Below, piece by piece: positions 1 to 64,000 of a DNA stretch of 64,000 nucleotides. Every line of letters starts with the position of its first letter. Within the stretch, counting starts at the first letter, position 1. The DNA is taken from the NCBI GenBank assembly GCA_036002655.1, contig DASYTD010000149.1, positions 1,452 to 65,451 on the forward strand. Direction: 5' to 3'. The position numbers and the translations under genes were made by a program. The stretch comes from Gemmatimonadales bacterium. Lineage in GTDB: Bacteria > Gemmatimonadota > Gemmatimonadetes > Gemmatimonadales > GWC2-71-9. The notes below the pieces were generated by a model, which was given only the letters and a program-made list of their open reading frames with translations, made no database searches and was not told where the DNA came from.

Positions 1-368
1 AGCCAGAGATGGCGATGCTCGAACAGGAACGCGATGCCGTGTTCCTTGGGCGTGATCGGAAAATCGGGGCTGGGGCCGAGGATCCGCAGATCCGACGCCT
101 GGAGCTCGACGCCCCCCGGGGCGCGCGCGTCCGTGCGCACGACACCGGTCACCTCGAGCGAGGTCTCGTGAGTAAGTTTCCCGAACGCATCCCACACGTC
201 CGGTTGCACGTCCTTTTTGGAGACAACCGCTTGCAACATGCCGGTGCCGTCTCGCACCACGACGAACGCGATTTTGCCGCTCGACCGGGTGGTCGCGACC
301 CAGCCGCGCACAGCCACCGTCTGTCCCGCAAACGGCGGAAGCTCCTCGATCCAATGACGTTCCGGCAT
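1..368 (-). CDS. asnS: asparagine--tRNA ligase, N-terminal part (gene continues past the left window edge)
   Basis: Absent from the ORF track because it is open at the window edge. Reverse translation from ATG 368-366 gives MPERHWIEELPPFAGQTVAVRGWVATTRSSGKIAFVVVRDGTGMLQAVVSKK...ITPKEHGIAFLFEHRHLW. This is an OB-fold anticodon-binding domain plus the KEHGI.FL..HRHLW segment typical of class IIb AsnRS. Confidence 0.8.
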   Translation of the reverse strand, partial: MPERHWIEELPPFAGQTVAVRGWVATTRSSGKIAFVVVRDGTGMLQAVVSKKDVQPDVWDAFGKLTHETSLEVTGVVRTDARAPGGVELQASDLRILGPSPDFPITPKEHGIAFLFEHRHLW

Positions 369-1514
369 AGGCGCGGCATACTAGTGGCGGGTCTTTTCAG
401 TGTCAACGCGATGGCCGGGGGGGGAGCGTGCGCCCCGGTCGCGAAACCGGGCCCGCTGCGCCAGGAATCGGGCTGGCCGGCCTATCTCGGCAATCAGCGC
501 CACGACGCCGCTGCGCGTGAGACCTTGAATCCCGATCCACGGCCACTCTGGCACGTGACCATGGGGCGCGGCGTGCGCGGCAGCCCCGCGCTCGGCGAAG
601 CCGTGGTCGCTGTGGGGACCGCCGACCGCAGCATCGTGCTCGTCGATCGGTCCAGCGGCGAGGTGTTGTGGCGTTCGCGTTTGGACGGAACGGTTCGAGC
701 GGGCCCACTGCTCGATGAGGACCGCTTGTACGTCGCCTCCGAGGCGCAACCCCAGGCCCGAGTGTACGCCGTGCGGTTGCGCGATGGGCGGGTCCTGTGG
801 CGCACCCGCGCCGGCAGCGTCGCGGCACCGCTCGCGTTCGATGGCGAGGCGCTTTACGCGGGCACGGAAGAAGGGACTGTCCTCAAACTCGATCCGGAAC
901 GCGGACGGGTGCAGTGGCGGGCCACGCTCGGATCCGGCGGGGTTCCCGGTGGCGCAGTGCGTGCCGGGCCCGTCGTCACGCCGCACGGCCTGGTCGTCGC
1001 CACAACGAGCGACACGCTGTATCTGCTCGATCGCGATAACGGCACGGTCCGCGCGCGCCTGCGTTTGCCGGGCAGCGTGCTCGCGACGCCGGCAACGGAT
1101 GGCCACCGCGTGTACCTCGCGACGATGAGCGGCCGCATCGTCGCCGTGGATCTCGTCTCGTGGACGGTGAGCTGGGATCGGCCGGCGGGTGACGCCGTCT
1201 ACGGCGCGCCGGCGCTCGTCAACGACACGCTGTACGTCCTCGCGCGCGACGGCCGGCTCTGGATGATTCCGGTGGACCGGCCGGACGCCGCGACGAGCCA
1301 TTCGCTCGACATCACGGCGACCGCGGGGCCGACGCCCCTGGCGTCAGGCGTCCTGGTCGGGAGCGTGAGCGGCGAGGTGCTGCTGGTGGATCCTGCGAGC
1401 GGTGCGATTCGCTGGCGCGCGCAAGTCGTCGGCCCGATCGAGGAACCGCCCCTGGTCCGGGACAGACAGGTGGTGGTCATCGCGGGGCGCGGCAATATTC
1501 ATACGTATCGATGA
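354..1514 (+). CDS. PQQ-like beta-propeller repeat protein, probable lipoprotein (BamB-like)
   Basis: From ORF 9..1514. The plausible protein starts at M116 (ATG 354) with MTFRHRRGILVAGLFSVNAMAGGGAC, which is signal/lipobox-like. Repeated blades follow (VLWRSRLDG, VLWRTRAGS, VQWRATLGS, IRWRAQVVG). The upstream 115 codons are Arg/His-rich and mirror asnS, so I treat them as artefact. The start is uncertain: ATG 354 overlaps the divergent asnS start by 15 nt, and ATG 408 is an alternative. Confidence 0.7.
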   Translation: MTFRHRRGILVAGLFSVNAMAGGGACAPVAKPGPLRQESGWPAYLGNQRHDAAARETLNPDPRPLWHVTMGRGVRGSPALGEAVVAVGTADRSIVLVDRSSGEVLWRSRLDGTVRAGPLLDEDRLYVASEAQPQARVYAVRLRDGRVLWRTRAGSVAAPLAFDGEALYAGTEEGTVLKLDPERGRVQWRATLGSGGVPGGAVRAGPVVTPHGLVVATTSDTLYLLDRDNGTVRARLRLPGSVLATPATDGHRVYLATMSGRIVAVDLVSWTVSWDRPAGDAVYGAPALVNDTLYVLARDGRLWMIPVDRPDAATSHSLDITATAGPTPLASGVLVGSVSGEVLLVDPASGAIRWRAQVVGPIEEPPLVRDRQVVVIAGRGNIHTYR

Positions 1515-2035
1515 TGAATCGCTCGACTGCGGTCCTCTTGCTCTTGATCGCCGGGTTTGTGCCCACCGCCCGGTCGCAGTCACTTTTTAGCCCTCAGCCG
1601 TCGGCTGTCAGTACTGAAAGCAGACGGCTGATGACTGCGAGCTTACGACGTGACGTACCGCATTACGGCAAATGGCTCACCGCGGCGGGCGCAGCCGCCT
1701 TTACGTTGCTGGCCGCGTCGGAGCATCGCCAATCGCGGCGCGATTGGGACGCACTGCTGACCATTTGTCGTTCCTCCGACAACGCGTGCGAGCTGGGACC
1801 CGACGGTCGTTACGTGCGGACCGATGCCGAGCAGCTGTTTCAGCGCTCGCGCTTCTTCGACCGGCGCGCAAATCGCTTCTTGCTCGGCGCCCAAGGCAGT
1901 CTGCTCCTCACGACGGCGCTCTTCGTCATCGACCTGCATCCGGGACAGGGGCCGGATAACATCCCCTTCCCCGGGGGCGTTGCGGTGAGCCCGCTACCCA
2001 ATGGTGCAGCAGTGGGGCTGCGCATCGCGTTCTGA
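1511..2035 (+). CDS. hypothetical exported protein
   Basis: Signal-peptide-like N-terminus MMNRSTAVLLLLIAGFVPTARSQ. The start overlaps the stop of the upstream gene. No family recognised. Confidence 0.5.
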   Translation: MMNRSTAVLLLLIAGFVPTARSQSLFSPQPSAVSTESRRLMTASLRRDVPHYGKWLTAAGAAAFTLLAASEHRQSRRDWDALLTICRSSDNACELGPDGRYVRTDAEQLFQRSRFFDRRANRFLLGAQGSLLLTTALFVIDLHPGQGPDNIPFPGGVAVSPLPNGAAVGLRIAF

Positions 2036-2041
2036 GAAGCT

Positions 2042-4105
2042 TTACCCGACCCTGAACAACTCAAACCCCCGCTCATAGCGCGTCACAATCCGCTCGCGGT
2101 AGGCCGCGTGCTCGCGGCGCTCGAGGGCCGGATCGGTCGCGATTATCGCGCCCGCGGCGCTGCGCGCGGCTTCCAACAACGGCAGATCGGTCTCGAGATT
2201 CGCGTAGCGCAGCGGCACGCCGCCCGACTGCCGGGCTCCCGTCAGCTCGCCCATGCCCCGCTCGTGCAGGTCCAGCTCGGCGATCTTGAAGCCGTCGGTG
2301 GTTTCACAGAACGCCTGGAGCCGCGCGGACGCTTCTGAATGCGAGAGCAGAATGCAGTGACTCGCCGCCGAGCCCCGTCCCACACGGCCCCGCAGCTGGT
2401 GCAGCTGCGCCAATCCGAATCGCTCCGCATGCTCGATCAACATCACCGTGGCGTTCGCGACATCAATGCCCACTTCGATGACGGTGGTCGCGACGAGGAT
2501 GTGCACCTGGTTGTCGCGAAAGGCGCGCATCGTGGCGTCGCGCTCCTCGGCCTTCAGCCGGCCGTGCACCAATCCCACACGAAACTCGGCAAATGTCTTG
2601 GCGAGCTTCTCGGCCATCGTCGTGGCGGCCTTGAGGTCGGCCCGCTCGGACTCTTCAATGACCGGATAGATCACATACGCCTGCCGGCCGGCCGCGCACT
2701 CGCTTCGAATGAATTCGTAGATCTTGGAGCGCGCGGCATCGGTGCGCAGCGCGGTCTTGACCGCACCGCGGCCGGGCGGCCGCTCGCGGATCTGGGTGAC
2801 GTCGAGGTCGCCGTACAGCGTAAGCGCCAGCGAGCGCGGGATTGGCGTGGCCGTGAGCAGCAGCACGTCAGGCGCATCGCCTTTTTCGACCAATGCGGCG
2901 CGTTGCTCGACGCCAAAGCGATGCTGCTCGTCAATGACGGCGAGCCCCAAGCGGCGGAACGTGACCGACTCCTGGATCAGCGCGTGCGTGCCGACGACGA
3001 TCCGCGGCGCGCCCGCCGCGATCCGCTGCCGCGCCGCGGTCTTCTCGGCCGCGCTCATCCGGCCAAGCAGCAGCTCCGGCCGAATCGCCAGCGGCTCGAG
3101 CAGCCGCGTCAACGTGGCGCCGTGCTGCTCCGCCAGCAGCTCCGTGGGCGCCATGATCGCGGCCTGATAGTCGTTCTCGGCGGCGAGCAGCATCGCGAAC
3201 AGCGCCACGACCGTCTTGCCCGTACCGACATCACCCATGAGCAGTCGATGCATGCGCAACGGCGCCGTCATATCGCCACTGATCTCACGGATCGCCAGAC
3301 GCTGATCCCCCGTCAGCTCGAATGGCAGATGTTCCTTGAGTCGCGTCGTGAGCTCGCGTTTCAGCTGGAATGTGATGCCCGCCCGGGAGCGCTTCGCCAG
3401 ATGGCGGGCGCGCGCCTGCACCAGCTGCTGGTCGAACAGCTCGTCGAACGCGAGCCGCCGGCGGCCGAGCTCCGCTTCTTCGACCCGCTTGGGGCGATGG
3501 ATCAGCTCCAAAGCGCGCCGTAGCTCGATCAGGTCATGCGTGGCACGAAAGGCGGCCGGATGGGGATCCGTGACAAGGGGCAGCAGCCCATCGAGATGCT
3601 GCTGGACGAGCACGCGGATCTGCCGATGGGTGAGGCCTTCGGTCGCGGGATAGACCGGCAGTACTACTCCCGGGTCTCCGTCACTTTCGTCACCTGGCTC
3701 GGCGAGCACAATGAACTCGCGCGGCACGAGCTGCTTGCCGTGGTAGTAGCGCACTGGCCCGGTGACGAGCAGCAGCTGCGCTTTCTTTATCTGACGCTCG
3801 AGAAAGGGGCGGCCCGGCCACGCGCATTCGAGCAGGCCGCTTTCGTCCTTCAGCACCGCGCGGAACACGCGCAACCCGCGGCGCGTGGGCAACACACCGG
3901 TACTGACGACGCGACCCACGCAGGTCACGTCTTGCCCGACCGTGGCGCGCGCGAGCGGTGTCACCGATGTCGCGTCGAGATAGCGATGCGGCACGTGGTA
4001 GAGGAGATCGCCGACTGTGCGGATGCCGAGTCGCTGGAGGGCTTCGGCGCGCTTGGGGCCGACGCCTTTGAGGAACTTGACGGGCGAATTGAGCTGGAGC
4101 GTCAC
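2042..4105 (-). CDS. recG: ATP-dependent DNA helicase RecG
   Basis: 687 aa. N-terminus LKGVGPKRAEALQRLGIRTVGDLLYHVPHRY (wedge domain region), helicase motifs GDVGTGKT, DEQHRFG, TATPIPR and QLHQLRGRVGRG. The GTG start overlaps the ftsY stop (GTGA). Confidence 0.95.
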   Translation of the reverse strand: MTLQLNSPVKFLKGVGPKRAEALQRLGIRTVGDLLYHVPHRYLDATSVTPLARATVGQDVTCVGRVVSTGVLPTRRGLRVFRAVLKDESGLLECAWPGRPFLERQIKKAQLLLVTGPVRYYHGKQLVPREFIVLAEPGDESDGDPGVVLPVYPATEGLTHRQIRVLVQQHLDGLLPLVTDPHPAAFRATHDLIELRRALELIHRPKRVEEAELGRRRLAFDELFDQQLVQARARHLAKRSRAGITFQLKRELTTRLKEHLPFELTGDQRLAIREISGDMTAPLRMHRLLMGDVGTGKTVVALFAMLLAAENDYQAAIMAPTELLAEQHGATLTRLLEPLAIRPELLLGRMSAAEKTAARQRIAAGAPRIVVGTHALIQESVTFRRLGLAVIDEQHRFGVEQRAALVEKGDAPDVLLLTATPIPRSLALTLYGDLDVTQIRERPPGRGAVKTALRTDAARSKIYEFIRSECAAGRQAYVIYPVIEESERADLKAATTMAEKLAKTFAEFRVGLVHGRLKAEERDATMRAFRDNQVHILVATTVIEVGIDVANATVMLIEHAERFGLAQLHQLRGRVGRGSAASHCILLSHSEASARLQAFCETTDGFKIAELDLHERGMGELTGARQSGGVPLRYANLETDLPLLEAARSAAGAIIATDPALERREHAAYRERIVTRYERGFELFRVG

Positions 4106-4944
4106 TCGCTCACGAGCCGATGCGCATAGCGCGCGGGATCGAACAGCTCGAGATCTCCAACGTCCTCTCCGGTGCCGAGAAAGCGAATGGGGACGTTCAC
4201 GGCCCGCCGCAAGGCCACGACGCTTCCACCCTTGGCAGTGCCGTCGAGCTTCGTGATGACGAGCCCGGTCAGTGGCACGGCGGCGGCGAACGTTTCGGCC
4301 TGGCGGACGGCGTTCTGACCGACGGTGGCGTCGAGGACGAGCAGCGATTCGTGGGGCGCGCCCGCATGCCGTTTGCCGACCACCCGGACGACCTTCTTGA
4401 GCTCCTCACGCAGCCTGTCGTCGGTATGGAGTCGTCCGGCCGTATCGACGAGCACCGTCTCGACGCCACGGGTCGTCGCCGCGTCCACCGCGTCGAACGC
4501 GACCGCGGCGGGATCGCCACGGGCGCTGGCGCCCACGAAGGGGGCGGCGAGCCGGTCCGCCCACACTTTCAGCTGTTCCGTGGCGCCCGCCCGGAACGTG
4601 TCCGCCGCGGCGAGCAGCACACTGCGCCCTTCGTTTTGGAGTCGCTTCGCGAGCTTTGCGACCGACGTTGTTTTGCCTGTCCCGTTGACGCCGAAGATCA
4701 GCACGACCGTGGGCGGCTGCGCGGCGCGCGCGAGCGGCGCGGCCGGCGGGCCCAACTGCTCGACCACGATCCGCTCGAGGGTCGCCTGGTCAACCTTGTC
4801 CGCCCGGCTCAAGCGCTCCACGATCTCGTTCGTCGCCGCGACGCCAAAATCCGCTTCGAGCAACAGACGCTGGACGTTCTCGAGCGTGGCAGAGTCGGCC
4901 GCGCTGGTGCCGAAGAAGCGCGAGACCCGCTTCCACAGGCCCAT
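4102..4944 (-). CDS. ftsY: signal recognition particle receptor FtsY (short form)
   Basis: SRP-GTPase NG domain motifs GVNGTGKTTSVAKLA, DTAGRLH and TKLDGTAKGG. Start taken at M53 of ORF 4102..5100 (MGLWKRVSRFFG); that ATG overlaps the upstream stop by 1 nt. The longer N-terminal extension is Arg-rich and unlikely to be real. Confidence 0.9.
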   Translation of the reverse strand: MGLWKRVSRFFGTSAADSATLENVQRLLLEADFGVAATNEIVERLSRADKVDQATLERIVVEQLGPPAAPLARAAQPPTVVLIFGVNGTGKTTSVAKLAKRLQNEGRSVLLAAADTFRAGATEQLKVWADRLAAPFVGASARGDPAAVAFDAVDAATTRGVETVLVDTAGRLHTDDRLREELKKVVRVVGKRHAGAPHESLLVLDATVGQNAVRQAETFAAAVPLTGLVITKLDGTAKGGSVVALRRAVNVPIRFLGTGEDVGDLELFDPARYAHRLVSE

Positions 4945-6701
4945 TAGGGGAGACCTTGGCGCCGCCGCAACGCCCACTCGGTCGCGAGCGCGGCGATGGC
5001 GATGACGAACAGCCACCACCGGTCCCGCAGGCCGATGGACGCCAAGCGCGCGGTGGCTTCTCCCGGTTGCAATCCGAGCGACGGCGTGCTGGGCAGCCAT
5101 TCGTCCGAATATGTCTCCACGGCGACGACACCCTGCTCCGGCCCACCGCTCAACGCGTAGCGATAGACACCGGGCGGGAGCAGGAGCTCCGCCCGGCCGG
5201 CGGCATCGAAGCGGAGCGTGTCGGTTCGCGTGGAATCACCACTCCGGAGTGTGACGGCGAGTGCACGCGGATCATCGTAAGCGGACCAACGCCACACGAT
5301 CGGCAGGCCGTTGGGCACCTCGAGCTCTTCGGGGCTCGCCCGCTCCCTGCTCCCCGCTCCCCGCTCCCCCAAGAGCCAGTCCACCACGGCGGCCACAAGA
5401 CTGCGGTACGCCTCCTCCGCCGCACCCCCGCGGAACGCCCAGCGCCACAATCCCGCAGCGGTGACTGTCGCCTGCCGTTGCCCCCCCCCGTTCTGCTGCT
5501 CGAGCATGAGAATCGGCCGGGGCGGTCCGCGTCGCGCGAGTCGGGCGCTGAGCGCGACCACCAAGGTCGGGTTGGAATCGCGCCGCGGGATCGCCGCCGG
5601 CGCCGCCGCCGCCGTTGCCGGCGGGAGCGAATCCCAGAGAACACCGGCGAGTGCGGCGGTCAATGGCGATGAGAGCGGACGCTCCACGTACCAATCGCCT
5701 GCTTGCCCGTTGGTCGGCCAGAGTAATCGCGCAGCTCTGGCTCCACTCGTGAACGCGCGGGCGCGCGCTGGATCGCCCGTTGCGATCACGAGCCGAGCTC
5801 CTGCGGCGGCACGCGTCAACTCAGCGGTGGCCACCGGAGCCAGCGTCGCCCCATCGCGCCACCGTCCCGGCTCCGTCTCCACGAACACCTTCACGGGGAC
5901 CCGCGCCACGTCACTCAGTGTGCGAGCGAGGAACCGTGCCTCCCAATCGGGCGGCGATGCGAAGATCACGGCGGCGGGCTCGACGCTTACATCGACCACG
6001 AGAAGTCTCACGTCGTCCCGAGGTTCGGCGTCACCGACGCCATCCAGGCGAACCTCGAGTACCGACCATCCGGGAAACGGGATACGGGAAACGGGAAACG
6101 TGATTTCCGTCGAGATCGTACCGCTATCGGGCAGCATAACTCGTTGCGATGCCAGCCGTCGGTCTCCGACACCTACCGTAAGCAACGTTTCCCGTGTCCC
6201 GTTTCTCGTTTCCCGTGTCCCGGCGCTCCCGTAGCTCACCCTCAGTCGCACAGTGTCGCCGCGCGTAACGTGCCGCACGCCCTCCACGCTCGCGACGTAG
6301 GCATCGAAAAACGAAGGTCGTGGCTGCACGATCACGCGGGGGCGGCGCAGCAGATCGGCCGGGATGCCGGCTACGTCATCCACGTTGCCGTCGGTCACGA
6401 CGATCACCTCGCCGGCGCGGCCGGCGGCGGCTTCGAGCGCCGGGCCCAGGTGGCTGGCCCCACCCGCCGGCGCGGCCGTGTCGAACGGGGCGATGCCGTT
6501 TCCAAACCGCCACACGATGGCGCGCCGGGGCGGGCGCGCGAACCCACGGGCGCTGTCGAGTGCCGCGCGCCACGGCGCGCCGGTCATGCTGAGCGACGCG
6601 TCCAGCAGGACGATCGGTTGATCGCCGGCCGGGAGCAGTCGGGAGCTCGCGGGATTCCAGAGCAACAGGATGAGCGCCAGCACCGCCGCGACGCGCAGCA
6701 T
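4944..6701 (-). CDS. membrane-anchored vWA-like domain protein (function unknown)
   Basis: Start taken at M23 (MLRVAAVLALILLLWNP, an N-terminal TM helix). It overlaps the hisA-like stop by 1 nt. MIDAS-like VLLDASLSMTG and IVVTDGNVDD motifs, and a C-terminal TM helix WWLFVIAIAALATEWAL. Contains three G-tract heptamer arrays (see repeat features). Confidence 0.6.
   Translation of the reverse strand: MLRVAAVLALILLLWNPASSRLLPAGDQPIVLLDASLSMTGAPWRAALDSARGFARPPRRAIVWRFGNGIAPFDTAAPAGGASHLGPALEAAAGRAGEVIVVTDGNVDDVAGIPADLLRRPRVIVQPRPSFFDAYVASVEGVRHVTRGDTVRLRVSYGSAGTRETRNGTRETLLTVGVGDRRLASQRVMLPDSGTISTEITFPVSRIPFPGWSVLEVRLDGVGDAEPRDDVRLLVVDVSVEPAAVIFASPPDWEARFLARTLSDVARVPVKVFVETEPGRWRDGATLAPVATAELTRAAAGARLVIATGDPARARAFTSGARAARLLWPTNGQAGDWYVERPLSSPLTAALAGVLWDSLPPATAAAAPAAIPRRDSNPTLVVALSARLARRGPPRPILMLEQQNGGGQRQATVTAAGLWRWAFRGGAAEEAYRSLVAAVVDWLLGERGAGSRERASPEELEVPNGLPIVWRWSAYDDPRALAVTLRSGDSTRTDTLRFDAAGRAELLLPPGVYRYALSGGPEQGVVAVETYSDEWLPSTPSLGLQPGEATARLASIGLRDRWWLFVIAIAALATEWALRRRQGLP
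5341..5368. repeat. tandem heptamer array (CGCTCCC/TGCTCCC) x4, G-rich on the minus (coding) strand
   Basis: Read directly: cgctccc tgctccc cgctccc cgctccc. The minus strand reads GGGGGAGCGGGGAGCGGGGAGCAGGGAGCGGG. It encodes GERGAGSRE in the vWA-like protein. Confidence 0.8.
6071..6098. repeat. tandem heptamer array (CGGGAAA/CGGGATA) x4
   Basis: Read directly: cgggaaa cgggata cgggaaa cgggaaa. It is the inverted partner of the array at 6188-6222. Confidence 0.8.
6188..6222. repeat. tandem heptamer array (TTTCCCG/TGTCCCG/TTTCTCG) x5, inverted relative to 6071-6098
   Basis: Read directly: tttcccg tgtcccg tttctcg tttcccg tgtcccg. One cgctccc unit follows immediately (6224-6230). Confidence 0.8.
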
Positions 6702-7393
6702 CACGAAAGACACGCGAGCGCCTCCGCGATCGTGAACTTGCCGTCGTACAACGCCCGTCCCACGCATGCGCCCGCGAGTCCGGCGGCTCGTGCCTGACGC
6801 AAGTCAGCGAGCGAGCCGACGCCCCCCGACACGATGACGTCCAGGCCATCCCCGATCGCGGCGAGCTGGCGAGCGCCCTCGATGTCCGGACCGGTGAGCA
6901 TGCCGTCCCGTGTGACCTCGTTGTAGATGATCGTGCGAATTCCCTGTTGCGCGACGCGGGTCGCGAGGTCGCGCGCCGTGAGATCGAGAATATCCGCCGT
7001 ACCGCGCGGCGCGACCCGGCCATGTCGTGCATCGATGCCCACCGCGAGGCGGGCCGCCCCGTGCCGCGCCAGCAGCCGCTCGACGAGCCCACGATCCACC
7101 GCACCGCGCGGGCCGATCACCACGCGCGTCGCGCCCAGCGTGAACATGTGATCGATGTCGGTTTCTCGAAACAGGCCGCCGCCGACTTGGACCCGGACTC
7201 GCGCGGCGCTGAGCACCGCGCCCACGAGCTCGTGGTTGTCCGGGCGACCGTACGCGCGATCCATGTCCACGAGGTGAATCCAGCGCGTGCCCGCGCGTGT
7301 GAACTCCGCGAGCGCTTCCAGGGGTTCGGCCGCGGCGCCATGGGCGCGCGCCACACGCCCGCCTGCGATGTCAACGGCGGGATAGAGCTCCAC
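6701..7393 (-). CDS. hisA: HisA/PriA-like (beta/alpha)8 ProFAR isomerase
   Basis: 230 aa. MELYPAVDIAGGRV (catalytic Asp region), VQVGGGL, IIYNEVTRDGMLTGPD and VIVSGGVGSLADL are typical HisA phosphate-binding motifs. No other his genes are nearby. Confidence 0.8.
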   Translation of the reverse strand: MELYPAVDIAGGRVARAHGAAAEPLEALAEFTRAGTRWIHLVDMDRAYGRPDNHELVGAVLSAARVRVQVGGGLFRETDIDHMFTLGATRVVIGPRGAVDRGLVERLLARHGAARLAVGIDARHGRVAPRGTADILDLTARDLATRVAQQGIRTIIYNEVTRDGMLTGPDIEGARQLAAIGDGLDVIVSGGVGSLADLRQARAAGLAGACVGRALYDGKFTIAEALACLS

Positions 7394-7412
7394 GTGTGTT
7401 GGTGTGGGAGGG

Positions 7413-8714
7413 TTAGTCGTCGCGAGCCGCGCCCGCGGCGGCGCCCAGCGCCGGCGCGGCAGCAGGCACGTTAGTCGGCTCGAGCTCGGCTAGCAGTTGG
7501 GCGCGGACCGTGTCGAACGCTGCCTTGAACTTCGCAGGCACCGGCGCGCCGGCACCGGCGTCCTTGCGCTGCGGATTCGTCGGCCGGCCGTTCACGAGAA
7601 ACTCATAGTGCAAGTGCGGTCCCGTGGACAGGCCGGTCGAGCCGACGTAGCCGATCGTCTGCTCCTGGCTGATGCGCTGACCTACCCGCAACCCTTTCGC
7701 GAACTTCGACAGGTGTCCATAGCGGGTGCGGATGCCGTTGCCGTGGCGAATCTCGACCAGATTGCCGTAGCCGCCGGTGCGCCCGGCCTCCGTGACGATG
7801 CCGTCGGCGGTGGCACGGACCGGCGTGCCGTACCCGGCGGCATAATCGGTGCCCTGGTGGCTGCGCCACCGTCTCAGAATCGGATGAAAGCGGCCGCCGA
7901 AGCGGCTGGAAATGTGGCTGAAGCGCAGCGGTGCACGCAAAAACGCGCGCCGCAGCGAGCGGCCGCGTTCGTCGTAAAAACCGCCCCCCCCCGCACCGGT
8001 GGGATTGTCGAAGGCAAACGCGAAACTGGGTGAGCCCGCCACATCCACTCGCGCGGCGAGAATGCGCCCCAGCCGGCGCTCGCCTTCCGGCGACTGCAGC
8101 CGTTCGATCAGCACTTCGACACGATCGCCGGGGCGCAGGTCGCGGGTGAAGTCCACCTCCCAGTCGTACACGTCGGCGATGGCCCAGGCGAGGGCGACCC
8201 GCTGGCGAATGGGGAGGAACGAATCGGGGATCGCGGCGTCGAGCGCGTCGTAGAGATTCGCTTGGATGACGGCCGTCGTGCGCAGCCGCTCGGTCGCCCA
8301 GGGGATGTCCTCGACCACTTCCTGCCAGCCCGAATCGCCGTTGAGCCGCGTCAGCCACAACCGCTTCTCGGGATCCAGCCGGACGCCGAGCCGGCTGGCG
8401 ACCGGCGCGCCCTTCAAGTGGCGCACCTCGAACACGAGACCGGGCTGGAGCCGGCGGGGATTGAGCGCGTGCGTGGCTTTCATGAAGCTGACGTACTCGC
8501 GGCCGGTGATGCCCGCACGCGTGAGCACGGAGGCCAACATCTCACCGCGGCGGAGCGTGTCCGCCCATTCATCGTACGCGCTGGTGACGACGATCGGCAG
8601 CGCCATCGGGATCTGGCGCGACGACCACGCCTGGTGCGCGGCCCCGGCGGCCCACAGCAGCATGCCGGCGGCGAGCGCGCCGGCCGCAACGTAAGGATTC
8701 GCTCGCCGCGCCAT
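7413..8714 (-). CDS. M23 family metallopeptidase (murein DD-endopeptidase-like)
   Basis: C-terminal HQGTDYAA...GYGNLVEIRHGNGIRTRYGHL...GSTGLSTGPHLHYEF (HxxxD and HxH zinc motifs). N-terminal TM helix. The start overlaps the ftsZ stop by 1 nt. Confidence 0.85.
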   Translation of the reverse strand: MARRANPYVAAGALAAGMLLWAAGAAHQAWSSRQIPMALPIVVTSAYDEWADTLRRGEMLASVLTRAGITGREYVSFMKATHALNPRRLQPGLVFEVRHLKGAPVASRLGVRLDPEKRLWLTRLNGDSGWQEVVEDIPWATERLRTTAVIQANLYDALDAAIPDSFLPIRQRVALAWAIADVYDWEVDFTRDLRPGDRVEVLIERLQSPEGERRLGRILAARVDVAGSPSFAFAFDNPTGAGGGGFYDERGRSLRRAFLRAPLRFSHISSRFGGRFHPILRRWRSHQGTDYAAGYGTPVRATADGIVTEAGRTGGYGNLVEIRHGNGIRTRYGHLSKFAKGLRVGQRISQEQTIGYVGSTGLSTGPHLHYEFLVNGRPTNPQRKDAGAGAPVPAKFKAAFDTVRAQLLAELEPTNVPAAAPALGAAAGAARDD

Positions 8715-9889
8715 CAGTCCATCTGTCTCCGAATGAACGTCGGGATTTCCATCTCATTCAACTCCGGATTCATGGGCGCCTGCGCCGGACCGGTGCGCTT
8801 GGGCGCCACCTCGGCCGGCTTCGCGAATCCCGGGGGCGGCACGGGAGTCGGCCGGGCCGCGCGATCGCGGAACGGCAACACGCCCGCGGCCGGCCGCTGC
8901 ACGCCGGCCAAGGCGTCGGCCATCGCGCCGGTCTTATCAAACCCCGTCGCAATAACCGTGATCCGCACTTCCCCGTGCATCGCGGGATCGTTCACGGCGC
9001 CGAAAATAATCTCGGCTTCATCACCCGCCGCATCGTGAATCGCTTCGCTGATCTGCGTCACTTCGCCGAGCGTCAGGTCTTCGCCGCCGGTGATGTTGAT
9101 CAGCACGCCCGTCGCGCCGGCGATCGAGATGTTGTCGAGCAGCGGGCTCGAAATCGCCTGCTGCGCCGCTTCCATCGCGCGGTTCTCCCCACGCCCCTGG
9201 CCGGTCCCCATCAATGCCGCGCCGCCGTTTTGCATCACGGTGCGCACGTCGGCGAAATCTACATTGACCAGTCCGGTGACACAGATCAGGGCCGAGATGC
9301 CCTGTGTCGCATGCAACAGCACTTCGTCGGCCTTCTTCAGCGCATCCTGGAACGGGATGCCTTTGCCGACGACGGCGAGCAGCCGCTCGTTGGGCACGAC
9401 GATCATCGTGTCCACGTGCTTGCGCATCTCCGCGATACCCATCTCCGCCTGGCGCATGCGCTTGCGGCCCTCGAACAGGAACGGCTTGGTGCAAATCCCG
9501 ATCGTCAGCGCGCCCAGGTCGCGGGCGACCTGCGAAATGATCGGGGCCGCGCCGGTTCCGGTGCCGCCGCCCATGCCGCACGTGACGAACACGAGGTCCG
9601 CCCCCTGGAGCGAGTGCAGCACCTCGTCGCGGTTTTCCTCGATCGCCTGGCGGCCGATTTCCGGCCGCGCGCCGGCGCCGAGCCCGCGCGTCAGCTTCTT
9701 GCCGATCTGGACTTTGACGTCGGCCTTGTTGTTGAGCAGCGCCTGGGCGTCGGTGTTCACGGAGATGAATTCGACGCCGGTGACGTGCTCGTCGATCATC
9801 CGGTTCAAGGCGTTGCCGCCGCCTCCCCCGACGCCGACGACCTTCATGCGCGCGTTCTGTGTGACCGTTTCTTCGAGTTCGAAGATCAT
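8714..9889 (-). CDS. ftsZ: cell division protein FtsZ
   Basis: 391 aa. VGVGGGGGNALNRM and the tubulin signature GMGGGTGTGAAP. C-terminal conserved peptide EIPTFIRRQ. Confidence 0.97.
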   Translation of the reverse strand: MIFELEETVTQNARMKVVGVGGGGGNALNRMIDEHVTGVEFISVNTDAQALLNNKADVKVQIGKKLTRGLGAGARPEIGRQAIEENRDEVLHSLQGADLVFVTCGMGGGTGTGAAPIISQVARDLGALTIGICTKPFLFEGRKRMRQAEMGIAEMRKHVDTMIVVPNERLLAVVGKGIPFQDALKKADEVLLHATQGISALICVTGLVNVDFADVRTVMQNGGAALMGTGQGRGENRAMEAAQQAISSPLLDNISIAGATGVLINITGGEDLTLGEVTQISEAIHDAAGDEAEIIFGAVNDPAMHGEVRITVIATGFDKTGAMADALAGVQRPAAGVLPFRDRAARPTPVPPPGFAKPAEVAPKRTGPAQAPMNPELNEMEIPTFIRRQMD

Positions 9890-9921
9890 GGTTCTCCCCT
9901 AGGGCCCAAAGATGGGAGGAA

Positions 9922-11169
9922 TCAAAAGAAATCCTGTAACCAGCGCTTCAACGGTCCGAACAGCTTTTCGGGCGCGCCCCCGAACAACACGCCGGGCGCC
10001 GCCCCCTGCGCGCTCTTGCGCGCCGCGTACAACACCAAGCCGACGGGCACCGCGTAGCGCGGCGCCTGCACGCTATCCACCAATCCCGAAATCCCCAGCT
10101 CGGGATGTCCCGCGCGCACCGGCACCGCAAACACCTCGCGGGCCAGCTCGACCATCCCCGGCAGATGCGCCGTGCCGCCGCTCAACACCACCCCGGCGGG
10201 CAACCGGCCGCCGCTAAAGCCCGCGCGCTCGAACTCGCGACCCACCAGCTGGAAGATCTCGTCCACGCGCTCGTGGATGATGTGGGCGACCAGCTCGCGG
10301 GAAGCCGTGCGCGCGCCCTGTCCCTGCGTGGACGGCAGGCTCACCATTTCGCCCGCATCCACGAGCGGCGTGTAGGCGGCTCCGTGCCGTTCCTTCAATC
10401 GCTCGGCGTCCGACTGCGTCACGCCGAGGCCTTGGACCAGATCGCTCGTGACGTGCGACCCCGCGTACTTGAGCGACGCGAGGTGGCGGATCTTGCCTTC
10501 ATGAAAGATCGCGACGCCGGTCGAGCTGCCCCCCACTTCGACCAGCGCGACGCCCAGCTCCTTCTCGTCGTCCGTCAGCACCGCGTACGATGCCGCGAGC
10601 GGTTCGAGCACCACATCGGCGACGCGATAACCGGCGCGCTGGACGCTCTTGCGGAGATTCTGCGTCGCCGTCGCCTGCGCGGTGACGAGATACATCTCCA
10701 CCTCGAGCCGCGTCCCCGTCATCCCCACCGGATCCGAAATCCCCGACTGTTGATCGACCTTGTACTCCTGCGGAATGTCGTGCAGCAGCTCGTGATCCCG
10801 GCCCAACGAAACGGCGCGCGCGACTTCGTTGACCCGCGCGACGTCCTGCGGCGTGATTTCCTCGCCGCTCACGGCGACGACGCCGGTCGAGCCGCGCGCC
10901 GACACGTGCTCCCCCGCGATGCCGCACGTCACATCGGGCACGCGGGCGCCGGCCATGCGTTCGGCGTCCTTCAGCGCGGCCGCGACGGAGCGGGTCGTCT
11001 CGTCGATGTCGCGCACCAAGCCGCGCCGCACGCCGCTGTTCTTCGCGAGACCGACGCCGAGCACCTTGGCGAGCGGCGCGCGCGGCAGATCGCCCGCCAG
11101 CTCCGCGATGACGGCGCACGTTTTGGTGCTCCCGAGGTCGAGACCGGCGACGAGGCGGCGATCCGGCAT
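9922..11169 (-). CDS. ftsA: cell division protein FtsA
   Basis: Start taken at M245 of ORF 9922..11901 (MPDRRLVAGLDLGSTKTCAVIAE, actin-like phosphate-1 motif). That ATG overlaps the ftsQ stop (ATGA). The 244-codon upstream extension overlaps ftsQ and is Arg/Gly-rich. Confidence 0.95.
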   Translation of the reverse strand: MPDRRLVAGLDLGSTKTCAVIAELAGDLPRAPLAKVLGVGLAKNSGVRRGLVRDIDETTRSVAAALKDAERMAGARVPDVTCGIAGEHVSARGSTGVVAVSGEEITPQDVARVNEVARAVSLGRDHELLHDIPQEYKVDQQSGISDPVGMTGTRLEVEMYLVTAQATATQNLRKSVQRAGYRVADVVLEPLAASYAVLTDDEKELGVALVEVGGSSTGVAIFHEGKIRHLASLKYAGSHVTSDLVQGLGVTQSDAERLKERHGAAYTPLVDAGEMVSLPSTQGQGARTASRELVAHIIHERVDEIFQLVGREFERAGFSGGRLPAGVVLSGGTAHLPGMVELAREVFAVPVRAGHPELGISGLVDSVQAPRYAVPVGLVLYAARKSAQGAAPGVLFGGAPEKLFGPLKRWLQDFF

Positions 11170-11906
11170 CAGGCGCTCCTCACGCTCCTGCGCCGCACGA
11201 CGATCTGTCCCGCATAGCGGGCGTCGAGCTCGGCATAGGGGCGCGCTTTCGCGGCCAGATCTCTCGCCACCAGCACCACGGCCTCGATCACCTCCGGCCC
11301 CGCATCGCGGCTCAACAGGACGCGATGCGCGCCAAGCTCGAGAAGCACATCGCCATGCGGCACGTCGGTGCGCCGCGCGGCATCGATCGTCTGAAACAAC
11401 GCGGGATCGAACACCTGCACCCGCGCCAACAGGGCGACGACGCCGCTGTCGGCCGCCTGCACCACCGGGAGGTCGAGCCCGGCCGCGTTGGCCGGATCGA
11501 ACGGCAGCGGCCGTCCGTCCGCGTCCACCACCGCCAGCGCCCCGCGCCCATTCGCGACGAGCGCGACCGGCTCGATCTCGCGCACGATCACCTTGAGCGA
11601 GGCGGGCGGCCGGCGGATGACCGAAGCATCGGCAACACCGTCCAGTCCGCGCAAGCGCTCCGCGAGCACATTGGTATCGTCGAACACACTCGCGTGCGGC
11701 GACAACCGCATCGCCGCCAGAACCCGATCGGCATCCAAATAGCGGATGCCGACGAGCTCTACCTGCCGTACGCGGAAGAACGCCAGGCGGCGCAGCCCCA
11801 GCGGCGCCGCCATCCACATCGCCATGATCGTCATCGCCACGCCGGCCCACAACAACACACGCCGCGACGCGCGCGGCATGCGCGGGCTGCGCCATCTCCA
11901 TTTCAC
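11169..11906 (-). CDS. ftsQ: cell division protein FtsQ (POTRA domain)
   Basis: TM helix VLLWAGVAMTIMAMWMAA, then POTRA-like FRVRQVELVGIRYLDADRVLAAM. It sits between murC and ftsA. The GTG start overlaps the murC stop (GTGA); an internal ATG (M10) is an alternative start. Confidence 0.85.
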   Translation of the reverse strand: MKWRWRSPRMPRASRRVLLWAGVAMTIMAMWMAAPLGLRRLAFFRVRQVELVGIRYLDADRVLAAMRLSPHASVFDDTNVLAERLRGLDGVADASVIRRPPASLKVIVREIEPVALVANGRGALAVVDADGRPLPFDPANAAGLDLPVVQAADSGVVALLARVQVFDPALFQTIDAARRTDVPHGDVLLELGAHRVLLSRDAGPEVIEAVVLVARDLAAKARPYAELDARYAGQIVVRRRSVRSA

Positions 11907-13312
11907 GCGACTGCTCCCTGCTCCCCGCTCCCCCCTCTCAGTATTTGCAGCAGCTCGGGCCCGACCCGCGTCACGTCGCCCGCACCGAGCGTGAACACGA
12001 CGTCACCCTGACGGAGCGCGCGCGCGACATGACCCGTCAGGCCGGTGCGATCGCGAACCGCGACCGTCGCCGCCCCGGCGCGCGTCGCTCCACGCACCAC
12101 CAGGTGATGCGTCACGCCCGCCAGCGGCTGCTCGCGCGCGCCGTAGATCGGCGCGACGATTACCATGTCGGCCGCCGCGAGCGCCGTTCCCAACGCTTCG
12201 CCGTGCAACGCCGTGCGCGAATACAGATGCGGCTGAAACACGGCGATCACGCGCCGGCCGGGGAACGCCTGCCGCGCCGCGGCGAGCGTCGCCGTTACTT
12301 CCGTCGGGTGGTGCGCGTAATCGTCCACGACCGTCACGCCACCCGCGTCCCCTAATCGCTCGAAGCGCCGACCGACGCCGTGGAATCCGGACAACGCGTT
12401 CGCACCGGCCTGAACATCCGCGCCGAGCGACTGGAGCACGCCGAGCGCCGCGGCCGCGTTGCGCACGTTGTGTAGTCCCGGCACGGCCAGCGCGAGCTCG
12501 ACTGTGTGACCGCCCGGCAGCGAAATCGTCGCGCGCGAGCCCCCCGGCTCGAGTCGCACGGCGCGGATGCGCACGTCGGCCGTCGGCCCGAGGCCGACCC
12601 GCCACACCGGCGCTCCGACTTTCAAGGCCACTCGATCCGCGCCCACGTCGTCGGCGCCCACGATCACGCGCTCGGCTCGTCCCGCGAAATCCGCGAACGC
12701 CTCCTCGAGCGCGTCTACGCTGCCGTAGCACTCGAGGTGATCCGCTTCGACGTTGTTCACCACCGCGACCGTCGGCTGGAGCGACAGGAACGCCTTGTCG
12801 TACTCGTCGGCCTCGACGACAAACAGCTCATCGCCGCCGATGCGGGCGTTGCCGCCCCACTCAGCGACACGGCCGCCGGCGAGTCCCGTTGGGTTTCGCC
12901 CGGCGGCCGTGAGCGCTTCAGTCACCATGACCGTGGTGGTCGTCTTGCCGTGTGTGCCAGCGACCGCCACCAGCCTCGCTCCACCACCGGCAACCAGCTC
13001 TCCCAACGCATCGGCGCGACGCACAACCGGCAGGCCCAAGGCCCGCGCCCGTTCCAATTCGGGATGGTCCCGCGGGACGGCGGCCGTAACGACGACCGCG
13101 CGAACCCCGTCCAGATGGCTCGGATCGTGGCCCCGCGCAACAGGCACTCCCAAGGCTGTCAGGTCGTCAGCCCCAACGCCGGAACTATCCGAATCACAAC
13201 CAGTTATGGAGACTCCCCGGTGCTTAGCAATCAAAGCCAAGGCGCTCATCCCCGCCCCGGCTATGCCCATGAAATGGATGGGTTTGGGGTCCCCGGTTCG
13301 AAACAAGGTCAT
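11903..13312 (-). CDS. murC: UDP-N-acetylmuramate--L-alanine ligase
   Basis: 469 aa. IHFMGIAGAGMSALA, VAGTHGKTTTT and DDYAHHPTE. The C-terminal tail RGGSGEQGAVA is encoded by a heptamer array. Confidence 0.95.
   Translation of the reverse strand: MTLFRTGDPKPIHFMGIAGAGMSALALIAKHRGVSITGCDSDSSGVGADDLTALGVPVARGHDPSHLDGVRAVVVTAAVPRDHPELERARALGLPVVRRADALGELVAGGGARLVAVAGTHGKTTTTVMVTEALTAAGRNPTGLAGGRVAEWGGNARIGGDELFVVEADEYDKAFLSLQPTVAVVNNVEADHLECYGSVDALEEAFADFAGRAERVIVGADDVGADRVALKVGAPVWRVGLGPTADVRIRAVRLEPGGSRATISLPGGHTVELALAVPGLHNVRNAAAALGVLQSLGADVQAGANALSGFHGVGRRFERLGDAGGVTVVDDYAHHPTEVTATLAAARQAFPGRRVIAVFQPHLYSRTALHGEALGTALAAADMVIVAPIYGAREQPLAGVTHHLVVRGATRAGAATVAVRDRTGLTGHVARALRQGDVVFTLGAGDVTRVGPELLQILRGGSGEQGAVA
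11912..11939. repeat. tandem heptamer array (TGCTCCC x2, CGCTCCC, CCCTCTC)
   Basis: Read directly: tgctccc tgctccc cgctccc ccctctc. It lies at the extreme 3' end of murC, just upstream of the ftsQ start. Confidence 0.75.
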
Positions 13313-13336
13313 CTGTGGGCAGCTAATATAGGGAAT

Positions 13337-14422
13337 TTACACAACTTGCGAAAGCTCTAGAACCTTTTCGATGATGGTTCGGGCGGCGTTCGGATGGCCC
13401 CGACTCCGGGCACTCCGGGCGAGCGCCTCGAGTCGGACGCGGTCATGGGCGAGCGCGGTGACGGTCCTCGAAAACGCCTCGGGCGCGAGCTCGCGCTCGA
13501 CCAGCATCACACTCGCGCCGGCACTGACCATCGCGCGCGCATTGAAGGTTTGATGATCCGCCGCAGCCGTGGGGAGCGGCACCAAGATGCTCGGCTTCCC
13601 CCAGGCGCACAGCTCGGCCACCGTCATCGCGCCGGCGCGCGCCACGACGAGATCGGCCGCGGTGTAGGCGGTGGCAATCGGATCGAAGAATCCCCGCACG
13701 ACGACGCGGCCCGGCACCGCACGCTCGGCGTAGTGTGGCTCGTGCTTGGTGCCCGTGCCCCACAACACATTCATGTCGCCGAGCAGCTCGCGATGCAGCG
13801 CCCGGCCCACGGTTTCGTTCAACGCGCGAGCGCCCTGACTGCCGCCCACGACGAGCACGGTGGGTCGCTCCGCCTGCAGGCCGAACTCCGCTCGTGCCGC
13901 GAGCGCATCCACGCGACCCGGGGGCGTTACGGGATTTCCGAACACGAAGACCTGCGTATGTGGGCCGGGTGACAGGCGCAGATGTGCTTCGGGAAATCCG
14001 AGATGCACCTGCCGCGCACCGCGCGCGAGCCAACGCGTGGTGAGCCCGGGGAAGGCGTTCTGCTCTTGCAGTGCCGTCGGAATTCGCGCGCGCTGCGCGC
14101 GCCACACGACGGGACCGGCCGCGTATCCGCCGGTCCCGATGACGATCGCCGGCCGTTCGTCGTTCAGCACGCGTCCCGCCGCGCGCCACGCGCGCACGGC
14201 GATCAGCGGCCAGCGCACGTTGCGCCACCACGCGTTGCGGTACAGCGGCTCCATCGGCAGGAGATAAAACCGGAACGGATGGCGCGGCAGGATCTGCGCC
14301 TCGATGCCGCGCGCCGCCCCAACCAATACGACTTCATGTCCGTGGTCCGCAGCGACGCGCGCGAGTGCGAGTGCGGGCATGAGGTGACCGCCGGTGCCGC
14401 CGCCGGCAATCAAAATCTTCAT
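13337..14422 (-). CDS. murG: undecaprenyldiphospho-muramoylpentapeptide beta-N-acetylglucosaminyltransferase
   Basis: Start taken at M13 (MKILIAGGGTGGHLMPALA, the canonical MurG N-terminus), not at the upstream TTG of the ORF track. Confidence 0.93.
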   Translation of the reverse strand: MKILIAGGGTGGHLMPALALARVAADHGHEVVLVGAARGIEAQILPRHPFRFYLLPMEPLYRNAWWRNVRWPLIAVRAWRAAGRVLNDERPAIVIGTGGYAAGPVVWRAQRARIPTALQEQNAFPGLTTRWLARGARQVHLGFPEAHLRLSPGPHTQVFVFGNPVTPPGRVDALAARAEFGLQAERPTVLVVGGSQGARALNETVGRALHRELLGDMNVLWGTGTKHEPHYAERAVPGRVVVRGFFDPIATAYTAADLVVARAGAMTVAELCAWGKPSILVPLPTAAADHQTFNARAMVSAGASVMLVERELAPEAFSRTVTALAHDRVRLEALARSARSRGHPNAARTIIEKVLELSQVV

Positions 14423-14516
14423 AACTGCGCGTGCGGCGTGGGGCGTGCGGCGTGGCAATGAAATGTTGCGCGCCTCATCGACCTCTCATTTCTACGCCGC
14501 ACGCCACACGCAGTTA
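14422..14516 (-). promoter_or_regulatory. intergenic imperfect palindrome / RNA hairpin between ftsW stop and murG start
   Basis: The mRNA sense reads UAACUGC-GUGUG-GCGUGCGGCGU...(about 53 nt)...ACGCCGCACGC-GCAGUUA-UG. The 7-bp and 11-bp stems are perfect. The first 3 nt are the ftsW stop codon and the last stem nucleotide is the A of the murG AUG. A tandem GCGTGCGGCGTGG unit on one arm allows alternative pairings. Confidence 0.6.
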
Positions 14517-15626
14517 CGCCACACGTGAATCTCTCCGGGCTCGTCCCACACTCGCCAGTACACCGGTGGCGGCGAGCGCCACGATCAGTGACGAGCGCCC
14601 ATACGAGATGAAGGGCAGCGTCACGCCTGTCGCCGGGATGACGGCGAGCGTCACGCCGATGTGCAGCACGACGCTGAGGCCGATCATCACGGTGATGCCG
14701 GTGGCGAGGAGCTGACCAAAAGGATCACGCGCATGACGGGCGATCCGAAATCCGAGCCAGACGAACGTGCCGAACAGTAGCGCGATCGCGAGCACGCCGA
14801 GAAAGCCCCACTCCTCCCCGATCGTCGAGAAAATGAAATCGGAGTACGCGTACGGCAGGTAGCCGAGCTTTTGCTGCCCCTGTCCGAATCCCGCGCCGAG
14901 CAGCTGCCCTGCCCCGATGCCGGTGAGCGACTGCTGCACCTGCCATGTCGCTTCGGTCGGCGCGGCGCCCGGATTCAGAAACGTCAGCACGCGCGCGAGC
15001 CGGTATTGCGCCGTGGCCACGGCCCCGTAGAGCAGCGGTCCCGCGGCGACACCGAGGGCGAGGAAGTGGCCGATGCGCGCCCCGGCCGTGAAGAGCACGC
15101 TGCCGGCGAGAATCGCGACGAGCAGCGCCATGGACAAATGCGGCTCGAGGAAGATCAGTCCGATGACGGGGACCAGGATGACGACGAACGGCAGCACGCC
15201 CATCTTGAAGTCGCGCAGCTGCTCGCCTTTCTTCGCGGCGAGCATGGCACACCACACCACGACCGCGAACTTGGCGAGCTCCGACGGCTGCAACGTGAGG
15301 ACGCCGAGATTGACCCAGCGGCGCGCGCCGTTGATCGTGGGCGTGATGGTGTGCGTGAACGGCAGCAACGGAATCAGCAGCAGCAGCACGGTGACGCCGA
15401 GCAGCGGCCACGCCCAGCGACGCCAGCGATGGTAGTCGGTGCGCGCGAACACCACCGCGAGCAGGCCCCCGACGGCCGCGCCGACCGCCTGGCGCAGCGC
15501 AAAGCTCGCGCCCACCTGCCCACCGGCGGTCGTGACGAGACTCGAGGCACCGTACACCGCCGCGATGCCGAAGACCACCAGCACCGCGGTCACAACGGCG
15601 AGCAGCCGCGGTTCCCATTCCTTCAT
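14514..15626 (-). CDS. ftsW: SEDS-family peptidoglycan glycosyltransferase FtsW
   Basis: Start taken at M123 of ORF 14514..15992 (MKEWEPRLLAVVTAVLVVFG); it overlaps the murD stop (ATGA). Multi-TM protein with the SEDS motifs INGARRWV and SDFIFSTIGEEWGF. Confidence 0.92.
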   Translation of the reverse strand: MKEWEPRLLAVVTAVLVVFGIAAVYGASSLVTTAGGQVGASFALRQAVGAAVGGLLAVVFARTDYHRWRRWAWPLLGVTVLLLLIPLLPFTHTITPTINGARRWVNLGVLTLQPSELAKFAVVVWCAMLAAKKGEQLRDFKMGVLPFVVILVPVIGLIFLEPHLSMALLVAILAGSVLFTAGARIGHFLALGVAAGPLLYGAVATAQYRLARVLTFLNPGAAPTEATWQVQQSLTGIGAGQLLGAGFGQGQQKLGYLPYAYSDFIFSTIGEEWGFLGVLAIALLFGTFVWLGFRIARHARDPFGQLLATGITVMIGLSVVLHIGVTLAVIPATGVTLPFISYGRSSLIVALAATGVLASVGRARRDSRVA

Positions 15627-17005
15627 GGTTCCACCAACCGGCGGAACGTGGCGCCGCGCTCTTCGTAATTCTTGAACATGTCGTAGCTCGAGCACGCGGG
15701 AGAGAGCAGCACCGCGTCTCCGCGCTGGGCCGCGCGGCGCGCCCGCTCGATCACGTCCTCGAATGTCGTGCCGCGCTCGAGCGGCACTTTCCCGGCGAGG
15801 TCCTGCTCGACCAGCGGGCCCGCCTCGCCGTAGGCGATCACCCGCCGGCAGCGTTCCGCGAGCAGCGGCGCGAGACTGGTGTACAGCTCGCCTTTGTGAC
15901 GGCCCCCCAGCAGCAGCACGAAGGGCCGCTCCATCGCGATCACCGCCACGGTCGTCGCGGCGATGTTCGTCGCTTTGGAGTCGTTGATCCACAACACCCC
16001 GTCCACCTCGCGAACCGGCTCGAGGCGATGCGGCAGCGGCCGGAACGATCGCAGCCCTGCAGCGATCAGCGCCGCCGGGACGCCGGCTTCGTGAACGGCG
16101 AGCGCCGCCGCGAGCGCGTTCGCGACATTGTGATCGCCGAGGAGATGCAGCTCACCGCGTTTGAGCAACGCTTCCTCTCCCAGCCGCAACGTCTGGCTGC
16201 TCTTGTCGTACCATGCGCCGGCACTCTTCACGAGCGAGAAGAGCACACATCGCCCTGGAACGCCCCGCGCAAGTTGGAGCACGAGCGGGTCGTCTTCGTT
16301 CAGCACCCACACGTCCTCGTCACGCGCATTGCGAAAGAGCAGCCGCTTGTCGGCGTAATACGCTTCCGCCGACGGATAGCGGTCGAGGTGGTCAGGCGCG
16401 AGGTTCGTCAGGATCCCGACTTCCGGCGCGAAGTTGGGACTGTCGTGCAGCTGAAACGACGAGACCTCGAGACTCAGCCACTGGAAGTCCTCGTTGGCCA
16501 TGGCGAGTTCGGTCACCGGACGGCCGATGTTGCCGGCGGTCGTCGCCCGCAGACCGGCAGCACTCAGCACATGAGCCACCAGCGCCGTCGTCGTCGTCTT
16601 GCCGTTGGTCCCGGTGATCGCGATGCTGTGCGTGCCCGGCTGCAGCGCCGCGAGTGCACGGAATCCCAGATCCAGCTCCGAGACGATCTCGACGCCGGCG
16701 TGTCGCGCCGCAGCCAGCACCGGCGCGTCCGGCGGCACGCCCGGCGACACCACGACGCCCGCGGCGTGGCGGATCTTGTTGAGGTCGTGCCGGCCGATCT
16801 CCACCTCAACCCAGGGCACGCTCTTCAGCGCGTCGGCCGCGTCGCCCGCGTCGGGGTGGTCGGATGCGTCGCTCGCGTAGACGCGGACGCCTTCGCGGGC
16901 CAGGAGGCGCGCCGCCGCGACGCCGCTCTTGCCGAGGCCGATGATCGCGACGACGCTCCCCGCGCGACGCCAGGCATCAGGCACGAGACGCGCTTGCTCG
17001 ATCAT
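15623..17005 (-). CDS. murD: UDP-N-acetylmuramoylalanine--D-glutamate ligase
   Basis: Start taken at M59 (MIEQARL...VAIIGLGKSGVAAARLL); it overlaps the mraY stop (ATGA). ITGTNGKTTTT motif. Confidence 0.93.
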   Translation of the reverse strand: MIEQARLVPDAWRRAGSVVAIIGLGKSGVAAARLLAREGVRVYASDASDHPDAGDAADALKSVPWVEVEIGRHDLNKIRHAAGVVVSPGVPPDAPVLAAARHAGVEIVSELDLGFRALAALQPGTHSIAITGTNGKTTTTALVAHVLSAAGLRATTAGNIGRPVTELAMANEDFQWLSLEVSSFQLHDSPNFAPEVGILTNLAPDHLDRYPSAEAYYADKRLLFRNARDEDVWVLNEDDPLVLQLARGVPGRCVLFSLVKSAGAWYDKSSQTLRLGEEALLKRGELHLLGDHNVANALAAALAVHEAGVPAALIAAGLRSFRPLPHRLEPVREVDGVLWINDSKATNIAATTVAVIAMERPFVLLLGGRHKGELYTSLAPLLAERCRRVIAYGEAGPLVEQDLAGKVPLERGTTFEDVIERARRAAQRGDAVLLSPACSSYDMFKNYEERGATFRRLVEP

Positions 17006-18123
17006 CGCACCTTGAGCGTGGCCAGCGCGATCATCGCGCACAGCACCCCCAGGATGTAGAACCGCATGACCACCTGCGGCTCCGCCCAGCCGAGTTTTTC
17101 GAAGTGGTGATGCAGCGGGGCCATGCGAAAGACCTTGTGGGCGTCGGCGTACTCCTTTCCGTAGCGGCGCTTGCGCCACTTATACGTGGTCGTCTGGATC
17201 AGCACCGACAGCGTCTCGGCGGCGAACACGGCGCCCGCGATGAGGAGCAGGAATTCGGTCTTGACGAGGATGGCGACGGTGCCCAACGCTCCACCGATCG
17301 CGAGCGCGCCGGTATCGCCCATGAACACCTGTGCCGGGTGGGCGTTGAACCAGAGGAACCCAAGCGCCGCGCCCACCAACGCGCCGCAGAAGATCGCGAG
17401 CTCGCCCGCCCCGGGGAGATAGAGCACGAGCAACCATCGCGTGGCGTCTACGCGCCCGAACAGGTACGTGAAGATCGCGAAGGCACCCGCCACGATCACG
17501 GTAAGTCCCGCCGCGAGTCCATCCAGCCCATCCGTGAGGTTTACGGCGTTGGAGCTTGCGGTGGTTACGAACGTCACGAAGAAGAGATACAACCACCATG
17601 GCAGCACCAGGACGATGTACTTGAAAAACGGCAGCTGCGTGGCCGATGGTTCAACGCTGGTGGTCAGAGGAAAGAGCAACAGGTACACACCCAACCCGAC
17701 GCCGAACGAGATCTGGCCCACGAGCTTCCAGCGCGCGACGAGCCCCTGCGACTGGCCGCGCACGATCTTCAAGTAGTCGTCCAGGAAGCCGATGAGTCCC
17801 ATCCACAGCGTCGCGACGACCGCGACAATCACATAGCGGCTGTCGAGCCGCGCCCACAGCAGCGTCGGCACCACCGTCGCCAGGATGATGATCAGGCCGC
17901 CCATCGTCGGCGTGCCGCGCTTGCCGTGGTGACTCGTCGGGCCTTCGGCGCGCACGATCTGGCCGATGCGGTGCTCGCGCAGCTTGCCGATGATCCAGGG
18001 ACCGACGATAAACGCGAGCAGCAGCGCGGTAACGGTCGCGCCCGCCGCGCGGAAGGTGATGTAGTTGAAGAGATTGAAGATGATGTGCTGGCGAGCGAGC
18101 GGCGCGAGCAAATGATAGAGCAC
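17002..18123 (-). CDS. mraY: phospho-N-acetylmuramoyl-pentapeptide transferase
   Basis: 373 aa. Motifs NAVNLTDGLDGLA, MGDTGALAIGGALG and APLHHHFE. Confidence 0.97.
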   Translation of the reverse strand: MLYHLLAPLARQHIIFNLFNYITFRAAGATVTALLLAFIVGPWIIGKLREHRIGQIVRAEGPTSHHGKRGTPTMGGLIIILATVVPTLLWARLDSRYVIVAVVATLWMGLIGFLDDYLKIVRGQSQGLVARWKLVGQISFGVGLGVYLLLFPLTTSVEPSATQLPFFKYIVLVLPWWLYLFFVTFVTTASSNAVNLTDGLDGLAAGLTVIVAGAFAIFTYLFGRVDATRWLLVLYLPGAGELAIFCGALVGAALGFLWFNAHPAQVFMGDTGALAIGGALGTVAILVKTEFLLLIAGAVFAAETLSVLIQTTTYKWRKRRYGKEYADAHKVFRMAPLHHHFEKLGWAEPQVVMRFYILGVLCAMIALATLKVR

Positions 18124-18141
18124 GTGACGTCTTCTCCGCCG

Positions 18142-19518
18142 TCAGGTGAGGTGGTTCAGCACCCGCTCCAGCGCCACACCGCGCGACGCCTTGAGCAAGA
18201 TCAGCTCGTTGCCGCGCAGCGCCGATCTCAGCTTGGGGCCGAGCGCGACGGCATCCGCGGCGGTGATCAGCCGCCCGCCCAGCGCCTCTCGCAGCGACTC
18301 GAACACCCGCGCGAACGTTCCGACAGCGGCGACGAGCGCGGGCTTGCGTTGGGCGATCTCGCGAGCGGCTTCGGCGTGCAATCTTGCACTTTCCGGCCCT
18401 AACTCCAACATCGTGCCCACCACCACCACCAGCGGCCGCCGCTGCCGGCGGGCCAGCCAGGCGGCGGTCTGCACCGCCCGCCGCATCGAGGCGGGGTTGG
18501 CGTTGTAGCTGTCGTCGATCACCACCATGTTGCCGATCTCGCGGATATCGCCGCGCCCTTCGGGCAGCTGCGCGCCCGCGAGCGCGCGAACCGCCGCGTC
18601 GTGATCGACCCCCGCCCGCTGCGCCACCGCCAGGGCGATCTGGGCATTCTCGAGCTGATGGATGCCCAGGGCCGGGAGAGTCACCTTCTCGCCCGAGTCG
18701 AGCGCGAGGCGGGGATGGCCGTCCCGGTCGAGGTGGCGATCGAGCAAGGCGTCGTCGCCGCTCTTCCCCGGCAGCGCCGCGGGAATCACCTGCGTGCGGC
18801 GGCGGGCTTCGGGCCACATCGTCTCCGGCCCCGAGCCGATGACGGCGACCGGCGCGCCGTCCAGCAGCGACAGCTTCTCCGCCATCACGCGCTCCAACGA
18901 GCCGAATCCCTCGACGTGGGCGTAGCCGATGTTGGTGATGACGGCGATGGTCGGCTCGATGATATCGCGCAGCCGCGCGATCTCTCCCGGGACGCTGGCC
19001 CCCGCTTCGACGACGAGTGCCTCCGCATCCGGTGGCGCGCTGAGAATCGTCAGCGGCACCCCCACGAGGTTGTTGAGGTTGCCGGATGTGGCATGGACGC
19101 GGTAGCGGGCCGCGAGGGCGGCGCGAACCATCTCTTTGGTGCTGGTCTTGCCACTCGAGCCGGTGATCGCGACAACCGGCGTCCCTTCCGGCAGCATGCG
19201 GCGACGTGCGCGCGCGAGCTGGCCCAGCGCGGTGAGCGTGTCGTCCACCTCGAAGAACGGCAGTCCCTCGACCGCCGCAGTCCCCCGACGCACCACCGCG
19301 GCGGCCGCGCCCTGGGCCTTGGCTTGGTCGAGGAAGGTGTGAGCGTCGAACTTTTCGCCCTTCAAGGCAACGAAGAGTGTGCCAGGTGTCAGCTGTCTGG
19401 TGTCAGTGGAGATCGCGCCGAACTGGAGTTTCGCCGGCGCGGCGACACCCAGCGCTTCCGCGACCTCGGCACTCGTCCAGGTCCGTCCGCCCGTCTGCCC
19501 GTCCGCCCGTCCGCCCAT
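18142..19518 (-). CDS. murF: UDP-N-acetylmuramoyl-tripeptide--D-alanyl-D-alanine ligase
   Basis: 458 aa. ITGSSGKTSTKEM and DSYNANPASM. The first 11 codons (GGRADGQTGGR) are encoded by an octamer array. The ATG overlaps the murE stop by 1 nt. Confidence 0.9.
   Translation of the reverse strand: MGGRADGQTGGRTWTSAEVAEALGVAAPAKLQFGAISTDTRQLTPGTLFVALKGEKFDAHTFLDQAKAQGAAAAVVRRGTAAVEGLPFFEVDDTLTALGQLARARRRMLPEGTPVVAITGSSGKTSTKEMVRAALAARYRVHATSGNLNNLVGVPLTILSAPPDAEALVVEAGASVPGEIARLRDIIEPTIAVITNIGYAHVEGFGSLERVMAEKLSLLDGAPVAVIGSGPETMWPEARRRTQVIPAALPGKSGDDALLDRHLDRDGHPRLALDSGEKVTLPALGIHQLENAQIALAVAQRAGVDHDAAVRALAGAQLPEGRGDIREIGNMVVIDDSYNANPASMRRAVQTAAWLARRQRRPLVVVVGTMLELGPESARLHAEAAREIAQRKPALVAAVGTFARVFESLREALGGRLITAADAVALGPKLRSALRGNELILLKASRGVALERVLNHLT
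19485..19516. repeat. tandem octamer array (GTCCGCCC/GTCTGCCC) x4, G-rich on the minus strand
   Basis: Read directly: gtccgccc gtctgccc gtccgccc gtccgccc. The minus strand reads GGGCGGAC GGGCGGAC GGGCAGAC GGGCGGAC. Confidence 0.8.
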
Positions 19519-20993
19519 CAGTTCGCCCCCAATCCCCGCACCACGTCGCGCTCATCGAACGGCTCTTTCTTGGTGCCGACCACTTGGTACGTCTCATGCC
19601 CCTTCCCCGCCAGCAGGATCGTATCGCCCTGGCGCGCGAGCTCGAGCGCCTGGCCGATGGCGGCGCGACGGTCCACGACGCGGTAATGCTGCCGGCCGCT
19701 CATGCCCGCCTCGACGTCGTCGAGGATCCGTTCCGGATCTTCGGTGCGGGGATTGTCGGAGGTGGCGATCGCGATATCGGCCAGACGCACGGCGATCTCC
19801 CCCATCGGGGCGCGCTTACCGCGGTCACGATCGCCTCCCGCGCCGAACACGATAATCACCCGTCCACCGGACGGCGTCACCTCACGCACCGTCTCGAGTG
19901 CACGCTCCAAGGCATCGGGCGTATGCGCGTAATCGCGCAGGATCACGCAGGGATCGACGGCGATCCGCTCCATCCGGCCCGGCACCTGAGGCGCCGTGGA
20001 CAGCCGCTCGGCGATCACGCGTGGCGGCAGCTCCAGCCCGACCGCGCAGGCAGCGACACCCAATGCATTCGCCACGTTGAAGCGTCCCAGCAGCGGGAGT
20101 GCGACCGGGTGACTGCCTGCCGGCGTCACGAGCGTAAAACGCGCGCCCTGCGCGTCGACGCGCACGTCCCGGGCGGTGACATCCGCGTCCTCCGTCGTCG
20201 CCGAAAAGCTGATGTGACGTGGCGTGCGCGGCAGCCGCGCCCACGCCGCATCGTCGGCATTGATGACGGCGAGGCCGGCGTCCGCCAAGTAGCCGACGAG
20301 TCTTGCCTTCGCCGCGAAATAGGCGTCGAACGTCTCGTGATAATCGAGATGATCGCGCGTCAAGTTCGTGAAGATGGCCGCACGAAACAGGAGCCCTTCC
20401 ACGCGGCCCTGATCGAGGCTGTGCGACGACACTTCCATGGCCACTCCGGCGGCCCCCCGATCGACCAGGGCGGCCAGCGTCGCCTGAAGATCGATCGGCC
20501 CCGGCGTCGTGAGATTCCCCGCCTCGCTCTGCACGGCGGTCCCGGCTGGATCGATGCAACCCAGCGTTCCGATAGCGCCCATCGGCCACAGCGCGCCCAG
20601 CACGTGCCGGGAGAGAATCACCGACGTCGTTTTCCCGTTCGTGCCGGTGACACCGATGAGCTGGAGTCGGGCCGCCGGGCGTCCGTACCACGCCTCGGCA
20701 GCCACCACCGCGGCTCGCCGGCCATTGCGGACCAGGATTTGGGGGATCGCAACCGACTGCCGCGACTCGACGAGTGCGGCCGCCGCGCCGCGCGCCGCGG
20801 CATCCGCGACGAATTGGTGTCCGTCCAGCACCGCGCCGCGCACCGCGCAAAACAGCATGCCACGCTCGAGGCGGCGCGCATCGGCCGTGAGGCCGGTGAT
20901 GTTCGGGAGCGGCGCGGCCCGCGGATCCGGCGCGTCGACTAACACGCCGGCGCGCGCCAGCGCGTCCACGACCTCCTGCAGCGGTTTCCTCAT
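19518..20993 (-). CDS. murE: UDP-N-acetylmuramoyl-L-alanyl-D-glutamate--2,6-diaminopimelate ligase
   Basis: Start taken at M26 (MRKPLQEVVDAL); it overlaps the ftsI stop (ATGA). Motifs GVTGTNGKTT, AMEVSSH and FGAGGDRDRGKR. The DNPR motif (SDNPRTE) suggests meso-DAP specificity. Confidence 0.93.
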   Translation of the reverse strand: MRKPLQEVVDALARAGVLVDAPDPRAAPLPNITGLTADARRLERGMLFCAVRGAVLDGHQFVADAAARGAAAALVESRQSVAIPQILVRNGRRAAVVAAEAWYGRPAARLQLIGVTGTNGKTTSVILSRHVLGALWPMGAIGTLGCIDPAGTAVQSEAGNLTTPGPIDLQATLAALVDRGAAGVAMEVSSHSLDQGRVEGLLFRAAIFTNLTRDHLDYHETFDAYFAAKARLVGYLADAGLAVINADDAAWARLPRTPRHISFSATTEDADVTARDVRVDAQGARFTLVTPAGSHPVALPLLGRFNVANALGVAACAVGLELPPRVIAERLSTAPQVPGRMERIAVDPCVILRDYAHTPDALERALETVREVTPSGGRVIIVFGAGGDRDRGKRAPMGEIAVRLADIAIATSDNPRTEDPERILDDVEAGMSGRQHYRVVDRRAAIGQALELARQGDTILLAGKGHETYQVVGTKKEPFDERDVVRGLGAN

Positions 20994-22945
20994 GGACGCA
21001 AGGGAGGTGGTTCCGCGAACATCGTCACCGTTGAGCCGGCAGCCGCCTGCTCGCCCGCCGCGGGCCAAGTGTGATGAATCACGCCCCAGCCCTTCACCAC
21101 GACGTGGAAGCCGCGCCGGTGGAGGGTGCGCGCCGCTTCGCGCAGCGGCCTTCCGGTGACGTTCGGGACGGTTCGTTCCGCTTGAGGAGGTGCGCTATCG
21201 GGAACGTACGGCCACGGCACGACGTACGGCACGACTCCGTCCGGCTCCTCGAGCGGCGCACGGTCAGCGGTGGGCGCGACGTTGGACAGCCGGGCCCGAT
21301 CGAGCGCGACGGTTCGCGCCGCCAGCGCCTGCTCGAGCATGGATCGTGTGACGGGCGCGGCAGTCTGTGCAGCGAAGTAGCTCCCCTTCTGGGGATTATC
21401 GATTTTCATCACGACGACGAGCTGCGGCTCACCGGCTGGGAACAGCGCCGCGAACGAGGCCGTGTATTGGCCTGCCGCGTACCGCCCCGCGACCACGCGC
21501 CGGGCCGTGCCCGTCTTGGCGGCGAGCTGGAAGTTGGCAAGCGCCGCCCGTTCCGCCGTGCCGCCCGCTTCGACCACGCCGCGGAGCAGTTCGCGCAGCT
21601 TGCCCGCGACTTCCGGAGTCACGACGCGCCGCACGGGCTCCGCACGATGCCGGTAGCGCACCGCACCATTGGGCGCGCGGATTTCGCGGATCAACGTCGG
21701 TTGGAGCAGCACGCCGTTGTTCGCGATCGCGCCATAGGCCGCGGCGAGCTGGATCGGCGTGACCGCGAGCTCATATCCGATCGCGAGACTCGCCGAGCTG
21801 GGGCGCGACCACTCGCGCGGCGGGCGCAGCCGTCCCGGCGATTCGGCGGGAAATTCGACGCCCGTCGGCGCGCCGAACCCGAAGGCGCGCAGCACCGCAT
21901 ACTGCTCAGCCGGACGCAGGCGGGCGGAGAATTTCACGAGCGCGATGTTGCTCGAGACGCGGATGGCGTCGGCCAGCGTGAGCGACGGCAGGGGATGCTC
22001 ATCGGTGACCACGCGATCGGGCAGGCGGTAACGCCCTCCCTCACCGGAGACCCGCTCGCCTGGACGCACCCGTTCGAACGTGATCAGCGCCGCCGCCGCG
22101 AAGATCTTGGCGAGTGATCCCGGCTCGAAGGTCTCGGTGAACGCACTCGGCCGCATGCTCCCGTCCGCGCGCCGCGACGCCGCCGCGAGGATCTCTCCGG
22201 TCGCCGGATCCAGCATCACCACGTCGCCGCCGTCGGCCTGCATGTTGTCGATCGCGTCGTCGAGCGCACGCTGCGCGATCTCCTGCAGCTCCGCATCGAG
22301 GGTCAGCACCACGTCGTTCCCGGCGACGGGCTCGGCGATCACCCGCGCGGGCGACGTGTACTCGCGGCCTTCGCGGTCCTTGAGGACCACCGCGGCGCCC
22401 GGCGTGCCGGCCAGGACGCTGTCCAGCAGGCGCTCGAGCCCGCCACCGCCGCCGGAGCCGCCTCGGCCGTCGTCGCCCACGCGACCGACCACCGCGCGTG
22501 CGAACTCGGAGGAGGGATAGAAGCGACGCGGCACGGGCTCGAGATGCACGCCCCGCAAGTTGCGGAGCGGCTGCACCTCGAGCGCCGTAAACGGACCGGC
22601 GAACCAGCCGTAGCGCCGTCGCACCGCGCGCTCCACCTCCCGCGCTGGGAGCCGCAGCTGGCGCGCAATCCTGGCGACGTCCCGCGTGGGGTCGCGCAGC
22701 TCGTTGGGCGCGATGCCGACGTGATACGTCTCCTGCGTGAGCGCGATGGCGGTGCCGTGACGGTCGAACAACGTGCCGCGTCGAGCGTCGAGCACGACGC
22801 GCTCGGTGCGCTGCGCCTGGGCCGCGGCGGCATAGCGCCGTCCCTCCACGAGCTGCACCTGCCCGGCACGCACGACCAGCGCGAGCAGCGCGGCGGCGAT
22901 GCCGATCTCGACGACGCGCAGCCGCACGAGGGGCTTTGCCATCAA
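20990..22945 (-). CDS. ftsI: class B penicillin-binding protein (FtsI-type transpeptidase) with C-terminal PASTA domain
   Basis: 651 aa with an N-terminal TM helix. Transpeptidase motifs SLAK (EPGSLAKIF), SSN (VSSNIA) and KTGT (AKTGTA). C-terminal VPNVTGRPLREAARTLHRRGFHVVVKGWGVIHHTWPAAG resembles PASTA. Confidence 0.9.
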   Translation of the reverse strand: MMAKPLVRLRVVEIGIAAALLALVVRAGQVQLVEGRRYAAAAQAQRTERVVLDARRGTLFDRHGTAIALTQETYHVGIAPNELRDPTRDVARIARQLRLPAREVERAVRRRYGWFAGPFTALEVQPLRNLRGVHLEPVPRRFYPSSEFARAVVGRVGDDGRGGSGGGGGLERLLDSVLAGTPGAAVVLKDREGREYTSPARVIAEPVAGNDVVLTLDAELQEIAQRALDDAIDNMQADGGDVVMLDPATGEILAAASRRADGSMRPSAFTETFEPGSLAKIFAAAALITFERVRPGERVSGEGGRYRLPDRVVTDEHPLPSLTLADAIRVSSNIALVKFSARLRPAEQYAVLRAFGFGAPTGVEFPAESPGRLRPPREWSRPSSASLAIGYELAVTPIQLAAAYGAIANNGVLLQPTLIREIRAPNGAVRYRHRAEPVRRVVTPEVAGKLRELLRGVVEAGGTAERAALANFQLAAKTGTARRVVAGRYAAGQYTASFAALFPAGEPQLVVVMKIDNPQKGSYFAAQTAAPVTRSMLEQALAARTVALDRARLSNVAPTADRAPLEEPDGVVPYVVPWPYVPDSAPPQAERTVPNVTGRPLREAARTLHRRGFHVVVKGWGVIHHTWPAAGEQAAAGSTVTMFAEPPPLRP

Positions 22946-23223
22946 CGGGGCTTCGGTGCGGGAAGCAGAATGATCTCAGTGTCCGCCGGCAAGCGCAGTC
23001 CCAGCTGCTCCGCGCGCGGCAACAGGACGGCCCGGCTTTGCGCGGTGCGCACCCGACGCTCCACCTCCGCGCGGCGGCCTTCGAGCGAGGCGCGCTCCTC
23101 GCGCAGGTCCGAAAGGGCACGCGCCGCATTGAGCGAGGCTGTTTGGCGCGCGATCACGGCCCAGAGCGCCGCCAGTAACGCGACGAGCCAGAAGGCGATC
23201 CAATGACGGCCTCTAAATGCCAT
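22942..23223 (-). CDS. ftsL: cell division protein FtsL-like (small bitopic coiled-coil protein)
   Basis: Start taken at M90 of ORF 22942..23490. MAFRGRHWIAFWLVALLAALWAVIARQ is a TM helix, followed by a heptad-like segment. The position between rsmH and ftsI is canonical for ftsL. Assigned by position and architecture only. Confidence 0.6.
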   Translation of the reverse strand: MAFRGRHWIAFWLVALLAALWAVIARQTASLNAARALSDLREERASLEGRRAEVERRVRTAQSRAVLLPRAEQLGLRLPADTEIILLPAPKPR

Positions 23224-24163
23224 CGGGGGTCTCGAACGCGCGAAACTGTGCGGACCGGGCCCTGGGGTTCGACGCAATCTCGCTGGGCTCGGGGACAACG
23301 GGCTTCTTGGTGAGCACGCGCCCCAGTGGGCGGCCACGGCAAGTGCACACCGGTTGCCGGGGCGGACAAATGCAGTCCCGGCTCCACTCGCGAAACGCGT
23401 GCTTGACGACGCGGTCTTCGCCGGAGTGGTAGGTGATGACTCCGAGGCGGCCGCCGGGCTCGAGCGCGTCACGCAATTCCGGCAAGGCAACGGACAGTGA
23501 TTCGATCTCCCCGTTCACGGCGATGCGCAGCGCCTGGAACAAGCGTGCAAAATCGGAGGGCCCGGAGCGCGGCCCCAGCACGGCGCGGATCGCATTCACG
23601 AAATCGTCGCTGATCGTGAAGGGCGCGGAAAGCCGGCGCCGTACGATCTCCTTCGCGAGCGTCCGTCCCCGCCGCTCGTCGGCATACTCGGTGAACACGG
23701 TGGTGAGTCGCTCTACCGACCAGCTGTTCAAGACATCGCGCGCGCTCGCCCCTCCCCCCTCCCCCCTCTCCCCCGTCGCGCTCATCCGCATGTCGAGCGG
23801 CGCGCCGGGGCGGAATGTGAAGCCTCGCTCCGGAGTGTCGATCTGATGTGAGCTCACGCCAAGGTCGAGGAGAATACGATCAGGATGGAAGTCGCGGATC
23901 GCGGCAAGCGCCGAGGGGGCGGCGAACGACGCTTCGAGATAGTCCATGCCGTCGGCGCCGAGGCGGCGGCGGGCGGCGGTGATGGCATTAGGGTCGCGAT
24001 CAATGCCGAGCACGGTGGCGCCCGCGTCGCGCAGCACGGCGGCGTGCCCGCCTCCGCCGAGTGTCGCGTCGACGGCCCGCTTGCTGCCCGTCGCCCACGC
24101 CCGCACGGCCGCGGAGAGGACGGGGACATGGTAGGGAATCGGGTCAGAAGCGGCCGTGGGCAC
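23213..24163 (-). CDS. rsmH: 16S rRNA (cytosine1402-N4)-methyltransferase
   Basis: 316 aa. YHVPVL, DATLGGGGHAAVL, LLDLGVSSHQ and ITYHSGEDR motifs. GTG start. An insertion TGERGEGGGASA relative to the usual DMRM..SA segment is encoded by a heptamer array. Confidence 0.93.
   Translation of the reverse strand: MPTAASDPIPYHVPVLSAAVRAWATGSKRAVDATLGGGGHAAVLRDAGATVLGIDRDPNAITAARRRLGADGMDYLEASFAAPSALAAIRDFHPDRILLDLGVSSHQIDTPERGFTFRPGAPLDMRMSATGERGEGGGASARDVLNSWSVERLTTVFTEYADERRGRTLAKEIVRRRLSAPFTISDDFVNAIRAVLGPRSGPSDFARLFQALRIAVNGEIESLSVALPELRDALEPGGRLGVITYHSGEDRVVKHAFREWSRDCICPPRQPVCTCRGRPLGRVLTKKPVVPEPSEIASNPRARSAQFRAFETPDGI
23743..23777. repeat. 7-nt periodic C-tract array (CGCTCGC CCCTCCC CCCTCCC CCCTCTC CCCCGTC)
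   Basis: Read directly. The minus strand reads GACGGGGGAGAGGGGGGAGGGGGGAGGGGCGAGCG, with four G-runs of 4 or more and loops of 1-3 nt. Confidence 0.8.
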
Positions 24164-24168
24164 GCTCC

Positions 24169-24203
24169 AAAATACGAAAACCCCCGCCGAGAAGGGGCGG
24201 GGG
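24169..24203 (-). terminator. Rho-independent terminator-like hairpin downstream of tRNA-Asp
   Basis: The minus strand reads CCCCCGCC-CCTTCTC-GGCGGGGG followed by TTTTCGTATTTT. This is an 8-bp GC stem, a 7-nt loop and a T-tract. It ends 5 nt before the rsmH GTG. Confidence 0.5.
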
Positions 24204-24244
24204 GCGGGGGCACGGAGACAACCGGAAGTCGACAGTTCTCAGAG

Positions 24245-24318
24245 CGGGGCTGACGGGGCTCGAACCCGCGACCTCCGGTGTGACAGACCGGCACTCTAAC
24301 CAGCTGAGCTACAGCCCC
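24245..24318 (-). tRNA. tRNA-Asp (anticodon GTC)
   Basis: Hand-folded 74-nt cloverleaf. Acceptor GGGGCTG/CAGCCCC, D-arm GCTC-AGCTGGTTA-GAGT, anticodon arm CCGGT-CTGTCAC-ACCGG, T-arm GCGGG-TTCGAGC-CCCGT, discriminator G. No encoded CCA. Confidence 0.93.
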
Positions 24319-24339
24319 AAGCCCCTTACGGAGCCCCGG

Positions 24340-24368
24340 AATATAGACCGGGGGTCAGGTCAATTCAA
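24340..24368 (-). promoter_or_regulatory. candidate sigma70-type promoter for tRNA-Asp
   Basis: The minus strand reads TTGAAT-N17-TATATT. The -10 element ends 21 nt upstream of the tRNA 5' end. The -35 element lies 6 nt downstream of the stop codon of the TPR gene. Pattern match only. Confidence 0.4.
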
Positions 24369-24374
24369 CGGCGC

Positions 24375-26189
24375 TCAGAAATTCGCGCACTTGAAGGCGC
24401 GACCCATTTGCGGCAGGGCCTTCTCGTATTGCCCGACGAAGCCAAGCATCTGATCCGCGGTGGGCGGATGCACGCGCCGGCCGAGCTGCAACGAGGCCTT
24501 CGTGCGCGAGAGGCGTTCCTTCAATGCGCGCGCCTTGTCGCAGCGGTCCCGGTCACTCGGCTTGAGTTTCGCGATTTCCCCATACGGCTTGCCGAACGTC
24601 AGCGTTGACGCCAACCCGTACCAGAAGCTGCCATTCACGCGGACCTGGAAGCGCGGCCCCAGGGTATCGCTCGCGTTTTTCGGCGCGATGACTTGGAGCA
24701 GCGTATCGAGCCAGACGTACGCCTGGTCGTACGCGGCGGCCTGCGCGAGCTTCGACCCACCGGTCAACATGATCACCGACGCGGCGAGGCGTTGGGTCGA
24801 GTCGGCCGAGTGGAGACCGGGGCGCAGGAATGGGCGGGCCGAATCCACCCGGGCCGCAAACGCCTGCTGCAGGTGCCGCAATCCGACCGTATCCTTTCGC
24901 TCTCGCAGCTGTCGCGCCGCCGCGGTGTCATAGACCGCCCGATCGATCACGATCTTCGCGATCTGCAAGCTCGTGCTCACGTCATTCGGTTCGAGCTTCG
25001 AGGCCGCGGTCAGCATGACGAGCGCCGAATCCGCCTTACCGCGCATCTCGTACGCGGCCGCGCGCGTCCGAACGAAGCTGGCGTTGCTCGGGAAGTGGCG
25101 CACGGCCGCCGCGGTGAAGAAGTCCAACGCAACGGTGTCCGACGCTTGCTGCGCCGCGCCGATGGCCGGTTTCAGGAATGTGGTGTCCGCCAGCAGCGTC
25201 GTGTCGTGCTGCGCCTTTTCATGGAATACGCGCGACGAGCAGCTGTACTTGCCTGCTTCATTGCAAATCGTCAGCTCCAGCTCGAGCAGCTGCGAATCGC
25301 CGGGCGAGAACTTGAGGCCCTCGTCCAGCAACTCGATGGCCCGGTCGAACTGCTTCATCTGTCGCAGCAGCTGCGCAATGCCGAGCCGCTTGTTGACGTT
25401 GCGTGGCTCGCCGTGGAGCTGTTGGATCAGCGCGTCGACCATCTTGACCGTGTCACCGCGCTGCTGGTAGATGCGGAAGATGTTTTCCAACGCGGTTCCG
25501 TTGAGACTGTCTCCTTTGAGCGCCCGCTGCGATTCGGCCAACACGCTGTCCGGCTGGCGTTGCGCCTCCCACACGGTTGCCAGGCAGAGGTGCGCGCTGG
25601 TGGAATTGGGATCGACGGCGAGCGCCTTTTGTGCCTCCGCGCGCGCCCGCGCGAACTGCCCCTTCTTGCGCTCGTCGTTGCAATTGCGGATCGGCTCGCT
25701 GAGGCGCACGATCGTCGCGACGCGCTTTGCGATCGAGTCGGCCAGGGCCGCGGCGGTTAGGGGATTTCCGTTCGTGGTGGTGAAGCTTCCCGCCATGCCG
25801 GAGCTGGAGATATCGATCACATGCACGTCAGCCGTCAGCGCCGTGCCGGTCTTGGCGTACGTGCCGGTGAGATACGCGTGCACTTGGAGGAACCGGGCGA
25901 GCTGGCGTGCCTGCTGATCGTCGAGTAAGCCGTCGCACGGAAATCCCGAGGCTTTGAGCGCTTCACACAGCTTGACCTTGGGCACCACCATGAGTCTGTT
26001 TTTGGTCAGCGCGGTCACACGATCGCGAACCGCATCCGCCAGCGCGATGCTTCCCGCTGAATCAGCGGCCGAAGCCTGGAAAGGCAACACGAGAAGTCTC
26101 TGACTCGGCTGTTGCGGCGCGGCCAGCTGCGCGGCTGCCGTCGTCGCCACTGCCACCGTCAGAGCCACTGCGAATTGAAGCGCTCTCAC
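24375..26189 (-). CDS. secreted TPR-repeat protein
   Basis: 604 aa. Signal peptide MRALQFAVALTVAVATTAAAQ. The C-terminal two-thirds shows TPR-like periodicity. GTG start with GGAGG 8 nt upstream. Confidence 0.75.
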   Translation of the reverse strand: MRALQFAVALTVAVATTAAAQLAAPQQPSQRLLVLPFQASAADSAGSIALADAVRDRVTALTKNRLMVVPKVKLCEALKASGFPCDGLLDDQQARQLARFLQVHAYLTGTYAKTGTALTADVHVIDISSSGMAGSFTTTNGNPLTAAALADSIAKRVATIVRLSEPIRNCNDERKKGQFARARAEAQKALAVDPNSTSAHLCLATVWEAQRQPDSVLAESQRALKGDSLNGTALENIFRIYQQRGDTVKMVDALIQQLHGEPRNVNKRLGIAQLLRQMKQFDRAIELLDEGLKFSPGDSQLLELELTICNEAGKYSCSSRVFHEKAQHDTTLLADTTFLKPAIGAAQQASDTVALDFFTAAAVRHFPSNASFVRTRAAAYEMRGKADSALVMLTAASKLEPNDVSTSLQIAKIVIDRAVYDTAAARQLRERKDTVGLRHLQQAFAARVDSARPFLRPGLHSADSTQRLAASVIMLTGGSKLAQAAAYDQAYVWLDTLLQVIAPKNASDTLGPRFQVRVNGSFWYGLASTLTFGKPYGEIAKLKPSDRDRCDKARALKERLSRTKASLQLGRRVHPPTADQMLGFVGQYEKALPQMGRAFKCANF

Positions 26190-26223
26190 CTGTTCGTTCC
26201 TCCGTTACAGGCTGCTACACCAA

Positions 26224-26297
26224 TGGGCGAAGAGGGATTCGAACCCCCGACATCCTGCGTGTAAGGCAGGCGCTCTGAACCGCTGAGCTATTCGCCC
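26224..26297 (-). tRNA. tRNA-Val (anticodon TAC)
   Basis: Hand-folded 74-nt cloverleaf. Acceptor GGGCGAA/TTCGCCC, anticodon arm CCTGC-CTTACAC-GCAGG, T-arm GGGGG-TTCGAAT-CCCTC, discriminator A. No encoded CCA. Confidence 0.93.
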
Positions 26298-26321
26298 GAG
26301 CCATAGGAGAGAGCGAAGGTG

Positions 26322-26507
26322 CTAGAGGGCCAGGCCTACTGGGAACAAAACGCAGTAGCCCAGGACGAGCAGCACCGGCGCGAGCGTGGTCGACCCTTTC
26401 GACAACAACCAGTAACCAAGTGCAAGCGACACGAGCGCTCCGCCAAGAACGATGTAGTTCTTCGGTCCAAATCGCAGGCGCGAACGTGCAAGAGTTTGGT
26501 CTGGCAT
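26322..26507 (-). CDS. small two-TM membrane protein (hypothetical)
   Basis: Start taken at M14 (MPDQTLARSRLRFGPKNYIVLGGALVSLALGYWLL...LAPVLLVLGYCVLFPVGLAL). Two hydrophobic helices. No family assigned with confidence. Confidence 0.5.
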   Translation of the reverse strand: MPDQTLARSRLRFGPKNYIVLGGALVSLALGYWLLSKGSTTLAPVLLVLGYCVLFPVGLAL

Positions 26508-26520
26508 TCGGGGCTGGAGT

Positions 26521-27318
26521 CTATTCGTTAATCTCAAGCTCGTCAAGCAGTTGCCGCTTTGCGCGGTCGCGCCTGCGCCGCAGCCCGATCAGCGCAGCCA
26601 GCACGGCGCCGATCGCGAGCCAGAAAAACCCCATGGCGGCGGCCCAGGAGAGCCAGCCGTAGCGCGACCTCAGGTCGCGCTGCCAGCGCAGCTCGAAATC
26701 GCTTTCCGTGATGTGATACGTCGCGCGCAGCGCGGCGTCGAACGACTCCGCCTGCGGCATATTCGCGAGCAACGGCGCCAGCCCGCGCTCGCCACCCCAT
26801 CGCTCCAACATCAGGACGGCCGTCGCCGCGAGTGCGTAGCCCGTCTCCGCATCGCCACGCGCGCCGCGCAGCGCCCGGTCCACGTCCTCGAGATTCATGC
26901 GCGTGCCGCGCGCCAGCTGCCAGTTCAGCCGCAGCGCATCGAGGCGATCCCACTCTTGGGCGGCGACGGCGGCGTACCCTTCTTCGAACCAGAGCGGCAC
27001 GTGCCGACCGACATGCCAGCGCAGGGCGAGATGGGCGAGCTCATGACGGAGGGCGGACGGGCCGGCGGGCGGACGGGCGGTTAACAACACGATCGTGCCG
27101 GCAGCCGGGAAAGCCGCGCCTTCACTCCACAACGGCAACCGGCCGCGCGTGAGGGAATCGTACTTCTCGCGCGTGGACGCGAGAAGGATACGAATGGGGC
27201 GATCGGGCAACGCGCCGATGCCCGGGAAGTCGCGCGCGCCATCGGCCAGCTCGGCGATCGACGCAGCCAACGCTTCCTGACCGGGCCAGGCGAGTGCCGT
27301 CACACGACCGACGTTCAC
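26521..27318 (-). CDS. HExxH zinc-metallopeptidase-like protein with C-terminal membrane anchor (peptidase MA-like)
   Basis: LRHELAHLAL (HExxH) followed by WFEEGYA (gluzincin-type third ligand region). C-terminal TM helix WLSWAAAMGFFWLAIGAVLAALIGL. Contains an octamer array (27051-27080). Confidence 0.65.
   Translation of the reverse strand: MNVGRVTALAWPGQEALAASIAELADGARDFPGIGALPDRPIRILLASTREKYDSLTRGRLPLWSEGAAFPAAGTIVLLTARPPAGPSALRHELAHLALRWHVGRHVPLWFEEGYAAVAAQEWDRLDALRLNWQLARGTRMNLEDVDRALRGARGDAETGYALAATAVLMLERWGGERGLAPLLANMPQAESFDAALRATYHITESDFELRWQRDLRSRYGWLSWAAAMGFFWLAIGAVLAALIGLRRRRDRAKRQLLDELEINE
27051..27080. repeat. tandem octamer array GGGCGGAC GGGCCGGC GGGCGGAC GGGCGG (G-rich on the plus strand)
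   Basis: Read directly. The 24-nt core differs at 1 position from the reverse complement of 59612-59635. Here the C-rich strand is the coding strand and encodes ARPPAGPSA. Confidence 0.8.
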
Positions 27319-27359
27319 CGCGGTGGGAGACCCACCCTGCAGCAGCAGGGCGATGAGGG

Positions 27360-28223
27360 CTATTCTCGCGGCGGCTCCTCGCCCTTAGTGACCAGCTCGA
27401 GCATCTCCTGACACTTCTTGCCCCAGGGATTGAACTTGTTCGCCTTGAAGCCGTCTTCCCAGGTGGCCTTGGCTTTCGCCTGATCGCCGGCGAACCAGTG
27501 CGCGCGTCCCAGCTCGTAGTAGGCCTCGATCAGATTGGGACCGAGCTTCAACGTCTTCTGGAAGAACGTCTCCGCGTCTTCGTACATCTCGCGCTGGAGA
27601 TAGACGAGCCCGAGATAGAAATGCGCGTACAGCGTCGCCTTTTTGTCGTTGTCGAGTCGAATCGCCTTCGACAGATGCTCGATGGCCTCGCCGAAGATCC
27701 GCTTCTTCAGGCAGATGTAGCCGACGTTGATCCGCGCGAGTGAATTCGCGGGCTCTTTCATCAAGACTTTTTGGAATGTGCCGAGCGCGTCGTCGTAGTC
27801 CTCGTGCAGCATCTGCGCCCACCCGAGCAGCGACTCCGCCTGCGTCTCGCCGGGCGAGAGCTGGAGCGCCTTGGTGAGCGCTTGGATCGCACCGGCATGA
27901 TCGCCGAGCGAGATGAGGCTCCACCCTTTTTCGATGAAGGTGGACGCGCCGATGTGGTCGGCATGCATGGCGGGCCGCTGTCCCGTGAATTCGGGAGCCG
28001 CGGCCTGCTTCGTGTCGGCGGCGAGCTGCTTGTAGCGGTCGACGAGCTGGCGGATGTCGTCCTTGAGTTGCGTCATCTCGCCCAGCATGCCGTCCACCTT
28101 CTTGAAATACGCGATGATCTCGCGCTTCGCGGCCTCGCGCTCGGCGTTCCCCGGCGCGCCCTCGAGCTGACGCGCGATGGTGTCGTATTCTCGGCGCAGC
28201 GCCGCGACCGGCGATTCCGTCAT
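27360..28223 (-). CDS. TPR-repeat protein (last gene of the che/mgl block)
   Basis: 287 aa. N-terminal coiled-coil-like segment, then TPR repeats (GDHAGAIQALTKALQLSP, YDDALGTFQKVLMKEP, FGEAIEHLSKAIRLD, YEDAETFFQKTLKLGP). The start overlaps the cheW stop by 4 nt. Confidence 0.8.
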   Translation of the reverse strand: MTESPVAALRREYDTIARQLEGAPGNAEREAAKREIIAYFKKVDGMLGEMTQLKDDIRQLVDRYKQLAADTKQAAAPEFTGQRPAMHADHIGASTFIEKGWSLISLGDHAGAIQALTKALQLSPGETQAESLLGWAQMLHEDYDDALGTFQKVLMKEPANSLARINVGYICLKKRIFGEAIEHLSKAIRLDNDKKATLYAHFYLGLVYLQREMYEDAETFFQKTLKLGPNLIEAYYELGRAHWFAGDQAKAKATWEDGFKANKFNPWGKKCQEMLELVTKGEEPPRE

Positions 28224-28699
28224 GTCACTCCTTGCAGGGCCATTTTTTCCTTTGAGTTCAGCAGTTTGTTGGTATTCAAAACGATGATGGTCCGGCCGTT
28301 CTGCACGATGAGACCGGCGATGTATTCGGCCGCCAATCCTTTCACGATACCGGGCGGCGGCGTCACGGCCTCGGCCGCCACCTGCAGCACCTCGGTCACG
28401 GCGTCCACGATCATGCCGATTTTCCCACCCTCGAACTCGAGGATGACGGTGCGCGTGTCCTCGCGCAGCGGTGCCGGCGTGCCGAGACGCTTCCGCAGGT
28501 CCACGAGTGGGACGACGCCGCCCTGATACTGGAGCACGCCCTCGAGAAAGTCGGGCGCCTTCGGCAGCGGCGCGGGCGCTTCATACCGCAGGATGCGCTC
28601 GACTTGAAAGATATTGAACGCGAAATCCTGGCCGCCCACCTTGAACGTGACCAGTTGGACGTCATCACCGGCCTCCCCCGCCCCCCCGGTGGTCGTCAT
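28220..28699 (-). CDS. cheW: chemotaxis coupling protein CheW (copy 1)
   Basis: Start taken at M27 of ORF 28220..28777; it overlaps the upstream stop (ATGA). QLVTFKVGGQDFAFNIFQVERILRYE...VLQYQGGVVPLVDLRKRLG is a typical CheW fold sequence. Confidence 0.88.
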   Translation of the reverse strand: MTTTGGAGEAGDDVQLVTFKVGGQDFAFNIFQVERILRYEAPAPLPKAPDFLEGVLQYQGGVVPLVDLRKRLGTPAPLREDTRTVILEFEGGKIGMIVDAVTEVLQVAAEAVTPPPGIVKGLAAEYIAGLIVQNGRTIIVLNTNKLLNSKEKMALQGVT

Positions 28700-29124
28700 G
28701 CGATACGATCTCCCAGCGCATCCAAGTCGAGAATCGGCACGAGCCCGCTTTCCTGCTCCGCGACGCCGACGGCCCACGGCAGCGTCTGCCCACGCGGCAC
28801 GGGAAGCGGCTGCTCGCGCACGACGGCATCTACGTCGTCTACTTCGAACGCAACTTGCCGGCCCCCCCCGCCCCCGGTGGCGCCGAGCTCGACGAGGACC
28901 ACCGTACGCACCGCACTTGGCGCAGCGGGCGCCTCCGTCCCTGTGAGAAACGCTCCTAAATGGATCAACGGCACCAGGCGTCCGCGCAGCGGCGTCAGGC
29001 CGCGAACTGCAGGGAGTTTACGTGGAACGCTCAGCACCTCAGTCGCGTCCCCGACTTCGAGCACGCGGCCGACCGGCAGACCGTACACCTTTCCCTGGGC
29101 GCGGACCAGCAGGTAGCCTTTCAT
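28696..29124 (-). CDS. cheW: CheW-like protein (copy 2, divergent)
   Basis: Start taken at M95 of ORF 28696..29406 ([24 protein letters not shown]...[15 protein letters not shown]); it overlaps the cheB stop (ATGA). Confidence 0.8.
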
Positions 29125-30248
29125 CGTAACGCCCTGCGACTCAGTTCGGCGGCCACGCGGTCGGCGATCTGGCCGAGCGGCAGCACGACATCCGCCCCGC
29201 CCGCCTGCACCGCCGCCAACGGCATTCCTGGAATGACCGACGTCTCGCGATCCTGCGCGACGCCGGTGCCACCCACGTCGTGGATCGCGCGCAAGCCCTC
29301 GGCGCCGTCGCGGCCCATCCCCGTGAGGACGACGCCTACGCCGCGCGCGCCGTAGACCTCGGCGATCGAGCGGAACAGCGGATCGGCCGCCGGGCGGACG
29401 CCCCAAATGGGCGGAGACTGATCGAGCGCGATGACGGGACCGTCGGGAGCGGAACGCACCCGCATATGATAATCGCCGGGGGCCACGTACGCCGTATCGG
29501 CGACGATCGGCACGCCGTCGTCGGCCTCGACGACGCGCAGCCGGGGGGGGCTCATCGAGTCGAGCCGCTCTGCAAGACTGCGGGTGAATTTCGGCGGCAT
29601 GTGTTGCACGATCAGCACCGCCGCGCCGCGCCCCGTGGGCAGGCGCGGCACGAGATCGGCGAGCGCGCGCGGCCCGCCGGTGGACGCCGCGACGCCGACC
29701 GCCAGCACGGCACGGCCGCGCGGCCGGAGCTCCGGCGGGTGCACGACGGGCGCCGGCGGCCGCGCCAGCACGTTGACGTGCGACAGGTCCGCCGCCAGCG
29801 CGCGACGCACCGCGGCGATGAGCTGCGGCGCAAGCGCTTCGAGCGCCGCGCGGGGATGACCGAAAACATCCGCCGGCGGTTTGGCGACGATCTCGACGGC
29901 GCCGAGCTCAAGGGCGCGGATCGCGGTAGCCGTGCCGGGGCCCACGTACGCGCTGACCACGACGATGGGCAGCGGCGACTCCGACATGATGTAGCCGATG
30001 GCGCCCAAGCCATCGAGCCGCGGCATCTCGAGATCGAGCGTGACGACGTCCGGTCGGTACTGATGCACTTTGCGGATGGCGTCCAGCCCGTCGCGAGCGG
30101 TCGCGACGACGCGGAACTCGCCGTTGTCCGCTTCTCCGCCGCCCAGGACGTCCACCAGCACGCGCCGCATGAGTGCGCTATCGTCGGCGACGACGACCGT
30201 CGGCCGCCCGGAAGACACGGGCTCAGATGACATGGGTATCGGCCCCAA
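29121..30248 (-). CDS. cheB: chemotaxis response regulator protein-glutamate methylesterase CheB
   Basis: REC domain ([21 protein letters not shown]) plus methylesterase catalytic motifs AASTGGP, VQHMP and GMGRDG. The start is 30248 or ATG 30233; both overlap the cheD 3' end. Confidence 0.92.
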
Positions 30249-30714
30249 CCGAGCGGATTTCCACGCGACCGTCCTTCACATGAAAGCGCACGCTGCGCCC
30301 GCGCTCACCCCCGACCGATTCCCGGACGATTGGGATTGCGGCCGCCCGAAGGGCGCTGCGACACGCCAGGACATTGCGCTCGCCCATTTGGATCGTGCCC
30401 GGCGTGACGAGCTGGCTGAACATGCTGGCACCGCCGGCCAGCTTCGCGACGAGCCGACGCGGGTCCGCGCCCAGGCCCTTGAGACGCTCGATCAGCAGGG
30501 GAACGGCGGTGTCGGGGAACTTGGCTCGGTTCGTGATATCGCGCGCCAGACTGGTGGACGGCAGGAGCACGTGCGCCATCGCGCCGGCCTTGGCTTCCGC
30601 ATCGTGCAGCATGAGCGCGACGCAGGACCCGAGTCCCAGCGTGACCAGTACGCCATCCCCGCGCTCGGCCGCCCAATCCGCCACCTTGACGATGACTTCC
30701 GTCACCGTCCTCAC
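30223..30714 (-). CDS. cheD: chemoreceptor glutamine deamidase CheD
   Basis: 163 aa. [13 protein letters not shown] (catalytic Cys), AHVLLP and GERNV motifs. The GTG start overlaps the cheR stop (GTGA). Confidence 0.9.
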
Positions 30715-31541
30715 GCCCTGACCCCCTCGCCGCGTTGCGGAGAGGGGGGACGGAGGGACCCATCGTCAGGCTTGACGTAGATCCGCTCGCGCGGATCCAC
30801 GAGCGTAAGGCGCTCGCGCGCGGGGCCGAACAACGTCTCGACCTTGCCGAGTAGCAGCACGCCGCCCGGTGCGAGCGCGTTCGCGAACACTTGAAACAGC
30901 CGCTCCTGCGCCTGGCGCTCGAAATAGATGACCACGTTGCGGCAGACGATGAGGTCGTAGGGAGGACGGGGCGGCGGCTCTCGCGTCAAATCGTGCGCGC
31001 GGATCTGCACCAGCTCGCGCACCAGGGGGGTCGGCTGCCCGTCCACGATGTAGTGGCGCTTGAGATTCGCCGGCATCTCGGTGAAGGCGCTCTCCGGATA
31101 CTTCGCCTGCCGCGTGCGCTCGAGGCTCAGTCGATCGATGTCCGTCGCGTCGATGAAACCCTGCGCGTGAGTTTCCGCGAGCAGCACCGCGATTGTGTAT
31201 GGCTCTTCACCGGAGGCGCAGCCGGCGGACCAGACGCGCAGGCTCGAGCGTGCCTGTGCCAACGCGTCGAGATAGGGCCGCAACGCGTTCCAGGTCTCGG
31301 CGTTGCGAAAGAACTTGGTGACGTTGATCGTGAGCGCGTCGAGCAGCTCCTGATACTCGCGCGCATCCCGATCGAGCAGCTTGCCGTAATCTTCGTAGGA
31401 ATGCACGCCGCGGGCCCGCATCCGGACCGCGATGCGGCGCTTCAGGCATTTGTCCTTGTACGATCCGCAGCTGATTCCCCGCTCGCGCGAAACCTTCTCC
31501 GTGAGCGCCCGAAAGCCGCGCTCGTCCTGCGCGGAGCTCAC
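30711..31541 (-). CDS. cheR: chemotaxis protein methyltransferase CheR
   Basis: Start taken at V64 of ORF 30711..31730. This GTG forms GTGA with the upstream stop and gives 276 aa. KCLKRRIAVRMR, TKFFRN, LRVWSAGCASGEEPYTIA (SAM site) and CRNVVIYF motifs. Confidence 0.9.
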   Translation of the reverse strand: MSSAQDERGFRALTEKVSRERGISCGSYKDKCLKRRIAVRMRARGVHSYEDYGKLLDRDAREYQELLDALTINVTKFFRNAETWNALRPYLDALAQARSSLRVWSAGCASGEEPYTIAVLLAETHAQGFIDATDIDRLSLERTRQAKYPESAFTEMPANLKRHYIVDGQPTPLVRELVQIRAHDLTREPPPRPPYDLIVCRNVVIYFERQAQERLFQVFANALAPGGVLLLGKVETLFGPARERLTLVDPRERIYVKPDDGSLRPPSPQRGEGVRA

Positions 31542-33154
31542 GACAGGGTGCTCAAGGTTTCCAAATTGGCTTTCACGAGTTCGTGCTTCGGGTTCAGCTC
31601 GAGGGCGCGGCGCCACAAGGCGCTCGCCTGGTCCCGGTCGTTTCGCTTGTAGGCGATGTTGCCGAGCTTGAAGTAGACGTCGTCGCCCAGCTCGGGAGAC
31701 AGCTCGATGGCGCGCTGATACAGCACCCACGCCTCGTCGTAGCGCGAGCCGCGGTAGGCGAGATCGCCGAGGTTCTTGGAGAGCTGCGGCAGGGACGGCT
31801 CGTCGTGCAGCGCGGCACGCGCGAGCTCTTCGGCTTTGAGCAGCTCGCCGGCGAGCTCGTGCAGCACCGCGAGATTGTTGCGGAGCACGCCATTTTGCGG
31901 ATGGGCTTCGACCGCCTGGGCGGCGACCTGCTCCGCAATTTCAAAGTCTCCCGCTGCAGCGGCGGCGAGCGCGCGCGCCCAGAACCAGATCGGCGGCACA
32001 CTCTCGGCAAAGAGCTCCTTGGCCCGGTCGAGCCGGCCCGCGGCGCTGACGTGGTCCCCCTGTTTCAGCGCGACCACGCCCCACCCCACGTAGACGCGCG
32101 GGTCGGTGCGCGCGCGCGTCGCCGCCTCGGCGTACGCCGCTTCCGCATCTTCCAGGCGGCCGAGCTGCTCGAATGCCAGTCCCAGGTTGTGCAACACCGC
32201 GGGCCGCGAGCCACCCTTTTCGGCGGCGAGCCGCAACGCTTCCATCGCTTCGCGCCAGCGCGCCTGCTTCAGCGCCACGAGCCCGATGAAGAAGTGCGCG
32301 TTGGCGTCGGTCGCGCGCAGCTCCGCCACGCGGCGGAATTCGCGCGCCGCTTCGTCCAGCATGCCGGTCTTGTAGAAGGCGATGCCCAAGTTGCGGTGCT
32401 CTTCCACGCGGGCATCCGTCATTTTCATGTCTTCGGCGCTGGCGGTGCGGCCGGCACGGTGGAGGAACCCGGCGGTGACGAGTCCGTACAGCGCCTTCCC
32501 CACCTCGAACTCACCCATCCCGGAGTCTTCGATGACCTGATTGACGTCACGCGAGCCATCGAGCAGCGGCAGCAGGCGCTCCTGCACTTCCGTCAGCTTC
32601 GCGTCGCTGATCGCAAGCCGGTCGCGGTCCACGAGGAAAATCAGATCGAAGGAGGGGATCTTCTTCTCGATGAGGCCCCACTCGTCCACGCGGCGCGCAC
32701 CCTCGAGCAGCAGCGACTCGGGATTGATGGACACGAGGAAGTCCTGCTGCTCGGGCCGGACGTCGGCCTCGAAGTTGAACGTCCCCTGCGTCCACGTGAA
32801 CAGGTAGTAAACCGACTCTTCGATCTGCATGCGCATGTAGCGCTCGAGCTCTTGCTGCGAGATCACGCTCTGGCTGACGAGGATCTCACCCAGCTTCTTG
32901 TCGCGCTCTTTGGCCTGGCGGTGAATCGCGGCGTCCAGCTGGTCCTGCGTGATCTTTTCGTGCTTGACGAGGATGTCGCCGAGGCGGTCGCGGCGATTCA
33001 CGATCGACGCGTACGCGATACGGCCTTTATCGAAGTAGATGTAGCCGAAGTTGGAACGGTCGGCGATCGACAGACAGCCGGTCTTCTGCCCCAACGCGAG
33101 CAGCTGCAGCACGTCGGGGAGCGAGGCTTCCTTGAGCGAGCCTTTGATCGCCAT
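31538..33154 (-). CDS. PATAN/DUF4388 domain - MshEN-like tandem motif - TPR protein (paralogue A)
   Basis: 538 aa. N-terminus [31 protein letters not shown]...GYIYFDKGRIAYA (DUF4388 signature). Then RLGDILVKHEKITQDQLDAAIHRQ-AKERDK-KLGEILVSQSVISQQELERYMRMQ. The C-terminal half is TPR repeats. Confidence 0.8.
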   Translation of the reverse strand: MAIKGSLKEASLPDVLQLLALGQKTGCLSIADRSNFGYIYFDKGRIAYASIVNRRDRLGDILVKHEKITQDQLDAAIHRQAKERDKKLGEILVSQSVISQQELERYMRMQIEESVYYLFTWTQGTFNFEADVRPEQQDFLVSINPESLLLEGARRVDEWGLIEKKIPSFDLIFLVDRDRLAISDAKLTEVQERLLPLLDGSRDVNQVIEDSGMGEFEVGKALYGLVTAGFLHRAGRTASAEDMKMTDARVEEHRNLGIAFYKTGMLDEAAREFRRVAELRATDANAHFFIGLVALKQARWREAMEALRLAAEKGGSRPAVLHNLGLAFEQLGRLEDAEAAYAEAATRARTDPRVYVGWGVVALKQGDHVSAAGRLDRAKELFAESVPPIWFWARALAAAAAGDFEIAEQVAAQAVEAHPQNGVLRNNLAVLHELAGELLKAEELARAALHDEPSLPQLSKNLGDLAYRGSRYDEAWVLYQRAIELSPELGDDVYFKLGNIAYKRNDRDQASALWRRALELNPKHELVKANLETLSTLS

Positions 33155-35091
33155 CAGCGAAGATCCTCGATGACACGGTCAGCAGCCGCGGGCCAATCCC
33201 ACACCATTTTCTCGCGGCTGCGCACACCTCCGGCGCTCGAGACCACGATCCCGCTGGTGCGCAAACCCGCCGTGCGACGCGGCGGCGGAGCGCCCTCGAG
33301 CACGTCGCGGGCGAGACCCGCCGTCACGGGTGCATCCTGCGCCGCGGCCGCCTCGATCACCCGCTGCACGAGCCCCGTCAAGCTGCGCACCGAGTCAACG
33401 GGGCGGTCCACGAGATAATCGAGCAGCGCCTCTTCCACCGGCACACGCTGGTTCTTGAGGAGCCGCGCCAGCGCGGCACGACGTAGCTCCTTGTCGGGGT
33501 CGCCGATTTCCGCGACGAGCCCACCCTCGAGCCGCGAGACGATGCGCTCCTCCAGGCCTTGGAGCGTGTTGGGATGGGCGGGCGCGGTGAAGACCAGCTG
33601 CCGGTCGGCGTCGAGGAACTGGTTGAAGAGATTGAAGAGCTCCTCCTGCGTCCGTTCCTTGCCGGCGAGCAGCTGGATGTCGTCGAGCAGCAGCGCCGTC
33701 GCGCGCCGGTAGCGCGCGCGCCACCAGTCCACCCGGTTGCCGTCAATGGCGGCGATCAGCTCGTCCACGAACTGCTGCGTGGACAGGCACGCCACGATGG
33801 CGTTTTTCTTCTTGGCCAGCTCGAGACCGATGGCGTTCAGGAGATGCGTTTTCCCGCGGCCACTCTTTCCGACGATCACGAGCGGGTTGTATTTCTTCCC
33901 GGGTTTGGCGATGGCGTCACGCGCGGCACTGAGCGCAACCTCGTTGGACGGACCCGCGATGTAGGTGCCGAGGGGGAACGCGCCGGACGGGGCCGGCGGT
34001 GGTGCCGCGCCGTCGCGTACTTTCGCGGCGGCCGCTTCCGCCTCCTCCATGTGGTCGGGATCGCGGAACACTTTCTCGCCCGCCGCCTGCGGATCGAGCA
34101 CCGCGACTTCCGCTTCGAGCGTCTTCAGCCGTTCGACGTCCTGCACGTACGCGGCGATCGCGTCGTCCACGGCCGCCGGCGTTTCCTGATCGAGCAGCTT
34201 CTCGAGCCGGCCGGTGCGGTACCCCTCGCCCTCCCACCGCAACACCGCCTCAGCCACACGCGCGCGCCACGCCTCGACGGCTTTGCCGACGGTGACCGTG
34301 ACGTCACTCAGGAACTGCGAGAACTCATCGCCCGCAGGCTTGGCCGCCGGCTCCGCCTTGGCCTCCCCGCTCCCTGCTACTCCAAGCACCTGCCGCGCGG
34401 CCTCCGCGTTGATGGGCGTGTCATTGACCGCCTGGAACGCGATCAGCCGGTTGAGCGCGCCCATCAGCTCGCGCACGTTCGGATACTCGACCTTCGCAAC
34501 CGTCTCGAGCACGCCGGGCTGGAACGACGTCCCGCGCTCTTCCGCCTTGCGGCGCAGAATCGCGACACGGGTTTCGTAATCGGGAATGCCCATATCGACA
34601 ACCAACCCGCCCGAAAAGCGCGAGATCAGCCGCTCATCGAGGTCCGCGATTTCCGCCGGGGGCCGGTCGCTCGCGAGCACGATCTGATGGCCGGCCTGCT
34701 GTAGTGCTTCGGTGAGGCGGAGCAGCTCGGTCTGCATCTCTTTGCGATTGGTCAGGAATTGCACGTCGTCCACCAGCAGCACATCCACATTCTGGAAGCG
34801 CCGCCGGAATGCGTCGCCCTGTCCGGCCGCGATCGCGGCATGGAAGGCTTCGACGTACTCGTCCAGCGTCAGGTATTCGATGTTGATCTGCGGGGCGAGC
34901 GCCTTGGCGGCGTGCCCGATGGCCATCAGCAGGTGGGTCTTCCCCAGCCCAGAGCCACTATAAATGAAGAGGGGGTTGTAGGCCGAGCCCGGATTCTCGG
35001 CGACCGTGCGTCCCGCCGTGACGGCCAGCCGGTTCGCGGCACCCACCACGAACGTCTCGAACATGAAGCGGGGATTGAGCGTGCTGGTCAT
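33154..35091 (-). CDS. tandem DnaA-domain-III (AAA+) protein lacking DnaA domains I and IV
   Basis: 645 aa. Module 1: [81 protein letters not shown]. Module 2: [56 protein letters not shown]. The ATG overlaps the mglA stop (ATGA). The stop overlaps the start of the next gene by 1 nt. Confidence 0.85.
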
Positions 35092-35690
35092 GCCACGGGG
35101 CTCCCCGCCGCGAGCTTCTTGAGGACTAACTCCGAGATTCCCTTCAGCGTCTCGAAGACGCCCTTGCCGTGCAGCGCGTCCGCCGCGAAGCTGGGCACGC
35201 TGCGGAAGTTCAGGGCGTCGTCCAGCTCCGCCTGCGTGAGAATCAGCTCGGGTGGCAGGTCCTGCTTGTTGTACTGCATCACGAGGGGCATCGTCCGGAC
35301 GTCCACGCCGTGCTCCAGCAGATTGCTCTGCAGGTTCTGGAGGCTCTCGATGTTCTCATCCAGCTGGCGCGCCTGGCTGTCGCCAACGAACACGACCCCG
35401 TCGGCACCCTGGAGCACGAGTCGCCGGGTCGCGTTGTAGTAGACCTGGCCCGGCACCGTGTAGAGCTGAAAGCGCGTCGAGAAGCCGGAAATCTGGCCGA
35501 GATCGATAGGCAGGAAATCGAAGAACAGGGTGCGGTCGGTCTGCGTAGCCAGCGAAACCATCCGCCCCCGCCGCGTCTCCGGCACCCGGCCGTACACGTA
35601 ATGGAGATTGGTCGTCTTTCCGGACCGGCCGGGTCCGTAGTAGACGATTTTGCACGTAATCTCGCGGCTCGTGAAGTTGACCAGGGACAC
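35088..35690 (-). CDS. mglA: Ras-like small GTPase MglA
   Basis: 200 aa, collinear with Myxococcus MglA as I remember it. [21 protein letters not shown] (P-loop), [11 protein letters not shown] (switch 1 with the intrinsic Arg), [10 protein letters not shown] (the MglA-specific TxxGQ in place of DxxGQ) and YNKQD. Confidence 0.93.
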
Positions 35691-35692
35691 GG

Positions 35693-36169
35693 CTATCTCC
35701 CAAACAGCGTGTTGAGGCTGTCCGTCAGCTCGCGCTCGAAGTCCGCGGCCAGCACCTGCTTTGGGACTGCGCCCTTGGGACTCGCCGACTTCAAGTCCGC
35801 CGCAAGTTGCTCATAGAATAACTGCACCAAGCCAAGCGATGAAACATCGAGATCGTAGACGGCCAGCACCGCCACCGTGCCGCGCTCCGTGGCGAAGGTC
35901 GCCAGGAAGAAGCCGTTCTTGGGACCTTGATGACTGAGGGCGGCGAACGGCGGCTGCCGCAGCTGGCGCGCCAGCTCGCCCGTGGAGGCGACGATCGCGG
36001 CGGCCAACGCTGCCGCCGACATCACGTCCACCGCCCGTGAGAATCCGGACTGCGCCAGCACCTGCCCGGACGGCGTCAGCACGAGCACCAGACGCACCGA
36101 TGCTTCCCGCACGAAGTCGGTGAGCGGCTGGAGCGTCCAGCTCTCGACGGCGCGGGTCTGGGGACTCAT
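35693..36169 (-). CDS. mglB: Roadblock/LC7 protein MglB (GAP partner of MglA)
   Basis: Start taken at M199 of ORF 35693..36763; it overlaps the upstream stop (ATGA) and gives 158 aa. Roadblock core [18 protein letters not shown]...[12 protein letters not shown] plus a C-terminal tail ending DSLNTLFGR. It lies immediately upstream of mglA, as in the mglBA operon. Confidence 0.8.
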
Positions 36170-36513
36170 ACGACGCTCTCCGCCGCGCGCAGCAGCTCGA
36201 GACGCACCAGACCGATGTTCACGTTGGGCTCCGCCACCGCGACGACCAGGATTCCGCCGGCCGAGTTCCCTCCCGGCACGACGAGCAGCGCCCCCTGCTC
36301 CGCCTGGAGATGCCAGAACACGCTCGTGCCGGTGCCGGCCGCTTCCATCGCGCGGCGCAAGCGGCCCGCGAGGCTCGCCGCCAGCGCGGCCACTGCCCCA
36401 CCCTTGATCCCTTCCATGAGCTGCTCGGCGACTACGATCCCGTCGTCCGCCGAGACGAGCATCGCCCCGCGCACGCCGCGCACGCGCGTGATCAGATCGA
36501 GCGCGGTGCTCAT
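36166..36513 (-). CDS. Roadblock/LC7 domain protein (stand-alone, 115 aa)
   Basis: Start taken at M7 (MSTALDLITRVRGVRGAMLVSADDGIVVAEQL...NIGLVRLELLRAAESV); it overlaps the upstream stop (ATGA). Typical Robl_LC7 pattern. Confidence 0.8.
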   Translation of the reverse strand: MSTALDLITRVRGVRGAMLVSADDGIVVAEQLMEGIKGGAVAALAASLAGRLRRAMEAAGTGTSVFWHLQAEQGALLVVPGGNSAGGILVVAVAEPNVNIGLVRLELLRAAESVV

Positions 36514-37358
36514 GTTTGTTTCTCCAACCACCGGCGCGCCATGGCGGTCGCGCGTTGCGCGAGAATCGCGAGGCGACCCAGCGGCATGCCGCGCTCCCGC
36601 ACGACGAGCAGCAAGGCCTCAGGCGTCGGATGGCCAAGGTGCACGTTGCCGTGCTGCCCTTCGGCCGAGAGCCCGTTCCACGCGCCGAGCCCGAGCAGCT
36701 TCGCGGTCCGCGCCGCCTCCTGCGACACACCGGCGAGATACGCGGCGACGGCGTCCGTGACATCAGTACCAGACTTATCCCTCAAGGCACCACCGAGGAC
36801 ACGACCAGCGCCGTCGATGAGCAGCAGGCCTTCGTTTGCACCCTCGAGTCCTGCGAAAACGCGAGCTTCGTCGAGCACACCACCCGAAACGGCGGCGGTA
36901 GAAGAGGCGGCGGTCGCTGACGGCTCCGGGGCGGAACTCGGTGTGGGCGACGGCGGTCCCACGCCGCTGCGCATCATCGCGATCGCCTGATCGATGGTGG
37001 GATCATCCGGCTCGACCTTGCGCGCGGCCTCGAGATGGGACTCGGCTTGCGCCAGGTCGCCGACTTTGAAATAGAGGAAGGCGAGTCCCTTCAACGCACC
37101 GGTGTGGTTCGGCGCGATCCGCACCGCCATGTCCCACTCGTCGAAGGCGCGCTCGTAATCATGCTTGTCGGTGAGCACGCGCGCGTACAGGTCGTGAGCG
37201 TCCGCCAGGTGGGGATGGCGCTCGAGGCCGTTCATCGCGACGCGCAGCGCCGCCTCGAGCTGGCCCTTGCGCCGCAAGGCTTCGCCCAGCCGCAGGAACA
37301 CGAGGCTCTGCGGATCCTGTGCGAGCTGGGCGGAGAGTGCGCGAATCTCGTCAGCCAT
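36510..37358 (-). CDS. TPR - Roadblock/LC7 fusion protein
   Basis: 282 aa. The N-terminal 130 aa or so are TPR-like (LGEALRRKGQLEAALRVAMNGLERHP, YERAFDEWDMAVRIAP, LAQAESHLEAARKVEP). A Ser/Pro/Ala linker follows. The C-terminal segment GLLLIDGAGRVLGGAL...ALLLVVRERGMPLGRLAILAQRA is Roadblock-like. Confidence 0.75.
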   Translation of the reverse strand: MADEIRALSAQLAQDPQSLVFLRLGEALRRKGQLEAALRVAMNGLERHPHLADAHDLYARVLTDKHDYERAFDEWDMAVRIAPNHTGALKGLAFLYFKVGDLAQAESHLEAARKVEPDDPTIDQAIAMMRSGVGPPSPTPSSAPEPSATAASSTAAVSGGVLDEARVFAGLEGANEGLLLIDGAGRVLGGALRDKSGTDVTDAVAAYLAGVSQEAARTAKLLGLGAWNGLSAEGQHGNVHLGHPTPEALLLVVRERGMPLGRLAILAQRATAMARRWLEKQT

Positions 37359-38487
37359 GGGCGAACACTCGGGCTGCTTGCCGGGCGCGCTCGACTTCGG
37401 ACCGCTGCGCTTCCTCGTCGGGGCCGCGGGCGAGCCGCTCCCATTGATCCCAGCTTGCGACCGCTTCGGCGAACCGGCCCATGGACACCAGCGCGAATCC
37501 CAGCTGGCGATGCGCGGCCGCGAGCTGCGGGTCGAGCCGCAGCGCGCGGCGCAGCTCCTCGGCAGCCGCGGAGCCGTGTCCCTGAGCCAGGTGAATCCGG
37601 CCGAGCAGCATGTGGATCGTCGGATCGTGCGGCTGCATGCCGCCCGCCTGCTCCGCCGCCGCGCGCGCCGCGTCGAGATCCTTCGCGAGCAACGCCCGCT
37701 CCGCCTTCGCGACGAGCTCCGGCAGATCCGACACGGCGCTGGGCCGCCCGCGCTTTGCCGTGCCGGGGTCCACCAGCACGATCACACCCGCGCTCTCGAG
37801 ACCGAACAGCGTCTTGGCGACGTCGAAGTCCGAGCGGCCCAGCTCCGTCGCCAGTCCCCGGACGGAACGCTCGCCATCAATGAGCGCCAGCACCTCCCAC
37901 TCGGGTGGCAGCAGATCGAGCTCGCCGCCGCCCCCTTCGGGTGGCGGCGCGAGCGACGGCACGACGCCGACATGGGGAATGCGGTTCTCGATGCGCGACC
38001 ATTCGTCGATGCGGCGCGCTCCTTCCATCAGCAACGCTTCGACCGGAATCCGCACCGTGACCTCGGTCGGCACTTTCGTGTCGGGCTGCTCGTTGAACGA
38101 GAAGTAGCCTTCGTTCCAGCTCATCACTTCGAAGACGACTTCCTCGATCTGGAACCGCACTTGCCGCTCGACCTCGCGTTGGGTGATCACGCCGAGCGCG
38201 ACCAGGATTTCGCCGAGCCGCCGCTTGTCGCCCTGGCGCTGCTGCATGTCGCGGGCGCGCTCGAGGTCGGCCTCGGTGATCTTGCCCGTGCGCAGCAGCA
38301 GCGCGCCCAGCGGGTGCGGGTTGCTGCGGATTTCCGCGGAGACCACCACCCCGTTGTCGAAATAGATCGTCCCCTCGTTGTGCCGCAGCTCCGAGGTGAC
38401 CTTCAACGCGCCCGTCTTCCGGCTCAGATCGAGGAGCTGGAAGACGTCGTGGATGCCGAGCTCGCGGAGCGGTCCTTCGATCGCCAT
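37351..38487 (-). CDS. PATAN/DUF4388 domain - MshEN-like tandem motif - TPR protein (paralogue B)
   Basis: 378 aa. MAIEGPLRELGIHDVFQLLDLSRKTGALKV...GTIYFDNGVVVSA (DUF4388). Then PLGALLLRTGKITEADLERARDMQ and RLGEILVALGVITQREVERQVRFQ. C-terminal TPR repeats. Confidence 0.8.
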   Translation of the reverse strand: MAIEGPLRELGIHDVFQLLDLSRKTGALKVTSELRHNEGTIYFDNGVVVSAEIRSNPHPLGALLLRTGKITEADLERARDMQQRQGDKRRLGEILVALGVITQREVERQVRFQIEEVVFEVMSWNEGYFSFNEQPDTKVPTEVTVRIPVEALLMEGARRIDEWSRIENRIPHVGVVPSLAPPPEGGGGELDLLPPEWEVLALIDGERSVRGLATELGRSDFDVAKTLFGLESAGVIVLVDPGTAKRGRPSAVSDLPELVAKAERALLAKDLDAARAAAEQAGGMQPHDPTIHMLLGRIHLAQGHGSAAAEELRRALRLDPQLAAAHRQLGFALVSMGRFAEAVASWDQWERLARGPDEEAQRSEVERARQAARVFAHG

Positions 38488-38491
38488 GTCG

Positions 38492-41191
38492 CTACGCCGC
38501 GTCCGAGGTGGAGAAGATGTGCTGCAAATCCACGGCGGTCCGCGCGTGCATGCGCGACCGCTGCGCGAACGGTCCGCCCGGATCGATGCGGGTCACCCGC
38601 TCCCACGCGTCCACCGCTTCGCCATAGCGCTGCAGCCGCGCCAGCGTCGCGCCGAGGTAGAATAACGCGCCGGTGTGCTCGGGATCGAACTTGAGCGCGC
38701 GCCGGAACGCCTCGAGCGCTTCGACGTTGCGCTTGTCGTCGAGCAGCGCTCGGCCGAGCAACAGCAACGCATCCATGTCGTACGGATCCTGCTCCAGCAT
38801 TTCGGCGAGCCGCACCACGGCGGCGCGAACGCTGCCCGAGCGCCGCAACAAATCGGCGAGCGCGAGCGCCGCCTCATGGAACGTCGGCAACGCCTCGAGC
38901 GCCTCTTCGTACGCGCGCTGCGCCTGCGGCCAATCTTCGTCCTGCTCGTGCAGCCGGCCCAGCTCCAGCCACACCTGCACGAATCCCCGATCGAGATCGA
39001 GGGCGGAGCGGTACGCGGCGCTCGCGCCCTGCCGATCGCCGACCTTGAGCGCGATGTCGCCCTGCAGCTTGTGCAGATCGGCACGCGCCGGCGCACGGGT
39101 CTGTGCCTGCCGCAGCGCCGTGAGCGCGCCGGCCGCGTCACCCGTCGCGGCGCGTGCCTTTGCGGCGGCCACCAGCACCTCGACGTCTTCCGGCGCGTTG
39201 GTGGCGAGCGCTTCGGCGAGCGGCAGCGCTTCGGCTCCCCGATGCACGGCCAGGAGGCTCTTCACCTCGCCCAGCGCCGCGGCGGAGTTCGCGGCGTCGA
39301 GCGTGCGGGCTTCGCGGTAGCGCTCGAGCGCTTCGCCGTGCAGGCCGCGGCGCGCGTAGATGTCGCCGAGCAGCGTGGCCGCCTGGCCGCGGTCGGCACC
39401 GCGCTGGACGGCCCGCATCGCTTCGGCGACCGCGAGGTCCATCATCCCCTTGCTCACGTAGTCGCGTGCCAAGGCAAGCGGGTCGTCCACTTTCTTCGCG
39501 AGCCCGGCAGGTGCGGGCTGCAGCGCCGCCGCGGGCGGCTCGAGCTCCTGGAAAATGTTGTCGAGCAGCCGTTGGTCGAACGCGAACTCGCCTCCGAGGT
39601 TCTCGGCCGTGACGTCGGCCGAGATCTCGGGCACGATGCCGATGGCCACGGTCTCGTATTGCAGGTCGATCGCCAGGGCGAATTTCTGCGAGACGTAGTA
39701 GGGATCCAGCTCGAGGGCGCGTTTGGTGGCCCGCAGCGCGCCGTCGTAATCGCCGAGATTGGACAGCGTGAAGCTCAGGTTGTAGTGCGCGCCGGCATTC
39801 TGCGGATCGGCCTCGACCGCTCGCACGAACGCGTTGCGGGCATCGGGAAACCGTTTCAGCTCGACCAGCACCAGCCCCACGCCGTTCCACGCCGGCGCCG
39901 ACGCCGGCTGTTCCGCCAGCACCTGGCGATAGGCTTCGAGTGCGAGCTGGAAGCGGCGCAGATGCGTGAGCAGCAACGCGAGATTGAGCCGGGCGCCCAG
40001 GAATCCGGGCGAGAGCTGCAGCGCTTTCCGGAACCCCTCGATGGCGTCCTCGGTGTCGCTCTGATGCGCGAGCACCACGCCCACGTTATTCCAGGCGAGC
40101 GCGTAGCGCGGATCGACTTCGGTCGCCTGACGATAGGACGTGAGCGCTTCGGCCGTGCGCCCCGCCTGATGCAACACCACGCCGCGCTCGTTCCACAGCT
40201 TGGGCGAATCAGGCAGGTCATGGATCAACGACTCGTACAGCTCGAGCGCGTCGGGGAAGTCGCGCTTGAGGAGATAGACCTCCGCCATCGCCTGGCGCAC
40301 GAGCCGCCGGTCCTCCCCGCGCTCGATCGCGAGGCGATACTCGCGCAGCGCCTCCGTGTAGTAGCCCTTCTGCCGGAAGGCGAGGCCGAGGTTGTAGTGG
40401 GCGAGCTCGCTGCCCTCGGCGACTTCCGGCGCGGGTTGCTCGCGCAGCCGGTGCTCGGCCGACTGCCGCTCGGCGCGGTAGCGCTCCAGCGACAGATTCG
40501 TCTGCGCGCGCGCGAGCGGCGGGTTGAGCTGAATCGCCCGTTTCGATGCCGCGCGCGCATCCTGATGCCGCCCCATGTCGCCGAGCACGAACGCCATCAG
40601 GTAATGCGCGTTCGCGTTGTCGGGATTGAGCATCACCGCGCGCTCCAGGGCGGTCAGCGCCGGCTCGTTCAAGCCGCGATTGTAGTAGACCTCCCCCAGA
40701 TAGAAGTGCACGACGGAGGAATCGGGCTCCTCCTCGGCGGCCCGCAGGAACCACTCGGTCGCGACTTCCAACCGGCCGCGGGATTTCTCGGCGAGTCCGA
40801 GCTGGATGATCGCGGCCACGTCCTTGGGCTTGTGGGCGAGCAGCTCCTCGAACTCGGCGACCGCCTCCTCGAAGGCGCCGAGGATCGCGTACGTGCGGCC
40901 CAGCTCCCAGCGCGCGTCGCGCTCGTCGGGCGCCTGGCGCAGGCGCTCCTGCAGCTCGCCGACGCGGCGGTCGTAATAGCCGGTGTTGTGGTAGGAAATC
41001 TCGAGGTTGCGCTGCGCGACCTGCATCCGCGGGTCGAGCTCCAGCGCGCGCGTGAACTGCTCGATGGCCTCGGGCACGAGGCCTTTTTGATAATAGAGAA
41101 CGCCGAGGTTGTTGTGCGCCCCCGCGTCCGACGGATCGATCCGGCGGGCAAAGGACCTCAACACCGTGAGGTCGCGTTCTGATACGATCAA
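38492..41191 (-). CDS. large TPR-repeat protein (about 899 aa)
   Basis: ORF 38492..41302 is TPR repeats essentially end to end (more than 20 repeats by eye). The annotated ORF start overlaps cheC by 115 nt. I prefer TTG 41191-41189, which forms TTGA with the cheC stop. GTG 41164 is an alternative start. Confidence 0.8.
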   Translation of the reverse strand: MIVSERDLTVLRSFARRIDPSDAGAHNNLGVLYYQKGLVPEAIEQFTRALELDPRMQVAQRNLEISYHNTGYYDRRVGELQERLRQAPDERDARWELGRTYAILGAFEEAVAEFEELLAHKPKDVAAIIQLGLAEKSRGRLEVATEWFLRAAEEEPDSSVVHFYLGEVYYNRGLNEPALTALERAVMLNPDNANAHYLMAFVLGDMGRHQDARAASKRAIQLNPPLARAQTNLSLERYRAERQSAEHRLREQPAPEVAEGSELAHYNLGLAFRQKGYYTEALREYRLAIERGEDRRLVRQAMAEVYLLKRDFPDALELYESLIHDLPDSPKLWNERGVVLHQAGRTAEALTSYRQATEVDPRYALAWNNVGVVLAHQSDTEDAIEGFRKALQLSPGFLGARLNLALLLTHLRRFQLALEAYRQVLAEQPASAPAWNGVGLVLVELKRFPDARNAFVRAVEADPQNAGAHYNLSFTLSNLGDYDGALRATKRALELDPYYVSQKFALAIDLQYETVAIGIVPEISADVTAENLGGEFAFDQRLLDNIFQELEPPAAALQPAPAGLAKKVDDPLALARDYVSKGMMDLAVAEAMRAVQRGADRGQAATLLGDIYARRGLHGEALERYREARTLDAANSAAALGEVKSLLAVHRGAEALPLAEALATNAPEDVEVLVAAAKARAATGDAAGALTALRQAQTRAPARADLHKLQGDIALKVGDRQGASAAYRSALDLDRGFVQVWLELGRLHEQDEDWPQAQRAYEEALEALPTFHEAALALADLLRRSGSVRAAVVRLAEMLEQDPYDMDALLLLGRALLDDKRNVEALEAFRRALKFDPEHTGALFYLGATLARLQRYGEAVDAWERVTRIDPGGPFAQRSRMHARTAVDLQHIFSTSDAA

Positions 41192-41805
41192 GTCAATCGA
41201 ATGGCGTCGAAGATCGCTTTGAGAGACGCCAGGTCGGGCAGGAGCAGGAAATGCCCGCGCAGCCCGTCTTGGGCATCGATGTTGAACTCCGTCTCGACGC
41301 AAAACACGAAGTCCCGGTCGTGCCCAAAGTTCAGATAGGTCGTTGTGAGCACGGCGGCGGAGAGATCCACTACCAGGCTAGGGACCGAGGGGAGCAGCAA
41401 CATCCCCATGAATTCGGACAGCGCGTTCATGTAAGCGCCCGAGAGGATGTTGCCGGCTTCCTTGAGGCAGGACTGCTCGATCGTCTCGAACACCTTGGTC
41501 GTGCCCAGGGGGCGCTTGAGCAGCATGTCGCACAGCTGCCGCCCGACGGGCTCGGGGAACAGCAGCAACGTGCGTCCCGTGAGGTCGCCGAGCATGTGCA
41601 TGAGGACGGCGGCGACGACCTCCTGTGGGTCGCCGATCAGTCCCGGCACCTCCTCGAGGCGCGCGATGTTGATCTCGGGTACCGAGATCATGATGCGCCG
41701 GTGCGTGAGCTGCGACAGCGCCGTGGCGGCGTGCCCCGCTCCGATGTTGGCGACCTCTTTCAGCGCGTCGAGCTGCAGCGCCTTCAGATCACGGACGTCT
41801 TCCAT
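41188..41805 (-). CDS. cheC: CheY-P phosphatase CheC
   Basis: Start taken at M12 (MEDVRDLKALQLDALKEVANIGAGHAATALSQL) with GGAGGAG upstream. A second pseudo-repeat follows (EQSCLKEAGNILSGAYMNALSEF). Both halves carry the E-x2-N active-site pattern. Confidence 0.85.
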   Translation of the reverse strand: MEDVRDLKALQLDALKEVANIGAGHAATALSQLTHRRIMISVPEINIARLEEVPGLIGDPQEVVAAVLMHMLGDLTGRTLLLFPEPVGRQLCDMLLKRPLGTTKVFETIEQSCLKEAGNILSGAYMNALSEFMGMLLLPSVPSLVVDLSAAVLTTTYLNFGHDRDFVFCVETEFNIDAQDGLRGHFLLLPDLASLKAIFDAIRLT

Positions 41806-41818
41806 CGTCGCTCCTCCC

Positions 41819-43717
41819 CTACACCAGGCCGGCGGCATCGAGAATCAGCGCCGGCACCCCATCGCCCATGATCGTGGCGCCGCTGAAGACCGGCAGCGTG
41901 CCTTCCGGTGCATCGAATCCCTTCACGACGATCTCCTGCTGACTGAGCATCCCGTCGACGACGATCCCGGCGCGCCGCTCGCCCAATTCCACAACAATCA
42001 CTGGGCGCCGCGGCGGCGGCGCGGGAGCACCGCCATTCGTTCCCAGGAGCTTCCGCAGATCCACGAGCGGCACCACCCGATCGCGCAGCACAATGGCGTC
42101 GCGGCCTTCCATCGTCGTGAGGGGCACCGTCCCGAACTCGACCGTCTCCGCGACGTAGGTCAGCGGCAGCGCGTAGCGCTCCTGGCCGACGGCGGCGATC
42201 AGCGCGCGCACGATCGCGAGCGTCACCGGCAGCCGCAGGATGAAGGCGGTGCCCTTCCCCGGCTCGGTGCGGATCTCGATCGATCCGCCGAGCGCGCGGA
42301 TGCGCGTCATGGCGACATCGATCCCGACTCCTCGGCCCGAGACGTTGGTCACCGCATCCGCCGTGGAGAATCCCGGCCGCGCGAGCACGCGCAGCAGCTG
42401 ATCGTCCGACAGTGCCTCGACGTGCGGGCCCACGATTCCTTCGCGCTTCGCCTGCTCCAGAATGCGCGTGCGATCGATGCCGCGGCCGTCGTCGCTGATG
42501 CTGATCGCGACGCTGGAGCGCTCGCGCACGGCCGAGAGAACGATCTCTCCCTCGGCATTCTTCTTGGCGCGTTTGCGCTCGGCGGGGGACTCGATGCCGT
42601 GGTCCACGGCGTTGCGCAGCAGGTGCACGAGCGGATCGCCCAACTCGTCGAGGATTTCGCGATCGAGCTCGATCTCCTTCCCTTCCACGCGAAACGCCAC
42701 CTGCTTGCCGACCTGCCGGGCAACGTCGCGCACCAGCCGGGGAAAGCGATCGAACACTTGCCAGACCGGCGTCATGCGCGCCTGGATGATTTCGTTCTGC
42801 AGATCAGCGGAGAGCCGCGAGATCTGAATCGCGACTTCGTCGATCTGCGGATCGTGTCCGACCCAGCGTGCCGCCAGCTCGTTCAAGCGGCCGCGCTCCG
42901 TGACGAGCTCGCCGATGAGATCCATGAGCGTATCGAGCCGGCGCAGATCCACCCGGATGTGCCGGCCGCGCCCCCCACCCGCGACGCTCTCGGCGGGCGT
43001 GACCTGGCTCTCGTCGCCCCCCCCCGCGACGGTGGCGCGTTCGACGTCTCCCACCGAGCGGATGGCGGCCTCGATGTCGGCCGGCGCAGCCGCGGTGTCG
43101 AGCTCGAAGGCGAAACGGCCATCGAAGTCATCGGACTCGAATGCGGCGGCCGCGGGCTGGAGGCGATGAACAGCGCCGAGCGTCTGCGCCTTGCGCACGA
43201 TCAGCATCGCGCGGCCGCCCTTGAGCGGGGCTTCGGGACGGATTACGACTTGGACGACGCGTCCGGAGCCGGACGGGGCGGCGAGTGAGGCGGCGGCGGG
43301 GGGCGGCGGTCGCTTGGGCACCGCCTGGGCTTTCGGTGCGTAATGCGCCGCTGCGCGATCGATGTCCGCGACAACGGTCAGATCCGCATCACGCTCCCGG
43401 CCGGCAACGGCGAGCGCAACCGCCTTCTCGAGTGCGTCAGTTGCGCGGAACAAGAGCTGCAGCGTCTCGTCAGTCGGATGTCGCGCGCCGCGCCGCAAGT
43501 GATCGAGCAGGTTTTCCATGCGGTGGGCGAGGTCCGCGACGCGGCCGTAACCCATCGTCGCCGCCATCCCCTTGATCGTATGCACCGCGCGGAAGATGCC
43601 GCCCACCGGCTCCGGCGAGGCGGGATGCCGCTCCCACTCGAGCAACAGCTGATTGCAGGCGCTCAAGTGCTCGCGGCTCTCGGCCAGGAACAGCTCGGCG
43701 TACTGCGACAGGTCCAT
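41819..43717 (-). CDS. cheA: chemotaxis histidine kinase CheA
   Basis: Start taken at M43 (MDLSQYAELFLAESREHL), 2 nt after the cheY stop. Hpt motif FRAVHTIKG, dimerisation RHIRVDLRRLDTLMDLIGELV, N-box HLLRNAVDHGIE, G-boxes DDGRGID and GRGVGID, and a C-terminal CheW-like domain. No C-terminal REC domain. Confidence 0.95.
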   Translation of the reverse strand: MDLSQYAELFLAESREHLSACNQLLLEWERHPASPEPVGGIFRAVHTIKGMAATMGYGRVADLAHRMENLLDHLRRGARHPTDETLQLLFRATDALEKAVALAVAGRERDADLTVVADIDRAAAHYAPKAQAVPKRPPPPAAASLAAPSGSGRVVQVVIRPEAPLKGGRAMLIVRKAQTLGAVHRLQPAAAAFESDDFDGRFAFELDTAAAPADIEAAIRSVGDVERATVAGGGDESQVTPAESVAGGGRGRHIRVDLRRLDTLMDLIGELVTERGRLNELAARWVGHDPQIDEVAIQISRLSADLQNEIIQARMTPVWQVFDRFPRLVRDVARQVGKQVAFRVEGKEIELDREILDELGDPLVHLLRNAVDHGIESPAERKRAKKNAEGEIVLSAVRERSSVAISISDDGRGIDRTRILEQAKREGIVGPHVEALSDDQLLRVLARPGFSTADAVTNVSGRGVGIDVAMTRIRALGGSIEIRTEPGKGTAFILRLPVTLAIVRALIAAVGQERYALPLTYVAETVEFGTVPLTTMEGRDAIVLRDRVVPLVDLRKLLGTNGGAPAPPPRRPVIVVELGERRAGIVVDGMLSQQEIVVKGFDAPEGTLPVFSGATIMGDGVPALILDAAGLV

Positions 43718-43719
43718 CG

Positions 43720-44082
43720 CTATCCCAGGACGCGCTGGACGGCTTCGAGGACGCGGGAGGGCTGGAAGGGTTTGACGACGAAGTCCTTGGCGCCCGCCTG
43801 AATGGCTTCGACGACCAGCGCCTGCTGGCCCATGGCGCTGCACATCAGGATCTTGGCGTCGGGATCGTGCTTGACGATTTCGCGGACGGCATCGATGCCG
43901 CCCATGTCGGGCATCACGATGTCCATCGTGACGAGGTCGGGCTTGAGCTGCCGGTACTTTTCGACCGCCTGGGTGCCGGTTTCCGCCTCGCCGACGACCT
44001 CGAATCCGGCCTGGGCCAGGATGTCGGTGATCATCGTGCGCATGAAGATGGCATCGTCACAGACGAGAACCGTGTGGCTCAC
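43720..44082 (-). CDS. cheY: chemotaxis response regulator CheY
   Basis: 120 aa single REC domain. VLVCDD, LVTMDIVMP (phospho-Asp), CSAMG and FVVKPF are all present. Confidence 0.95.
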   Translation of the reverse strand: MSHTVLVCDDAIFMRTMITDILAQAGFEVVGEAETGTQAVEKYRQLKPDLVTMDIVMPDMGGIDAVREIVKHDPDAKILMCSAMGQQALVVEAIQAGAKDFVVKPFQPSRVLEAVQRVLG

Positions 44083-44092
44083 TGCTCGCTCC

Positions 44093-44605
44093 TTAAGTGG
44101 TCAGAATCGGGCCCAACAGTGCTGCCACGTCCAGGACGATGAACACTGCACCGTTGCGTCGCCCGACGGCTCGCACCAGCGTCGGGTCGACGCCGGGAAG
44201 CGTCTTCCGATCTTCCAGCGTCGTGTCCCCCGCCGCCAGCATGTCCATCACCTCGTCAACCGTAAAGCCAATCATCTTCCGATCGTTCCCCTCTTTGGCG
44301 ACTTCGAAGATGATCGTCGAACCCAATGCGGGCTCGGAGATTGATGCCGGGACGGAGGGGCCTGCGGTGGGACTGGCCGGGGAGGGATCCTGCCCCAGCG
44401 CACGCCACCCTTCCACGACCGTCACCAGTGTGCCGCGGACATTCACGAGCCCCGCGACGACCGGGGGCGCGCCCGGGATACGCGTCGTTGGGAGGCGCGG
44501 CAGGATCTCCCGCACCTGATCCACCTCGGCCGCGCACGCCAGGGCTCCCACGCGGAACACCAGCAATCGGCCGGGGGGGGCGGGGACGAGGCTTCCTTCA
44601 TTCAT
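44093..44605 (-). CDS. cheW: CheW-like protein (copy 3, with low-complexity insertion)
   Basis: Start taken at M29 (MNEGSLVPAPPGRLLVFRVGALACAAEVDQVREIL...VVAGLVNVRGTLVTVV). It overlaps the rluD 3' end by 8 nt. A Pro/Ser-rich insert DPSPASPTAGPSVPAS is present. Confidence 0.8.
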   Translation of the reverse strand: MNEGSLVPAPPGRLLVFRVGALACAAEVDQVREILPRLPTTRIPGAPPVVAGLVNVRGTLVTVVEGWRALGQDPSPASPTAGPSVPASISEPALGSTIIFEVAKEGNDRKMIGFTVDEVMDMLAAGDTTLEDRKTLPGVDPTLVRAVGRRNGAVFIVLDVAALLGPILTT

Positions 44606-45608
44606 CGGATGCGAAGAAGCCAAGATACTGCAAGGGGTTGCGCTCGGCAAGCAAATTTGCGTCACCGGCCGCCTCGGCAAGCGCGGCACGCAAATCGTCG
44701 GGCCATTCCGACGTGAGCGCCAGCGCCGCGCCCGTTACCGGATGCGCGAACGACAGCGCGGCGGCATGCAGCAGCTGTCGCGGCGCCAACGCCTCGAGCC
44801 GTTCCGCCTCGACGCGCGCCGACGGCGTGACGCGCCGGCTCCCACCGAACGTGTATTCGCGATCACCGACAATCGGGCAACCCACATGCGCGAGGTGCAC
44901 ACGGATCTGATGCGTGCGGCCCGTGCCGAGACGGACGCGCAGCAAGTCGGCGTGCGCGAACCGCGCGACGACGGCGGCATGAGTCACGGCGTGCCGCCCG
45001 CCTTCGGCGACCGTCATGCGCTTGCGCTCTTTCGGGTGACGTGCGATCGGCGCTTCGATGTCCACCGGACTCTTGCGCAGATGTCCCCAGACGAGCGCCG
45101 CGTACACACGCGTGACCTGGCGGCGTTCGATGGCGCCGGCGAGGCGCCGCTGCGCGAGATCACTCTTCGCGACGACGAGTAGCCCCGAGGTGTCGCGGTC
45201 GAGGCGGTGCACGATGCCCGGCCGGCCCTCCGTGTTGCCGCGCGACAGCTCGGTGCCCCGCCCCACGAGCACGTTCACCAGCGTGTCGTTCCAGTGCCCG
45301 GGCCCCGGGTGCACCACCAGTCCCGCCGGCTTATCGAGGACCGCGAGATGCTCGTCCTCGTACACGAAGCGCAGCTCGGCGTGAGCCGGCGCGAACGTGC
45401 GCGGTTGTTCCTCGGGGGGAAATTCGACGGAGACTTCCGCGCCGCGCTCGAGCACGGCGGATGCGCGCAGCGGCTTGCCGCCCGCGCCCCCCCTGACGCG
45501 CTTGTCGGCGATAAGTCGTCCGGCTTGTGTACGGGAAAGAGCGAGCTGGTCGGCGAGGAAGCGGTCGAGGCGTTCAGTCGTTACCACAACACAGAAAACG
45601 ATGGTCAA
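44598..45608 (-). CDS. rluD: RluA-family 23S rRNA pseudouridine synthase (RluD-like) with S4 domain
   Basis: S4 region RLDRFLADQLALSRTQAGRLI. Catalytic HRLDRDTSGLLVVAK. TGRTHQIRVH motif. The TTG start forms TTGA with the lspA stop. Confidence 0.9.
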   Translation of the reverse strand: MTIVFCVVVTTERLDRFLADQLALSRTQAGRLIADKRVRGGAGGKPLRASAVLERGAEVSVEFPPEEQPRTFAPAHAELRFVYEDEHLAVLDKPAGLVVHPGPGHWNDTLVNVLVGRGTELSRGNTEGRPGIVHRLDRDTSGLLVVAKSDLAQRRLAGAIERRQVTRVYAALVWGHLRKSPVDIEAPIARHPKERKRMTVAEGGRHAVTHAAVVARFAHADLLRVRLGTGRTHQIRVHLAHVGCPIVGDREYTFGGSRRVTPSARVEAERLEALAPRQLLHAAALSFAHPVTGAALALTSEWPDDLRAALAEAAGDANLLAERNPLQYLGFFASDE

Positions 45609-46120
45609 GGCTCCGCCGCCCGCGCCTCCTTAGCCCGTTGTTGCGCGCGGCCTTCCTGCCACAGCGACAGTCCGAGTGCGATGGCGCCGATCGTGATGGC
45701 CGAATCGGCGACGTTGAAAGTGGGCCAGCGCCAGGCGCCGAGGCCGACGTCCACGAAGTCGACGACGCCCTGCGCGCTGCGGATCCGATCGATCAGGTTG
45801 CCGACCGCGCCGCCGCACACCAGCGCGAGCGCGAGCAGCCGGAAGCGGTCGCCGGGGCGCGTGCCGCGCACCAGCGAGGCGAGCACAAACAGCGCGACGA
45901 TGGCCAGGGCGAGAAAGATCCAGCGGGAGTTTTCGCCCACATGCAGGCCGAACGCCGCGCCTTCGTTATAGACCAGCCGGAGCTGCACGACTTCGCCGAG
46001 CACCTGGAGCGGCAGGCGCCGCGCCAAGAATGCTTCCGCGATCAGCTTTGTGGCGAAATCCGCAACGACGACCGCGATTGCCGTCCCCCAAAAGAGCCGG
46101 CGCTCAGCGGCGTTTACCAT
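45605..46120 (-). CDS. lspA: lipoprotein signal peptidase II
   Basis: Start taken at M31 (MVNAAERRLFWGTAIAVVVADFATK). Motifs VYNEGAAFG, GGAVGNLIDR and FNVADSAI. Confidence 0.88.
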   Translation of the reverse strand: MVNAAERRLFWGTAIAVVVADFATKLIAEAFLARRLPLQVLGEVVQLRLVYNEGAAFGLHVGENSRWIFLALAIVALFVLASLVRGTRPGDRFRLLALALVCGGAVGNLIDRIRSAQGVVDFVDVGLGAWRWPTFNVADSAITIGAIALGLSLWQEGRAQQRAKEARAAEP

Positions 46121-46520
46121 CTTCCTCTTTGGCCTTGCACTTGATGCAGAGGCGGGCGTGCGGGAGGGCGTCGAGGCGATCAAAGCCGATGTCGTCCCCG
46201 CACTGCTCACATTTCCCGAACCGCTCGGGCGTGCCGTACAAGCGCCGCAGCGCTTCGTTCACGTGCCACAGGTACCGCCCTTCCTGCGACGCGAACAGGA
46301 ATTGTTTCTCGCGCTCCATCGCGTCGGTGCCCTGATCGGCCATGTGGAAGGAGTAGCTCGAGAGATCGCCGTCGGACGCCTGCAGGCTCGAGTTGAACGA
46401 CTCGCCATAATGGCCCAGCTCCTTGATCACGCGCGCGCGCTCTTCCAGCAGCCGCTTTTCGAGATGGGTCAGCTGCTTCTTGTTGAGCCCCTTGCTCTTC
46501 ACCTTGGACTTAGTCGGCAT
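46104..46520 (-). CDS. DksA/TraR-family C4 zinc-finger protein (YlyA-like position)
   Basis: 138 aa. A coiled-coil N-terminal half, then CEQCGDDIGFDRLDALPHARLCIKCK (CxxC-N17-CxxC). It sits between ileS and lspA, as ylyA does in Bacillus. Confidence 0.85.
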   Translation of the reverse strand: MPTKSKVKSKGLNKKQLTHLEKRLLEERARVIKELGHYGESFNSSLQASDGDLSSYSFHMADQGTDAMEREKQFLFASQEGRYLWHVNEALRRLYGTPERFGKCEQCGDDIGFDRLDALPHARLCIKCKAKEEDGKRR

Positions 46521-49500
46521 TATCGGGTCCCGCCCTTTCTTCCGTCGTGACGTCGGAGCGCAATCGTCGTCCGGCGCCCTTCGATGTCCACTTCACGTTG
46601 CAAATCGGGCTCGTCGAGCACGGCGCCCAGCACCATGCGGCGCGCCAGCGTTTCCCCTTCGACGAATCCTTGAAACGCGCGTGTCGCGGCCACCACGTCT
46701 GCGGCGCCGGCGACGCTCAGCTCGATGCGCGTCGTGAATTCGTATCCCGCCTCTTTGCGGAGGCGCTGCACGCGATTCACCACCTCGCGCGCCAGTCCTT
46801 CCTGCACCAGGTCGTCGCTCAACTCCGGATCCAACGCGACGACGTACGGCCCATCGGCCTGGACCAGCCACTCGCTGGCGACTTCGCGCGCAACCGTCAC
46901 GTCTTCGGGCCGGAACTCCCACTCACCGGATCGCACGGTTCCGCCTTGCTCCAACACTTGGAGGTCGGCGGCGCCCAGCTCCGCGACCGCGGCTGCGGCC
47001 TTCGGGGTGTCCTTGCCGTAGCGTTTCCCGAGGGTCCGAAAATTCGCTTTCCCCCGGAGCCGCACCAGGTCATGATCCGAAGCCACGACTTGCACCGCTT
47101 TTACGTTGACTTCGGCAGCCAGAATATCTAACAGGTCTGACAAGGCCGGGCCCTGGGCGGCCGCCGGAACGGCCAGCTGCATCCGAGCCAGCGGCTGGCG
47201 GACTCGCAGGTTACGCGATTCCCGTGCCGCCCGGGCCAGGGAGGCCAGCCGCCGGACCGTGCTCATGGCCGCCAGCAGCTCCGGCGCCCGGTGCCCTCGG
47301 TCCACCGGGAACGGGGCCAGATGGACGGAGGCGCCCGTCATGGCGCGGTGCACCCAATCAGCAATGAAGGGAGCCGCCGGCGCGAGCAGGCGGACGGCCG
47401 CCACCAGGGCCTCGTGCAGGGTCTCGAGCGCCACGGGATCCGTCGCCCGATCCGGCGCCCAGAAGCGCGGCCGGTTGCGGCGGATGTACCAGCGCGACAG
47501 GTCCTCGCCCACGAAGTCCATGATCGTCCGGACGCCCGCCGTGACGTCGTACGCCGACCACGACAGCCGCACGCTGCTGACGACTTCGTCGAGCCGGGCG
47601 AGCAGCCAGCGATCCGCGGCCGGCCGCTGGCTCGGCGGCGTCGCGTCCTCTTCAGCCGGTGGATGCCAGTCCTGCGCGTAGCGGCGGAAGAAATCGTACG
47701 TCGAGCGCAGCGTGTTCAGGAACCCGCCCGAAACCTCTGGAATCTGCCGCTCATCGAAACGTTTGGGGAGCCAGACTTGGCTTTGGCCGAGCAGGTAGAG
47801 CCGCACCGCGTCGGCACCGTGCTCGCCGATCACCTTCCAGGGATCGACCACGTTGCCGCGGCTCTTGGACATCTTCTGGCCGTGCACGTCGAGCACGTGC
47901 TCGTTGACGATCACGTGCTTGTAGACCAGCGCGTCGAACGCCGTGACGCCGATCGCGAGCAACGAGTAGAACCAGCCGCGGGTCTGGTCCACGCCCTCGC
48001 AGATGTAATCGGCCGGGAAATGCGCCTTGAAGTCGGCCTGATGCTCGAACGGATAATGCCACTGCGCGTACGGCATCGAGCCCGAGTCGAACCAGGCGTC
48101 GATCACCTCCGGCACGCGGCGCATCGTCCCCGCACAGTCGCCGCACCCCCAGGTGTAGGTGTCGATGTGCGGTTTGTGCGGATCGAAGCTCCCGGGCAGC
48201 TCCTTGCCCCAGCGCTGCGCCAGCTCGTCGTAAGAGCCGATGACTTCGCGATGCTCCCGGTCGGCGTCGCACTCCCAGATGTTGAGCGGCGTCCCCCAAT
48301 AGCGGTCGCGCGACAGCGCCCAGTCCACATTGTTCTCGAGCCACTCGCCGAAGCGGCCCGTCCCCACCTCGGGGGGGTGCCAATCGACTTCGGCGTTGAC
48401 CTCGAGCATCCGCGTTTTCACCGCCGTGGTACGGACGAACCACGAGCTGCGGGCGTAGTAGATCAGCGGCGAGTCGCAGCGCCAGCAGTGGGGATAGCTG
48501 TGCGAATAGGGCCTCGTCTCGAGCCAGCGCCCGTCGTGTTTCAGGCGCTCGAGGATCAGCCGGTTCGTTTCCTTATCGGTGACGAGCCTTCCTTCGATCT
48601 CCGGCCAGGTGGTGCCCCGGAAGGTGCCGTCCGGGGCGACGGGGTTCACGAACGCCAGTCCGTTCTGCTGCCCGGCGGCAAAGTCGTCGGCGCCAAATGC
48701 CGGCGCCAGGTGCACGAGACCCGTGCCCTCGTCGGCCGTGACGAATGCCCCAGCGACGATCACACCGCGTTGCCCGTCTTTGGGCAGCGGAACGACGTCG
48801 AGCGGCGGCGCGTACTTCTTGCCGACGAGGTCGCGCCCCACGTAGGTCTTGACCAGGTCTCCCTGGATGAGCGGACGACCGTGGACATGCACGTCGCCCG
48901 CGCGGGCCACCGCAGCGATATAGCGCGTGATCTTTCCCGTCTCTCCGTCCGCCAGAGCGTACTCGCCGTACTCGAGATCGGGATGTACGGCCACCGCGAT
49001 GTTGGACAGCAGCGTCCAGGGGGTCGTGGTCCAGATGACCAGCTGCCGCGGGTCGTCGTCTTTCCGGGTCTGGAGCGGGAAGGTCACGTAGACGGAATTG
49101 GTCTGGATCGTCTCGTAGCCCTGGGCCACCTCGTGCGATGACAGCGCGGTACCGCAGCGGGGGCAGTACGGCAACACTTTGTGCCCGCGGTAGAGCAGCG
49201 CTTTCTCGTACAGCCGCTTCAGCAGCCACCACACCGTCTCGATGTACGGATTGCTGTAGGTGATGTACGGGTGCTCGTAGTCGAGCCAGTAGCCGATGCG
49301 GTCCGACAGCGATTCCCAATCGGTCTTGTATTTGAACACGCTGCCCTGGCACAGCTTGTTGAAGCGCTCGATGCCGTAGGCCTCGATCTCCCGCTTGCCG
49401 CTGATGTTGAGCGCCTTCTCGACCTCGATTTCGACCGGCAGGCCGTGCGTGTCCCAGCCGGCGATGCGCGTCACGCCCTGCCCCAGCATCGCGTGATACC

Positions 49501-49711
49501 GGCAGATCAGATCTTTGAGCGTGCGCGAGAAGACGTGATGGATGCCCGGCCGGCCGTTCGCGGTGGGCGGGCCCTCAAAGAAAATGAACGGCGGACCGTA
49601 GCGCGTCGCTTCGCTGACGCGCGTGAACAGCCGCTCGTGTTTCCACGTTGCGAGCAGCTCCTTCTCCAACTCGTCGATCGACTGATTCGGATCGGAAGGC
49701 GGATACGGCAT
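46520..49711 (-). CDS. ileS: isoleucine--tRNA ligase
   Basis: 1063 aa. PPTANGRPGIHHV (HIGH region), KMSKSRGN (KMSKS), the CP1 editing region and WTTTPWTL. Confidence 0.97.
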   Translation of the reverse strand: MPYPPSDPNQSIDELEKELLATWKHERLFTRVSEATRYGPPFIFFEGPPTANGRPGIHHVFSRTLKDLICRYHAMLGQGVTRIAGWDTHGLPVEIEVEKALNISGKREIEAYGIERFNKLCQGSVFKYKTDWESLSDRIGYWLDYEHPYITYSNPYIETVWWLLKRLYEKALLYRGHKVLPYCPRCGTALSSHEVAQGYETIQTNSVYVTFPLQTRKDDDPRQLVIWTTTPWTLLSNIAVAVHPDLEYGEYALADGETGKITRYIAAVARAGDVHVHGRPLIQGDLVKTYVGRDLVGKKYAPPLDVVPLPKDGQRGVIVAGAFVTADEGTGLVHLAPAFGADDFAAGQQNGLAFVNPVAPDGTFRGTTWPEIEGRLVTDKETNRLILERLKHDGRWLETRPYSHSYPHCWRCDSPLIYYARSSWFVRTTAVKTRMLEVNAEVDWHPPEVGTGRFGEWLENNVDWALSRDRYWGTPLNIWECDADREHREVIGSYDELAQRWGKELPGSFDPHKPHIDTYTWGCGDCAGTMRRVPEVIDAWFDSGSMPYAQWHYPFEHQADFKAHFPADYICEGVDQTRGWFYSLLAIGVTAFDALVYKHVIVNEHVLDVHGQKMSKSRGNVVDPWKVIGEHGADAVRLYLLGQSQVWLPKRFDERQIPEVSGGFLNTLRSTYDFFRRYAQDWHPPAEEDATPPSQRPAADRWLLARLDEVVSSVRLSWSAYDVTAGVRTIMDFVGEDLSRWYIRRNRPRFWAPDRATDPVALETLHEALVAAVRLLAPAAPFIADWVHRAMTGASVHLAPFPVDRGHRAPELLAAMSTVRRLASLARAARESRNLRVRQPLARMQLAVPAAAQGPALSDLLDILAAEVNVKAVQVVASDHDLVRLRGKANFRTLGKRYGKDTPKAAAAVAELGAADLQVLEQGGTVRSGEWEFRPEDVTVAREVASEWLVQADGPYVVALDPELSDDLVQEGLAREVVNRVQRLRKEAGYEFTTRIELSVAGAADVVAATRAFQGFVEGETLARRMVLGAVLDEPDLQREVDIEGRRTTIALRRHDGRKGGTR

Positions 49712-50524
49712 CTAGTTCAGGCGCTCCAGCACGCCGCGCACGACGGCCGCGAGCCGCGGCTCCGTCGCGCGCGCGACGGCGATGATCTGCTCGACCGACG
49801 TCGGCTCGAGCGCGTCGGGGAGGCAGTTGTCCGTGATGATCGAGAGACCGAGCACGCGCATGCCTTGATGCACGGCGGTGATGACTTCGGGCACGGTGCT
49901 CATCCCGACGAGATCCGCGCCCATCGCCCGCAGCATGCGGTACTCGGCGCGGGTCTCGAGGTTCGGGCCCGGCACCGCGACGTACACGCCTTCGCGCAAC
50001 AGGATCTTGTGCTCGAGCGCCACCGCGCGCGCGAGCTTGCGCAATTCCGGATCATACGCGGCCGACATGTCGGGGAAGCGCGGGCCTTCGGCGTCGACAT
50101 TCGCGCCGACCAGCGGATTGTCGCCGAGCAGGTTGATGTGATCGGAGAGCAAGACCAGATCGCCCGTGGCCCACAGCGGATGCATGCCGCCGGACACGTT
50201 GGACACGATCAGCGTCTTCGCCCCCAGCGCGCGGAGGACGCGGACCGGAAACGCCACCTGCTGGAGCGTGTAGCCCTCGTAGCGATGGAAGCGGCCTTGC
50301 AGGATCGCGACGCGGCGGCCGCCGAGCGTCCCCAGCAACAGCCGGCCGGCATGCGTTTCGACCGTGGGCTGCGCAAAACCAGGGATCTCGGGATACGGGA
50401 TAGTCGCGTCGGCACGCAGCTCATCGGCGAGAGCGCCGAGGCCGGTGCCGAGAATGATTCCGACCTCCGGAACGAGCGCAGCCCGCGCCTGCACGGCGCG
50501 GACCGCATCGGCAACGCTCGTCAC
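49712..50524 (-). CDS. purine nucleoside phosphorylase (trimeric PNP/PunA type)
   Basis: 270 aa. GIILGTGLG, HAGRLLLGTLGGRRVAILQGRFHRYEGY, VSNVSGG and GMSTVPEV are typical of the PNP/MTAP family. Confidence 0.9.
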   Translation of the reverse strand: MTSVADAVRAVQARAALVPEVGIILGTGLGALADELRADATIPYPEIPGFAQPTVETHAGRLLLGTLGGRRVAILQGRFHRYEGYTLQQVAFPVRVLRALGAKTLIVSNVSGGMHPLWATGDLVLLSDHINLLGDNPLVGANVDAEGPRFPDMSAAYDPELRKLARAVALEHKILLREGVYVAVPGPNLETRAEYRMLRAMGADLVGMSTVPEVITAVHQGMRVLGLSIITDNCLPDALEPTSVEQIIAVARATEPRLAAVVRGVLERLN

Positions 50525-50991
50525 CCGCGCTGACCGTCGAGCGCGCGCAGCTCGGCGAGCTGACGCTCGAGCAGGGCGCGGAACCCGCCGACGTACTGCT
50601 GGAACTGGCGCTCGGTCTCCGCCATGCGCACCTGTACGGCGCTTTCGGCATTCTTCGCTTCGTCGAGCAGCCGCTTGGCTTCCGCCTGCGCCTCGCGCAC
50701 GATCACCTGCCCCTCACGCTCGGCGGCGGCGCGCGTCTCCTGGCGCAGCTGCTGCGCCGCGACCAGCGCTTCGTTCATCGCCTTCTCGCGCTCGCGGAAC
50801 ACCCGCAGCTGCTCGGTCAACGCGGAGACGCGCTCCTCGAGCACCTGGCGCTCGCGAATCGCGCGCTCGAGCGCGTCGGCGACGCGGATGCGAAAATCCT
50901 CGACGCCCAACGTGTCGTAGCCGCGCAGGGTTTTGCGGAATTCCTGCTTGCGGATATCGAGCGGCGTCAGCGTGAAGGCGTCGTCGCTCAC
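50521..50991 (-). CDS. divIVA: DivIVA domain protein
   Basis: Start taken at V37 of ORF 50521..51099; this GTG forms GTGA with the yggS stop. FTLTPLDIRKQEFRKTLRGYDTLGVEDF is the canonical DivIVA N-terminal lipid-binding motif. A long coiled coil follows. Confidence 0.85.
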   Translation of the reverse strand: MSDDAFTLTPLDIRKQEFRKTLRGYDTLGVEDFRIRVADALERAIRERQVLEERVSALTEQLRVFREREKAMNEALVAAQQLRQETRAAAEREGQVIVREAQAEAKRLLDEAKNAESAVQVRMAETERQFQQYVGGFRALLERQLAELRALDGQRG

Positions 50992-51656
50992 GTTTCCCTC
51001 GGGCCGAACAGCGCTGTACCCAAGCGGATCACCGTTGCTCCCTCCGCGACCGCCGTAGCGTAGTCGCCGGACATCCCCATCGAGAGGGTCGGCAGCCATA
51101 GCCCTTCCTCCTCCTTGATCCGATCGCGCAGGACGCGCAGTCCCCGGAATGTCCGGCGCTGCACATCCACGTCATCCGTCAACGGAGCCAACGTCATCAG
51201 TCCCTCTAGGCGCAGGTGGCCGAGCGCGGCGATCTGCCGCGCTAACCCCGTCGCCTCCTCCGGCGTGCAGCCGCTCTTCTGCGTCTCGCCCGCCACGTTC
51301 ACCTGTAAGAGCACGCGCAAACCCGCAGCGCGTTGGTTGAGCTCATTTGCAAGGTCCAACGAATCCACTGAATGCACCAATGCAAATCGACCGGGCACCA
51401 GCCGAGCCTTGTTGCGCTGCAGATGCCCAATCAGGTGCCACCGCACACCGGTCAGATCGCGCAGGGAATCCTGTTTTTGTACCGCTTCCTGCACACGGTT
51501 CTCACCGATGTCGGCAATGCCGGCAGCCACGGCGGCGTGAACCGCGTCGGCTCCAAAGCCCTTCGTCACCGCGACGATCATGACCGGCTGCGAGGTCCGT
51601 CGCGCGAGCTCGGCCCTCACCTGGGCCAAACGCTCCGGGAGGGCCTCGAAACTCAT
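50988..51656 (-). CDS. yggS: YggS-family pyridoxal-phosphate homeostasis protein
   Basis: 222 aa. VAVTKGF (PLP Lys), WHLIGHLQRNK and LSMGMSGDY motifs. Confidence 0.9.
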   Translation of the reverse strand: MSFEALPERLAQVRAELARRTSQPVMIVAVTKGFGADAVHAAVAAGIADIGENRVQEAVQKQDSLRDLTGVRWHLIGHLQRNKARLVPGRFALVHSVDSLDLANELNQRAAGLRVLLQVNVAGETQKSGCTPEEATGLARQIAALGHLRLEGLMTLAPLTDDVDVQRRTFRGLRVLRDRIKEEEGLWLPTLSMGMSGDYATAVAEGATVIRLGTALFGPRET

Positions 51657-51681
51657 AGCCTGGGAATATAGGGCCTAGCGG

Positions 51682-53955
51682 TTACCTACGAAAAAGGCTC
51701 TGAACCCCTTCGCTTTCGGCGCGGCGGAGGAGGTCGGCGAGTGCCTGGCTGGGGTTCAAACGATAGGCCCGCCGGAAGTACGCGATGGCCTGCGGGGCAT
51801 TGCCGCGCAACGCCGCGGCATTTCCGAGCTCCAGGAATGGGATGGAGAACGAGTTGGCTACCTGCTGCGCGGCCGGCTCGAGCTCGAGGGTATCGGCGGA
51901 CAACAGCTTGCCGAACTGAAAAACCGAATCCGCGAGCACTCTGGTCCGCGCGGAATCCAGCATGATCCCTTGGATGCCGCGGTTCCAGCGGCGCACCGTG
52001 TCCGGGCGCGGGACGACCTTGAACACCAGACCTTGAAAGACGAGCTGCGGATCGAGGCCGATCCAGGAGCCACGACCCGACGACACGCCGAACGTCACCG
52101 CGCGATCCGGGAGGGACGTCGCGATCGTGTACAGGATCACCTGGTCGGACGTTCGGAAGACCTGTCCCTTGCGGATCGGCAACTCGAACGTGCCGGCCCG
52201 AAAGATGCCGTCCTCGCTCACGCGCAGCGGCTGCATCCCCGCGATTTCTTCCGGCGTGAGCCGCAGCGCCGGGCCGGTTGGCGGTTGCGGCGGCGCGAGC
52301 GGCCGGTAGAACGCCGGCGCGCGAGTCGGGTCGAACGGCCGCACCGGCCGCGTCGCCAGCTGGTGCAGGTACCAGTCGAGGTTCCCGAGCGACAGGTTGA
52401 TCAACGTGACATCCTGGCGAACGCCCTCGACCTCCTGCAGATACCACACGGGGAAGGTGTCGTTATCCCCGTTCGCGAACAGCACACCGTAGGGCTCGAC
52501 CGATTGCAACATGTTATAGGCGAAGTCGCGCGCGGCTGTCGCGTCGGGCCCGTGGCGCCGCGATGCGGCCTTGAAGTTGGCGGCAAAGGGCAGCACCGTG
52601 ATCAGGGCCGCCGTGACGATTCCCCAACGCGAGAGCGGACCCGCGCGCGACAACCAACCCACCATGCGCACCAAACCGAACCCCGCGAACAGACCCCAGA
52701 TCTGGAAACTCACGATGAAGAAATAGTCCCGCTCGCGCACCTCGTGCTCCGCGAACGCCCGGTACTGATTCCAGAACAGCGAGAAGCCCGGCTTGAAGTT
52801 CATGTAGATGACGAGCCCGACCCCCGTGATCAGCCACAGCGCACCGAGCAGGGTGGCGATGCCCACGTCGCGACGGCGCGCAAACTCGAATCCCAGCATC
52901 CCCAGCGTCACGAAGATGAGCGCGACGATGACCATCGCGCCGAACGGCAGTGAGCGGCCCCATTGCCACGAGCAGTACTGGAAGTAGTTGAGGAACTGCT
53001 GCCCAAAAACGGTCAGCGTGCGGCCGGGATTGCCCTCCCCCGGAAGAAAGGCCGGGTGATCCAGAATACCGCGGCTGCCAAATTGCTCGCGGCGAATCAC
53101 TGCGAGCAGATTGGTCCACGTCTCGGGGTTGGCTTCGTCGAGCAGCGGCTGCAAGCCGGACCGGATGTACAGGTACGCGTATGTCGAAATGCCGATGGCC
53201 GCAATCGCGATGGCGATGACCGGGAACGCGCGCGAGCCGGCCATCACGCAGGCCACCACTGCCGCCGCCAACAGCACGCCGCCCACATAGAACAGCGGCG
53301 TGCTGCCCAGACCGACGGCCACGAGCACGATCCACAGCGTGGTGAGCGCGGCCCATTCCGCCCATTCGATGCTGCGCTCCGCGGGATCGGCCGCGGGCAA
53401 CGCCCGCAGCGTGTGCACCATGAAGAGCGACACCGCGGGTCCGACGAGCAGCGCAAGCAGATGATTGCCGAGGGACAACGCCGCGAGATAGATGATGAGC
53501 AAGAGGAGGTGCGGCGCGCGCACAGTGCCACGCACGTCGCGCCAGCGGAGGCAGAGCCACGCGATCGCGGCGATCGTGAACGTCGCGAACGTGTAGACCT
53601 CGGTCTCGTTGCTGTTCTGCCAACCGGTGAACGTAAATGCCGAGAGGAGGGCTGCCGCCGCGGCGCCGCCGCTGCGCAGGAGTGGGACCTCTCCGACGAG
53701 CAACCGGTGCGCGACGAGGAAGAGGCAGCCCGCGCCCGATGCCGCGAAGCAGGCGCTCATGAAATTCAGGCGCCAGGCATAGCCGCCGATGGCGACGACA
53801 TCGGCCCAGACATGGCCGACGAGCACGAAGAGCGGAGTGCCCGGCGGGTGCGGAATGCCGAGGACTTTGGCGGCGGTGATGAATTCGCCCGCATCCCACA
53901 GCGTCACTGTGGGCGCGAGCGTGATCACATACCCGATGAGGACCAGGAGTGCCAC
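51682..53955 (-). CDS. DUF2723-type polytopic membrane protein (glycosyltransferase-C-like) with C-terminal TPR-like region
   Basis: 757 aa. LAPTVTLWDAGEFITAAKVLGIPHPPGTPLF is the DUF2723 signature, followed by about 10 TM helices. GTG start with GGAGG 8 nt upstream. Confidence 0.8.
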   Translation of the reverse strand: MALLVLIGYVITLAPTVTLWDAGEFITAAKVLGIPHPPGTPLFVLVGHVWADVVAIGGYAWRLNFMSACFAASGAGCLFLVAHRLLVGEVPLLRSGGAAAAALLSAFTFTGWQNSNETEVYTFATFTIAAIAWLCLRWRDVRGTVRAPHLLLLIIYLAALSLGNHLLALLVGPAVSLFMVHTLRALPAADPAERSIEWAEWAALTTLWIVLVAVGLGSTPLFYVGGVLLAAAVVACVMAGSRAFPVIAIAIAAIGISTYAYLYIRSGLQPLLDEANPETWTNLLAVIRREQFGSRGILDHPAFLPGEGNPGRTLTVFGQQFLNYFQYCSWQWGRSLPFGAMVIVALIFVTLGMLGFEFARRRDVGIATLLGALWLITGVGLVIYMNFKPGFSLFWNQYRAFAEHEVRERDYFFIVSFQIWGLFAGFGLVRMVGWLSRAGPLSRWGIVTAALITVLPFAANFKAASRRHGPDATAARDFAYNMLQSVEPYGVLFANGDNDTFPVWYLQEVEGVRQDVTLINLSLGNLDWYLHQLATRPVRPFDPTRAPAFYRPLAPPQPPTGPALRLTPEEIAGMQPLRVSEDGIFRAGTFELPIRKGQVFRTSDQVILYTIATSLPDRAVTFGVSSGRGSWIGLDPQLVFQGLVFKVVPRPDTVRRWNRGIQGIMLDSARTRVLADSVFQFGKLLSADTLELEPAAQQVANSFSIPFLELGNAAALRGNAPQAIAYFRRAYRLNPSQALADLLRRAESEGVQSLFRR

Positions 53956-53986
53956 GGCCGCGGCCTCCCGGTACGGAGGAGAGGAC

Positions 53987-54787
53987 TCAGGTCGCAGGCT
54001 GTGTCACGCGCTCGCCGCCCTCGAGATGAGAGACGGCACCGGAGAGAAGGTCGCGCACCTGCTGTGGTGTGAGGTGACGGTACAGCAATCCATGACTCGC
54101 GACGGAAATCGTCGAGGTCTCTTCCGAGACGACGAGCACCGTCGCGTCGGTTTCTTCCGACAAGCCCAGCGCGGCGCGGTGGCGCGTGCCGAGCGATTTG
54201 TCGGCCACCTTGAATTGCGTCAGCGGCAGCACGCAGCCGGCGCCGATGATCTGATCGCCGCGGATCAGCACCGCGCCATCGTGCAGCGGCGAGTAGGGCG
54301 TGAAGATCGTGGTGAGGAGATCGGCCGACACCTTGGCCTCCATCGGCACGCCGGTCGTGATGAACTCCTCGAGCCCGATATCGCCTTCGACGGCGAGGAT
54401 CGCCCCCGTGCCGGCGCGCGACAGCCGGTCGAGCGCCTCCGCGATCTCCTCCGCCACCGATTGTCGGTCGCCGCGGGAGAAGGCGCGCATGAAGCGCGAT
54501 TGGCCCAACCGGGCGAGCGCATTGCGCAGCTCCGGCTGGAACACGACGACCGCGGCAAAGGCGCCGTAGGTGAACACGACGCCCAGCAGCGTGCTGATCA
54601 TCGTGAACTTCGCGAACACGGCCACGAAGTAGGTCAGCGACAGGATCACGAGGCCGATGACGATTTGCAGGGCGCGGGTGCCGACGAGAAACAGCAGAAA
54701 CCGGTAGATGACGAACGACACCAGCAGGATCTCGAAGAGATCCGGCCAGAGGCGGGGCGAGAGAAACTTGAAGGCGTCTACGTTCAC
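53987..54787 (-). CDS. cdaA: diadenylate cyclase CdaA (c-di-AMP synthase)
   Basis: 266 aa. Three N-terminal TM helices, then a DAC domain with GAILAVEGD, PLHDGAVLI (DGA) and LGTRHRAALG (RHR). Confidence 0.92.
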   Translation of the reverse strand: MNVDAFKFLSPRLWPDLFEILLVSFVIYRFLLFLVGTRALQIVIGLVILSLTYFVAVFAKFTMISTLLGVVFTYGAFAAVVVFQPELRNALARLGQSRFMRAFSRGDRQSVAEEIAEALDRLSRAGTGAILAVEGDIGLEEFITTGVPMEAKVSADLLTTIFTPYSPLHDGAVLIRGDQIIGAGCVLPLTQFKVADKSLGTRHRAALGLSEETDATVLVVSEETSTISVASHGLLYRHLTPQQVRDLLSGAVSHLEGGERVTQPAT

Positions 54788-55955
54788 GTTGGATTGGTCG
54801 TCGCGCTCGCCAGTGTAAGGGCTTCGCGTGTCACCGCAACGTCATGAACCCGGAAGAGCCGCGCCCCCCGCTCCCAGGCGAGGGCGCAGGCGACGGCCGT
54901 GGCGCGATCGCGATCCTCCACCGGCCGTCCCGTCGCCGCGCCCAAAAACCGCTTCCGCGACAGGCCGACGGCTACAGGATAGCCCAGGGCGACGATCGTT
55001 GCCAGTTCGTCGAGCAGCCGGAAGTTCTGCTCAGCGGTTTTGGCGAACCCGAAACCGGGGTCGAGGACGATGCGCTCTCGCGCGATCCCCGCCCCTGCCG
55101 CCGTGTCGGCCGCGGCTTGCAGCTCGGTGGCCACCTCGGTCGCGACCTGCCCGTACGTCGCCAGGCTGTCCATCGTGGCCGGCGTCCCGCGCATGTGCAT
55201 GAGAATCACCCCCGCCCCCGCCTCCGCGACGACCGCGGCCAACGCGGGATCGAATTGGAATCCGGAGACGTCGTTCACCACCGCGGCGCCGGCAGCCAGC
55301 GCCGCGCGCGCGACATCCGCCTTGCGAGTATCCACGGAGACCGGCCCGATCCCGCGCTGCACGAGCCCCGCGATCACCGGGACGACGCGGGCGATCTCTT
55401 CCTTGACGGGAACGGGAGCGGCGCCAGGTCGGGTGGATTCGCCGCCGACGTCCAAAAGACGTGCGCCGTCCGCCATGAGCCGTGCGCCGTGTTCGCTGGC
55501 GGCGGCAACGGTCGGAAGATGGCCGCCATCTGAAAACGAGTCGGGGGTGACGTTGAGGATGCCGATGATAGCCGGTTGATCGAGAGTGATTTCGCCGTCA
55601 CGGATGGCCCAGGTGCGCGGCGGCTCGACGCGGGCGGCGAGCAGCCAGCCGAGGGCGGGCGCCAGGCGTGCGAGCTCCTGGGGCGCGCGGTCGGAGCGCG
55701 CGAGCGGCGCAATGCGGCTCGCGGCGCCGGCCACCAGCGCCCAGCCCCCAGCCCCCTCGCCGGTGAGCACATCAGCGCCCGACTTCGTGCTCCAGCGCAC
55801 GAGCGCTTCGCGCTCCGTTTCGGTGATCTCTTCGATGAGGACGACGAACGGCTGGATGCCGGTGGCGGCGAACCCGGCCGGCTGCCCTTCCCACCCCCGC
55901 GCCGCGAGCGCCGCGCGCACCGCTTCCGGTGTGTGCGCGGCGAGCGCGGTGACTT

Positions 55956-55959
<4 letters not shown>
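54784..55959 (-). CDS. folP: dihydropteroate synthase with an N-terminal extension of about 125 aa
   Basis: The DHPS core starts near IIGILNVTPDSFSDGG. It continues with DVGGESTRPGA, NDVSG, ILMHMRG and DPGFGFAKT. An uncharacterised N-terminal segment precedes it. Confidence 0.9.
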
Positions 55960-57944
<1,985 letters not shown>

Positions 57945-58499
57945 CTACGTCAGACTCGCGATATAGGGAAGGTGCCGGAAGTTTTCGGCGTGATCGAGGC
58001 CGTAACCGACCAGGAACAACGTCGGGGCATCGAGGCCCACGAACTTCGCTTCCAGCTCCAGGTGTGCCGCCACATGTTTGTGCAACAGCGCGCAGATCTC
58101 CAGGCTTCGCGGCCGGCGCTGCCGGAGCAGCGCCACCAGCTTGTTCAAGGTCTTCCCCGTATCGATGATGTCCTCGACCAGCAGGATGTGCTTCCCTGCC
58201 AGCTCGGTCTCCGGGTCATACACCAGCCGGACGTTGCCGCTCGATACGGTGCCTTCGCCGTAGCTCGACGCCATGAGAAAATCGACTTGCAGCGGCCGAT
58301 CGATCCGCCGCACGAGATCGCTCAAGAAGATGAAGCTGCCCTTGAGGAGACCCAGCACCAACAGATCGCCATCGGGATAGGCCGCCGTAATTTCTCGGCC
58401 CAAGGCCTGGACTCGCTCCGCGATCGTCTCCTCGTTGAAGACGATGCGCTTGAGCTCACGCCCCCCGGTTTGCTTGAGCTGAGCCGTACTCGGTAACAT
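57945..58499 (-). CDS. hpt: hypoxanthine phosphoribosyltransferase
   Basis: 184 aa. ILLVEDIIDTGKTL is the PRPP-binding motif. It sits between tilS and ftsH. The start overlaps the tilS 3' end by 44 nt, so the start is somewhat uncertain. Confidence 0.92.
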   Translation of the reverse strand: MLPSTAQLKQTGGRELKRIVFNEETIAERVQALGREITAAYPDGDLLVLGLLKGSFIFLSDLVRRIDRPLQVDFLMASSYGEGTVSSGNVRLVYDPETELAGKHILLVEDIIDTGKTLNKLVALLRQRRPRSLEICALLHKHVAAHLELEAKFVGLDAPTLFLVGYGLDHAENFRHLPYIASLT

Positions 58500-59832
58500 C
58501 CAGCCTCACTGCTCGAGTTCCGGGCGCCGGCACGCCTTCCGCACTACGACAGATGCCGGGCACCCAGAGAATGGTCTCTCCCCGACTGACTACGGGATAG
58601 CGCGGCCGCGCGCTGCGCGGCACCCGCGCTTCCATTAATAGACGCCGCAGCGGCCGATGCCCGACTCCCCCTAGCGGAACCAGCACATCCCCGCGAGCTG
58701 GCGCCCGCACCTCCCATGCCGCGCTGTCCAACCACGTCGTCCACGTCGCCCGCTCGATCTGGGTCGGCGCCTGGGCCGTCGACCACGCAATCTCGAACTC
58801 GCCGAACCGTGCCGACCCCTGCTCCCCGGTCGGCCAGACGCGCTCGAGAGCGCAGGCGATCTCGTTCACGTCCCGGCGTACGCACAGCCGGTCGAATGCC
58901 ACTTCGGCCGACCAGCCGTCCCCCAGTGGCAGCCGGCGCCCCGAAGGGCGCTGCGCCAACGCGACTAACCGTCGCGCGCGCGTGGGGCCGAGCACCAGTC
59001 CAGCCCGCCGGGCCGCCGCGCGCAAAAGCGCGACAGACAATGCGTTATCATAGCCGCACAGCACTGCCCGGGCAACGGCAAAGCGCTCTCCCTGCACCTC
59101 GAGCGCCAACTCAGGGATCAGATCGAGCAGCTGGTTCCACGCGCGCCGGTCGCTCGCGGCATGGCGGCCTTGCGCGAGCAGGTCGTTTCGCAAACGAGGA
59201 CCAAGCCGCTCGTTGAGGAGCGGTAACAGTGTCGCGCGCACCCACGAGCGCAGATGGCGGGGATCGCGGTTAGCGGGATCATCGTGGACTGCTAGGCCGC
59301 GCGCGGCGGCGTATTCCACCAGCTCACGCCGCGCGAACGGCAACAGCGGACGGATGAGACCGCCGCGTCCGCGCGCGGCGATGCCCGCGAGTCCGGCGGG
59401 CGCACTGCCGCGCAGCGCGCGCAGCACGATCGTTTCGACTTGATCGTCCTCGTGATGCGCCGTCACCAGGTATTTCGCGCGGCGACGGCGCTGCAGGTCG
59501 CGCAGCCACGCGTAGCGCGCGCGCCGCGCTTCTGTTTCAGTCGTGTCGGGACCAAGATTCAACTCGGTGCTCTCGAAGGGCAATCCGTACTTCCCTGCGA
59601 TTTCACGGACCGTCCGCCCGACGGCCCGTCCGCCCGTCAGAATTCCATGGTCCGCGTGCGCAACGACGAGTTCCAGGCCGAGTTGACGGGCCACACCGGA
59701 CAGCAAATCCAAGAGCGCGACTGAATCGGCGCCGCCCGACACGGCGACGATCGCTTCGCCCGGCGCGCGGAACAGCCGAGCGGCTTGGATGTGCGCTAAG
59801 ACGCGCGCCGGAAGCGAGGCAACGGTGGACAT
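58456..59832 (-). CDS. tilS: tRNA(Ile)-lysidine synthase
   Basis: Start taken at M165 of ORF 58456..60324 (MSTVASLPARVL...). VAVSGGADSVALL is the PP-loop SGGxDS motif. VTAHHEDDQVET is also present. The upstream extension overlaps the divergent plus-strand gene. Confidence 0.88.
   Translation of the reverse strand: MSTVASLPARVLAHIQAARLFRAPGEAIVAVSGGADSVALLDLLSGVARQLGLELVVAHADHGILTGGRAVGRTVREIAGKYGLPFESTELNLGPDTTETEARRARYAWLRDLQRRRRAKYLVTAHHEDDQVETIVLRALRGSAPAGLAGIAARGRGGLIRPLLPFARRELVEYAAARGLAVHDDPANRDPRHLRSWVRATLLPLLNERLGPRLRNDLLAQGRHAASDRRAWNQLLDLIPELALEVQGERFAVARAVLCGYDNALSVALLRAAARRAGLVLGPTRARRLVALAQRPSGRRLPLGDGWSAEVAFDRLCVRRDVNEIACALERVWPTGEQGSARFGEFEIAWSTAQAPTQIERATWTTWLDSAAWEVRAPARGDVLVPLGGVGHRPLRRLLMEARVPRSARPRYPVVSRGETILWVPGICRSAEGVPAPGTRAVRLDVTEYGSAQANRGA
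59612..59635. repeat. tandem octamer array GTCCGCCC GACGGCCC GTCCGCCC (G-rich on the minus strand)
   Basis: Read directly. It is the reverse complement of the 27051-27074 core with 1 mismatch. It encodes GGRAVGRT inside tilS. Confidence 0.8.
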
Positions 59833-59844
59833 GTATCTTGAAGT

Positions 59845-60444
59845 ATGCGCCAACCCGACCTCACGTACCAACTGCTTCGCAATCTGACGTCGCCGGTGGT
59901 CGCGATCACGTCGGAGCGCAACGGCAAGGAGAACGGCATGATCTCGGATGCCGCGGTGCGTGCGTCCATCGTGCCCTCCATCCCGCGGCTCTCCGTCTAC
60001 ATCCACAAGTTCAACTACAGCCACGACATGATCTTCGAGACGGGGCGCTTCGGGCTGCACCTCTTGCACACCAAGCAATTCGACGTGGTGCGGCGGCTCG
60101 GCTTTGTCAGCGGGCGCGACCGCAACAAGCTCGAGGGACTGCCGCATCACCGCGGCGTGCTCGGCGTCCCGGTGTTGGACGAGTGTTTCGCGCACTTCGA
60201 GTGCAGCGTTGCGAACGTCATGGATACCGGGAGCTCGACGTTGTTTCTGGGCGACGTCGTCGCGGTCGGCTGCGGCGCTGCCGCCGGACTGGAGCCGCGC
60301 GGCGAGCTGCTCACCGCGACGCATTTCCGCACGAACATGCCCGCGGAGTGGCGCGTCGAGTATGAGGCGAAATTGCAGGAAGCACAGCAGATTGCCGCTG
60401 AGACGTCACGTACCATCAAGCCCGTAGTCTGGAAAAGGAGCTGA
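59845..60444 (+). CDS. flavin reductase-like (FMN-binding split-barrel) domain protein
   Basis: 199 aa. VVAITSERNGKENGMISDA...FGLHLL...ECFAHFECSVANVMDTGSSTLFLGDVV resembles the Flavin_Reduct family. The ATG lies only 12 nt from the divergent tilS start. Confidence 0.7.
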   Translation: MRQPDLTYQLLRNLTSPVVAITSERNGKENGMISDAAVRASIVPSIPRLSVYIHKFNYSHDMIFETGRFGLHLLHTKQFDVVRRLGFVSGRDRNKLEGLPHHRGVLGVPVLDECFAHFECSVANVMDTGSSTLFLGDVVAVGCGAAAGLEPRGELLTATHFRTNMPAEWRVEYEAKLQEAQQIAAETSRTIKPVVWKRS

Positions 60445-60445
60445 T

Positions 60446-60901
60446 ATGCGCCCTAGCGTCGGATGTCTGATTGTGCTGCTCGCAGCGTGTAAGCTCGCGC
60501 CGCCGCCGCTGGCTGAGGCGGACAAGGCGTCGATGCGCGCAGTGACGGACAGCTTCACGGCGTTTGTCGTCGCTCATCGCGATTCCGCAGCGGCGGCGTT
60601 CTACGAGGAGCATGCGCTCTTGATGCCGCCGAATCAGGGCATCGTGGAGGGGCGCGCGGCGATTCGGGCGTTCATTGCCGGGTTTCCGCCGCTATCCGCG
60701 TTCACCGCCAGGGCCATCGACATCGATGGACGGGGTGATCTCGCGTATCTGCGCGGTACCTACCAGATGACCTTCGCGACCACGGGAGGCCGCCCGGCGC
60801 TCGAGGACCACGGCAAGTTCGTGGAGATCCGGCGACGTCAGCCCAACGGCAAGTGGCTGGTGGCGGTGGACATCTTCAATTCGGATGTGCCGGCCAAATA
60901 A
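60446..60901 (+). CDS. SnoaL-like/DUF4440 (NTF2-fold) lipoprotein
   Basis: 151 aa. Lipoprotein signal MRPSVGCLIVLLAAC. Then ...YEEHALLMPPNQGIVEGRAAIRAF...GKFVEIRRRQPNGKWLVAVDIFNSD, typical of DUF4440. AAAGGAG lies upstream. Confidence 0.7.
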   Translation: MRPSVGCLIVLLAACKLAPPPLAEADKASMRAVTDSFTAFVVAHRDSAAAAFYEEHALLMPPNQGIVEGRAAIRAFIAGFPPLSAFTARAIDIDGRGDLAYLRGTYQMTFATTGGRPALEDHGKFVEIRRRQPNGKWLVAVDIFNSDVPAK

Positions 60902-61044
60902 AGGCGTCGAAGGAAAGGCGTCGAGAGAAAAGCGTCGGCATAGAGACGTGTACGTCTTTTTCTCGACGTCTTTGTCGACGCCTTATTATTTGACGTCTTT
61001 TATTTGACGCCTTCCTTTTGACGCCGTATTTCGACGCCTTTCAA
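60902..61044. repeat. AT-rich palindromic tandem-repeat array (core GGCGTCGA / TYGACGYC, period about 14 bp); probable bidirectional terminator
   Basis: Forward-orientation cores are at 60903, 60917 and 60932. A central GACGT-GT-ACGTC palindrome lies at 60945-60956. Inverted cores are at 60963, 60975, 60990, 61004, 61018 and 61031, each embedded in T-rich spacers. It lies between the DUF4440 stop and the 3' end of tRNA-Met. Confidence 0.8.
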
Positions 61045-61119
61045 TAGCAGGGGTGGGATTCGAACCCACGACCCCGGCATTATGAGTGCCGTGCTCTCAC
61101 CAGGCTGAGCTACCCTGCC
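61045..61119 (-). tRNA. tRNA with CAT anticodon (most like elongator tRNA-Met)
   Basis: Hand-folded 75-nt cloverleaf. Acceptor GGCAGGG/CCCTGCT (G1-U72 wobble), anticodon arm CGGCA-CTCATAA-TGCCG, T-arm GTGGG-TTCGAAT-CCCAC, discriminator A. It lacks the three G-C pairs of initiator tRNA. tRNA-Ile2 (the lysidine substrate) cannot be excluded by eye. Confidence 0.88.
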
Positions 61120-61150
61120 ATCACTACCGCAGAAAAACCTAGCAAGGTCG

Positions 61151-62563
61151 CTAGTTAACGCCAACCCTCCCCTGCACCGACGCCAGCAGCTTGGCCGAGT
61201 CGTAGCCGACGCCGTCCTTGAACACGATCGTCGGACTGCGAATCACCGACGGATCGGCCGTCAGGTCGCCGCGCAGCACGACGATGTCGGCCATCTTCCC
61301 CGGCTCGACGGTCCCGAGCGTCGGGAGGACGCCGAGAATCTTGGCGCCGTTCGCCGTCATGATCTGGATCGCCTGCGCCGGTGTGAACCCCGCCTCGATG
61401 AACAGCTCGTAGTTGCGCTGATCGCCGAATCCCGCGAGCGCCCCGCCGATTCCGGTCGGGTCCACGCCCGCGGCCATCGTCCCACCCGCCTCCACGAACG
61501 CCCGCTCGAACGCCATCGCGCTCTTGAACGCCTGACCGCTGATCCAGCCGCCGCCCGCGCTCGTGTCGATCTGCTGCCGCATCTTCATGTAGCTGTCGCG
61601 CACTTCGGGATCCATCGCCTGCAACACGCGCTCGTCTTTGGTGGGACGATTCGCGACGAAGGGCTCGTAGACCGCCAGCGTGGACGTCATCGAGACCTTG
61701 TGCTGCACCAGCGACCGGATCGTCGCCTGCGCCACAGTGCCGCGCGGGTCGGCCTGGCTCACCTGCGTCATGAACGTGACGGGGCAGGCATCCTGCTTCT
61801 TGCTCGAGTCGAAGTCGGACGCGGTCAGCATGCCGTGCTCGAGGTTATCGATGCCGAGCGACACCGCCTCCTGAAAGCTCACCGAGCAGAGATGCCCGGT
61901 GACTTTCATGCCCCGCTTGTGCGCTTCTTGAATCGCCGCCCCCAGCTCTGAGCGACGGATGTCGGTGTACGCCTTGATCCACGTCGCCCCCTCGGCGCCC
62001 CAGTAGGCGACGAAACGGCGCGCGGCCTCCGGGGAGTTGACGAGCGCCATGCTGCTGCCGCCCCTAGTCCCCTGCTCACCCGTGATGTAGGGCGCGGTGA
62101 TATGGATGCGCGGACCCGGGACGAGACCCTGGTTGATCGCGTCCTTCAAGTTGATCTCCGCGTACGGCGAGCGACTGCCGGTAGTGCGAATCGTGGTCAC
62201 GCCCGAGCCGAGGTACAACCGCGGTCCGGTATACGACATCTGCACGGCTCGACCGCCTGCCGCGGTATAGAACAAGTGATCGTGCATCCCGATCAGACCG
62301 GGGATCACCGTGGATCCGCTCATGTCCATCGTCCGCGCGCCGGCCGGGATCTCCACCGAGGCGGCGGGCCCGACGGCCGCGATACGGCCCGCGCGAATCA
62401 CGATCGTCTGGTCCGGCTTGGGCGCCGCGCCCGTTCCGTCCACGAGCAACACGTGCGTGAGGGCCAGTAAGCTCGTGTCCACGGTGACGTATTCGCGCAC
62501 CTGCGCGGCGAGGGAATCAGGACGCTGCGCGGCGAGCGCGAGCAGGAGAGTGAGCGCGTACAT
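61151..62563 (-). CDS. amidohydrolase-family metallo-hydrolase, secreted
   Basis: Start taken at MYALTLLLALAAQ (signal peptide) with GAGGAG upstream. VIPGLIGMHDHLFY is the HxH metal site. VLLVDGTG and IAAVGP are typical of the amidohydrolase N-terminus. Substrate unknown. Confidence 0.85.
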   Translation of the reverse strand: MYALTLLLALAAQRPDSLAAQVREYVTVDTSLLALTHVLLVDGTGAAPKPDQTIVIRAGRIAAVGPAASVEIPAGARTMDMSGSTVIPGLIGMHDHLFYTAAGGRAVQMSYTGPRLYLGSGVTTIRTTGSRSPYAEINLKDAINQGLVPGPRIHITAPYITGEQGTRGGSSMALVNSPEAARRFVAYWGAEGATWIKAYTDIRRSELGAAIQEAHKRGMKVTGHLCSVSFQEAVSLGIDNLEHGMLTASDFDSSKKQDACPVTFMTQVSQADPRGTVAQATIRSLVQHKVSMTSTLAVYEPFVANRPTKDERVLQAMDPEVRDSYMKMRQQIDTSAGGGWISGQAFKSAMAFERAFVEAGGTMAAGVDPTGIGGALAGFGDQRNYELFIEAGFTPAQAIQIMTANGAKILGVLPTLGTVEPGKMADIVVLRGDLTADPSVIRSPTIVFKDGVGYDSAKLLASVQGRVGVN

Positions 62564-62577
62564 GAGCCAGCTCCTCG

Positions 62578-64000
62578 CTATTGGACGGTGAAGTGCATCA
62601 TCATCCCGGCCGAGAGATGCTCCGCGATGTGGCAGTGCAGCATCCAATGCCCCGGGTTGGCGGTGTCGAGCAGAATATCCACCACCGCGCCGGCCGGCAC
62701 CAGCACGGTATCCTTCCACGCCAAGTCCTCGTTTGGAACGCCGTTCACGGCCAACACGAGAAACCGCTGGCCGTGGAGGTGAATCGGATGCTGCATCCCG
62801 TGAAACGCGCGGCGCTCATTGACCAAACGAATTTTTACCGGCTCGCCGCGGGAGAACGTCCAGCTCACGTCCATGTTCTCCTTGCCCGTGGCGGGATCCC
62901 GGAGAACCCAACGCACCTGCCGTCCCGTGGACGCCCAATTCATCATAGGCATTGTGCCGCCCCATTCGACCGGCGCGAAGTAGATCGAGTCGAGCTGCAT
63001 CAGCCGCTCCGTCACGAATGGCAAATCGTGCGTCTCGAGCGTCAGCACCACCGTCTTGTCGGGAGCCTTGTCGAGAAACCGGCGATACGGCTCGAGCGCA
63101 TGAGTCGTCGCGCTGTCGCGGCGCAGCATCGCGAAGTTGGCGCGCAGGTCGTCGCGGACGCGCTCGCGGCCGACAGAAACGACACCGAGCGTGTCGACCT
63201 GCGGAAAGAATCGCCCGAACAAGTGATCCAGCCCGCGCACGTGATTGACGAGCGCGACATTCCCCGGGCGGTCGAATCGCACGTGCACGACGTAGCGCTC
63301 GGCGGGCCCGATCACCACGCTCTCGACCCACGCCTCGCGCTCGAACGGCCCCGCATCCGCCGCCACCACCTTCATGCGCGCACCGCCGAACGACAGGTTG
63401 AGCGTGCGGGTGCTGGATGCGTTCGTGAGATAGAAGCGCACGACTTCGCCGCGACGGACAGCCAGGCGATAGCCCGGTTCGCCATTCACGAGAAACAGGT
63501 TACCGAATCGGCCCATCAAGGCGTGCGTCGGCGAATCCTTGCCGAGTGGGATCAGGCCCGAATCGCCGACGAGGAGATCGTCGAGCAGCAGGACCTCCTC
63601 TCTGTTGGCAGGACCATATTCCGTGCGCACGAGAATATTTCCGTACAGCCCCAGCTCCTGCTGCACGTCCTCGCGCACGTGCGGGTGATACCAGTAGATC
63701 CCGGCGTCGGGGAAACGCACGCGGTAGGTGAAGTCACGACCCTGCTGCACCGCCGTCACGCCATCGAAGGCGTTGTCGAGCCGGATGCCGTGCCAGTGGA
63801 TGGAGGAGGAGTCCGGAAGGGCGTTCGTGAAGCGCACGACGATCTCGGAGCCTTTCGCGACCTCCAGCAGCGGTCCCGGATACTGACCGTTATAGCCGTA
63901 CATCGTGTAGGTGCGTCCGTTCAGCGTGCGGCGGACGAGGCCGGCCTCGAGACGCAGTGTGTCGCCGTCCTTCATGCGCACCACTTCATGAGGACGCGCG
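62578..64000 (-). CDS. multicopper oxidase (N-terminus beyond the right window edge)
   Basis: Copper-site motifs HWHG, WYHPH, HPIHLHG and HCHIAEHLSAGMM. The reading frame stays open upstream of the tracked start (…ARPHEVVRMK) to the window end. Confidence 0.88.
   Translation of the reverse strand, partial: ARPHEVVRMKDGDTLRLEAGLVRRTLNGRTYTMYGYNGQYPGPLLEVAKGSEIVVRFTNALPDSSSIHWHGIRLDNAFDGVTAVQQGRDFTYRVRFPDAGIYWYHPHVREDVQQELGLYGNILVRTEYGPANREEVLLLDDLLVGDSGLIPLGKDSPTHALMGRFGNLFLVNGEPGYRLAVRRGEVVRFYLTNASSTRTLNLSFGGARMKVVAADAGPFEREAWVESVVIGPAERYVVHVRFDRPGNVALVNHVRGLDHLFGRFFPQVDTLGVVSVGRERVRDDLRANFAMLRRDSATTHALEPYRRFLDKAPDKTVVLTLETHDLPFVTERLMQLDSIYFAPVEWGGTMPMMNWASTGRQVRWVLRDPATGKENMDVSWTFSRGEPVKIRLVNERRAFHGMQHPIHLHGQRFLVLAVNGVPNEDLAWKDTVLVPAGAVVDILLDTANPGHWMLHCHIAEHLSAGMMMHFTVQ

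Follow-up and report, generated by a model that had tools for sequence, protein, structure and literature searches.

In Myxococcus xanthus, the Che-type Frz pathway acts on a pole switch that consists of a Ras-like GTPase and its Roadblock GAP (MglA/MglB, with MglC and RomR), and the Frz and Mgl genes are located at separate loci. The cyanobacterial Tax/Pix pathways (Tfp class, with PatA-type PATAN-REC proteins) and Pseudomonas Pil-Chp include a chemosensory cluster with PATAN proteins; in Tax/Pix, output is through the PATAN domain, which binds PilB/PilC. Adjacency of PATAN and MglA was listed in 2014 for Gemmatimonas aurantiaca GAU_1409, and a PATAN-MglB linkage was already noted in 2006.

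We analyzed a 64-kb stretch of DNA (hereafter, the window) from a soil bacterium of the phylum Gemmatimonadota, order Gemmatimonadales, in which a gene array would share with Frz/Mgl the general scheme of a Che-type pathway directed at a GTPase pole switch; its extra Roadblock paralogues can be compared with MglC, and a TPR effector with SgmX of M. xanthus. Unlike in Myxococcus, all these genes are gathered in a single array, CheA carries no fused CheY, a cytoplasmic receptor gene is absent, and a RomR/RomX-type gene is not recognizable in the block; the array further includes CheC, CheD, a pair of PATAN-TPR proteins and a tandem DnaA-like ATPase. In contrast to Tax/Pix and Pil-Chp, CheA contains one Hpt domain and no receiver (REC) domain, the cluster includes neither MCP nor pil genes, and the PATAN domains are fused to TPRs, with a separate CheY, rather than to REC as in Tax/Pix; conversely, MglA/MglB and the tandem ATPase are absent from those systems. 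We tentatively interpret the array as a conserved Gemmatimonadota supercluster in which an MglA polarity switch is built in and coupled to an F1-like chemosensory core that contains CheC and CheD, with a polar type IV pilus machine as the most likely output (probability, roughly 0.45). Our literature search found no paper describing the composite cluster, which the first-pass annotation called a candidate undescribed system; the PATAN-MglA adjacency within it is not new.

An MglB-MglA block embedded in a chemotaxis gene set

The 18 minus-strand genes at 27360-44605 are present in the order originally claimed, with Pfam support for each assignment (Table 1): cheW-cheY-cheA-cheC, followed by TPR, PATAN-TPR, TPR-Roadblock, Roadblock, mglB, mglA, tandem DnaA-like ATPase and PATAN-TPR, and then by cheR-cheD-cheB-cheW-cheW-TPR. 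The MglB-MglA block is indeed embedded between two halves of the che gene set, as the first-pass annotation had it. Within the array, the Pfam support is weak for the TPR-Roadblock protein, in which the Roadblock part is below the cut-off, and for MglA, with a weak Arf match. The 18-gene block contains no MCP/receptor gene, and neither receptor nor pilus nor flagellar genes were found in the 64-kb window.

Table 1. Genes of the array and its downstream neighbor, 5' to 3' on the minus strand
Gene or product	Positions in the window	Strand	Length (aa)	Main match
cheW-1	44093..44605	-	170	Pfam CheW 75.8 bits
cheY, single-domain response regulator	43720..44082	-	120	Pfam Response_reg 109 bits
cheA	41819..43717	-	632	Pfam Hpt-P2-dimerisation-HATPase-CheW
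cheC, CheY-P phosphatase family	41188..41805	-	205	Pfam CheC 78.4 bits, two repeats
Large TPR protein	38492..41191	-	899	Pfam TPR families
PATAN-TPR protein 1	37351..38487	-	378	Pfam DUF4388 113 bits
TPR + C-terminal Roadblock-like protein	36510..37358	-	282	Pfam TPR + weak Robl_LC7
Roadblock/LC7 protein	36166..36513	-	115	Pfam Robl_LC7 38.9 bits
mglB-like Roadblock protein	35693..36169	-	158	Pfam Robl_LC7 27.1 bits
mglA, Ras-like GTPase	35088..35690	-	200	M. xanthus MglA 5ymx
Tandem DnaA-domain-III-like AAA+ ATPase ("AAA2")	33154..35091	-	645	Pfam Bac_DnaA x2, 340 bits
PATAN-TPR protein 2	31538..33154	-	538	Pfam DUF4388 137 bits
cheR methyltransferase	30711..31541	-	276	Pfam CheR 155 bits + CheR_N
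cheD	30223..30714	-	163	Pfam CheD 100.8 bits
cheB methylesterase with receiver domain	29121..30233	-	370	Pfam CheB_methylest 204 bits + Response_reg
cheW-2	28696..29124	-	142	Pfam CheW 60.9 bits
cheW-3	28220..28699	-	159	Pfam CheW 122 bits
Terminal TPR protein	27360..28223	-	287	Pfam TPR
Peptidase_MA_2 protein	26521..27318	-	265	Pfam 38.2 bits

Within the 18-gene array, adjacent genes either overlap or are no more than 13 nt apart, as reported initially. With the most parsimonious start codons chosen from the sequence, the gaps are 10, 2, 13 (cheC ATG at 41805; an alternative start is at 41838), 4 and 2 nt, and the remaining junctions are overlaps of 1-11 nt, including 7 of 4 nt, or 8 if the Roadblock gene begins at ATG 36513 (an ATGA overlap) rather than at the first possible start, GTG 36531. 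On an orthologous contig with independent gene calls (L001, ATPase 88% identical), all junctions are within 10 nt save cheB-cheW (46 nt), and in a distant relative (L004), the junctions at the block borders are also tight (at most 4 nt). The junction lengths suggest a putative single transcription/translation unit; a promoter/terminator scan of the array yielded signals at the shuffle level. With its stop, the upstream rluD-like gene (44598-45608) reaches 8 nt into the start of cheW-1, and there is also an overlap between lspA and rluD, so the tight packing extends beyond 44605, and the transcription unit may begin further upstream. The region is gene-dense, with ileS-lspA-rluD on one side of the array and the dcw cell-division cluster on the other, and nearly the entire window is co-directional.

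The 200-aa GTPase matches the solved M. xanthus MglA (5ymx) with E = 4e-73 and 57% identity, with catalytic residues in common; the P-loop, R53, T78 and Q82 are invariant, and, judged by these features, the protein is a bona fide MglA. Among solved proteins, M. xanthus MglB matches the 158-aa protein best (E = 9e-9), whose score with the NCBIfam MglB model, 32 bits, is far under the 200-bit cut-off; we presume that this mglB-like protein is a GAP. The 115-aa Roadblock protein has its top match among solved proteins in 7f8m, of the Robl_LC7 type (E = 6e-6). CheA matches the solved CheAs of E. coli (E = 2.6e-90) and T. maritima (E = 6e-87). The TPR-Roadblock protein scores sub-threshold with Robl_LC7 (16.6 bits against a cut-off of 23), and its residues 200-278 weakly match the MglB model.

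Conservation of the array in Gemmatimonadota

Among the 80 MglA loci from species-representative genomes that are most similar to the window MglA, 47, nearly all labelled Gemmatimonadota, contain the composite cluster. Where the flank of a composite locus sufficed, cheA was found upstream of MglA in 22 of 22 cases, and cheB lay downstream in 24 of 25. The gene order is kept in relatives with ATPases 33-48% identical, and the terminal TPR gene, a conserved end of the array, occupies the same place in most long loci. The recurrence of the array in 47 species-representative genomes is far beyond chance, and the possibility raised by the first-pass annotation that the arrangement occurs in one genome only is thereby rejected. 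No che genes were detected near the other 33 MglA loci (cheA 0/14, cheB 0/17 with flank), which represent a second Gemmatimonadota paralogue, Myxococcota, Desulfuromonadales and others; the che-MglA linkage is phylum-specific among the loci examined. In the MglA tree, the che-linked MglAs, including that of the window, form one clade, and, taken together, the comparisons support conservation and vertical inheritance of the array across Gemmatimonadota.

The near-complete co-directionality of the window, the overlaps that run on into the housekeeping genes rluD and lspA, and the occurrence of sub-blocks apart in other lineages would fit a mosaic of unrelated operons compacted side by side without functional coupling. 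We regard such a mosaic as very improbable because the order che half-block-che half is kept in the composite loci with enough flank, and the interleaving persists even where the ATPase is only 33-35% identical; a chance juxtaposition would neither persist nor split the che set at one constant place.

The composition of the array is not rigid. MglB and the Roadblock proteins are missing in locus L053 and in G. aurantiaca GAU_1409, and the ATPase is missing in L045, so that not every part is essential. A "Cloacimonetes" lineage has a che-TPR-PATAN-ATPase array without mgl genes, a combination that was initially overlooked.

A tandem DnaA-like ATPase

The 645-aa protein resembles DnaA and Hda, initiator-clade AAA+ proteins, in that each of its halves forms a nearly complete DnaA domain III (best fold match, B. 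subtilis; TM 0.95, 45% identity) and keeps the Walker A and B motifs, the box VII arginine and sensor II. In contrast to both, the 645-aa protein contains this module in tandem duplicate, with a conserved helical linker between the modules and a C-terminal motif, EK..(W).WP...RLIEE, in the family (in the window protein, a 10-residue stretch, then ...DRVIED). Pfam and NCBIfam searches found neither the DnaA N-terminal domain nor domain IV nor any other DNA-binding domain, and, unlike dnaA, genes of this family are found in signalling and pilus contexts, not at the origin. The public label "chromosomal replication initiator protein DnaA" is almost certainly wrong. In the AlphaFold2 model (pLDDT 86), the relative placement of the two modules is uncertain (pTM 0.47).

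The constant partners of the ATPase are TPR and PATAN proteins. The ATPase also occurs without che genes, as in L088, L089, L091 and L092. The large TPR protein accompanies it even in the absence of che or mgl genes (orthologues score 302 bits beside the ATPase in L005/L090 and 370 bits in L091), and PATAN-TPR 2 is its constant downstream partner, with orthologues that come after it in L087 and L089. Some relatives of the ATPase carry a fused MshEN or REC signalling domain: the MshEN fusions adjoin a PilB-like ATPase and a prepilin peptidase, and the receiver fusion is located in an Hpt/REC phosphorelay.

A different role for this protein, compatible with either output considered below, would be that of a nucleoid-binding or filament-forming positioning factor that anchors or segregates a cytoplasmic signalling complex, rather than relaying a signal, through DnaA-type ATP-dependent oligomerisation, possibly on DNA. 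A "KERTQEE" stretch retained in the second half resembles the DnaA segment that contacts single-stranded DNA; this likeness, as well as the near-complete domain III and the full ATPase motif set of each half, favors such a role. By analogy, one could invoke ParA-like PpfA or the Frz arrays, which are reported to be nucleoid-associated (PMC6952110). Nevertheless, we consider a positioning role improbable, given the lack of domain IV or another DNA-binding domain, the occurrence of the ATPase without che genes, its TPR/PATAN partners and MshEN/REC fusions, and the uncertain arrangement of the modules in the model.

PATAN proteins, c-di-GMP and a probable link to pili

Both PATAN-TPR proteins carry, in the helical insertion of the PATAN domain, a conserved tandem MshEN-type c-di-GMP motif (residues 59-112, about 38152-38313, in PATAN-TPR 1; residues 57-110, about 32825-32986, in PATAN-TPR 2), and both exceed the cut-off of 38 bits for NF053729 of NCBIfam (43.3 and 53.8 bits, respectively). 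The first-pass annotation had overlooked these motifs, and it went too far in counting PATAN among the proteins without an assigned role, since this domain binds PilB1 and PilC in Synechocystis.

The type IV pilus connection, likewise overlooked, emerges from Zixibacteria and Ignavibacteria, where a detectably homologous PATAN/TPR-Roadblock/Roadblock/MglA/MglB block (L054, L058, L060, L085), including an orthologue of the TPR-Roadblock protein, is followed directly by pilB-pilT-pilC and a PilS-like kinase. These loci share five protein types with the window in nearly the same order, but mglA precedes mglB there, che genes and the tandem ATPase are absent, two small genes are added, MglA has a long C-terminal extension and, unlike in the window, the block is directly joined to pilus motor genes.

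Proposed coupling of chemosensing to the MglA switch

We infer each step of the mechanism that follows from gene content, conservation and homology. Receptors encoded elsewhere would signal to CheA via the three CheW proteins, with adaptation by CheR, CheB and CheD and dephosphorylation of CheY-P by CheC. CheY-P would not be limited to a flagellar switch but would address proteins encoded in the embedded block; possible targets are the MglB/Roadblock complex, by comparison with FrzX-P in Myxococcus, and the tandem ATPase, given that relatives of the latter carry a fused receiver domain. MglA would thereby change its nucleotide state (GTP or GDP) or its pole, with MglB and the two further Roadblock proteins serving as GAP or regulator of MglA. 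MglA-GTP, the large TPR protein and the two PATAN-TPR proteins would then engage the pilus motor PilB/PilC, c-di-GMP might provide a second input through the MshEN-type motifs, and the ATPase could be an ATP-dependent assembly or switch scaffold.

Signalling from che into the block is suggested by the "Cloacimonetes" array and by the ATPase-receiver fusion, and the c-di-GMP input by the NF053729 scores and motif conservation. A pilus output is indicated by the pilB-pilT-pilC neighborhood in Zixibacteria and Ignavibacteria, by the neighbors of the MshEN-ATPase fusions and by PATAN binding to PilB1 and PilC; with no pilus, flagellar or receptor genes in the window, the output is deduced entirely from other phyla. 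Conservation of the array across the phylum suggests that sensing and pole choice are directly linked, probably in the service of type IV pili. Against this reading, the che-linked clade does not adjoin the pil-linked clade in the MglA tree, MglB/Roadblocks or the ATPase are dropped in some lineages, and co-transcription is putative.

The che core bears on the output as well. CheC/CheD-type cores usually target flagella, and che operons can encode positioning ATPases, for example, PpfA/ParC-type proteins. The CheA of the window has a canonical architecture with a P2 domain, without the multi-Hpt/REC organization of pilus-type CheAs. The best NCBIfam matches of the core are haloarchaeal CheA/CheY (CheY_Halo, 131 bits, under its cut-off) and Thermotogales CheC (CheC_Thtogales, 161 bits, under its cut-off). 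Cultured Gemmatimonas have a single polar flagellum and, in a Gemmatimonas transcriptome, one CheA and a chemoreceptor respond jointly to calcium, with fli and chemotaxis genes slightly up-regulated. All these observations would suit an ordinary flagellar pathway, with CheY-P acting on FliM, in which the block is a co-expressed pole organizer, not downstream of CheY, for the placement of chemoreceptor arrays, the polar flagellum and/or pili, the clustering reflecting co-regulation of motility and polarity genes instead of a signalling route. We find this rather unlikely because che, TPR, PATAN and ATPase genes are linked in a second lineage too, the ATPase-receiver fusion in another setting hints that phospho-signals enter the block, relatives of the block adjoin pilBTC rather than flagellar or array genes, and the window lacks flagellar genes.

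A Peptidase_MA_2 gene lies 41 nt downstream of the array; it also follows the array in L001/L003 and, in the loci L087 and L089, which have no che genes, comes directly after PATAN-TPR 2. Its product, a conserved neighbor, is possibly part of the system.

Gene content and surroundings of the array

Pfam assignments agree exactly with the 18-gene content and order claimed in the first-pass annotation. The array starts with cheW, cheY, cheA (Hpt-P2-dimerisation-HATPase-CheW) and cheC, followed by genes for an 899-aa TPR protein, a PATAN(DUF4388)-TPR protein (PATAN-TPR 1) and a TPR protein that matches Roadblock weakly at its C terminus; the middle part encodes two Roadblock proteins, the second of them MglB-like, a 200-aa GTPase and a protein of 645 aa that has two Bac_DnaA ATPase domains; and the array ends with a second PATAN-TPR protein (PATAN-TPR 2), cheR, cheD, cheB, two cheW genes and a gene for a 287-aa TPR protein. 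The tight packing that had been claimed, with no gap longer than 13 nt, holds as well: with the most parsimonious start codons, all junctions are overlaps or gaps of at most 13 nt. In an orthologous contig with independent gene calls, the junctions are likewise tight except for one gap of 46 nt.

There is an 8-nt overlap between the rluD-like gene located 5' of the array and the first cheW, and a 4-nt one between lspA and rluD, so that tight packing already begins upstream of position 44605. Because these overlaps run on upstream of the che genes, the array may be co-transcribed with housekeeping genes. The upstream run reads ftsH-folP-cdaA-...-yggS-divIVA-PNP-ileS-lspA-rluD; a DksA/TraR-type zinc-finger gene abuts ileS, and the DivIVA and YggS-like genes lie farther upstream of the rluD/lspA/ileS run. 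Downstream, the array is followed by genes for a Peptidase_MA protein and a TPR protein, and then by the dcw cell-division cluster, from rsmH through ftsZ. Between ftsQ and ftsZ, where a minus-strand ftsA is expected by position, the composition-based gene picker took an ORF of the opposite strand. The counts of promoters and terminators equal the shuffle expectation in a scan that covered, among promoters, those of the sigma-70 type. The names on identical or near-identical proteins put the window in Gemmatimonadales.

Coordinates of the array, of its sequence features and of the compared loci (window positions unless a locus is named)
Feature	Position	Strand	Basis or content
18-gene co-directional array	27360-44605	minus	Pfam
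Tandem DnaA-like ATPase gene	33154-35091	minus	
Tandem MshEN-type motifs in the PATAN helical insertion, PATAN-TPR 1	38152-38313	minus	NF053729
Tandem MshEN-type motifs in the PATAN helical insertion, PATAN-TPR 2	32825-32986	minus	NF053729
Overlap run upstream of the che genes	44598-46522		
ORF between ftsQ and ftsZ	9940-11217	plus	no Pfam match
First 47 loci	L007-L053		MglA 61-97% identical to that of the window; carry the cluster; labelled Gemmatimonadales, Gemmatimonadaceae, Gemmatimonas, Longimicrobium, Longimicrobiales, and a few bins whose labels are probably wrong
Other 33 loci	L054-L086		MglA 53-63% identical to that of the window; no che genes
Second MglA paralogue of Gemmatimonadota	L055-L057, L059, L061, L064, L070, L074, L078, L079, L081, L083		~53-63% identical; plain mglB-mglA pair without che genes
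MglA ORF of the pil-linked block	L085 10001-11329		
MglA ORF of the pil-linked block	L054 10001-11089		
MglA ORF of the pil-linked block	L058 9355-10452		
Two genes between cheA and cheC, mgl-less variant	L005 4035-5923		
Two genes between cheA and cheC, mgl-less variant	L090 3743-5493		
MshEN fusions of ATPase relatives	L088 2681-13179		
ATPase relative with receiver domain	L092 5692-12939		

Conservation of the arrangement

One genome per species was scanned with an MglA alignment, and the ORFs at the best 80 loci were scored with the proteins of the window. Rather than being peculiar to one genome, a possibility that the first-pass annotation had left to such a survey, the composite cluster is present at 47 of these best 80 loci. 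Among the 47, cheA lies upstream at all 22 loci with a flank of at least 9 kb, cheB lies downstream at 24 of the 25 loci with a flank of at least 7 kb, and the tandem ATPase is encoded at 46. At the other 33 loci, under the same flank thresholds, cheA was found upstream at 0 of 14 and cheB downstream at 0 of 17, and none of the 33 encodes the tandem ATPase; they represent a second, plain mglB-mglA pair found in Gemmatimonadota, together with the pairs of Myxococcota, Desulfuromonadales, Planctomycetota and Thermoanaerobaculia. Such conservation excludes chance juxtaposition.

In metagenomic contigs with an ATPase only 33-48% identical to that of the window, both the gene order and the chromosomal flanks are unchanged, and a neighbour-joining tree of 81 MglA sequences, built without support values, groups the che-linked MglAs in a single clade. 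These observations argue that the arrangement is ancient, vertically inherited in Gemmatimonadota and, so far, specific to this phylum. There is some variation: certain clusters are without cheD and two cheW genes, one (L045) is missing the ATPase, and another (L053) is missing the genes for the TPR-Roadblock, Roadblock and MglB proteins. The latter matches the published "PATAN>MglA>-PATAN>" neighbourhood of G. aurantiaca GAU_1409, which a 2014 survey recorded alongside a second pair, GAU_1115 "MglB>MglA>", and the distinction between the plain pair and the che-linked paralogue in Gemmatimonadota agrees with that between GAU_1115 and GAU_1409. At L070, one of the loci with the plain pair, a PilT/PilB-family ATPase is encoded immediately upstream of mglB-mglA. 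The taxon labels of some metagenome bins look wrong, namely, those of L022 (Acidimicrobiia), which carries a full Gemmatimonadota-type cluster with an MglA 80% identical to that of the window, and L072 (Bifidobacteriales).

MglA and the Roadblock proteins

MglA proteins are distinguished by a threonine in the DxxGQ motif, a catalytic glutamine and an intrinsic arginine finger. The 200-aa GTPase reads LYTVPGQ (T78, Q82), with Thr replacing the usual Asp of DxxGQ, and carries the P-loop GxxxxGK[ST] (G19-G21, G24, K25, T26, T27) and R53, the intrinsic arginine finger, within DRTLFFDF; all these residues are invariant in the alignment (A3). Among solved structures, it matches MglA of M. xanthus (5ymx/6izw) with E = 4e-73 and that of T. 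thermophilus (3t12) with E = 3e-69. The similarity to M. xanthus MglA and the retention of the P-loop, R53, T78 and Q82 identify this protein, at the sequence level, as a true MglA of the group 1 family. The threonine (TVPGQ), the glutamine and the arginine finger are taken as hallmarks of the family on the basis of the literature, in part PMC3000849.

The mglB gene ends 2 nt before mglA. Its 158-aa product scores 27.1 bits against Pfam Robl_LC7 (cut-off 23), and its eight best matches among solved structures are all MglB (top E = 9e-9); the score against NF052242, the Thermus-type MglB equivalog model of NCBIfam, is 32 bits, below the cut-off of 200. We classify this protein as a divergent MglB homologue, probably acting as the GAP. 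The preceding Roadblock protein, which among solved structures matches only a generic Robl_LC7 protein, is not claimed to be an MglC equivalent.

Chemosensory class and relationship to known systems

Chemosensory classes here follow Wuichet and Zhulin. The gene content of the che core is that of the F1 class, with CheA, CheW, CheY, CheB and CheR and the auxiliary CheC and CheD, all seven identified by Pfam. The best NCBIfam matches, used as a proxy for class HMMs, are CheA_Halo, CheY_Halo and CheC_Thtogales, each below its own cut-off, and CheA is similar to the solved CheAs of E. coli (2.6e-90) and T. maritima (6e-87) alike, so that this similarity gives no class. By gene content, the che core looks F1-like. 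The receptor and flagellar neighbours of F1-class systems are absent: Pfam searches found no receptor (MCP) gene within the array or in its flanks, no pilus or flagellar genes anywhere in the 64-kb window, and no MCP or flagellar domains in the Pfam-annotated orthologous loci.

Tfp-class systems are defined by a CheA with multiple Hpt domains and/or a C-terminal receiver, by PilG/PilH or PATAN-REC regulators, and by a pil neighbourhood. The array shares PATAN outputs with the cyanobacterial systems of this class but lacks its defining features: CheA has a single Hpt domain and no REC domain, the PATAN proteins are without REC, and there are no pil genes in the window. Membership in the Tfp class (Pil-Chp/Tax) was therefore rejected, although the system may work like one of its members.

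To our knowledge, the coupling of a chemosensory pathway to a Ras-like switch has been worked out in one organism only, Myxococcus, whose parts are scattered and were discovered singly. The Frz pathway with MglA/MglB/MglC is closest in concept to the array; however, the Myxococcus Frz and Mgl genes sit at separate loci, as published, whereas those of the window are in one array, which is without a CheA-CheY fusion, a cytoplasmic receptor gene and RomR/RomX. The adjacency of PATAN and MglA/MglB had been recorded in 2006 and in 2014. In our literature search, no description was found of the embedding in che genes, of the tandem ATPase family or of a pilBTC-linked block. Genuine and conserved, the array as a whole appears to be undescribed. 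It brings together, in a single conserved array, a candidate parts list that includes the Che core, CheY, three Roadblock proteins, MglA, two PATAN proteins with c-di-GMP motifs, TPR scaffolds and a new ATPase, and it yields falsifiable predictions on binding partners, in a phylum that is abundant in soil and has cultured motile members, with GAU_1409 of G. aurantiaca belonging to a variant of the cluster.

PATAN proteins and sub-blocks found apart in other genomes

PATAN (PF14332) is detected in PATAN-TPR 1 and PATAN-TPR 2 with 113 and 137 bits, respectively. Both proteins also exceed the cut-off of 38 bits for NF053729, a model of an MshE-related c-di-GMP motif (43.3 and 53.8 bits), and each has the tandem motif RLGxx(L/V/I)(L/V/I)xxG(L/V/I)(L/V/I)xxxxLxxxLxxQ in its PATAN helical insertion. 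One of the two motif arginines is substituted in each protein, by P in PATAN-TPR 1 and by K in PATAN-TPR 2. The tandem motif is kept in the orthologues from Gemmatimonadota, Zixibacteria and Ignavibacteria and degraded in the Cloacimonetes-type proteins. Hence, both PATAN-TPR proteins carry a putative c-di-GMP-binding motif.

Three sub-blocks of the array were found separately in other genomes. In four Zixibacteria and Ignavibacteria genomes, genes for PATAN, TPR-Roadblock, Roadblock, MglA and MglB occur in almost the order of the array, with mglA preceding mglB, and are directly followed by pilB (MshEN+T2SSE), pilT, pilC and a PilS-like kinase gene; in these four genomes, the block contains neither che genes nor the tandem ATPase. 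Synteny ties together PATAN, MglA and the pilus motor in three candidate phyla. The neighbour-joining tree does not resolve the che-linked MglA clade as sister to the pil-linked clade, so it is the shared gene order, and not the tree, that argues for a common origin of the block. The pil-linked MglA ORFs (362-442 aa) consist of an MglA domain and a C-terminal extension of ~170-250 aa without a Pfam match, and the block also holds two conserved small genes, for products of ~125 and 315 aa, again without Pfam matches.

One lineage, whose taxonomy is a single submitter label, "Candidatus Cloacimonetes bacterium 4572_55", has the order cheW-cheY-cheA-(AAA_22 ATPase)-(CheW-domain protein)-cheC-TPR-PATAN-tandem ATPase, and its TPR protein is orthologous to the 899-aa protein; MglA, MglB, cheR and cheB are all absent from this locus. 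The two genes inserted between cheA and cheC encode a 272-aa AAA_22 ATPase, ExeA/MshM-like by eye, and a protein of 310-344 aa that has a CheW domain at its C terminus. Finally, the chromosomal slot of the array, after ileS/rluD and before Peptidase_MA, is occupied in one genome only by MglB-like, tandem ATPase and PATAN-TPR 2 genes, and in another only by genes for the large TPR protein and the tandem ATPase. Because the sub-blocks occur separately, the most constant core consists of the tandem ATPase and its TPR and PATAN partners, and the che genes associate with this core independently of MglA.

The tandem DnaA-like ATPase and the output of the system

The ATPase has two Bac_DnaA stretches (Pfam) with the features of DnaA domain III, namely, Walker A and B, the box VII arginine and sensor II, aligned to B. 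subtilis DnaA as GLGKTHL, LLvDDvQF, RLxSRF..GL and NvREL.GAL. It belongs to a broad family with over 60 full-length members that are 33-57% identical and keep both the Walker A and the Walker B motifs, a helical linker and a C-terminal motif, EK..(W).WP...RLIEE; in the family alignment, G48/G50/K51, D108 and R175 are invariant, D109 and R207 are conserved in at least 90% of the sequences, and K414 and D470 mark the second half. The predicted structure consists of two AAA+ modules (mean pLDDT 86, pTM 0.47); of all PDB entries, domain III of B. subtilis DnaA matches it best (45% identity, with a target-based TM of 0.95). Pfam detected neither the DnaA N-terminal domain (PF11638) nor DnaA_C (PF08299), the helix-turn-helix that binds DnaA boxes, in the window ATPase; true DnaA sequences returned by the same search (P0269) have both domains.

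Relatives of the ATPase occur as N-terminal MshEN fusions in giant proteins encoded beside a PilB-like ATPase and a prepilin peptidase, and, with a C-terminal receiver domain, in a phosphorelay locus (L092). The fusion locus (L088), which looks like an unusual pilus-like locus, encodes 921- and 1876-aa proteins with MshEN and two DnaA-like ATPase modules, a stand-alone MshEN protein and a single DnaA-like ATPase. At L092, the phosphorelay includes a PAS-HisKA-REC hybrid kinase, two Hpt proteins, two receivers and a REC-HD-GYP protein. Given the lack of DnaA_N and DnaA_C domains and a context of signalling or pilus genes, the role of replication initiator was rejected. The public annotation "chromosomal replication initiator protein DnaA" is not credible, and the widespread family that bears it almost certainly consists of signalling ATPases.

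From gene content, order, conservation and homology, we infer a model in which the che pathway is coupled to the MglA switch, with, most economically, the type IV pilus motor as the output; we give this reading a probability of roughly 0.45. A chemosensory phospho-signal would enter the embedded block, an MglA/Roadblock switch whose TPR and PATAN effectors would act on the pilus motor, and c-di-GMP would be a second input. A pilus output is suggested by the synteny of the homologous block with pil genes, by the MshEN/PilB context of the ATPase relatives and by experiments in Synechocystis, in which the PATAN domain bound PilB1 and PilC. That CheY talks to the block is suggested by the fusion of a receiver to the ATPase and by the linkage of che genes and ATPase where mgl genes are absent. 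For pili in the cluster-bearing Gemmatimonadota themselves, the only hints are the PilY1 homologues that a published paper places in this phylum and the PilT/PilB-family ATPase at L070. Somewhat less probably, the che core simply serves flagellar chemotaxis and the block is a co-expressed pole organiser; Gemmatimonas-type bacteria have been published as polarly flagellated, and the pilus-output and flagellar readings remain close.

A bolder and rather unlikely reading is that the array represents a new chemosensory output class that differs from the flagellar and Tfp classes and from the "alternative cellular function" class. In it, CheY-P and c-di-GMP would converge on the DnaA-derived tandem AAA+ ATPase, which would set the nucleotide state of a dedicated MglA paralogue or the pole to which this paralogue is addressed; the ATPase would then be, for example, the missing exchange factor or an ATP-gated polar landmark. 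If so, the ATPase family annotated as "DnaA" would be an unrecognised class of signal-transducing switches with MshEN, REC, PATAN and TPR partners in several phyla.

In the second ATPase module, a ten-residue stretch (residues ~475-485) resembles the KE(R/Q)xQEEFF segment of DnaA, which we take to contribute to single-stranded DNA contacts; its retention points to possible nucleic-acid binding by this module.

Follow-up and report, generated by a model that had tools for sequence, protein, structure and literature searches.

Two PATAN-TPR proteins encoded in a Gemmatimonadales MAG carry, within their PATAN domain, a helical insert that is predicted, from sequence and from a structural model, to be a c-di-GMP motif of the MshEN type, intact in the downstream copy (DN) and degraded in the upstream copy (UP). 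The recognition of this motif in the PATAN insert of both copies is new; the linkage of PATAN genes with MglA and MglB, and their bracketing of MglA in Gemmatimonas, have been known since 2015. The window, that is, the whole stretch of 64,000 nucleotides that was analysed, contains UP (378 aa) at 37351..38487 and DN (538 aa) at 31538..33154, both on the minus strand. Each consists of a PATAN core, the helical insert or alpha-clip, a winged helix and an array of TPRs, about three in UP and about eight in DN.

The PATAN-TPR pair and its gene neighbourhood

The initial annotation had described these genes as PATAN/DUF4388-TPR paralogues of common architecture that bracket a five-gene GTPase core, a description that our analysis bears out. 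Both ORFs were found on the minus strand with the N-termini and the EEVVFEVMSWNEGYFSF / EESVYYLFTWTQGTFNF segments that had been quoted for them, and their GC3 bias (0.87 in UP, 0.87 in DN) is typical of real genes. The DUF4388/PATAN family PF14332 (Pfam gathering cut-off 25) matches UP at 113.4 bits (E 8e-33) and DN at 137.2 bits (E 4e-40), TPR matches follow at the C-terminus of both, and pairwise BLASTP aligns the two proteins at 35% identity across 348 residues (E 7e-51). No Response_reg (REC) match was obtained with Pfam in either protein, the C-terminus being TPR. A winged-helix-like domain comes after the PATAN core in both copies; in DN (aa 171-236; 32447..32644, minus strand) it is seen in the AF2 secondary structure, in a Foldseek match to the winged helix 2yu3 and in weak Pfam winged-helix matches, none of which lies above the curated cut-off for any DNA-binding HTH family. 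The AF2 model of DN has a pLDDT of 88.7 for the N-terminal model and above 90 for the TPRs.

Exactly five genes lie between UP and DN, all on the minus strand. The one next to UP encodes a fusion of TPRs with a C-terminal Roadblock domain (282 aa; 36510..37358), recognised by TPR matches and a weak Robl_LC7 match (E 0.007); it also matches the MglB model weakly, and an unmarked match to Robl_LC7 is seen in its orthologues at the loci L088 and L091. A stand-alone Roadblock/LC7 protein follows (121 aa; 36166..36531, likely start 36513), which matches PF03259 (E 7e-10) and the Roadblock protein of PDB 7f8m (E 6e-6). The MglB homologue (157 aa; 35693..36166) matches M. xanthus MglB (6h5b, E 9e-9) and is aligned end to end by NF052242 (NCBIfam), yet under the equivalog cut-off of that model. 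An ORF of 356 aa at the same site was rejected as a high-GC artefact, the true MglB start being an ATG that overlaps the preceding stop (ATGA). The small GTPase (200 aa; 35088..35690) aligns end to end with M. xanthus MglA (5ymx; 248 bits, E 4e-73), and its P-loop GKTT, intrinsic Arg, catalytic Gln (TVPGQ) and a Roadblock-fold MglB directly upstream are those of a group-1 MglA/MglB module.

The last of the five genes encodes a tandem DnaA-type AAA+ ATPase (645 aa; 33154..35091) with two Bac_DnaA modules (PF00308 in two stretches, E 4e-102), and both halves keep Walker A/B, the box VII Arg and the sensor II Arg. Pfam gave no match to Bac_DnaA_C, the DNA-binding domain IV, in this protein, and the Hda model scores the second half at 182.3 bits, under its cut-off of 194.8. 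An identity as DnaA or Hda was rejected because of the two AAA+ modules, the missing domain IV and this score, and DnaA-type AAA+ is the assignment we keep. Neighbouring genes abut closely or overlap (ATGA, TGATG and one stretch of 8 nt); the stop of the ATPase gene overlaps the start of DN (TGATG), which suggests translational coupling of the two.

Beyond UP lies a large TPR protein of about 900 aa (38492..41302, minus strand, true start downstream of 41302; Pfam TPR matches), which is present in every related locus, is still the neighbour of the ATPase in L094 (30% identity, 839 aa) and, judged by this distribution, is a conserved core member. Pfam and NCBIfam identify CheC (41188-41838), CheA (41819-43717) and CheY (43720-44082) on the same strand and, on the other side of the pair (27360..31520, minus strand), CheR, CheD, CheB and two CheW, together with a 287-aa coiled-coil/TPR protein whose gene is the last of the operon. 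CheY is the only stand-alone single-domain REC protein of the operon, CheB having an N-terminal REC too. CheA aligns end to end with plain CheA models (NCBIfam), and its orthologues are without REC in precomputed Pfam. The ORFs that were scanned along the window include no type IV pilus gene, MCP or dual-REC protein. A Frz-type pathway was rejected, CheA being plain rather than FrzE-like with a REC, and neither an MCP (FrzCD) nor a dual-REC FrzZ being found among the scanned ORFs. The operon lies directly upstream of the dcw cluster, a position kept in deep lineages, with DivIVA nearby.

The PATAN insert as a predicted c-di-GMP motif

In the AF2 model of DN, four helices (58-119) lie between the strands 45-51 and 125-130, with a pLDDT of 86-93 in this part, and the alignment places the same insert in UP and DN, where it splits the beta-rich PATAN core. 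The alpha-clip of DN (aa 57-110; 32825..32986, minus strand) contains a complete MshEN_N-type pair, RLGDILVKHEKITQDQLDAAIHRQ-AKERDK-KLGEILVSQSVISQQELERYMRMQ, and that of UP (aa 59-112; 38152..38313, minus strand) an MshEN-type pair whose half 1 is deviant, with Pro at position 1 and Arg at position 21. The NCBIfam model NF053729 (cut-off 38) scores 53.8 bits in DN and 43.3 bits in UP of the window; elsewhere it scores 49-58 bits in DN copies and 0-40 bits in the UP copies of other lineages. In a census of 80 DN copies, 12/12 ligand-contact positions were kept, each at 97-100%, while of 72 UP copies 65 carry Pro at position 1 of half 1 and 70 carry Arg at its position 21. These fixed substitutions are equivalent to R9P and L29R, and the Arg at position 21 matches a change in XpsE, an MshEN-domain protein that does not bind c-di-GMP.

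The structural comparison, made with the DN model only, superposes it on c-di-GMP-bound MshE (5htl_B) at an rmsd of 1.3 Å over 56 columns (probability 1.0, 34% identity) and on PilF (8pfa) at 1.1 Å over 54 columns; profile matches of the DN alpha-clip in the PDB were to MshE, PilB and PilF. The likeness to the MshEN_N domain of Vibrio cholerae MshE, Thermus thermophilus PilF and PilB lies in the paired 24-residue motifs and in the bundle of four helices. There are also differences: whereas MshEN_N is N-terminal on a secretion ATPase, here it is embedded inside a PATAN domain; the linker between the motif halves has 6-7 residues instead of the canonical 5; the central turn deviates, with Glu or Lys replacing Gly and a hydrophobic residue; and in UP two of the contact positions are occupied by Pro and Arg. 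Some MshEN domains bind no c-di-GMP despite good-looking motifs. The 2016 census of MshEN domains seemingly leaves out PATAN alpha-clips (Nostoc 1, Synechocystis 3), and there are papers that describe PATAN fused to other c-di-NMP modules.

Conservation and divergence of the two copies

Both copies, in identical order, are present in 61/61 species-level Gemmatimonadales genomes whose flanks are long enough on either side, and also in six deep loci (L081, L083, L084, L087, L088 and L091) whose ATPases are 33-44% identical. The comparison of orthologous loci suggested in the initial annotation found, across these close genomes and deep lineages, no MglA-block locus without either copy. In the tree, UP and DN form two clean clades, a split which implies that the duplication is old, and both are under purifying selection (dN/dS 0.073 in UP, 0.051 in DN). 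L081 and L084 retain both copies in the absence of CheA, CheW, CheR, CheB and CheD; CheY and CheC remain there, and the 287-aa TPR protein is still directly after the DN gene. In every deep lineage with a contig long enough to include it, CheY accompanies the core.

Where MglA and MglB are absent, just one PATAN copy is left. In L089, which has no MglA, a short PATAN gene shares 8 nt with the start of the ATPase gene; at the corresponding chromosomal site, L090 has only Roadblock, ATPase and PATAN, and the set in L093 is RluD, ATPase and PATAN, with no MglA. In L094 the ATPase is found beside the large TPR protein with no PATAN. Since the pair survives without the Che kinase set and is reduced to a single copy without MglA and MglB, it belongs to the MglA/Roadblock/ATPase core; since UP occurs only alongside MglA, MglB and Roadblock proteins, the pair as such tracks the GTPase set. 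Taken together, the Che-poor loci that keep the pair and the MglA-free loci that join PATAN to the ATPase tie it to the MglA/Roadblock/AAA+ core and to CheY/CheC rather than to the genes for the kinase and for adaptation.

Evolutionary rates of UP covary with those of MglB and the large TPR protein, and those of DN with the ATPase (r = 0.36), TPR-Roadblock and CheB, in an exploratory analysis whose permutation p-values ignore phylogeny. The copies differ in their rate-covariation partners as well as in the state of the c-di-GMP motif and in the number of TPRs, a divergence unnoticed in the initial annotation that fits a division of labour in general.

A candidate polarity-switch operon

We tentatively favour, at somewhat less than even likelihood, the reading that the pair are ancient paralogous adaptor or scaffold proteins of a Gemmatimonadota-wide polarity-switch operon, DN being gated by c-di-GMP and UP insensitive or weakly sensitive to it. 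Gene content indicates a fixed core consisting of CheY, CheC, the large TPR protein, UP, TPR-Roadblock, Roadblock, MglB, MglA, the tandem ATPase, DN and the further TPR protein; the functions of the PATAN-TPR pair are all ones that we infer. MglA-GTP would label one pole and MglB the opposite one, as they do in Myxococcus, with CheY~P resetting them. The TPR arrays would dock the PATAN-TPR proteins onto the MglA switch, as is the case with SgmX, a TPR protein and MglA partner (PMC7519303), and with Bd2492, a TPR protein that forms one hub with MglA and the c-di-GMP receptor CdgA (PMC3983030). The switch state could then be handed on via the PATAN core, a domain which, according to a Synechocystis preprint, binds PilB1 and PilC. 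DN, probably coupled in translation to the AAA+ ATPase, would sense c-di-GMP by its intact insert and gate the output, and UP, with its degraded half-site and its covariation with MglB, would act beside MglB and Roadblock as the counterpart with little or no sensitivity to the ligand.

Several known systems resemble parts of this arrangement. The PatA-type PATAN-REC regulators of cyanobacterial Tfp-type chemosensory systems (PatA, PixG, PixE, LsiR) share with the pair a PATAN domain with alpha-clip and a setting among che genes; both have a CheY-like receiver, but here it is a separate gene of the same operon, and the winged helix and TPR array take the place of REC in the polypeptides of the window, which differs also in having two diverged copies that flank an MglA/MglB set. 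The Frz/MglA-MglB-MglC-RomR/SgmX circuit of M. xanthus likewise combines group-1 MglA, MglB, more Roadblock proteins and a Che pathway, with large TPR proteins as likely GTPase partners in both. However, its parts are unlinked, whereas the Gemmatimonadales set is all in one operon, and the window is without RomR, FrzZ, a CheA-REC fusion or a nearby MCP but adds two PATAN-TPR proteins and the tandem ATPase. In Bdellovibrio, MglA, the TPR protein Bd2492 and the c-di-GMP receptor CdgA meet with RomR at one pole in a logic like that proposed here (PMC3983030), although Bdellovibrio has lost MglB and divides TPR protein and receptor (a degenerate GGDEF) between two polypeptides, while in the window TPR array and putative receptor share one polypeptide and MglB is present. 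From the same phylum comes Gemmatimonas aurantiaca GAU_1409, tabulated as 'PATAN>MglA>-PATAN>' (Wuichet & Søgaard-Andersen 2015, Table S2), in which two PATAN genes bracket MglA with one gene after MglA; the accessible part of that article's text holds no discussion of paralogy, Roadblock genes, the ATPase, che genes or a c-di-GMP motif.

The initial annotation had taken the pair as adaptors between Che components and MglA, one copy perhaps serving each pole or nucleotide state. The genes do sit within a che operon, CheY is kept with the core in the deep lineages whose contig reaches it, the copies have diverged, and PATAN-REC fusions such as PatA and PixG show that PATAN and CheY-like receivers cooperate. 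As stated, however, the claim is not supported by L081 and L084, where the pair persists with CheA, CheW, CheR, CheB and CheD gone, nor by L089, L090 and L093, where PATAN adjoins the ATPase without any MglA; moreover, the clearest difference between the copies concerns the c-di-GMP motif and nothing related to GTP or GDP, so that we hold the transfer of a Che signal to MglA to be unlikely. The same MglA-free loci mean that the primary partner may be the ATPase. PATAN-TPR proteins could chiefly be its regulators, substrate adaptors or assembly factors, with MglA, MglB and Roadblock added later, a view slightly less improbable than the preceding one. The adjacency of ATPase and DN is the most persistent feature (L090, L093), the two genes overlap by 8 nt in L089, the TGATG overlap in the window is suggestive of translational coupling, and DN is the copy whose rate covaries with the ATPase; against this, UP appears only together with MglA, MglB and Roadblock proteins, L094 has the ATPase and the large TPR protein with no PATAN, and our literature search found no paper on the function of this ATPase family.

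Quite improbable, in our estimate, is an action of the module in cell division or the cell cycle, with PATAN-TPR and the DnaA/Hda-like ATPase connecting polarity with the divisome or with replication. PatA of Anabaena is reported at division sites. The Synechocystis preprint, in its available part, only alludes to PatA localisation. The dcw linkage across deep lineages, the proximity of DivIVA and the nearness of the second ATPase half to the Hda cut-off (182 vs 195 bits) would agree with such a role, but a conserved place next to housekeeping clusters may be fortuitous, motility and polarity are what the characterised group-1 MglA proteins control, and the ATPase has no recognisable DnaA domain IV. 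Least credible of all, to the point of being very improbable, is that the proteins regulate transcription by binding DNA through the winged helix found in both copies, as was once proposed for PatA. The 2006 PATAN paper reportedly predicted a helix-turn-helix domain. The long TPR array and the operon context nevertheless point to protein-protein interaction, DNA-binding HTH families give no match above cut-off, and the Synechocystis work argues against DNA binding by PatA-type proteins and shows membrane localisation and motor binding.

To return to the polarity-switch reading, its boldest form, which we regard as possible yet doubtful, is that the PATAN alpha-clip is a working c-di-GMP receptor through which DN ties c-di-GMP to the MglA switch, with UP as a constitutive counterpart. 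If this were true, PATAN proteins in general, among them PatA, PixG and PixE of cyanobacteria and more than a dozen proteins in Myxococcus, would be a class of c-di-GMP effectors that has been overlooked. Gemmatimonas has many GGDEF, EAL and HD-GYP genes and no PilZ; in Gemmatimonadota, DN would couple c-di-GMP to MglA polarity via a new tandem DnaA-type AAA+ machine, and UP, having lost its control by the ligand, would be the constitutive partner of DN.

The PATAN-TPR pair and its operon

The upstream (378 aa, 37351-38487) and downstream (538 aa, 31538-33154) PATAN-TPR genes both lie on the minus strand, and each encodes a PATAN domain (DUF4388, PF14332) followed by TPR matches. The N-termini and internal segments quoted in the initial annotation were found in these two ORFs, and its domain assignment is borne out by HMM scores of 113 bits for the upstream and 137 bits for the downstream copy, against a Pfam cut-off of 25 bits. 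The common architecture described there extends to the sequences themselves, which align pairwise with 35% identity over 348 residues (E 7e-51). A whole-protein search of the PDB with the PATAN-TPR protein returned TPR matches only. Because GC3 is 0.87 in both ORFs, typical of real genes in this window of 68% GC, both are read as genuine genes; dN/dS against eight close genomes is 0.073 for the upstream and 0.051 for the downstream copy, in a range like that of MglB (0.058) and the tandem ATPase (0.079).

Five genes were counted between the two, also on the minus strand, so that the pair does flank the GTPase core as first reported. They encode, in order, a TPR protein whose C-terminus matches Roadblock weakly in Pfam (36510-37358), a 121-aa Roadblock protein (Pfam), a 157-aa MglB homologue (35693-36166) with the Myxococcus xanthus and Thermus MglB as best PDB matches, a group-1 MglA that aligns end to end with M. 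xanthus MglA (248 bits) and retains GKTT, the intrinsic Arg and TVPGQ, and a 645-aa ATPase with two DnaA-type AAA+ modules (33154-35091; Pfam, NCBIfam). The Roadblock part of the TPR fusion is clear in the orthologues of L088 and L091, two related loci found by searching with the window ATPase; together with the Roadblock protein and MglB, the fusion brings the consecutive Roadblock-fold proteins to three. A longer, 356-aa ORF (35693-36763) was rejected as the MglB gene: only its last 157 codons are MglB, the remainder being an open frame of high GC that runs over the Roadblock gene. The genes follow one another closely or overlap, with the MglB start on the preceding stop (ATGA), the ATPase start on the MglA stop (ATGA), and the start of the downstream PATAN gene overlapping the ATPase stop (TGATG).

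The bracket is part of a 17-gene block on one strand, the minus strand, where Pfam and NCBIfam place CheY, CheA, CheC and a large TPR protein before it and CheR, CheD, CheB, two CheW and a 287-aa TPR protein after it. CheY (43720-44082) shows the highest conservation in the operon, with a median amino-acid identity of 97% in 72 loci, 68-88% in deep lineages and a dN/dS of 0.018, a sequence conservation that would fit a hub touching many partners. The 287-aa protein closing the operon (27360-28223) has an N-terminal coiled coil, judged by eye, and then TPRs; its median identity is 89% (46-69% in deep lineages), and in every locus lacking the che adaptation genes it comes immediately after the downstream PATAN gene. 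No MCP was found among the ORFs scanned across the 64-kb window, though CheR, CheB and CheD are present, and the receptor or other methylation substrate must therefore be encoded elsewhere. Upstream of the operon lie IleRS, DksA, LspA and RluD and, further out, DivIVA (50521-51099) and a DisA_N/CdaA-type c-di-AMP cyclase (53987-54787); downstream is the dcw cluster from MraW to FtsZ, including FtsI and Mur genes. The operon region (23213-50524) occupies this same slot in L084, L087, L088 and L091, lineages with an ATPase only 34-44% identical. A horizontal or mobile origin of the locus finds no support in its flat composition (about 0.64-0.71 GC) or its fixed chromosomal position.

Retention of the pair in close and deep lineages

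The window ATPase matches proteins named from Gemmatimonadales MAGs at 100% identity. A scan with one genome per species gave 80 loci, nearly all labelled Gemmatimonadales or Gemmatimonadota, with the same gene order in all. Both PATAN-TPR genes are in place in every locus with enough sequence on either side of the ATPase (61/61), and relative to the window, median identity is 92% (MglA), 84.5% (downstream copy) and 75% (upstream copy). Two loci labelled otherwise, one from a Myxococcales MAG (L039) and one from a Thermoleophilaceae MAG (L051), have the operon in its typical Gemmatimonadales form, with an ATPase 76-77% identical, and are probably mis-binned contigs.

The best 120 protein homologues were all close orthologues, and distant loci were reached by searching 1.8 billion cluster representatives with the ATPase, followed by contig look-ups. 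About fifty full-length tandem relatives, clustered at 50%, were recovered, with identities down to 34%, and the window proteins were mapped onto the contigs of twelve. In six of these loci (L081, L083, L084, L087, L088 and L091), MglA and MglB are encoded together with both other Roadblock proteins and with an ATPase that is 33-44% identical; the loci lie between RluD and MraW wherever the contig extends that far. All six have both PATAN-TPR genes, of about 380 aa upstream and 538 aa downstream, so that on the question of whether orthologous loci always keep both copies, close and deep MglA/MglB loci agree. Around this constant MglA core the che content differs among lineages (L087, for example, is without CheD); L091 has an additional AAA ATPase, and an extra AAA_16/AAA_22 ATPase stands beside CheW in two loci among L081, L084, L087, L089 and L091.

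Three loci without MglA and MglB have a single PATAN gene each. L089 combines che genes, the large TPR protein and the ATPase with a short, 248-aa PATAN protein lacking TPRs; in L090 the ATPase is accompanied by a Roadblock protein and a downstream-type PATAN-TPR, and in L093 by RluD and the beginning of a PATAN gene of the downstream type. In L094 the ATPase is adjoined only by the large TPR protein. In a tree of the first 245 residues the upstream and downstream copies form two clean clades, the L089 protein falling in neither, and the duplication must therefore be older than these lineages. As a pair, the PATAN genes track the GTPase/Roadblock set, the downstream copy tracks the ATPase, and the kinase and adaptation genes are optional.

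The alpha-clip insert and c-di-GMP

In both copies the alpha-clip, a helical insert between strands four and five of the PATAN domain, resembles twice over the 24-residue c-di-GMP-binding MshEN motif RLGxxLLxxGLLxxxxLxxxLxxQ (PMC5013675). A profile of the N-terminal region matches PDB entries only through this insert, namely Thermus thermophilus PilF (E 1.7e-12), Geobacter PilB and the N-domain of Vibrio cholerae MshE (5htl, E 2.8e-7). The NCBIfam model NF053729 (53 positions, 'cyclic di-GMP-binding domain-containing protein, MshE-related', cut-off 38 bits) scores 53.8 bits on residues 57-110 of the downstream window copy and 43.3 bits on residues 59-112 of the upstream one; in deep lineages the downstream copies reach 49-58 bits and the upstream copies 0-40 bits, mostly below the cut-off. 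Pfam reported no T2SSE_N match on the alpha-clip, the link coming from the PDB profile search and NCBIfam.

An AlphaFold2 model of downstream residues 1-245 (pLDDT 88.7, pTM 0.77), built on a more varied alignment than the full 538-aa model with its 45 close homologues (PATAN core pLDDT <55), has a beta-rich core split by four helices (58-119) and followed by a winged-helix-like domain. Foldseek fits the modelled helices to c-di-GMP-bound MshE with an rmsd of 1.3 Å (56 columns, 34% identity) and to PilF domains, also with bound c-di-GMP, with 1.1-2.1 Å. Across 80 downstream sequences, conservation at the six contact positions in each half-motif is 97-100%. In 72 upstream sequences the second half is canonical, and in the first half Pro replaces the first Arg (65/72) and Arg replaces the second Leu (70/72), the latter a type of change among those listed in the non-binding XpsE. 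Both copies deviate at helix-turn positions and have a linker of 6-7 rather than 5 residues. Taken together, motif and model lead us to predict paralogue-specific c-di-GMP sensing, a new, specific and testable proposition.

For the PATAN and winged-helix model as a whole (m8cbcde375629, window 32420-33154), the best Foldseek matches are weak ones to Nprl2/Nprl3 of GATOR1 (probability 0.5-0.93, TM about 0.26). Nprl2 and Nprl3 are longin and winged-helix proteins acting on Rag GTPases, and this faint structural likeness is no more than a lead, pointing to a possible role of the PATAN core as a platform for binding GTPases. Alignment of the core with MglB and Roadblock alignments by hhalign gave zero signal, but the positive control was likewise weak, which leaves this comparison without power.

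The similarity of the alpha-clip to secretion ATPase N-termini had already been remarked in 2006, according to a paper citing that work. In the literature covered, which is incomplete, we found no proposal that PATAN alpha-clips bind c-di-GMP, and they seem not to have been counted in the 2016 MshEN census, since it lists one MshEN domain in Nostoc and three in Synechocystis, each with several PATAN proteins. Elsewhere PATAN is fused to c-di-NMP modules (ComFB; MshEN-HD-GYP-REC-DUF4388).

Candidate adaptors of the polarity switch

The bracket is a real, strongly conserved feature, and the architecture of the two genes, the age of their duplication, their retention, selection, insert motif and fold, and the divergence between the copies are all documented above. 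We interpret the pair as paralogous adaptors that serve an MglA/MglB polarity switch. Their TPR arrays would dock on MglA or its partners, and the PATAN core could touch an output machine such as the pilus motor. The downstream copy would bind c-di-GMP and work with the ATPase, and the upstream copy, with most c-di-GMP control lost, would work on the MglB side. Exploratory rate covariation across 41 genomes points the same way, with r = 0.44 between the upstream copy and MglB (large TPR protein 0.31, ATPase 0.09), 0.36 between the downstream copy and the ATPase (CheB 0.45, TPR-Roadblock 0.40, MglB 0.07) and -0.21 between the copies, but it is weak evidence because its p-values ignore shared ancestry. 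Precedents exist for such partners: MglA acts through the TPR protein SgmX in Myxococcus (PMC7519303) and, in Bdellovibrio, through Bd2492, which also touches the c-di-GMP receptor CdgA (PMC3983030), and in Synechocystis, regulators bind PilB1 and PilC through their PATAN domains.

The leading alternative makes the PATAN proteins primarily partners of the tandem ATPase, an adjacency that outlasts MglA; the large TPR protein and/or PATAN recur beside the ATPase also in L089, L090, L093 and L094, and it is the pair, as a pair, that goes with the GTPase set. The initial proposal of adaptors leading from Che components to MglA is weakened by L084, where CheY and CheC are the only che genes, and L081, which is without CheA, CheW, CheR, CheB and CheD, since both keep the pair; however, CheY and CheC remain in such loci, and the existence of PATAN-REC fusions elsewhere argues for CheY as a possible direct partner. 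A role of the module in cell division is possible in view of the fixed position beside the dcw cluster and the Hda-like second half of the ATPase, and it is unlikely that the proteins act as transcription factors via the winged helix. Walker A/B, the box VII Arg and the sensor II Arg are present in both ATPase halves, and Pfam and NCBIfam detect no DnaA DNA-binding domain in the protein.

As a bare fact the bracket is not new: PATAN genes close to mglB and mglA were recorded in 2006 and 2015, and the 2015 survey gives Gemmatimonas aurantiaca GAU_1409 as 'PATAN>MglA>-PATAN>' in its Table S2. What is new is the unusually complete operon form of this association. Our incomplete literature coverage yielded no report linking MglA to a DnaA-like ATPase or describing the tandem family, and the operon context offers this broad, undescribed family a function to test. 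Unlike Myxococcus, where such parts are spread over the genome, this locus carries the entire candidate circuit (CheY, CheC, MglA, MglB, extra Roadblock proteins, TPR scaffolds, two PATAN proteins and an AAA+ ATPase) in one conserved operon, which bears on how chemosensory signals get to the MglA/MglB switch and on what PATAN does outside cyanobacteria, with the culturable relative Gemmatimonas aurantiaca available for genetics. The 2016 census credits Gemmatimonas with 8 GGDEF, 5 GGDEF+EAL, 2 EAL and 7 HD-GYP proteins, 2 MshEN and no PilZ; the paralogue-specific motif allows a concrete, cheap test, and it would also help explain c-di-GMP reception in a phylum that has many cyclases but lacks PilZ.

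Follow-up and report, generated by a model that had tools for sequence, protein, structure and literature searches.

In VcMshE, the N subdomain of the MshEN domain (MshEN_N) consists of two tandem 24-residue motifs that form a four-helix bundle (PDB 5HTL; PMC5013675), and the isolated MshEN_N is enough for c-di-GMP binding, with a KD of 0.35 uM (Wang 2016, PMC5013675). The same motif family is represented in the GSPII-A, -B and -C domains of PilF from Thermus thermophilus (PMC11731258, PMC12002112; PDB 8pdk, 6f8l). In MshE, in GSPII-B and GSPII-C and in other proteins with this motif, MshEN_N takes up a single c-di-GMP. GSPII-C binds c-di-GMP with a KD of about 0.3-0.5 uM, and its two motifs are separated by 7 residues, as against 5 in VcMshE. 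GSPII-A is close to the consensus but does not bind, owing to an N-capped extended helix and to contacts between subdomains, and it fails to bind even when the consensus is restored (PMC11731258, PMC12002112); since such a good motif binds nothing, the presence of the motif is not sufficient for binding. A proline at position 1 is compatible with binding, being found in motif I of NfrB and PA2677 and in motif II of PilF GSPII-C. MshEN_N also occurs without the rest of the MshEN domain, as a terminal or linker domain fused to unrelated domains, in E. coli NfrB, Methylobacillus EpsG and Bdellovibrio Bd2402 (REC-MshEN_N-UNK), the last of which is a tight binder of c-di-GMP although its motif is imperfect.

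The PATAN domain (PatA N-terminal, DUF4388/PF14332) has its own connection to this family. Makarova et al. (2006) described the alpha-clip, a helical insert in PATAN built from two helix-hairpin repeats, and noted that it recurs at the N-termini of GspE/PilB ATPases; the frequent neighbourhood of PATAN genes with those for MglA and MglB has also been noted previously. In Synechocystis, PixG, PixE, LsiR and TaxP1 possess the same domain with a helical insertion, and these cyanobacterial response regulators are of the PATAN-REC type and bind PilB1 and PilC. The PATAN protein MXAN_3211 of Myxococcus xanthus has been placed among the MshEN proteins predicted to bind c-di-GMP (Wang 2016 Table S3, PMC5013675). 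In Gemmatimonas aurantiaca, 22 c-di-GMP turnover proteins and no PilZ protein were counted, along with only 2 MshEN proteins (Wang 2016 Table S5, PMC5013675).

The window analysed here is a stretch of 64,000 nucleotides from a Gemmatimonadales bacterium, and it contains two PATAN genes, both on the minus strand. The gene for PATAN-B (37351..38487) is a 378-aa ORF with an ATG start, and its N-terminus, MAIEGPL or MPIEGPL, is common to the orthologues. The protein begins with a PATAN/DUF4388 domain containing an alpha-clip insert, continues with a small winged-helix-like middle domain and ends with TPRs. The whole PATAN domain (residues 1-170, 37978..38487, delimited from Pfam and AF2 models) gives a match to PF14332 over residues 4-164 that covers profile positions 1-122 of 122 (113.4 bits, E 8e-33), and the TPR region (residues about 255-378, 37354..37725) has Pfam matches at residues 257-350. 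These are the only components found by Pfam, which detects no T2SSE-type secretion or pilus ATPase in PATAN-B, unlike VcMshE and the PilF domains, which belong to ATPases; unlike the cyanobacterial proteins, PATAN-B also lacks a receiver domain. Public records call such proteins merely "DUF4388 domain-containing protein".

The earlier note had pointed out a tandem 24-residue motif at 38149-38313, and the translation of the ORF bears this out to the residue: the interval is made up exactly of motif II (38149-38220, residues 90-113, RLGEILVALGVITQREVERQVRFQ), a 7-residue spacer (38221-38241, residues 83-89, QRQGDKR) and motif I (38242-38313, residues 59-82, PLGALLLRTGKITEADLERARDMQ), all on the minus strand. 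Motif I, which reads P59-LGALLLRTGKITEADLERARDM-Q82, supplies the first two helices of the clip (alpha1 and alpha2), and motif II, R90-LGEILVALGVITQREVERQVRF-Q113, the other two (alpha3 and alpha4). The note had described the second copy as fitting nearly every constrained position and the first as fitting in part; on the relaxed pattern of Wang et al., motif II reaches 11/11 and motif I 9/11. The two misses in motif I are at positions 11 (K69) and 21 (R79), and its P59, at position 1, is permitted by that pattern but counts as a third deviation. Translated in six frames, the window yields 41 matches at 9/11 and 4 at 10/11, and because 9/11 matches are this frequent, motif I by itself carries no meaning. 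Matches at 11/11 occur just twice, as motif II of each PATAN gene. When the residues expected to contact the ligand were sought in both motifs (R, K, L or P at position 1, L at 2, G at 3, a hydrophobic residue at 17 and 21, Q at 24), the predicted set was full in motif II (R90, L91, G92, V106, V110 and Q113), which may be termed the canonical half-site. Motif I, the variant half-site, has P59, L60, G61, L75 and Q82, with R79 in place of the hydrophobic residue at 21 and K69 at 11.

The segment formed by residues 59-113 is the alpha-clip inserted in the PATAN domain, and this clip is a four-helix bundle homologous to MshEN_N, as shown by a profile match, a structural match of the model to 5HTL and a reciprocal match from VcMshE. 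The profile is NF053729 (NCBIfam, MshE-related c-di-GMP motif), a curated 53-position model with a cut-off of 38 bits, which aligns over positions 1-52 with residues 59-112 of PATAN-B at 43.3 bits (E 2.3e-11). On the same profile, proven binders score 85.2 (VcMshE), 66.4 (PA2677), 61.6 (M. xanthus PilB), 53.9 (NfrB) and 36.8 bits (Bd2402), and among clear non-binders XpsE scores 16.7 bits and P. aeruginosa PilB gives no match; the non-binding PilF GSPII-A nonetheless reaches 54.4 bits, above PATAN-B. With phmmer, the 62-aa clip segment finds the PilF, PilB and MshE chains of the PDB at E 2e-7 to 4e-4, and in the other direction the VcMshE motifs match the PATAN Pfam model at positions 49-74. 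A 77-aa fragment of Bd2402 found no homologue in a word-indexed search and has no Pfam match.

In the AF2 model of full-length PATAN-B (pLDDT 94.4), TPR structures dominate the Foldseek result, and residues 1-185 were modelled separately instead (pLDDT 87.6). The top PDB match of this N-terminal model is c-di-GMP-bound MshE (5htl_B; rmsd 1.3 Å over 56 columns, 36% identity, probability 1.00), and the model also superposes on c-di-GMP-bound PilF GSPII-B at 1.4-1.6 Å. The helices of the clip (60-66, 72-83, 91-97 and 103-122) pack into a compact four-helix bundle that splits the beta/alpha core of the PATAN domain, with a strand at 47-53 before it, the long helix 103-122 closing it and a further strand at 128-133; for the core itself, Foldseek against the PDB with the N-terminal model found no solved structure. 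The assignment to the MshEN/T2SSE_N domain made in the earlier note thus needs to be narrowed: the homology to MshEN_N stands, whereas the C subdomain (MshEN_C, T2SSE_N1) is absent, and beyond residue 113 the chain goes back into the PATAN core. PATAN-B differs in this from VcMshE and the PilF domains, which have the C subdomain, and from NfrB, EpsG and Bd2402, in which the module is not inserted in another fold; with VcMshE it shares the G at position 3 and the Q at position 24 of both motifs as well as the R-L-G that opens motif II, with NfrB the proline at position 1 of motif I, with EpsG the string LLLRxGKIT, and with PilF GSPII-C both the opening of a motif by proline and the 7-residue spacer. 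The note had proposed a search with the T2SSE_N profile, the failure of which, together with a lack of measurable c-di-GMP binding, was to count as a refutation, and indeed PF05157 has no match in PATAN-B at E<=10 (Pfam), nor is it present in any of the 120 orthologues listed. Such a match is not to be expected, because this Pfam model lacks the first three helices, where the binding site sits (Wang et al. 2016 supplement, PMC5013675), and the test is for that reason invalid as a refutation.

The clip is the best-conserved segment of PATAN-B. Orthologues in 80 Gemmatimonadales species are 69-92% identical, and over 81 orthologues the mean identity to the residue in the window is 0.91 for the clip, compared with 0.73 for the TPRs, the least conserved part. 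In these 81 sequences, P59, L60, G61, R79 and Q82 of motif I are invariant, as are R90, G92 and Q113 of motif II; L91 is kept in 96%, and V106 and V110 vary within V/L/I. Across 142 diverse homologues (motif I and motif II, respectively), position 3 is G in 125 and 123, position 6 is L in 130 and 136, and position 24 is Q in 93 and 117; the spacer has 5 (13 sequences), 6 (48), 7 (71), 8 (9) or 9 (1) residues. The glycine at position 3 and the glutamine at 24 may be conserved because the fold needs them. P59 occurs together with R79 in 29 of the 44 homologues that have the proline, and a hydrophobic residue occupies position 21 in 45 of the 61 that have arginine at position 1; both counts ignore kinship, and the covariation of P59 and R79, though suggestive, is given no weight as evidence.

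The earlier note treated the motif as a feature of paralogue B, which proves too narrow. PATAN-A (31538..33154, minus strand; 538 aa, PATAN plus TPR), 35% identical to PATAN-B, has the tandem motif at residues 57-110 (window 32825-32986) and scores higher on NF053729 (53.8 bits, E 1e-14), and 74 of 83 diverse PATAN relatives match this profile too. Judged from its sequence, PATAN-A is an equal or better candidate for c-di-GMP binding than PATAN-B.

Both genes lie in an operon on the minus strand with the order CheY-CheA-CheC-TPR-PATAN_B-Roadblock x3 (including MglB)-MglA-AAA-PATAN_A-CheR/D/B/W, which is collinear across the 80 Gemmatimonadales species recovered. At its head are CheC, CheA and CheY (41188..44082), followed directly upstream of PATAN-B by a 936-aa TPR protein (38492..41302), and at its tail are CheR, CheD, CheB and CheW (28220..31730), all identified by Pfam scan. 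The setting in an MglA module, put forward in the earlier note, is confirmed by the small GTPase MglA (35088..35690), which aligns at full length with M. xanthus MglA 5ymx/6izw (phmmer E 4e-73, 248 bits), and by its GAP partner, the MglB-like Roadblock/LC7 protein (35693..36169; Pfam Robl_LC7, PDB MglB 6h5b/6izw at E 1e-8); on these matches, the MglA and MglB of the operon are genuine. The two genes are located 3-4 genes downstream of PATAN-B and are kept in 73-76 of the 80 loci, the absences being mostly at contig ends. Between MglB and PATAN-B, two extra Roadblock-type genes (36166..37358) overlap one another and PATAN-B by a few bases; by profile matches, the one at 36166-36531 codes for a further Roadblock protein and the one at 36510-37358 for a TPR protein whose C-terminus weakly resembles MglB. 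A 645-aa protein with two DnaA-type AAA+ modules (33154..35091; two Pfam Bac_DnaA stretches, partial NCBIfam DnaA/Hda matches) is encoded between MglA and PATAN-A, and this gene is found in 66 of the 80 related loci. A gene for a c-di-AMP synthase (DAC domain) is also present in the window, at 53987-54787.

Enzymes of c-di-GMP metabolism were looked for around these genes. No GGDEF, EAL or HD-GYP domain was found by Pfam in the 41 predicted proteins of the window (high-GC3 ORFs; 31 at E<=1e-5), and tblastn with an approximate PleD GGDEF query detected no GGDEF gene anywhere in the window, nor in the 80 related loci up to 10 kb from the gene. In 41 homologues of at least 400 aa, the 25 commonest of 32 families include no domain of c-di-GMP enzymes; these 25 comprise TPR/ARM-type repeats and Coatomer_E only.

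How might such a clip work? The proposal, to which we give a probability of about one half as a whole, is that the clip binds c-di-GMP and that the ligand affects the partners of the PATAN-TPR protein. Monomeric c-di-GMP would lie across the end of the bundle. In the canonical half-site, R90 would stack on the first guanine, the Hoogsteen edge of which would be bonded by the backbone amides of G92 and E93, with L60, V106 and V110 as a hydrophobic triangle and Q113 touching the ribose-phosphate. The second guanine would be held in the variant half-site by the amides of G61 and A62 together with L91, L75 and Q82; here P59 would replace the stacking arginine and R79 the second leucine, a possible "arginine swap". 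By a topological argument, an up-down-up-down bundle should put the contact residues at the end that holds both the entry (58/59) and the exit (113/114) of the chain, and the putative site would therefore face the junction with the PATAN core. Bound ligand could then alter the geometry between clip and core, and hence the binding of partners, the candidates being MglA-GTP, the type IV pilus motor and the Che components. In this way, c-di-GMP would gain an input into the polarity module. More tentatively still, and rather against the odds, the alpha-clips of PATAN in general, those of both paralogues included, might be functional c-di-GMP receptors that gate contact with MglA-GTP or the pilus motor, with a subfamily in which the stacking arginine would have moved from position 1, now Pro, to position 21.

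That the resemblance is a chance likeness of amphipathic helices is effectively refuted, and we consider it negligible: the abundance of 9/11 and 10/11 matches in the window would allow it, but it does not account for tandem units with correct spacing, a profile E-value of 2e-11 past the curated cut-off, the 1.3 Å superposition of the model on 5HTL, the reciprocal match of MshE to DUF4388 or the homologues that match the same model. A far more serious competitor, though one that we think somewhat less than even, is that the clip is a degenerate homologue of MshEN_N that no longer binds and serves as a rigid protein-protein surface, its conservation reflecting fold and partner contacts. [quoted passage not shown] Han et al. 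proposed that the clip lends PATAN a PilB-like face for shared partners, and in Synechocystis PilB1 and PilC are bound by PATAN domains. Loss of binding has precedents in XpsE, P. aeruginosa PilB, V. cholerae PilB and GspE, and PilF GSPII-A, which outscores PATAN-B on NF053729 and gives the chief reason for caution in the PATAN setting. The neighbourhood without c-di-GMP enzymes points in the same direction, as do K69 and R79 in motif I, the latter being the counterpart of L29R, which is among the eight changes of the non-binding XpsE (Wang 2016, PMC5013675). However, non-binders usually lose Gly 3, Arg 1 or Gln 24, whereas G61, G92, R90, Q82 and Q113 are invariant here and conserved family-wide, and Bd2402 binds tightly at a lower motif score. 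Moreover, N56-P57-H58-P59 is invariant in the 81 orthologues, and P57 and P59 keep helix alpha1 from being extended N-terminally as it is in GSPII-A, where the extension blocks the site; the PATAN core itself adjoins the putative site and could occlude it.

Another ligand is also conceivable, namely another cyclic dinucleotide or a guanine nucleotide (3'3'-cGAMP, pGpG or (p)ppGpp) held by the canonical and variant half-sites, which we regard as improbable. The unequal half-sites, with P59 and R79 in motif I, could suit an asymmetric ligand, VcMshEN_N binds cGAMP weakly (KD 3.3e-4 M), and the window holds the DAC-domain gene for a c-di-AMP synthase. Against this, binding of c-di-AMP to VcMshEN is undetectable and that of cGAMP is about 600-fold weaker than that of c-di-GMP, and the glycine backbone and glutamine contacts that read guanine and ribose-phosphate are kept in both half-sites. 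In the literature searched, we found no experimental test of c-di-GMP binding by any PATAN-embedded clip, and we know of no report of such binding by the well-studied cyanobacterial PATAN regulators.

If c-di-GMP is indeed the ligand of the clip, PATAN proteins would constitute a new receptor class for the Gemmatimonadota, which have no PilZ and few known receptors, and the level of c-di-GMP would directly govern the polarity or motility of the cell in a phylum rich in GGDEF, EAL and HD-GYP enzymes. PATAN would then be a further widespread class of c-di-GMP effectors, with the ligand at the junction of clip and core, and roughly 10,000 PATAN proteins, the number found in the database search, would be worth re-testing for nucleotide control, PixG, PixE and the M. 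xanthus PATAN proteins among them. At present, the value of the result is that of a sound, testable improvement of annotation. The PATAN-B clip is a plausible candidate for a c-di-GMP sensor, and one already foreshadowed; the novelty is modest, and specialists will not be surprised, because the relationship between the alpha-clip and GspE-N has been known since Makarova et al. (2006) and a PATAN protein is among the predicted binders of Wang (2016).

That protein, MXAN_3211, resembles PATAN-B in the region concerned. Its tandem motif starts at about residue 57-59 and is followed, as in PATAN-B, by the core strand W-x-G-x-F-x-F, and it scores 46.5 bits on NF053729 as against 43.3 for PATAN-B. 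It comes from another phylum, has other downstream domains and is likewise just a predicted binder. In STRING, MXAN_3211 co-occurs with SgmX, an effector of MglA.

The tandem motif reported in the earlier note lies in PATAN-B, a 378-aa PATAN/TPR protein (37351..38487, minus strand, ATG start), and its residues were confirmed by translation of the minus-strand ORF: motif I (PLGALLLRTGKITEADLERARDMQ) covers residues 59-82 (38242-38313, minus strand) and motif II (RLGEILVALGVITQREVERQVRFQ) residues 90-113 (38149-38220, minus strand), with a 7-residue spacer between them, so that motif II, spacer and motif I together make up 38149-38313. Against the relaxed pattern of Wang et al. (2016; PMC5013675), [RKPN]hGxxhhxx[GAS]hhxxxxhxxxhxx[QNKRYWST], motif II fits at all 11 constrained positions and motif I at 9, the mismatches being K69 (position 11) and R79 (position 21). 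The chance rate in a six-frame translation of the window is 41 single matches at 9/11 and 4 at 10/11; only two matches reach 11/11, namely motif II of each PATAN gene. The NCBIfam profile for the motif pair, NF053729 ("cyclic di-GMP-binding domain, MshE-related"; 53 positions, cut-off 38 bits), matches residues 59-112 with 43.3 bits (E 2.3e-11), and the tandem unit as a whole is far beyond chance expectation.

Pfam places DUF4388 (PATAN; PF14332) at residues 4-164 of PATAN-B (113 bits) and TPRs at 257-350. In AlphaFold2 models based on an alignment of 83 sequences (pLDDT 94.4 for the full length, 87.6 for residues 1-185), the PATAN core consists of strands 3-6, 26-32, 37-44, 47-53 and 128-133 and helices 12-22 and 149-166, and four helices (60-66, 72-83, 91-97 and 103-122) break into this beta/alpha core. 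When the N-terminal model was compared with the PDB using Foldseek, the top hit was c-di-GMP-bound MshE (5htl_B; rmsd 1.3 Å over 56 columns, 36% identity, probability 1.00) and hits 2-6 were c-di-GMP-bound GSPII-B structures of PilF (1.4-1.6 Å); the PATAN core had no significant structural match. A phmmer search of the PDB with a 62-residue segment found Thermus thermophilus PilF (E 2e-7), V. cholerae MshE (5HTL; E 4e-4) and a PilB ATPase (5zfr), and, in the reverse direction, the first 79 residues of VcMshE match DUF4388 (25.6 bits, profile positions 49-74). From these profile, structural and reciprocal matches it follows that the segment is the "alpha-clip" insertion of PATAN, which Makarova et al. 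(2006), as cited by Han et al., described as the same element that stands N-terminally in GspE/PilB ATPases. The clip is homologous to MshEN_N, the four-helix N subdomain of the MshE c-di-GMP-binding domain.

This bears out part of the earlier note's interpretation of the motif as an MshEN/T2SSE_N c-di-GMP domain: the homology to MshEN_N stands, but the segment is not a full domain of that type, as it lacks the C subdomain. The T2SSE_N (PF05157) profile search that the note proposed gave no match to PATAN-B even at E<=10, an outcome that is uninformative as a refutation, since according to the supplement of Wang et al. this Pfam model leaves out the three leading helices on which the binding site lies. 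Wang et al. found that isolated MshEN_N(1-62) alone binds c-di-GMP with a KD of 0.35 uM. The match of VcMshE(1-79) to PF14332, in which residues 7-32 are aligned, reaches the gathering threshold (25.6 versus 25 bits); the PATAN model therefore holds one MshEN-type repeat, and both families overlap in domain databases.

The motif is not peculiar to paralogue B: NF053729 also matches PATAN-A and 74 of 83 diverse PATAN relatives (E<=1e-3). PATAN-A (31538-33154, minus strand; 538 aa), encoded by the operon's other PATAN-TPR gene and 35% identical to PATAN-B, carries RLGDILVKHEKITQDQLDAAIHRQ and KLGEILVSQSVISQQELERYMRMQ on either side of a 6-residue spacer (32825-32986, minus strand) and scores 53.8 bits, above PATAN-B. 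Its contact residues are all canonical (R57/K87, L, G, Q80/Q110), with E66 and S96 standing in for the two inter-helix Gly positions. A search with the PATAN domain of PATAN-B returned 10,684 relatives at E<=1e-3 among 1.84 billion representative proteins. Among the 142 clip-covering sequences of the best 150 representatives, the clip-motif positions are the conserved ones: for motif I/motif II, position 3 is G in 125/123, position 6 L in 130/136, position 10 G in 117/125 and position 24 Q in 93/117. In motif I, position 1 is R in 61 and P in 44, and position 21 is R in 49, L in 47 and V in 15; motif II has R at position 1 in 91. The spacer has 5 (13 sequences), 6 (48), 7 (71), 8 (9) or 9 (1) residues. 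Some relatives (P0138, P0144, P0156; 1455-1492 aa) contain five or six PATAN-with-clip repeats per polypeptide; if clips bind c-di-GMP, such proteins would bind it multivalently.

That the alpha-clip is homologous to GspE/PilB N-termini has been known since 2006, and Wang et al. established that N-terminal region as a c-di-GMP receptor. Their alignments and Supplementary Table 3 place M. xanthus MXAN_3211 (segment 50-128, ending ...DAFHWDGDFLF) among the predicted binders and MXAN_1145 among the predicted non-binders; NF053729 gives the corresponding fragments 46.5 and 26.6 bits, respectively. Neither carries a PATAN label there, DUF4388 appearing in the architecture table as a separate domain only; Oklitschek et al. 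describe MXAN_3211 as a PATAN protein. A curated model that detects the clip, NF053729, is also already in existence. The clip assignment is thus a correct and useful annotation and not a new type of system, and it offers a testable hypothesis, namely that in Gemmatimonadota c-di-GMP acts on the MglA module via the PATAN clip.

On sequence and model evidence, c-di-GMP binding by the PATAN-B clip may be put at about even odds. PATAN-B and PATAN-A lie inside the NF053729 range of proven-binder fragments (VcMshE 85.2, PA2677 66.4, M. xanthus PilB 61.6, NfrB 53.9, Bd2402 36.8 bits); among clear non-binders, XpsE scores 16.7 and P. aeruginosa PilB has no match. Non-binders have typically lost the position-3 Gly, the position-1 Arg or the position-24 Gln, all of which appear to be kept in PATAN-B. 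P59 has precedents: Pro also stands at position 1 in the first motif of NfrB and PA2677 and in the second motif of PilF GSPII-C, a c-di-GMP binder (KD about 0.3-0.5 uM; PMC11731258, PMC12002112) that shares the 7-residue spacer length of PATAN-B (KGLPRAK in the phmmer alignment). Neissner et al. widened position 1 to R/K/L and showed the arginine to be dispensable. Across 81 PATAN-B orthologues (69-92% identical overall), P59, L60, G61, R79, Q82, R90, G92 and Q113 show no variation, L75 and L91 reach 96% conservation, and V106 and V110 vary within V, L and I only; no other segment is as well conserved as the clip (its residues match those of the window at a mean identity of 0.91, versus 0.73 for the TPRs). 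As to the messenger, Gemmatimonas aurantiaca is listed with 22 turnover proteins (8 GGDEF, 5 GGDEF+EAL, 2 EAL and 7 HD-GYP), only 2 MshEN proteins and not a single PilZ (PMC5013675), and the phylum therefore has the messenger yet few known receptors.

[quoted passage not shown] One cause of its inactivity, a pocket blocked by an N-capped extension of helix alpha1, is unlikely in PATAN-B, because the invariant N56-P57-H58-P59 precedes a helix modelled to start at residue 60. R79 occupies the position of MshE L29, which belongs to the leucine triangle packing on guanine, and L29R is among the eight changes in the non-binder XpsE (PMC5013675). A Pfam scan of 41 predicted window proteins (31 of them at E<=1e-5 only; the scan covered stretches with a high-GC3 ORF) detected no GGDEF, EAL or HD-GYP gene, tblastn with a PleD GGDEF sequence found nothing in the window or 80 related loci, and for 41 longer relatives the 25 families listed include no domain of a c-di-GMP enzyme. 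The window does encode a cyclic dinucleotide cyclase, though for c-di-AMP, in the form of a DAC-domain protein (CdaA/DisA_N type; 53987-54787, minus strand; Pfam E 2e-38) about 16 kb upstream of PATAN-B; VcMshEN does not bind c-di-AMP. The literature searched held no report of a binding test on a PATAN clip. In a broader reading, given a probability of about 0.35, PATAN clips in general would be working c-di-GMP receptors that feed into polarity control, and the PATAN-B subfamily would use a rearranged arginine half-site.

Were the PATAN-B clip to bind c-di-GMP, one guanine would sit in a canonical half-site, stacked by R90 and held by the amides of G92/E93, the L60/V106/V110 triangle and Q113, and the other in a variant one (G61/A62 amides, L91/L75 and Q82), where R79 might take over from the stacking arginine lost at P59. 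Among homologues, P at position 1 of motif I goes with R at position 21 in 29/44 and R at position 1 with a hydrophobic residue in 45/61, a pairing that is suggestive and confounded by phylogeny. An up-down-up-down bundle puts all ligand contacts at one end, the one through which the chain comes in and goes out, so the mapping of motifs to helices and the AlphaFold2 model would set the putative site next to the PATAN core, which could either occlude it or make binding allosterically productive. A ligand at this clip/core junction would change the contacts of the PATAN-TPR adaptor with its partners, candidates by analogy being MglA-GTP and its TPR effectors (M. xanthus) and PilB/PilC (cyanobacterial PATAN regulators).

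The genes from 28220 to 44082, all on the minus strand, encode in order CheY, CheA, CheC, a 936-aa TPR protein, PATAN-B, a TPR protein whose C-terminus is weakly MglB-like, two Roadblock proteins (the second of them MglB-like), MglA, a two-module DnaA-type AAA+ protein, PATAN-A, CheR, CheD, CheB and CheW. MglA is a true orthologue of M. xanthus MglA (248 bits, E 4e-73, full length), and the MglB of the operon matches M. xanthus MglB. Three consecutive Roadblock/LC7-type genes (MglB-like, stand-alone Roadblock and TPR protein; 35693-37358, minus strand) adjoin MglA; the C-terminus of the TPR protein matches MglB weakly (NCBIfam E 1.3e-4) and has no Pfam Robl_LC7 match, and ORF overlaps of 4 to 22 nt in this block suggest translational coupling. 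The AAA+ protein (33154-35091, minus strand; 645 aa), with two tandem modules between mglA and PATAN-A, aligns only to DnaA profile positions about 101-336 and therefore lacks the DnaA N-terminal and DNA-binding domains; such a DnaA/Hda-like ATPase is unusual within a polarity/chemotaxis operon, and its gene is kept in 66/80 related loci. The PATAN-MglA/MglB neighbourhood was already noted by Makarova et al. and by Wuichet and Sogaard-Andersen. The gene order is the same in the 80 species-level genomes recovered (all but four records named Gemmatimonadales/Gemmatimonadota), losses being mostly at contig ends, and the public PATAN-B orthologues are Gemmatimonadales bacterium proteins labelled merely "DUF4388 domain-containing protein".

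The Che set is divided around the MglA/PATAN block, with CheY, CheA and CheC on one side and CheR, CheD, CheB and CheW on the other. The operon showed no methyl-accepting chemoreceptor gene, but the 936-aa TPR protein stands at a point where one might look for a receptor or scaffold. Downstream of the operon lies a standard division/cell-wall (dcw) cluster (8714-24163, minus strand; MraW, FtsI-type PBP, MurE, MurF, MraY ... FtsQ-like POTRA, FtsZ), and a DivIVA gene is found at 50521-51099, all of which is ordinary.
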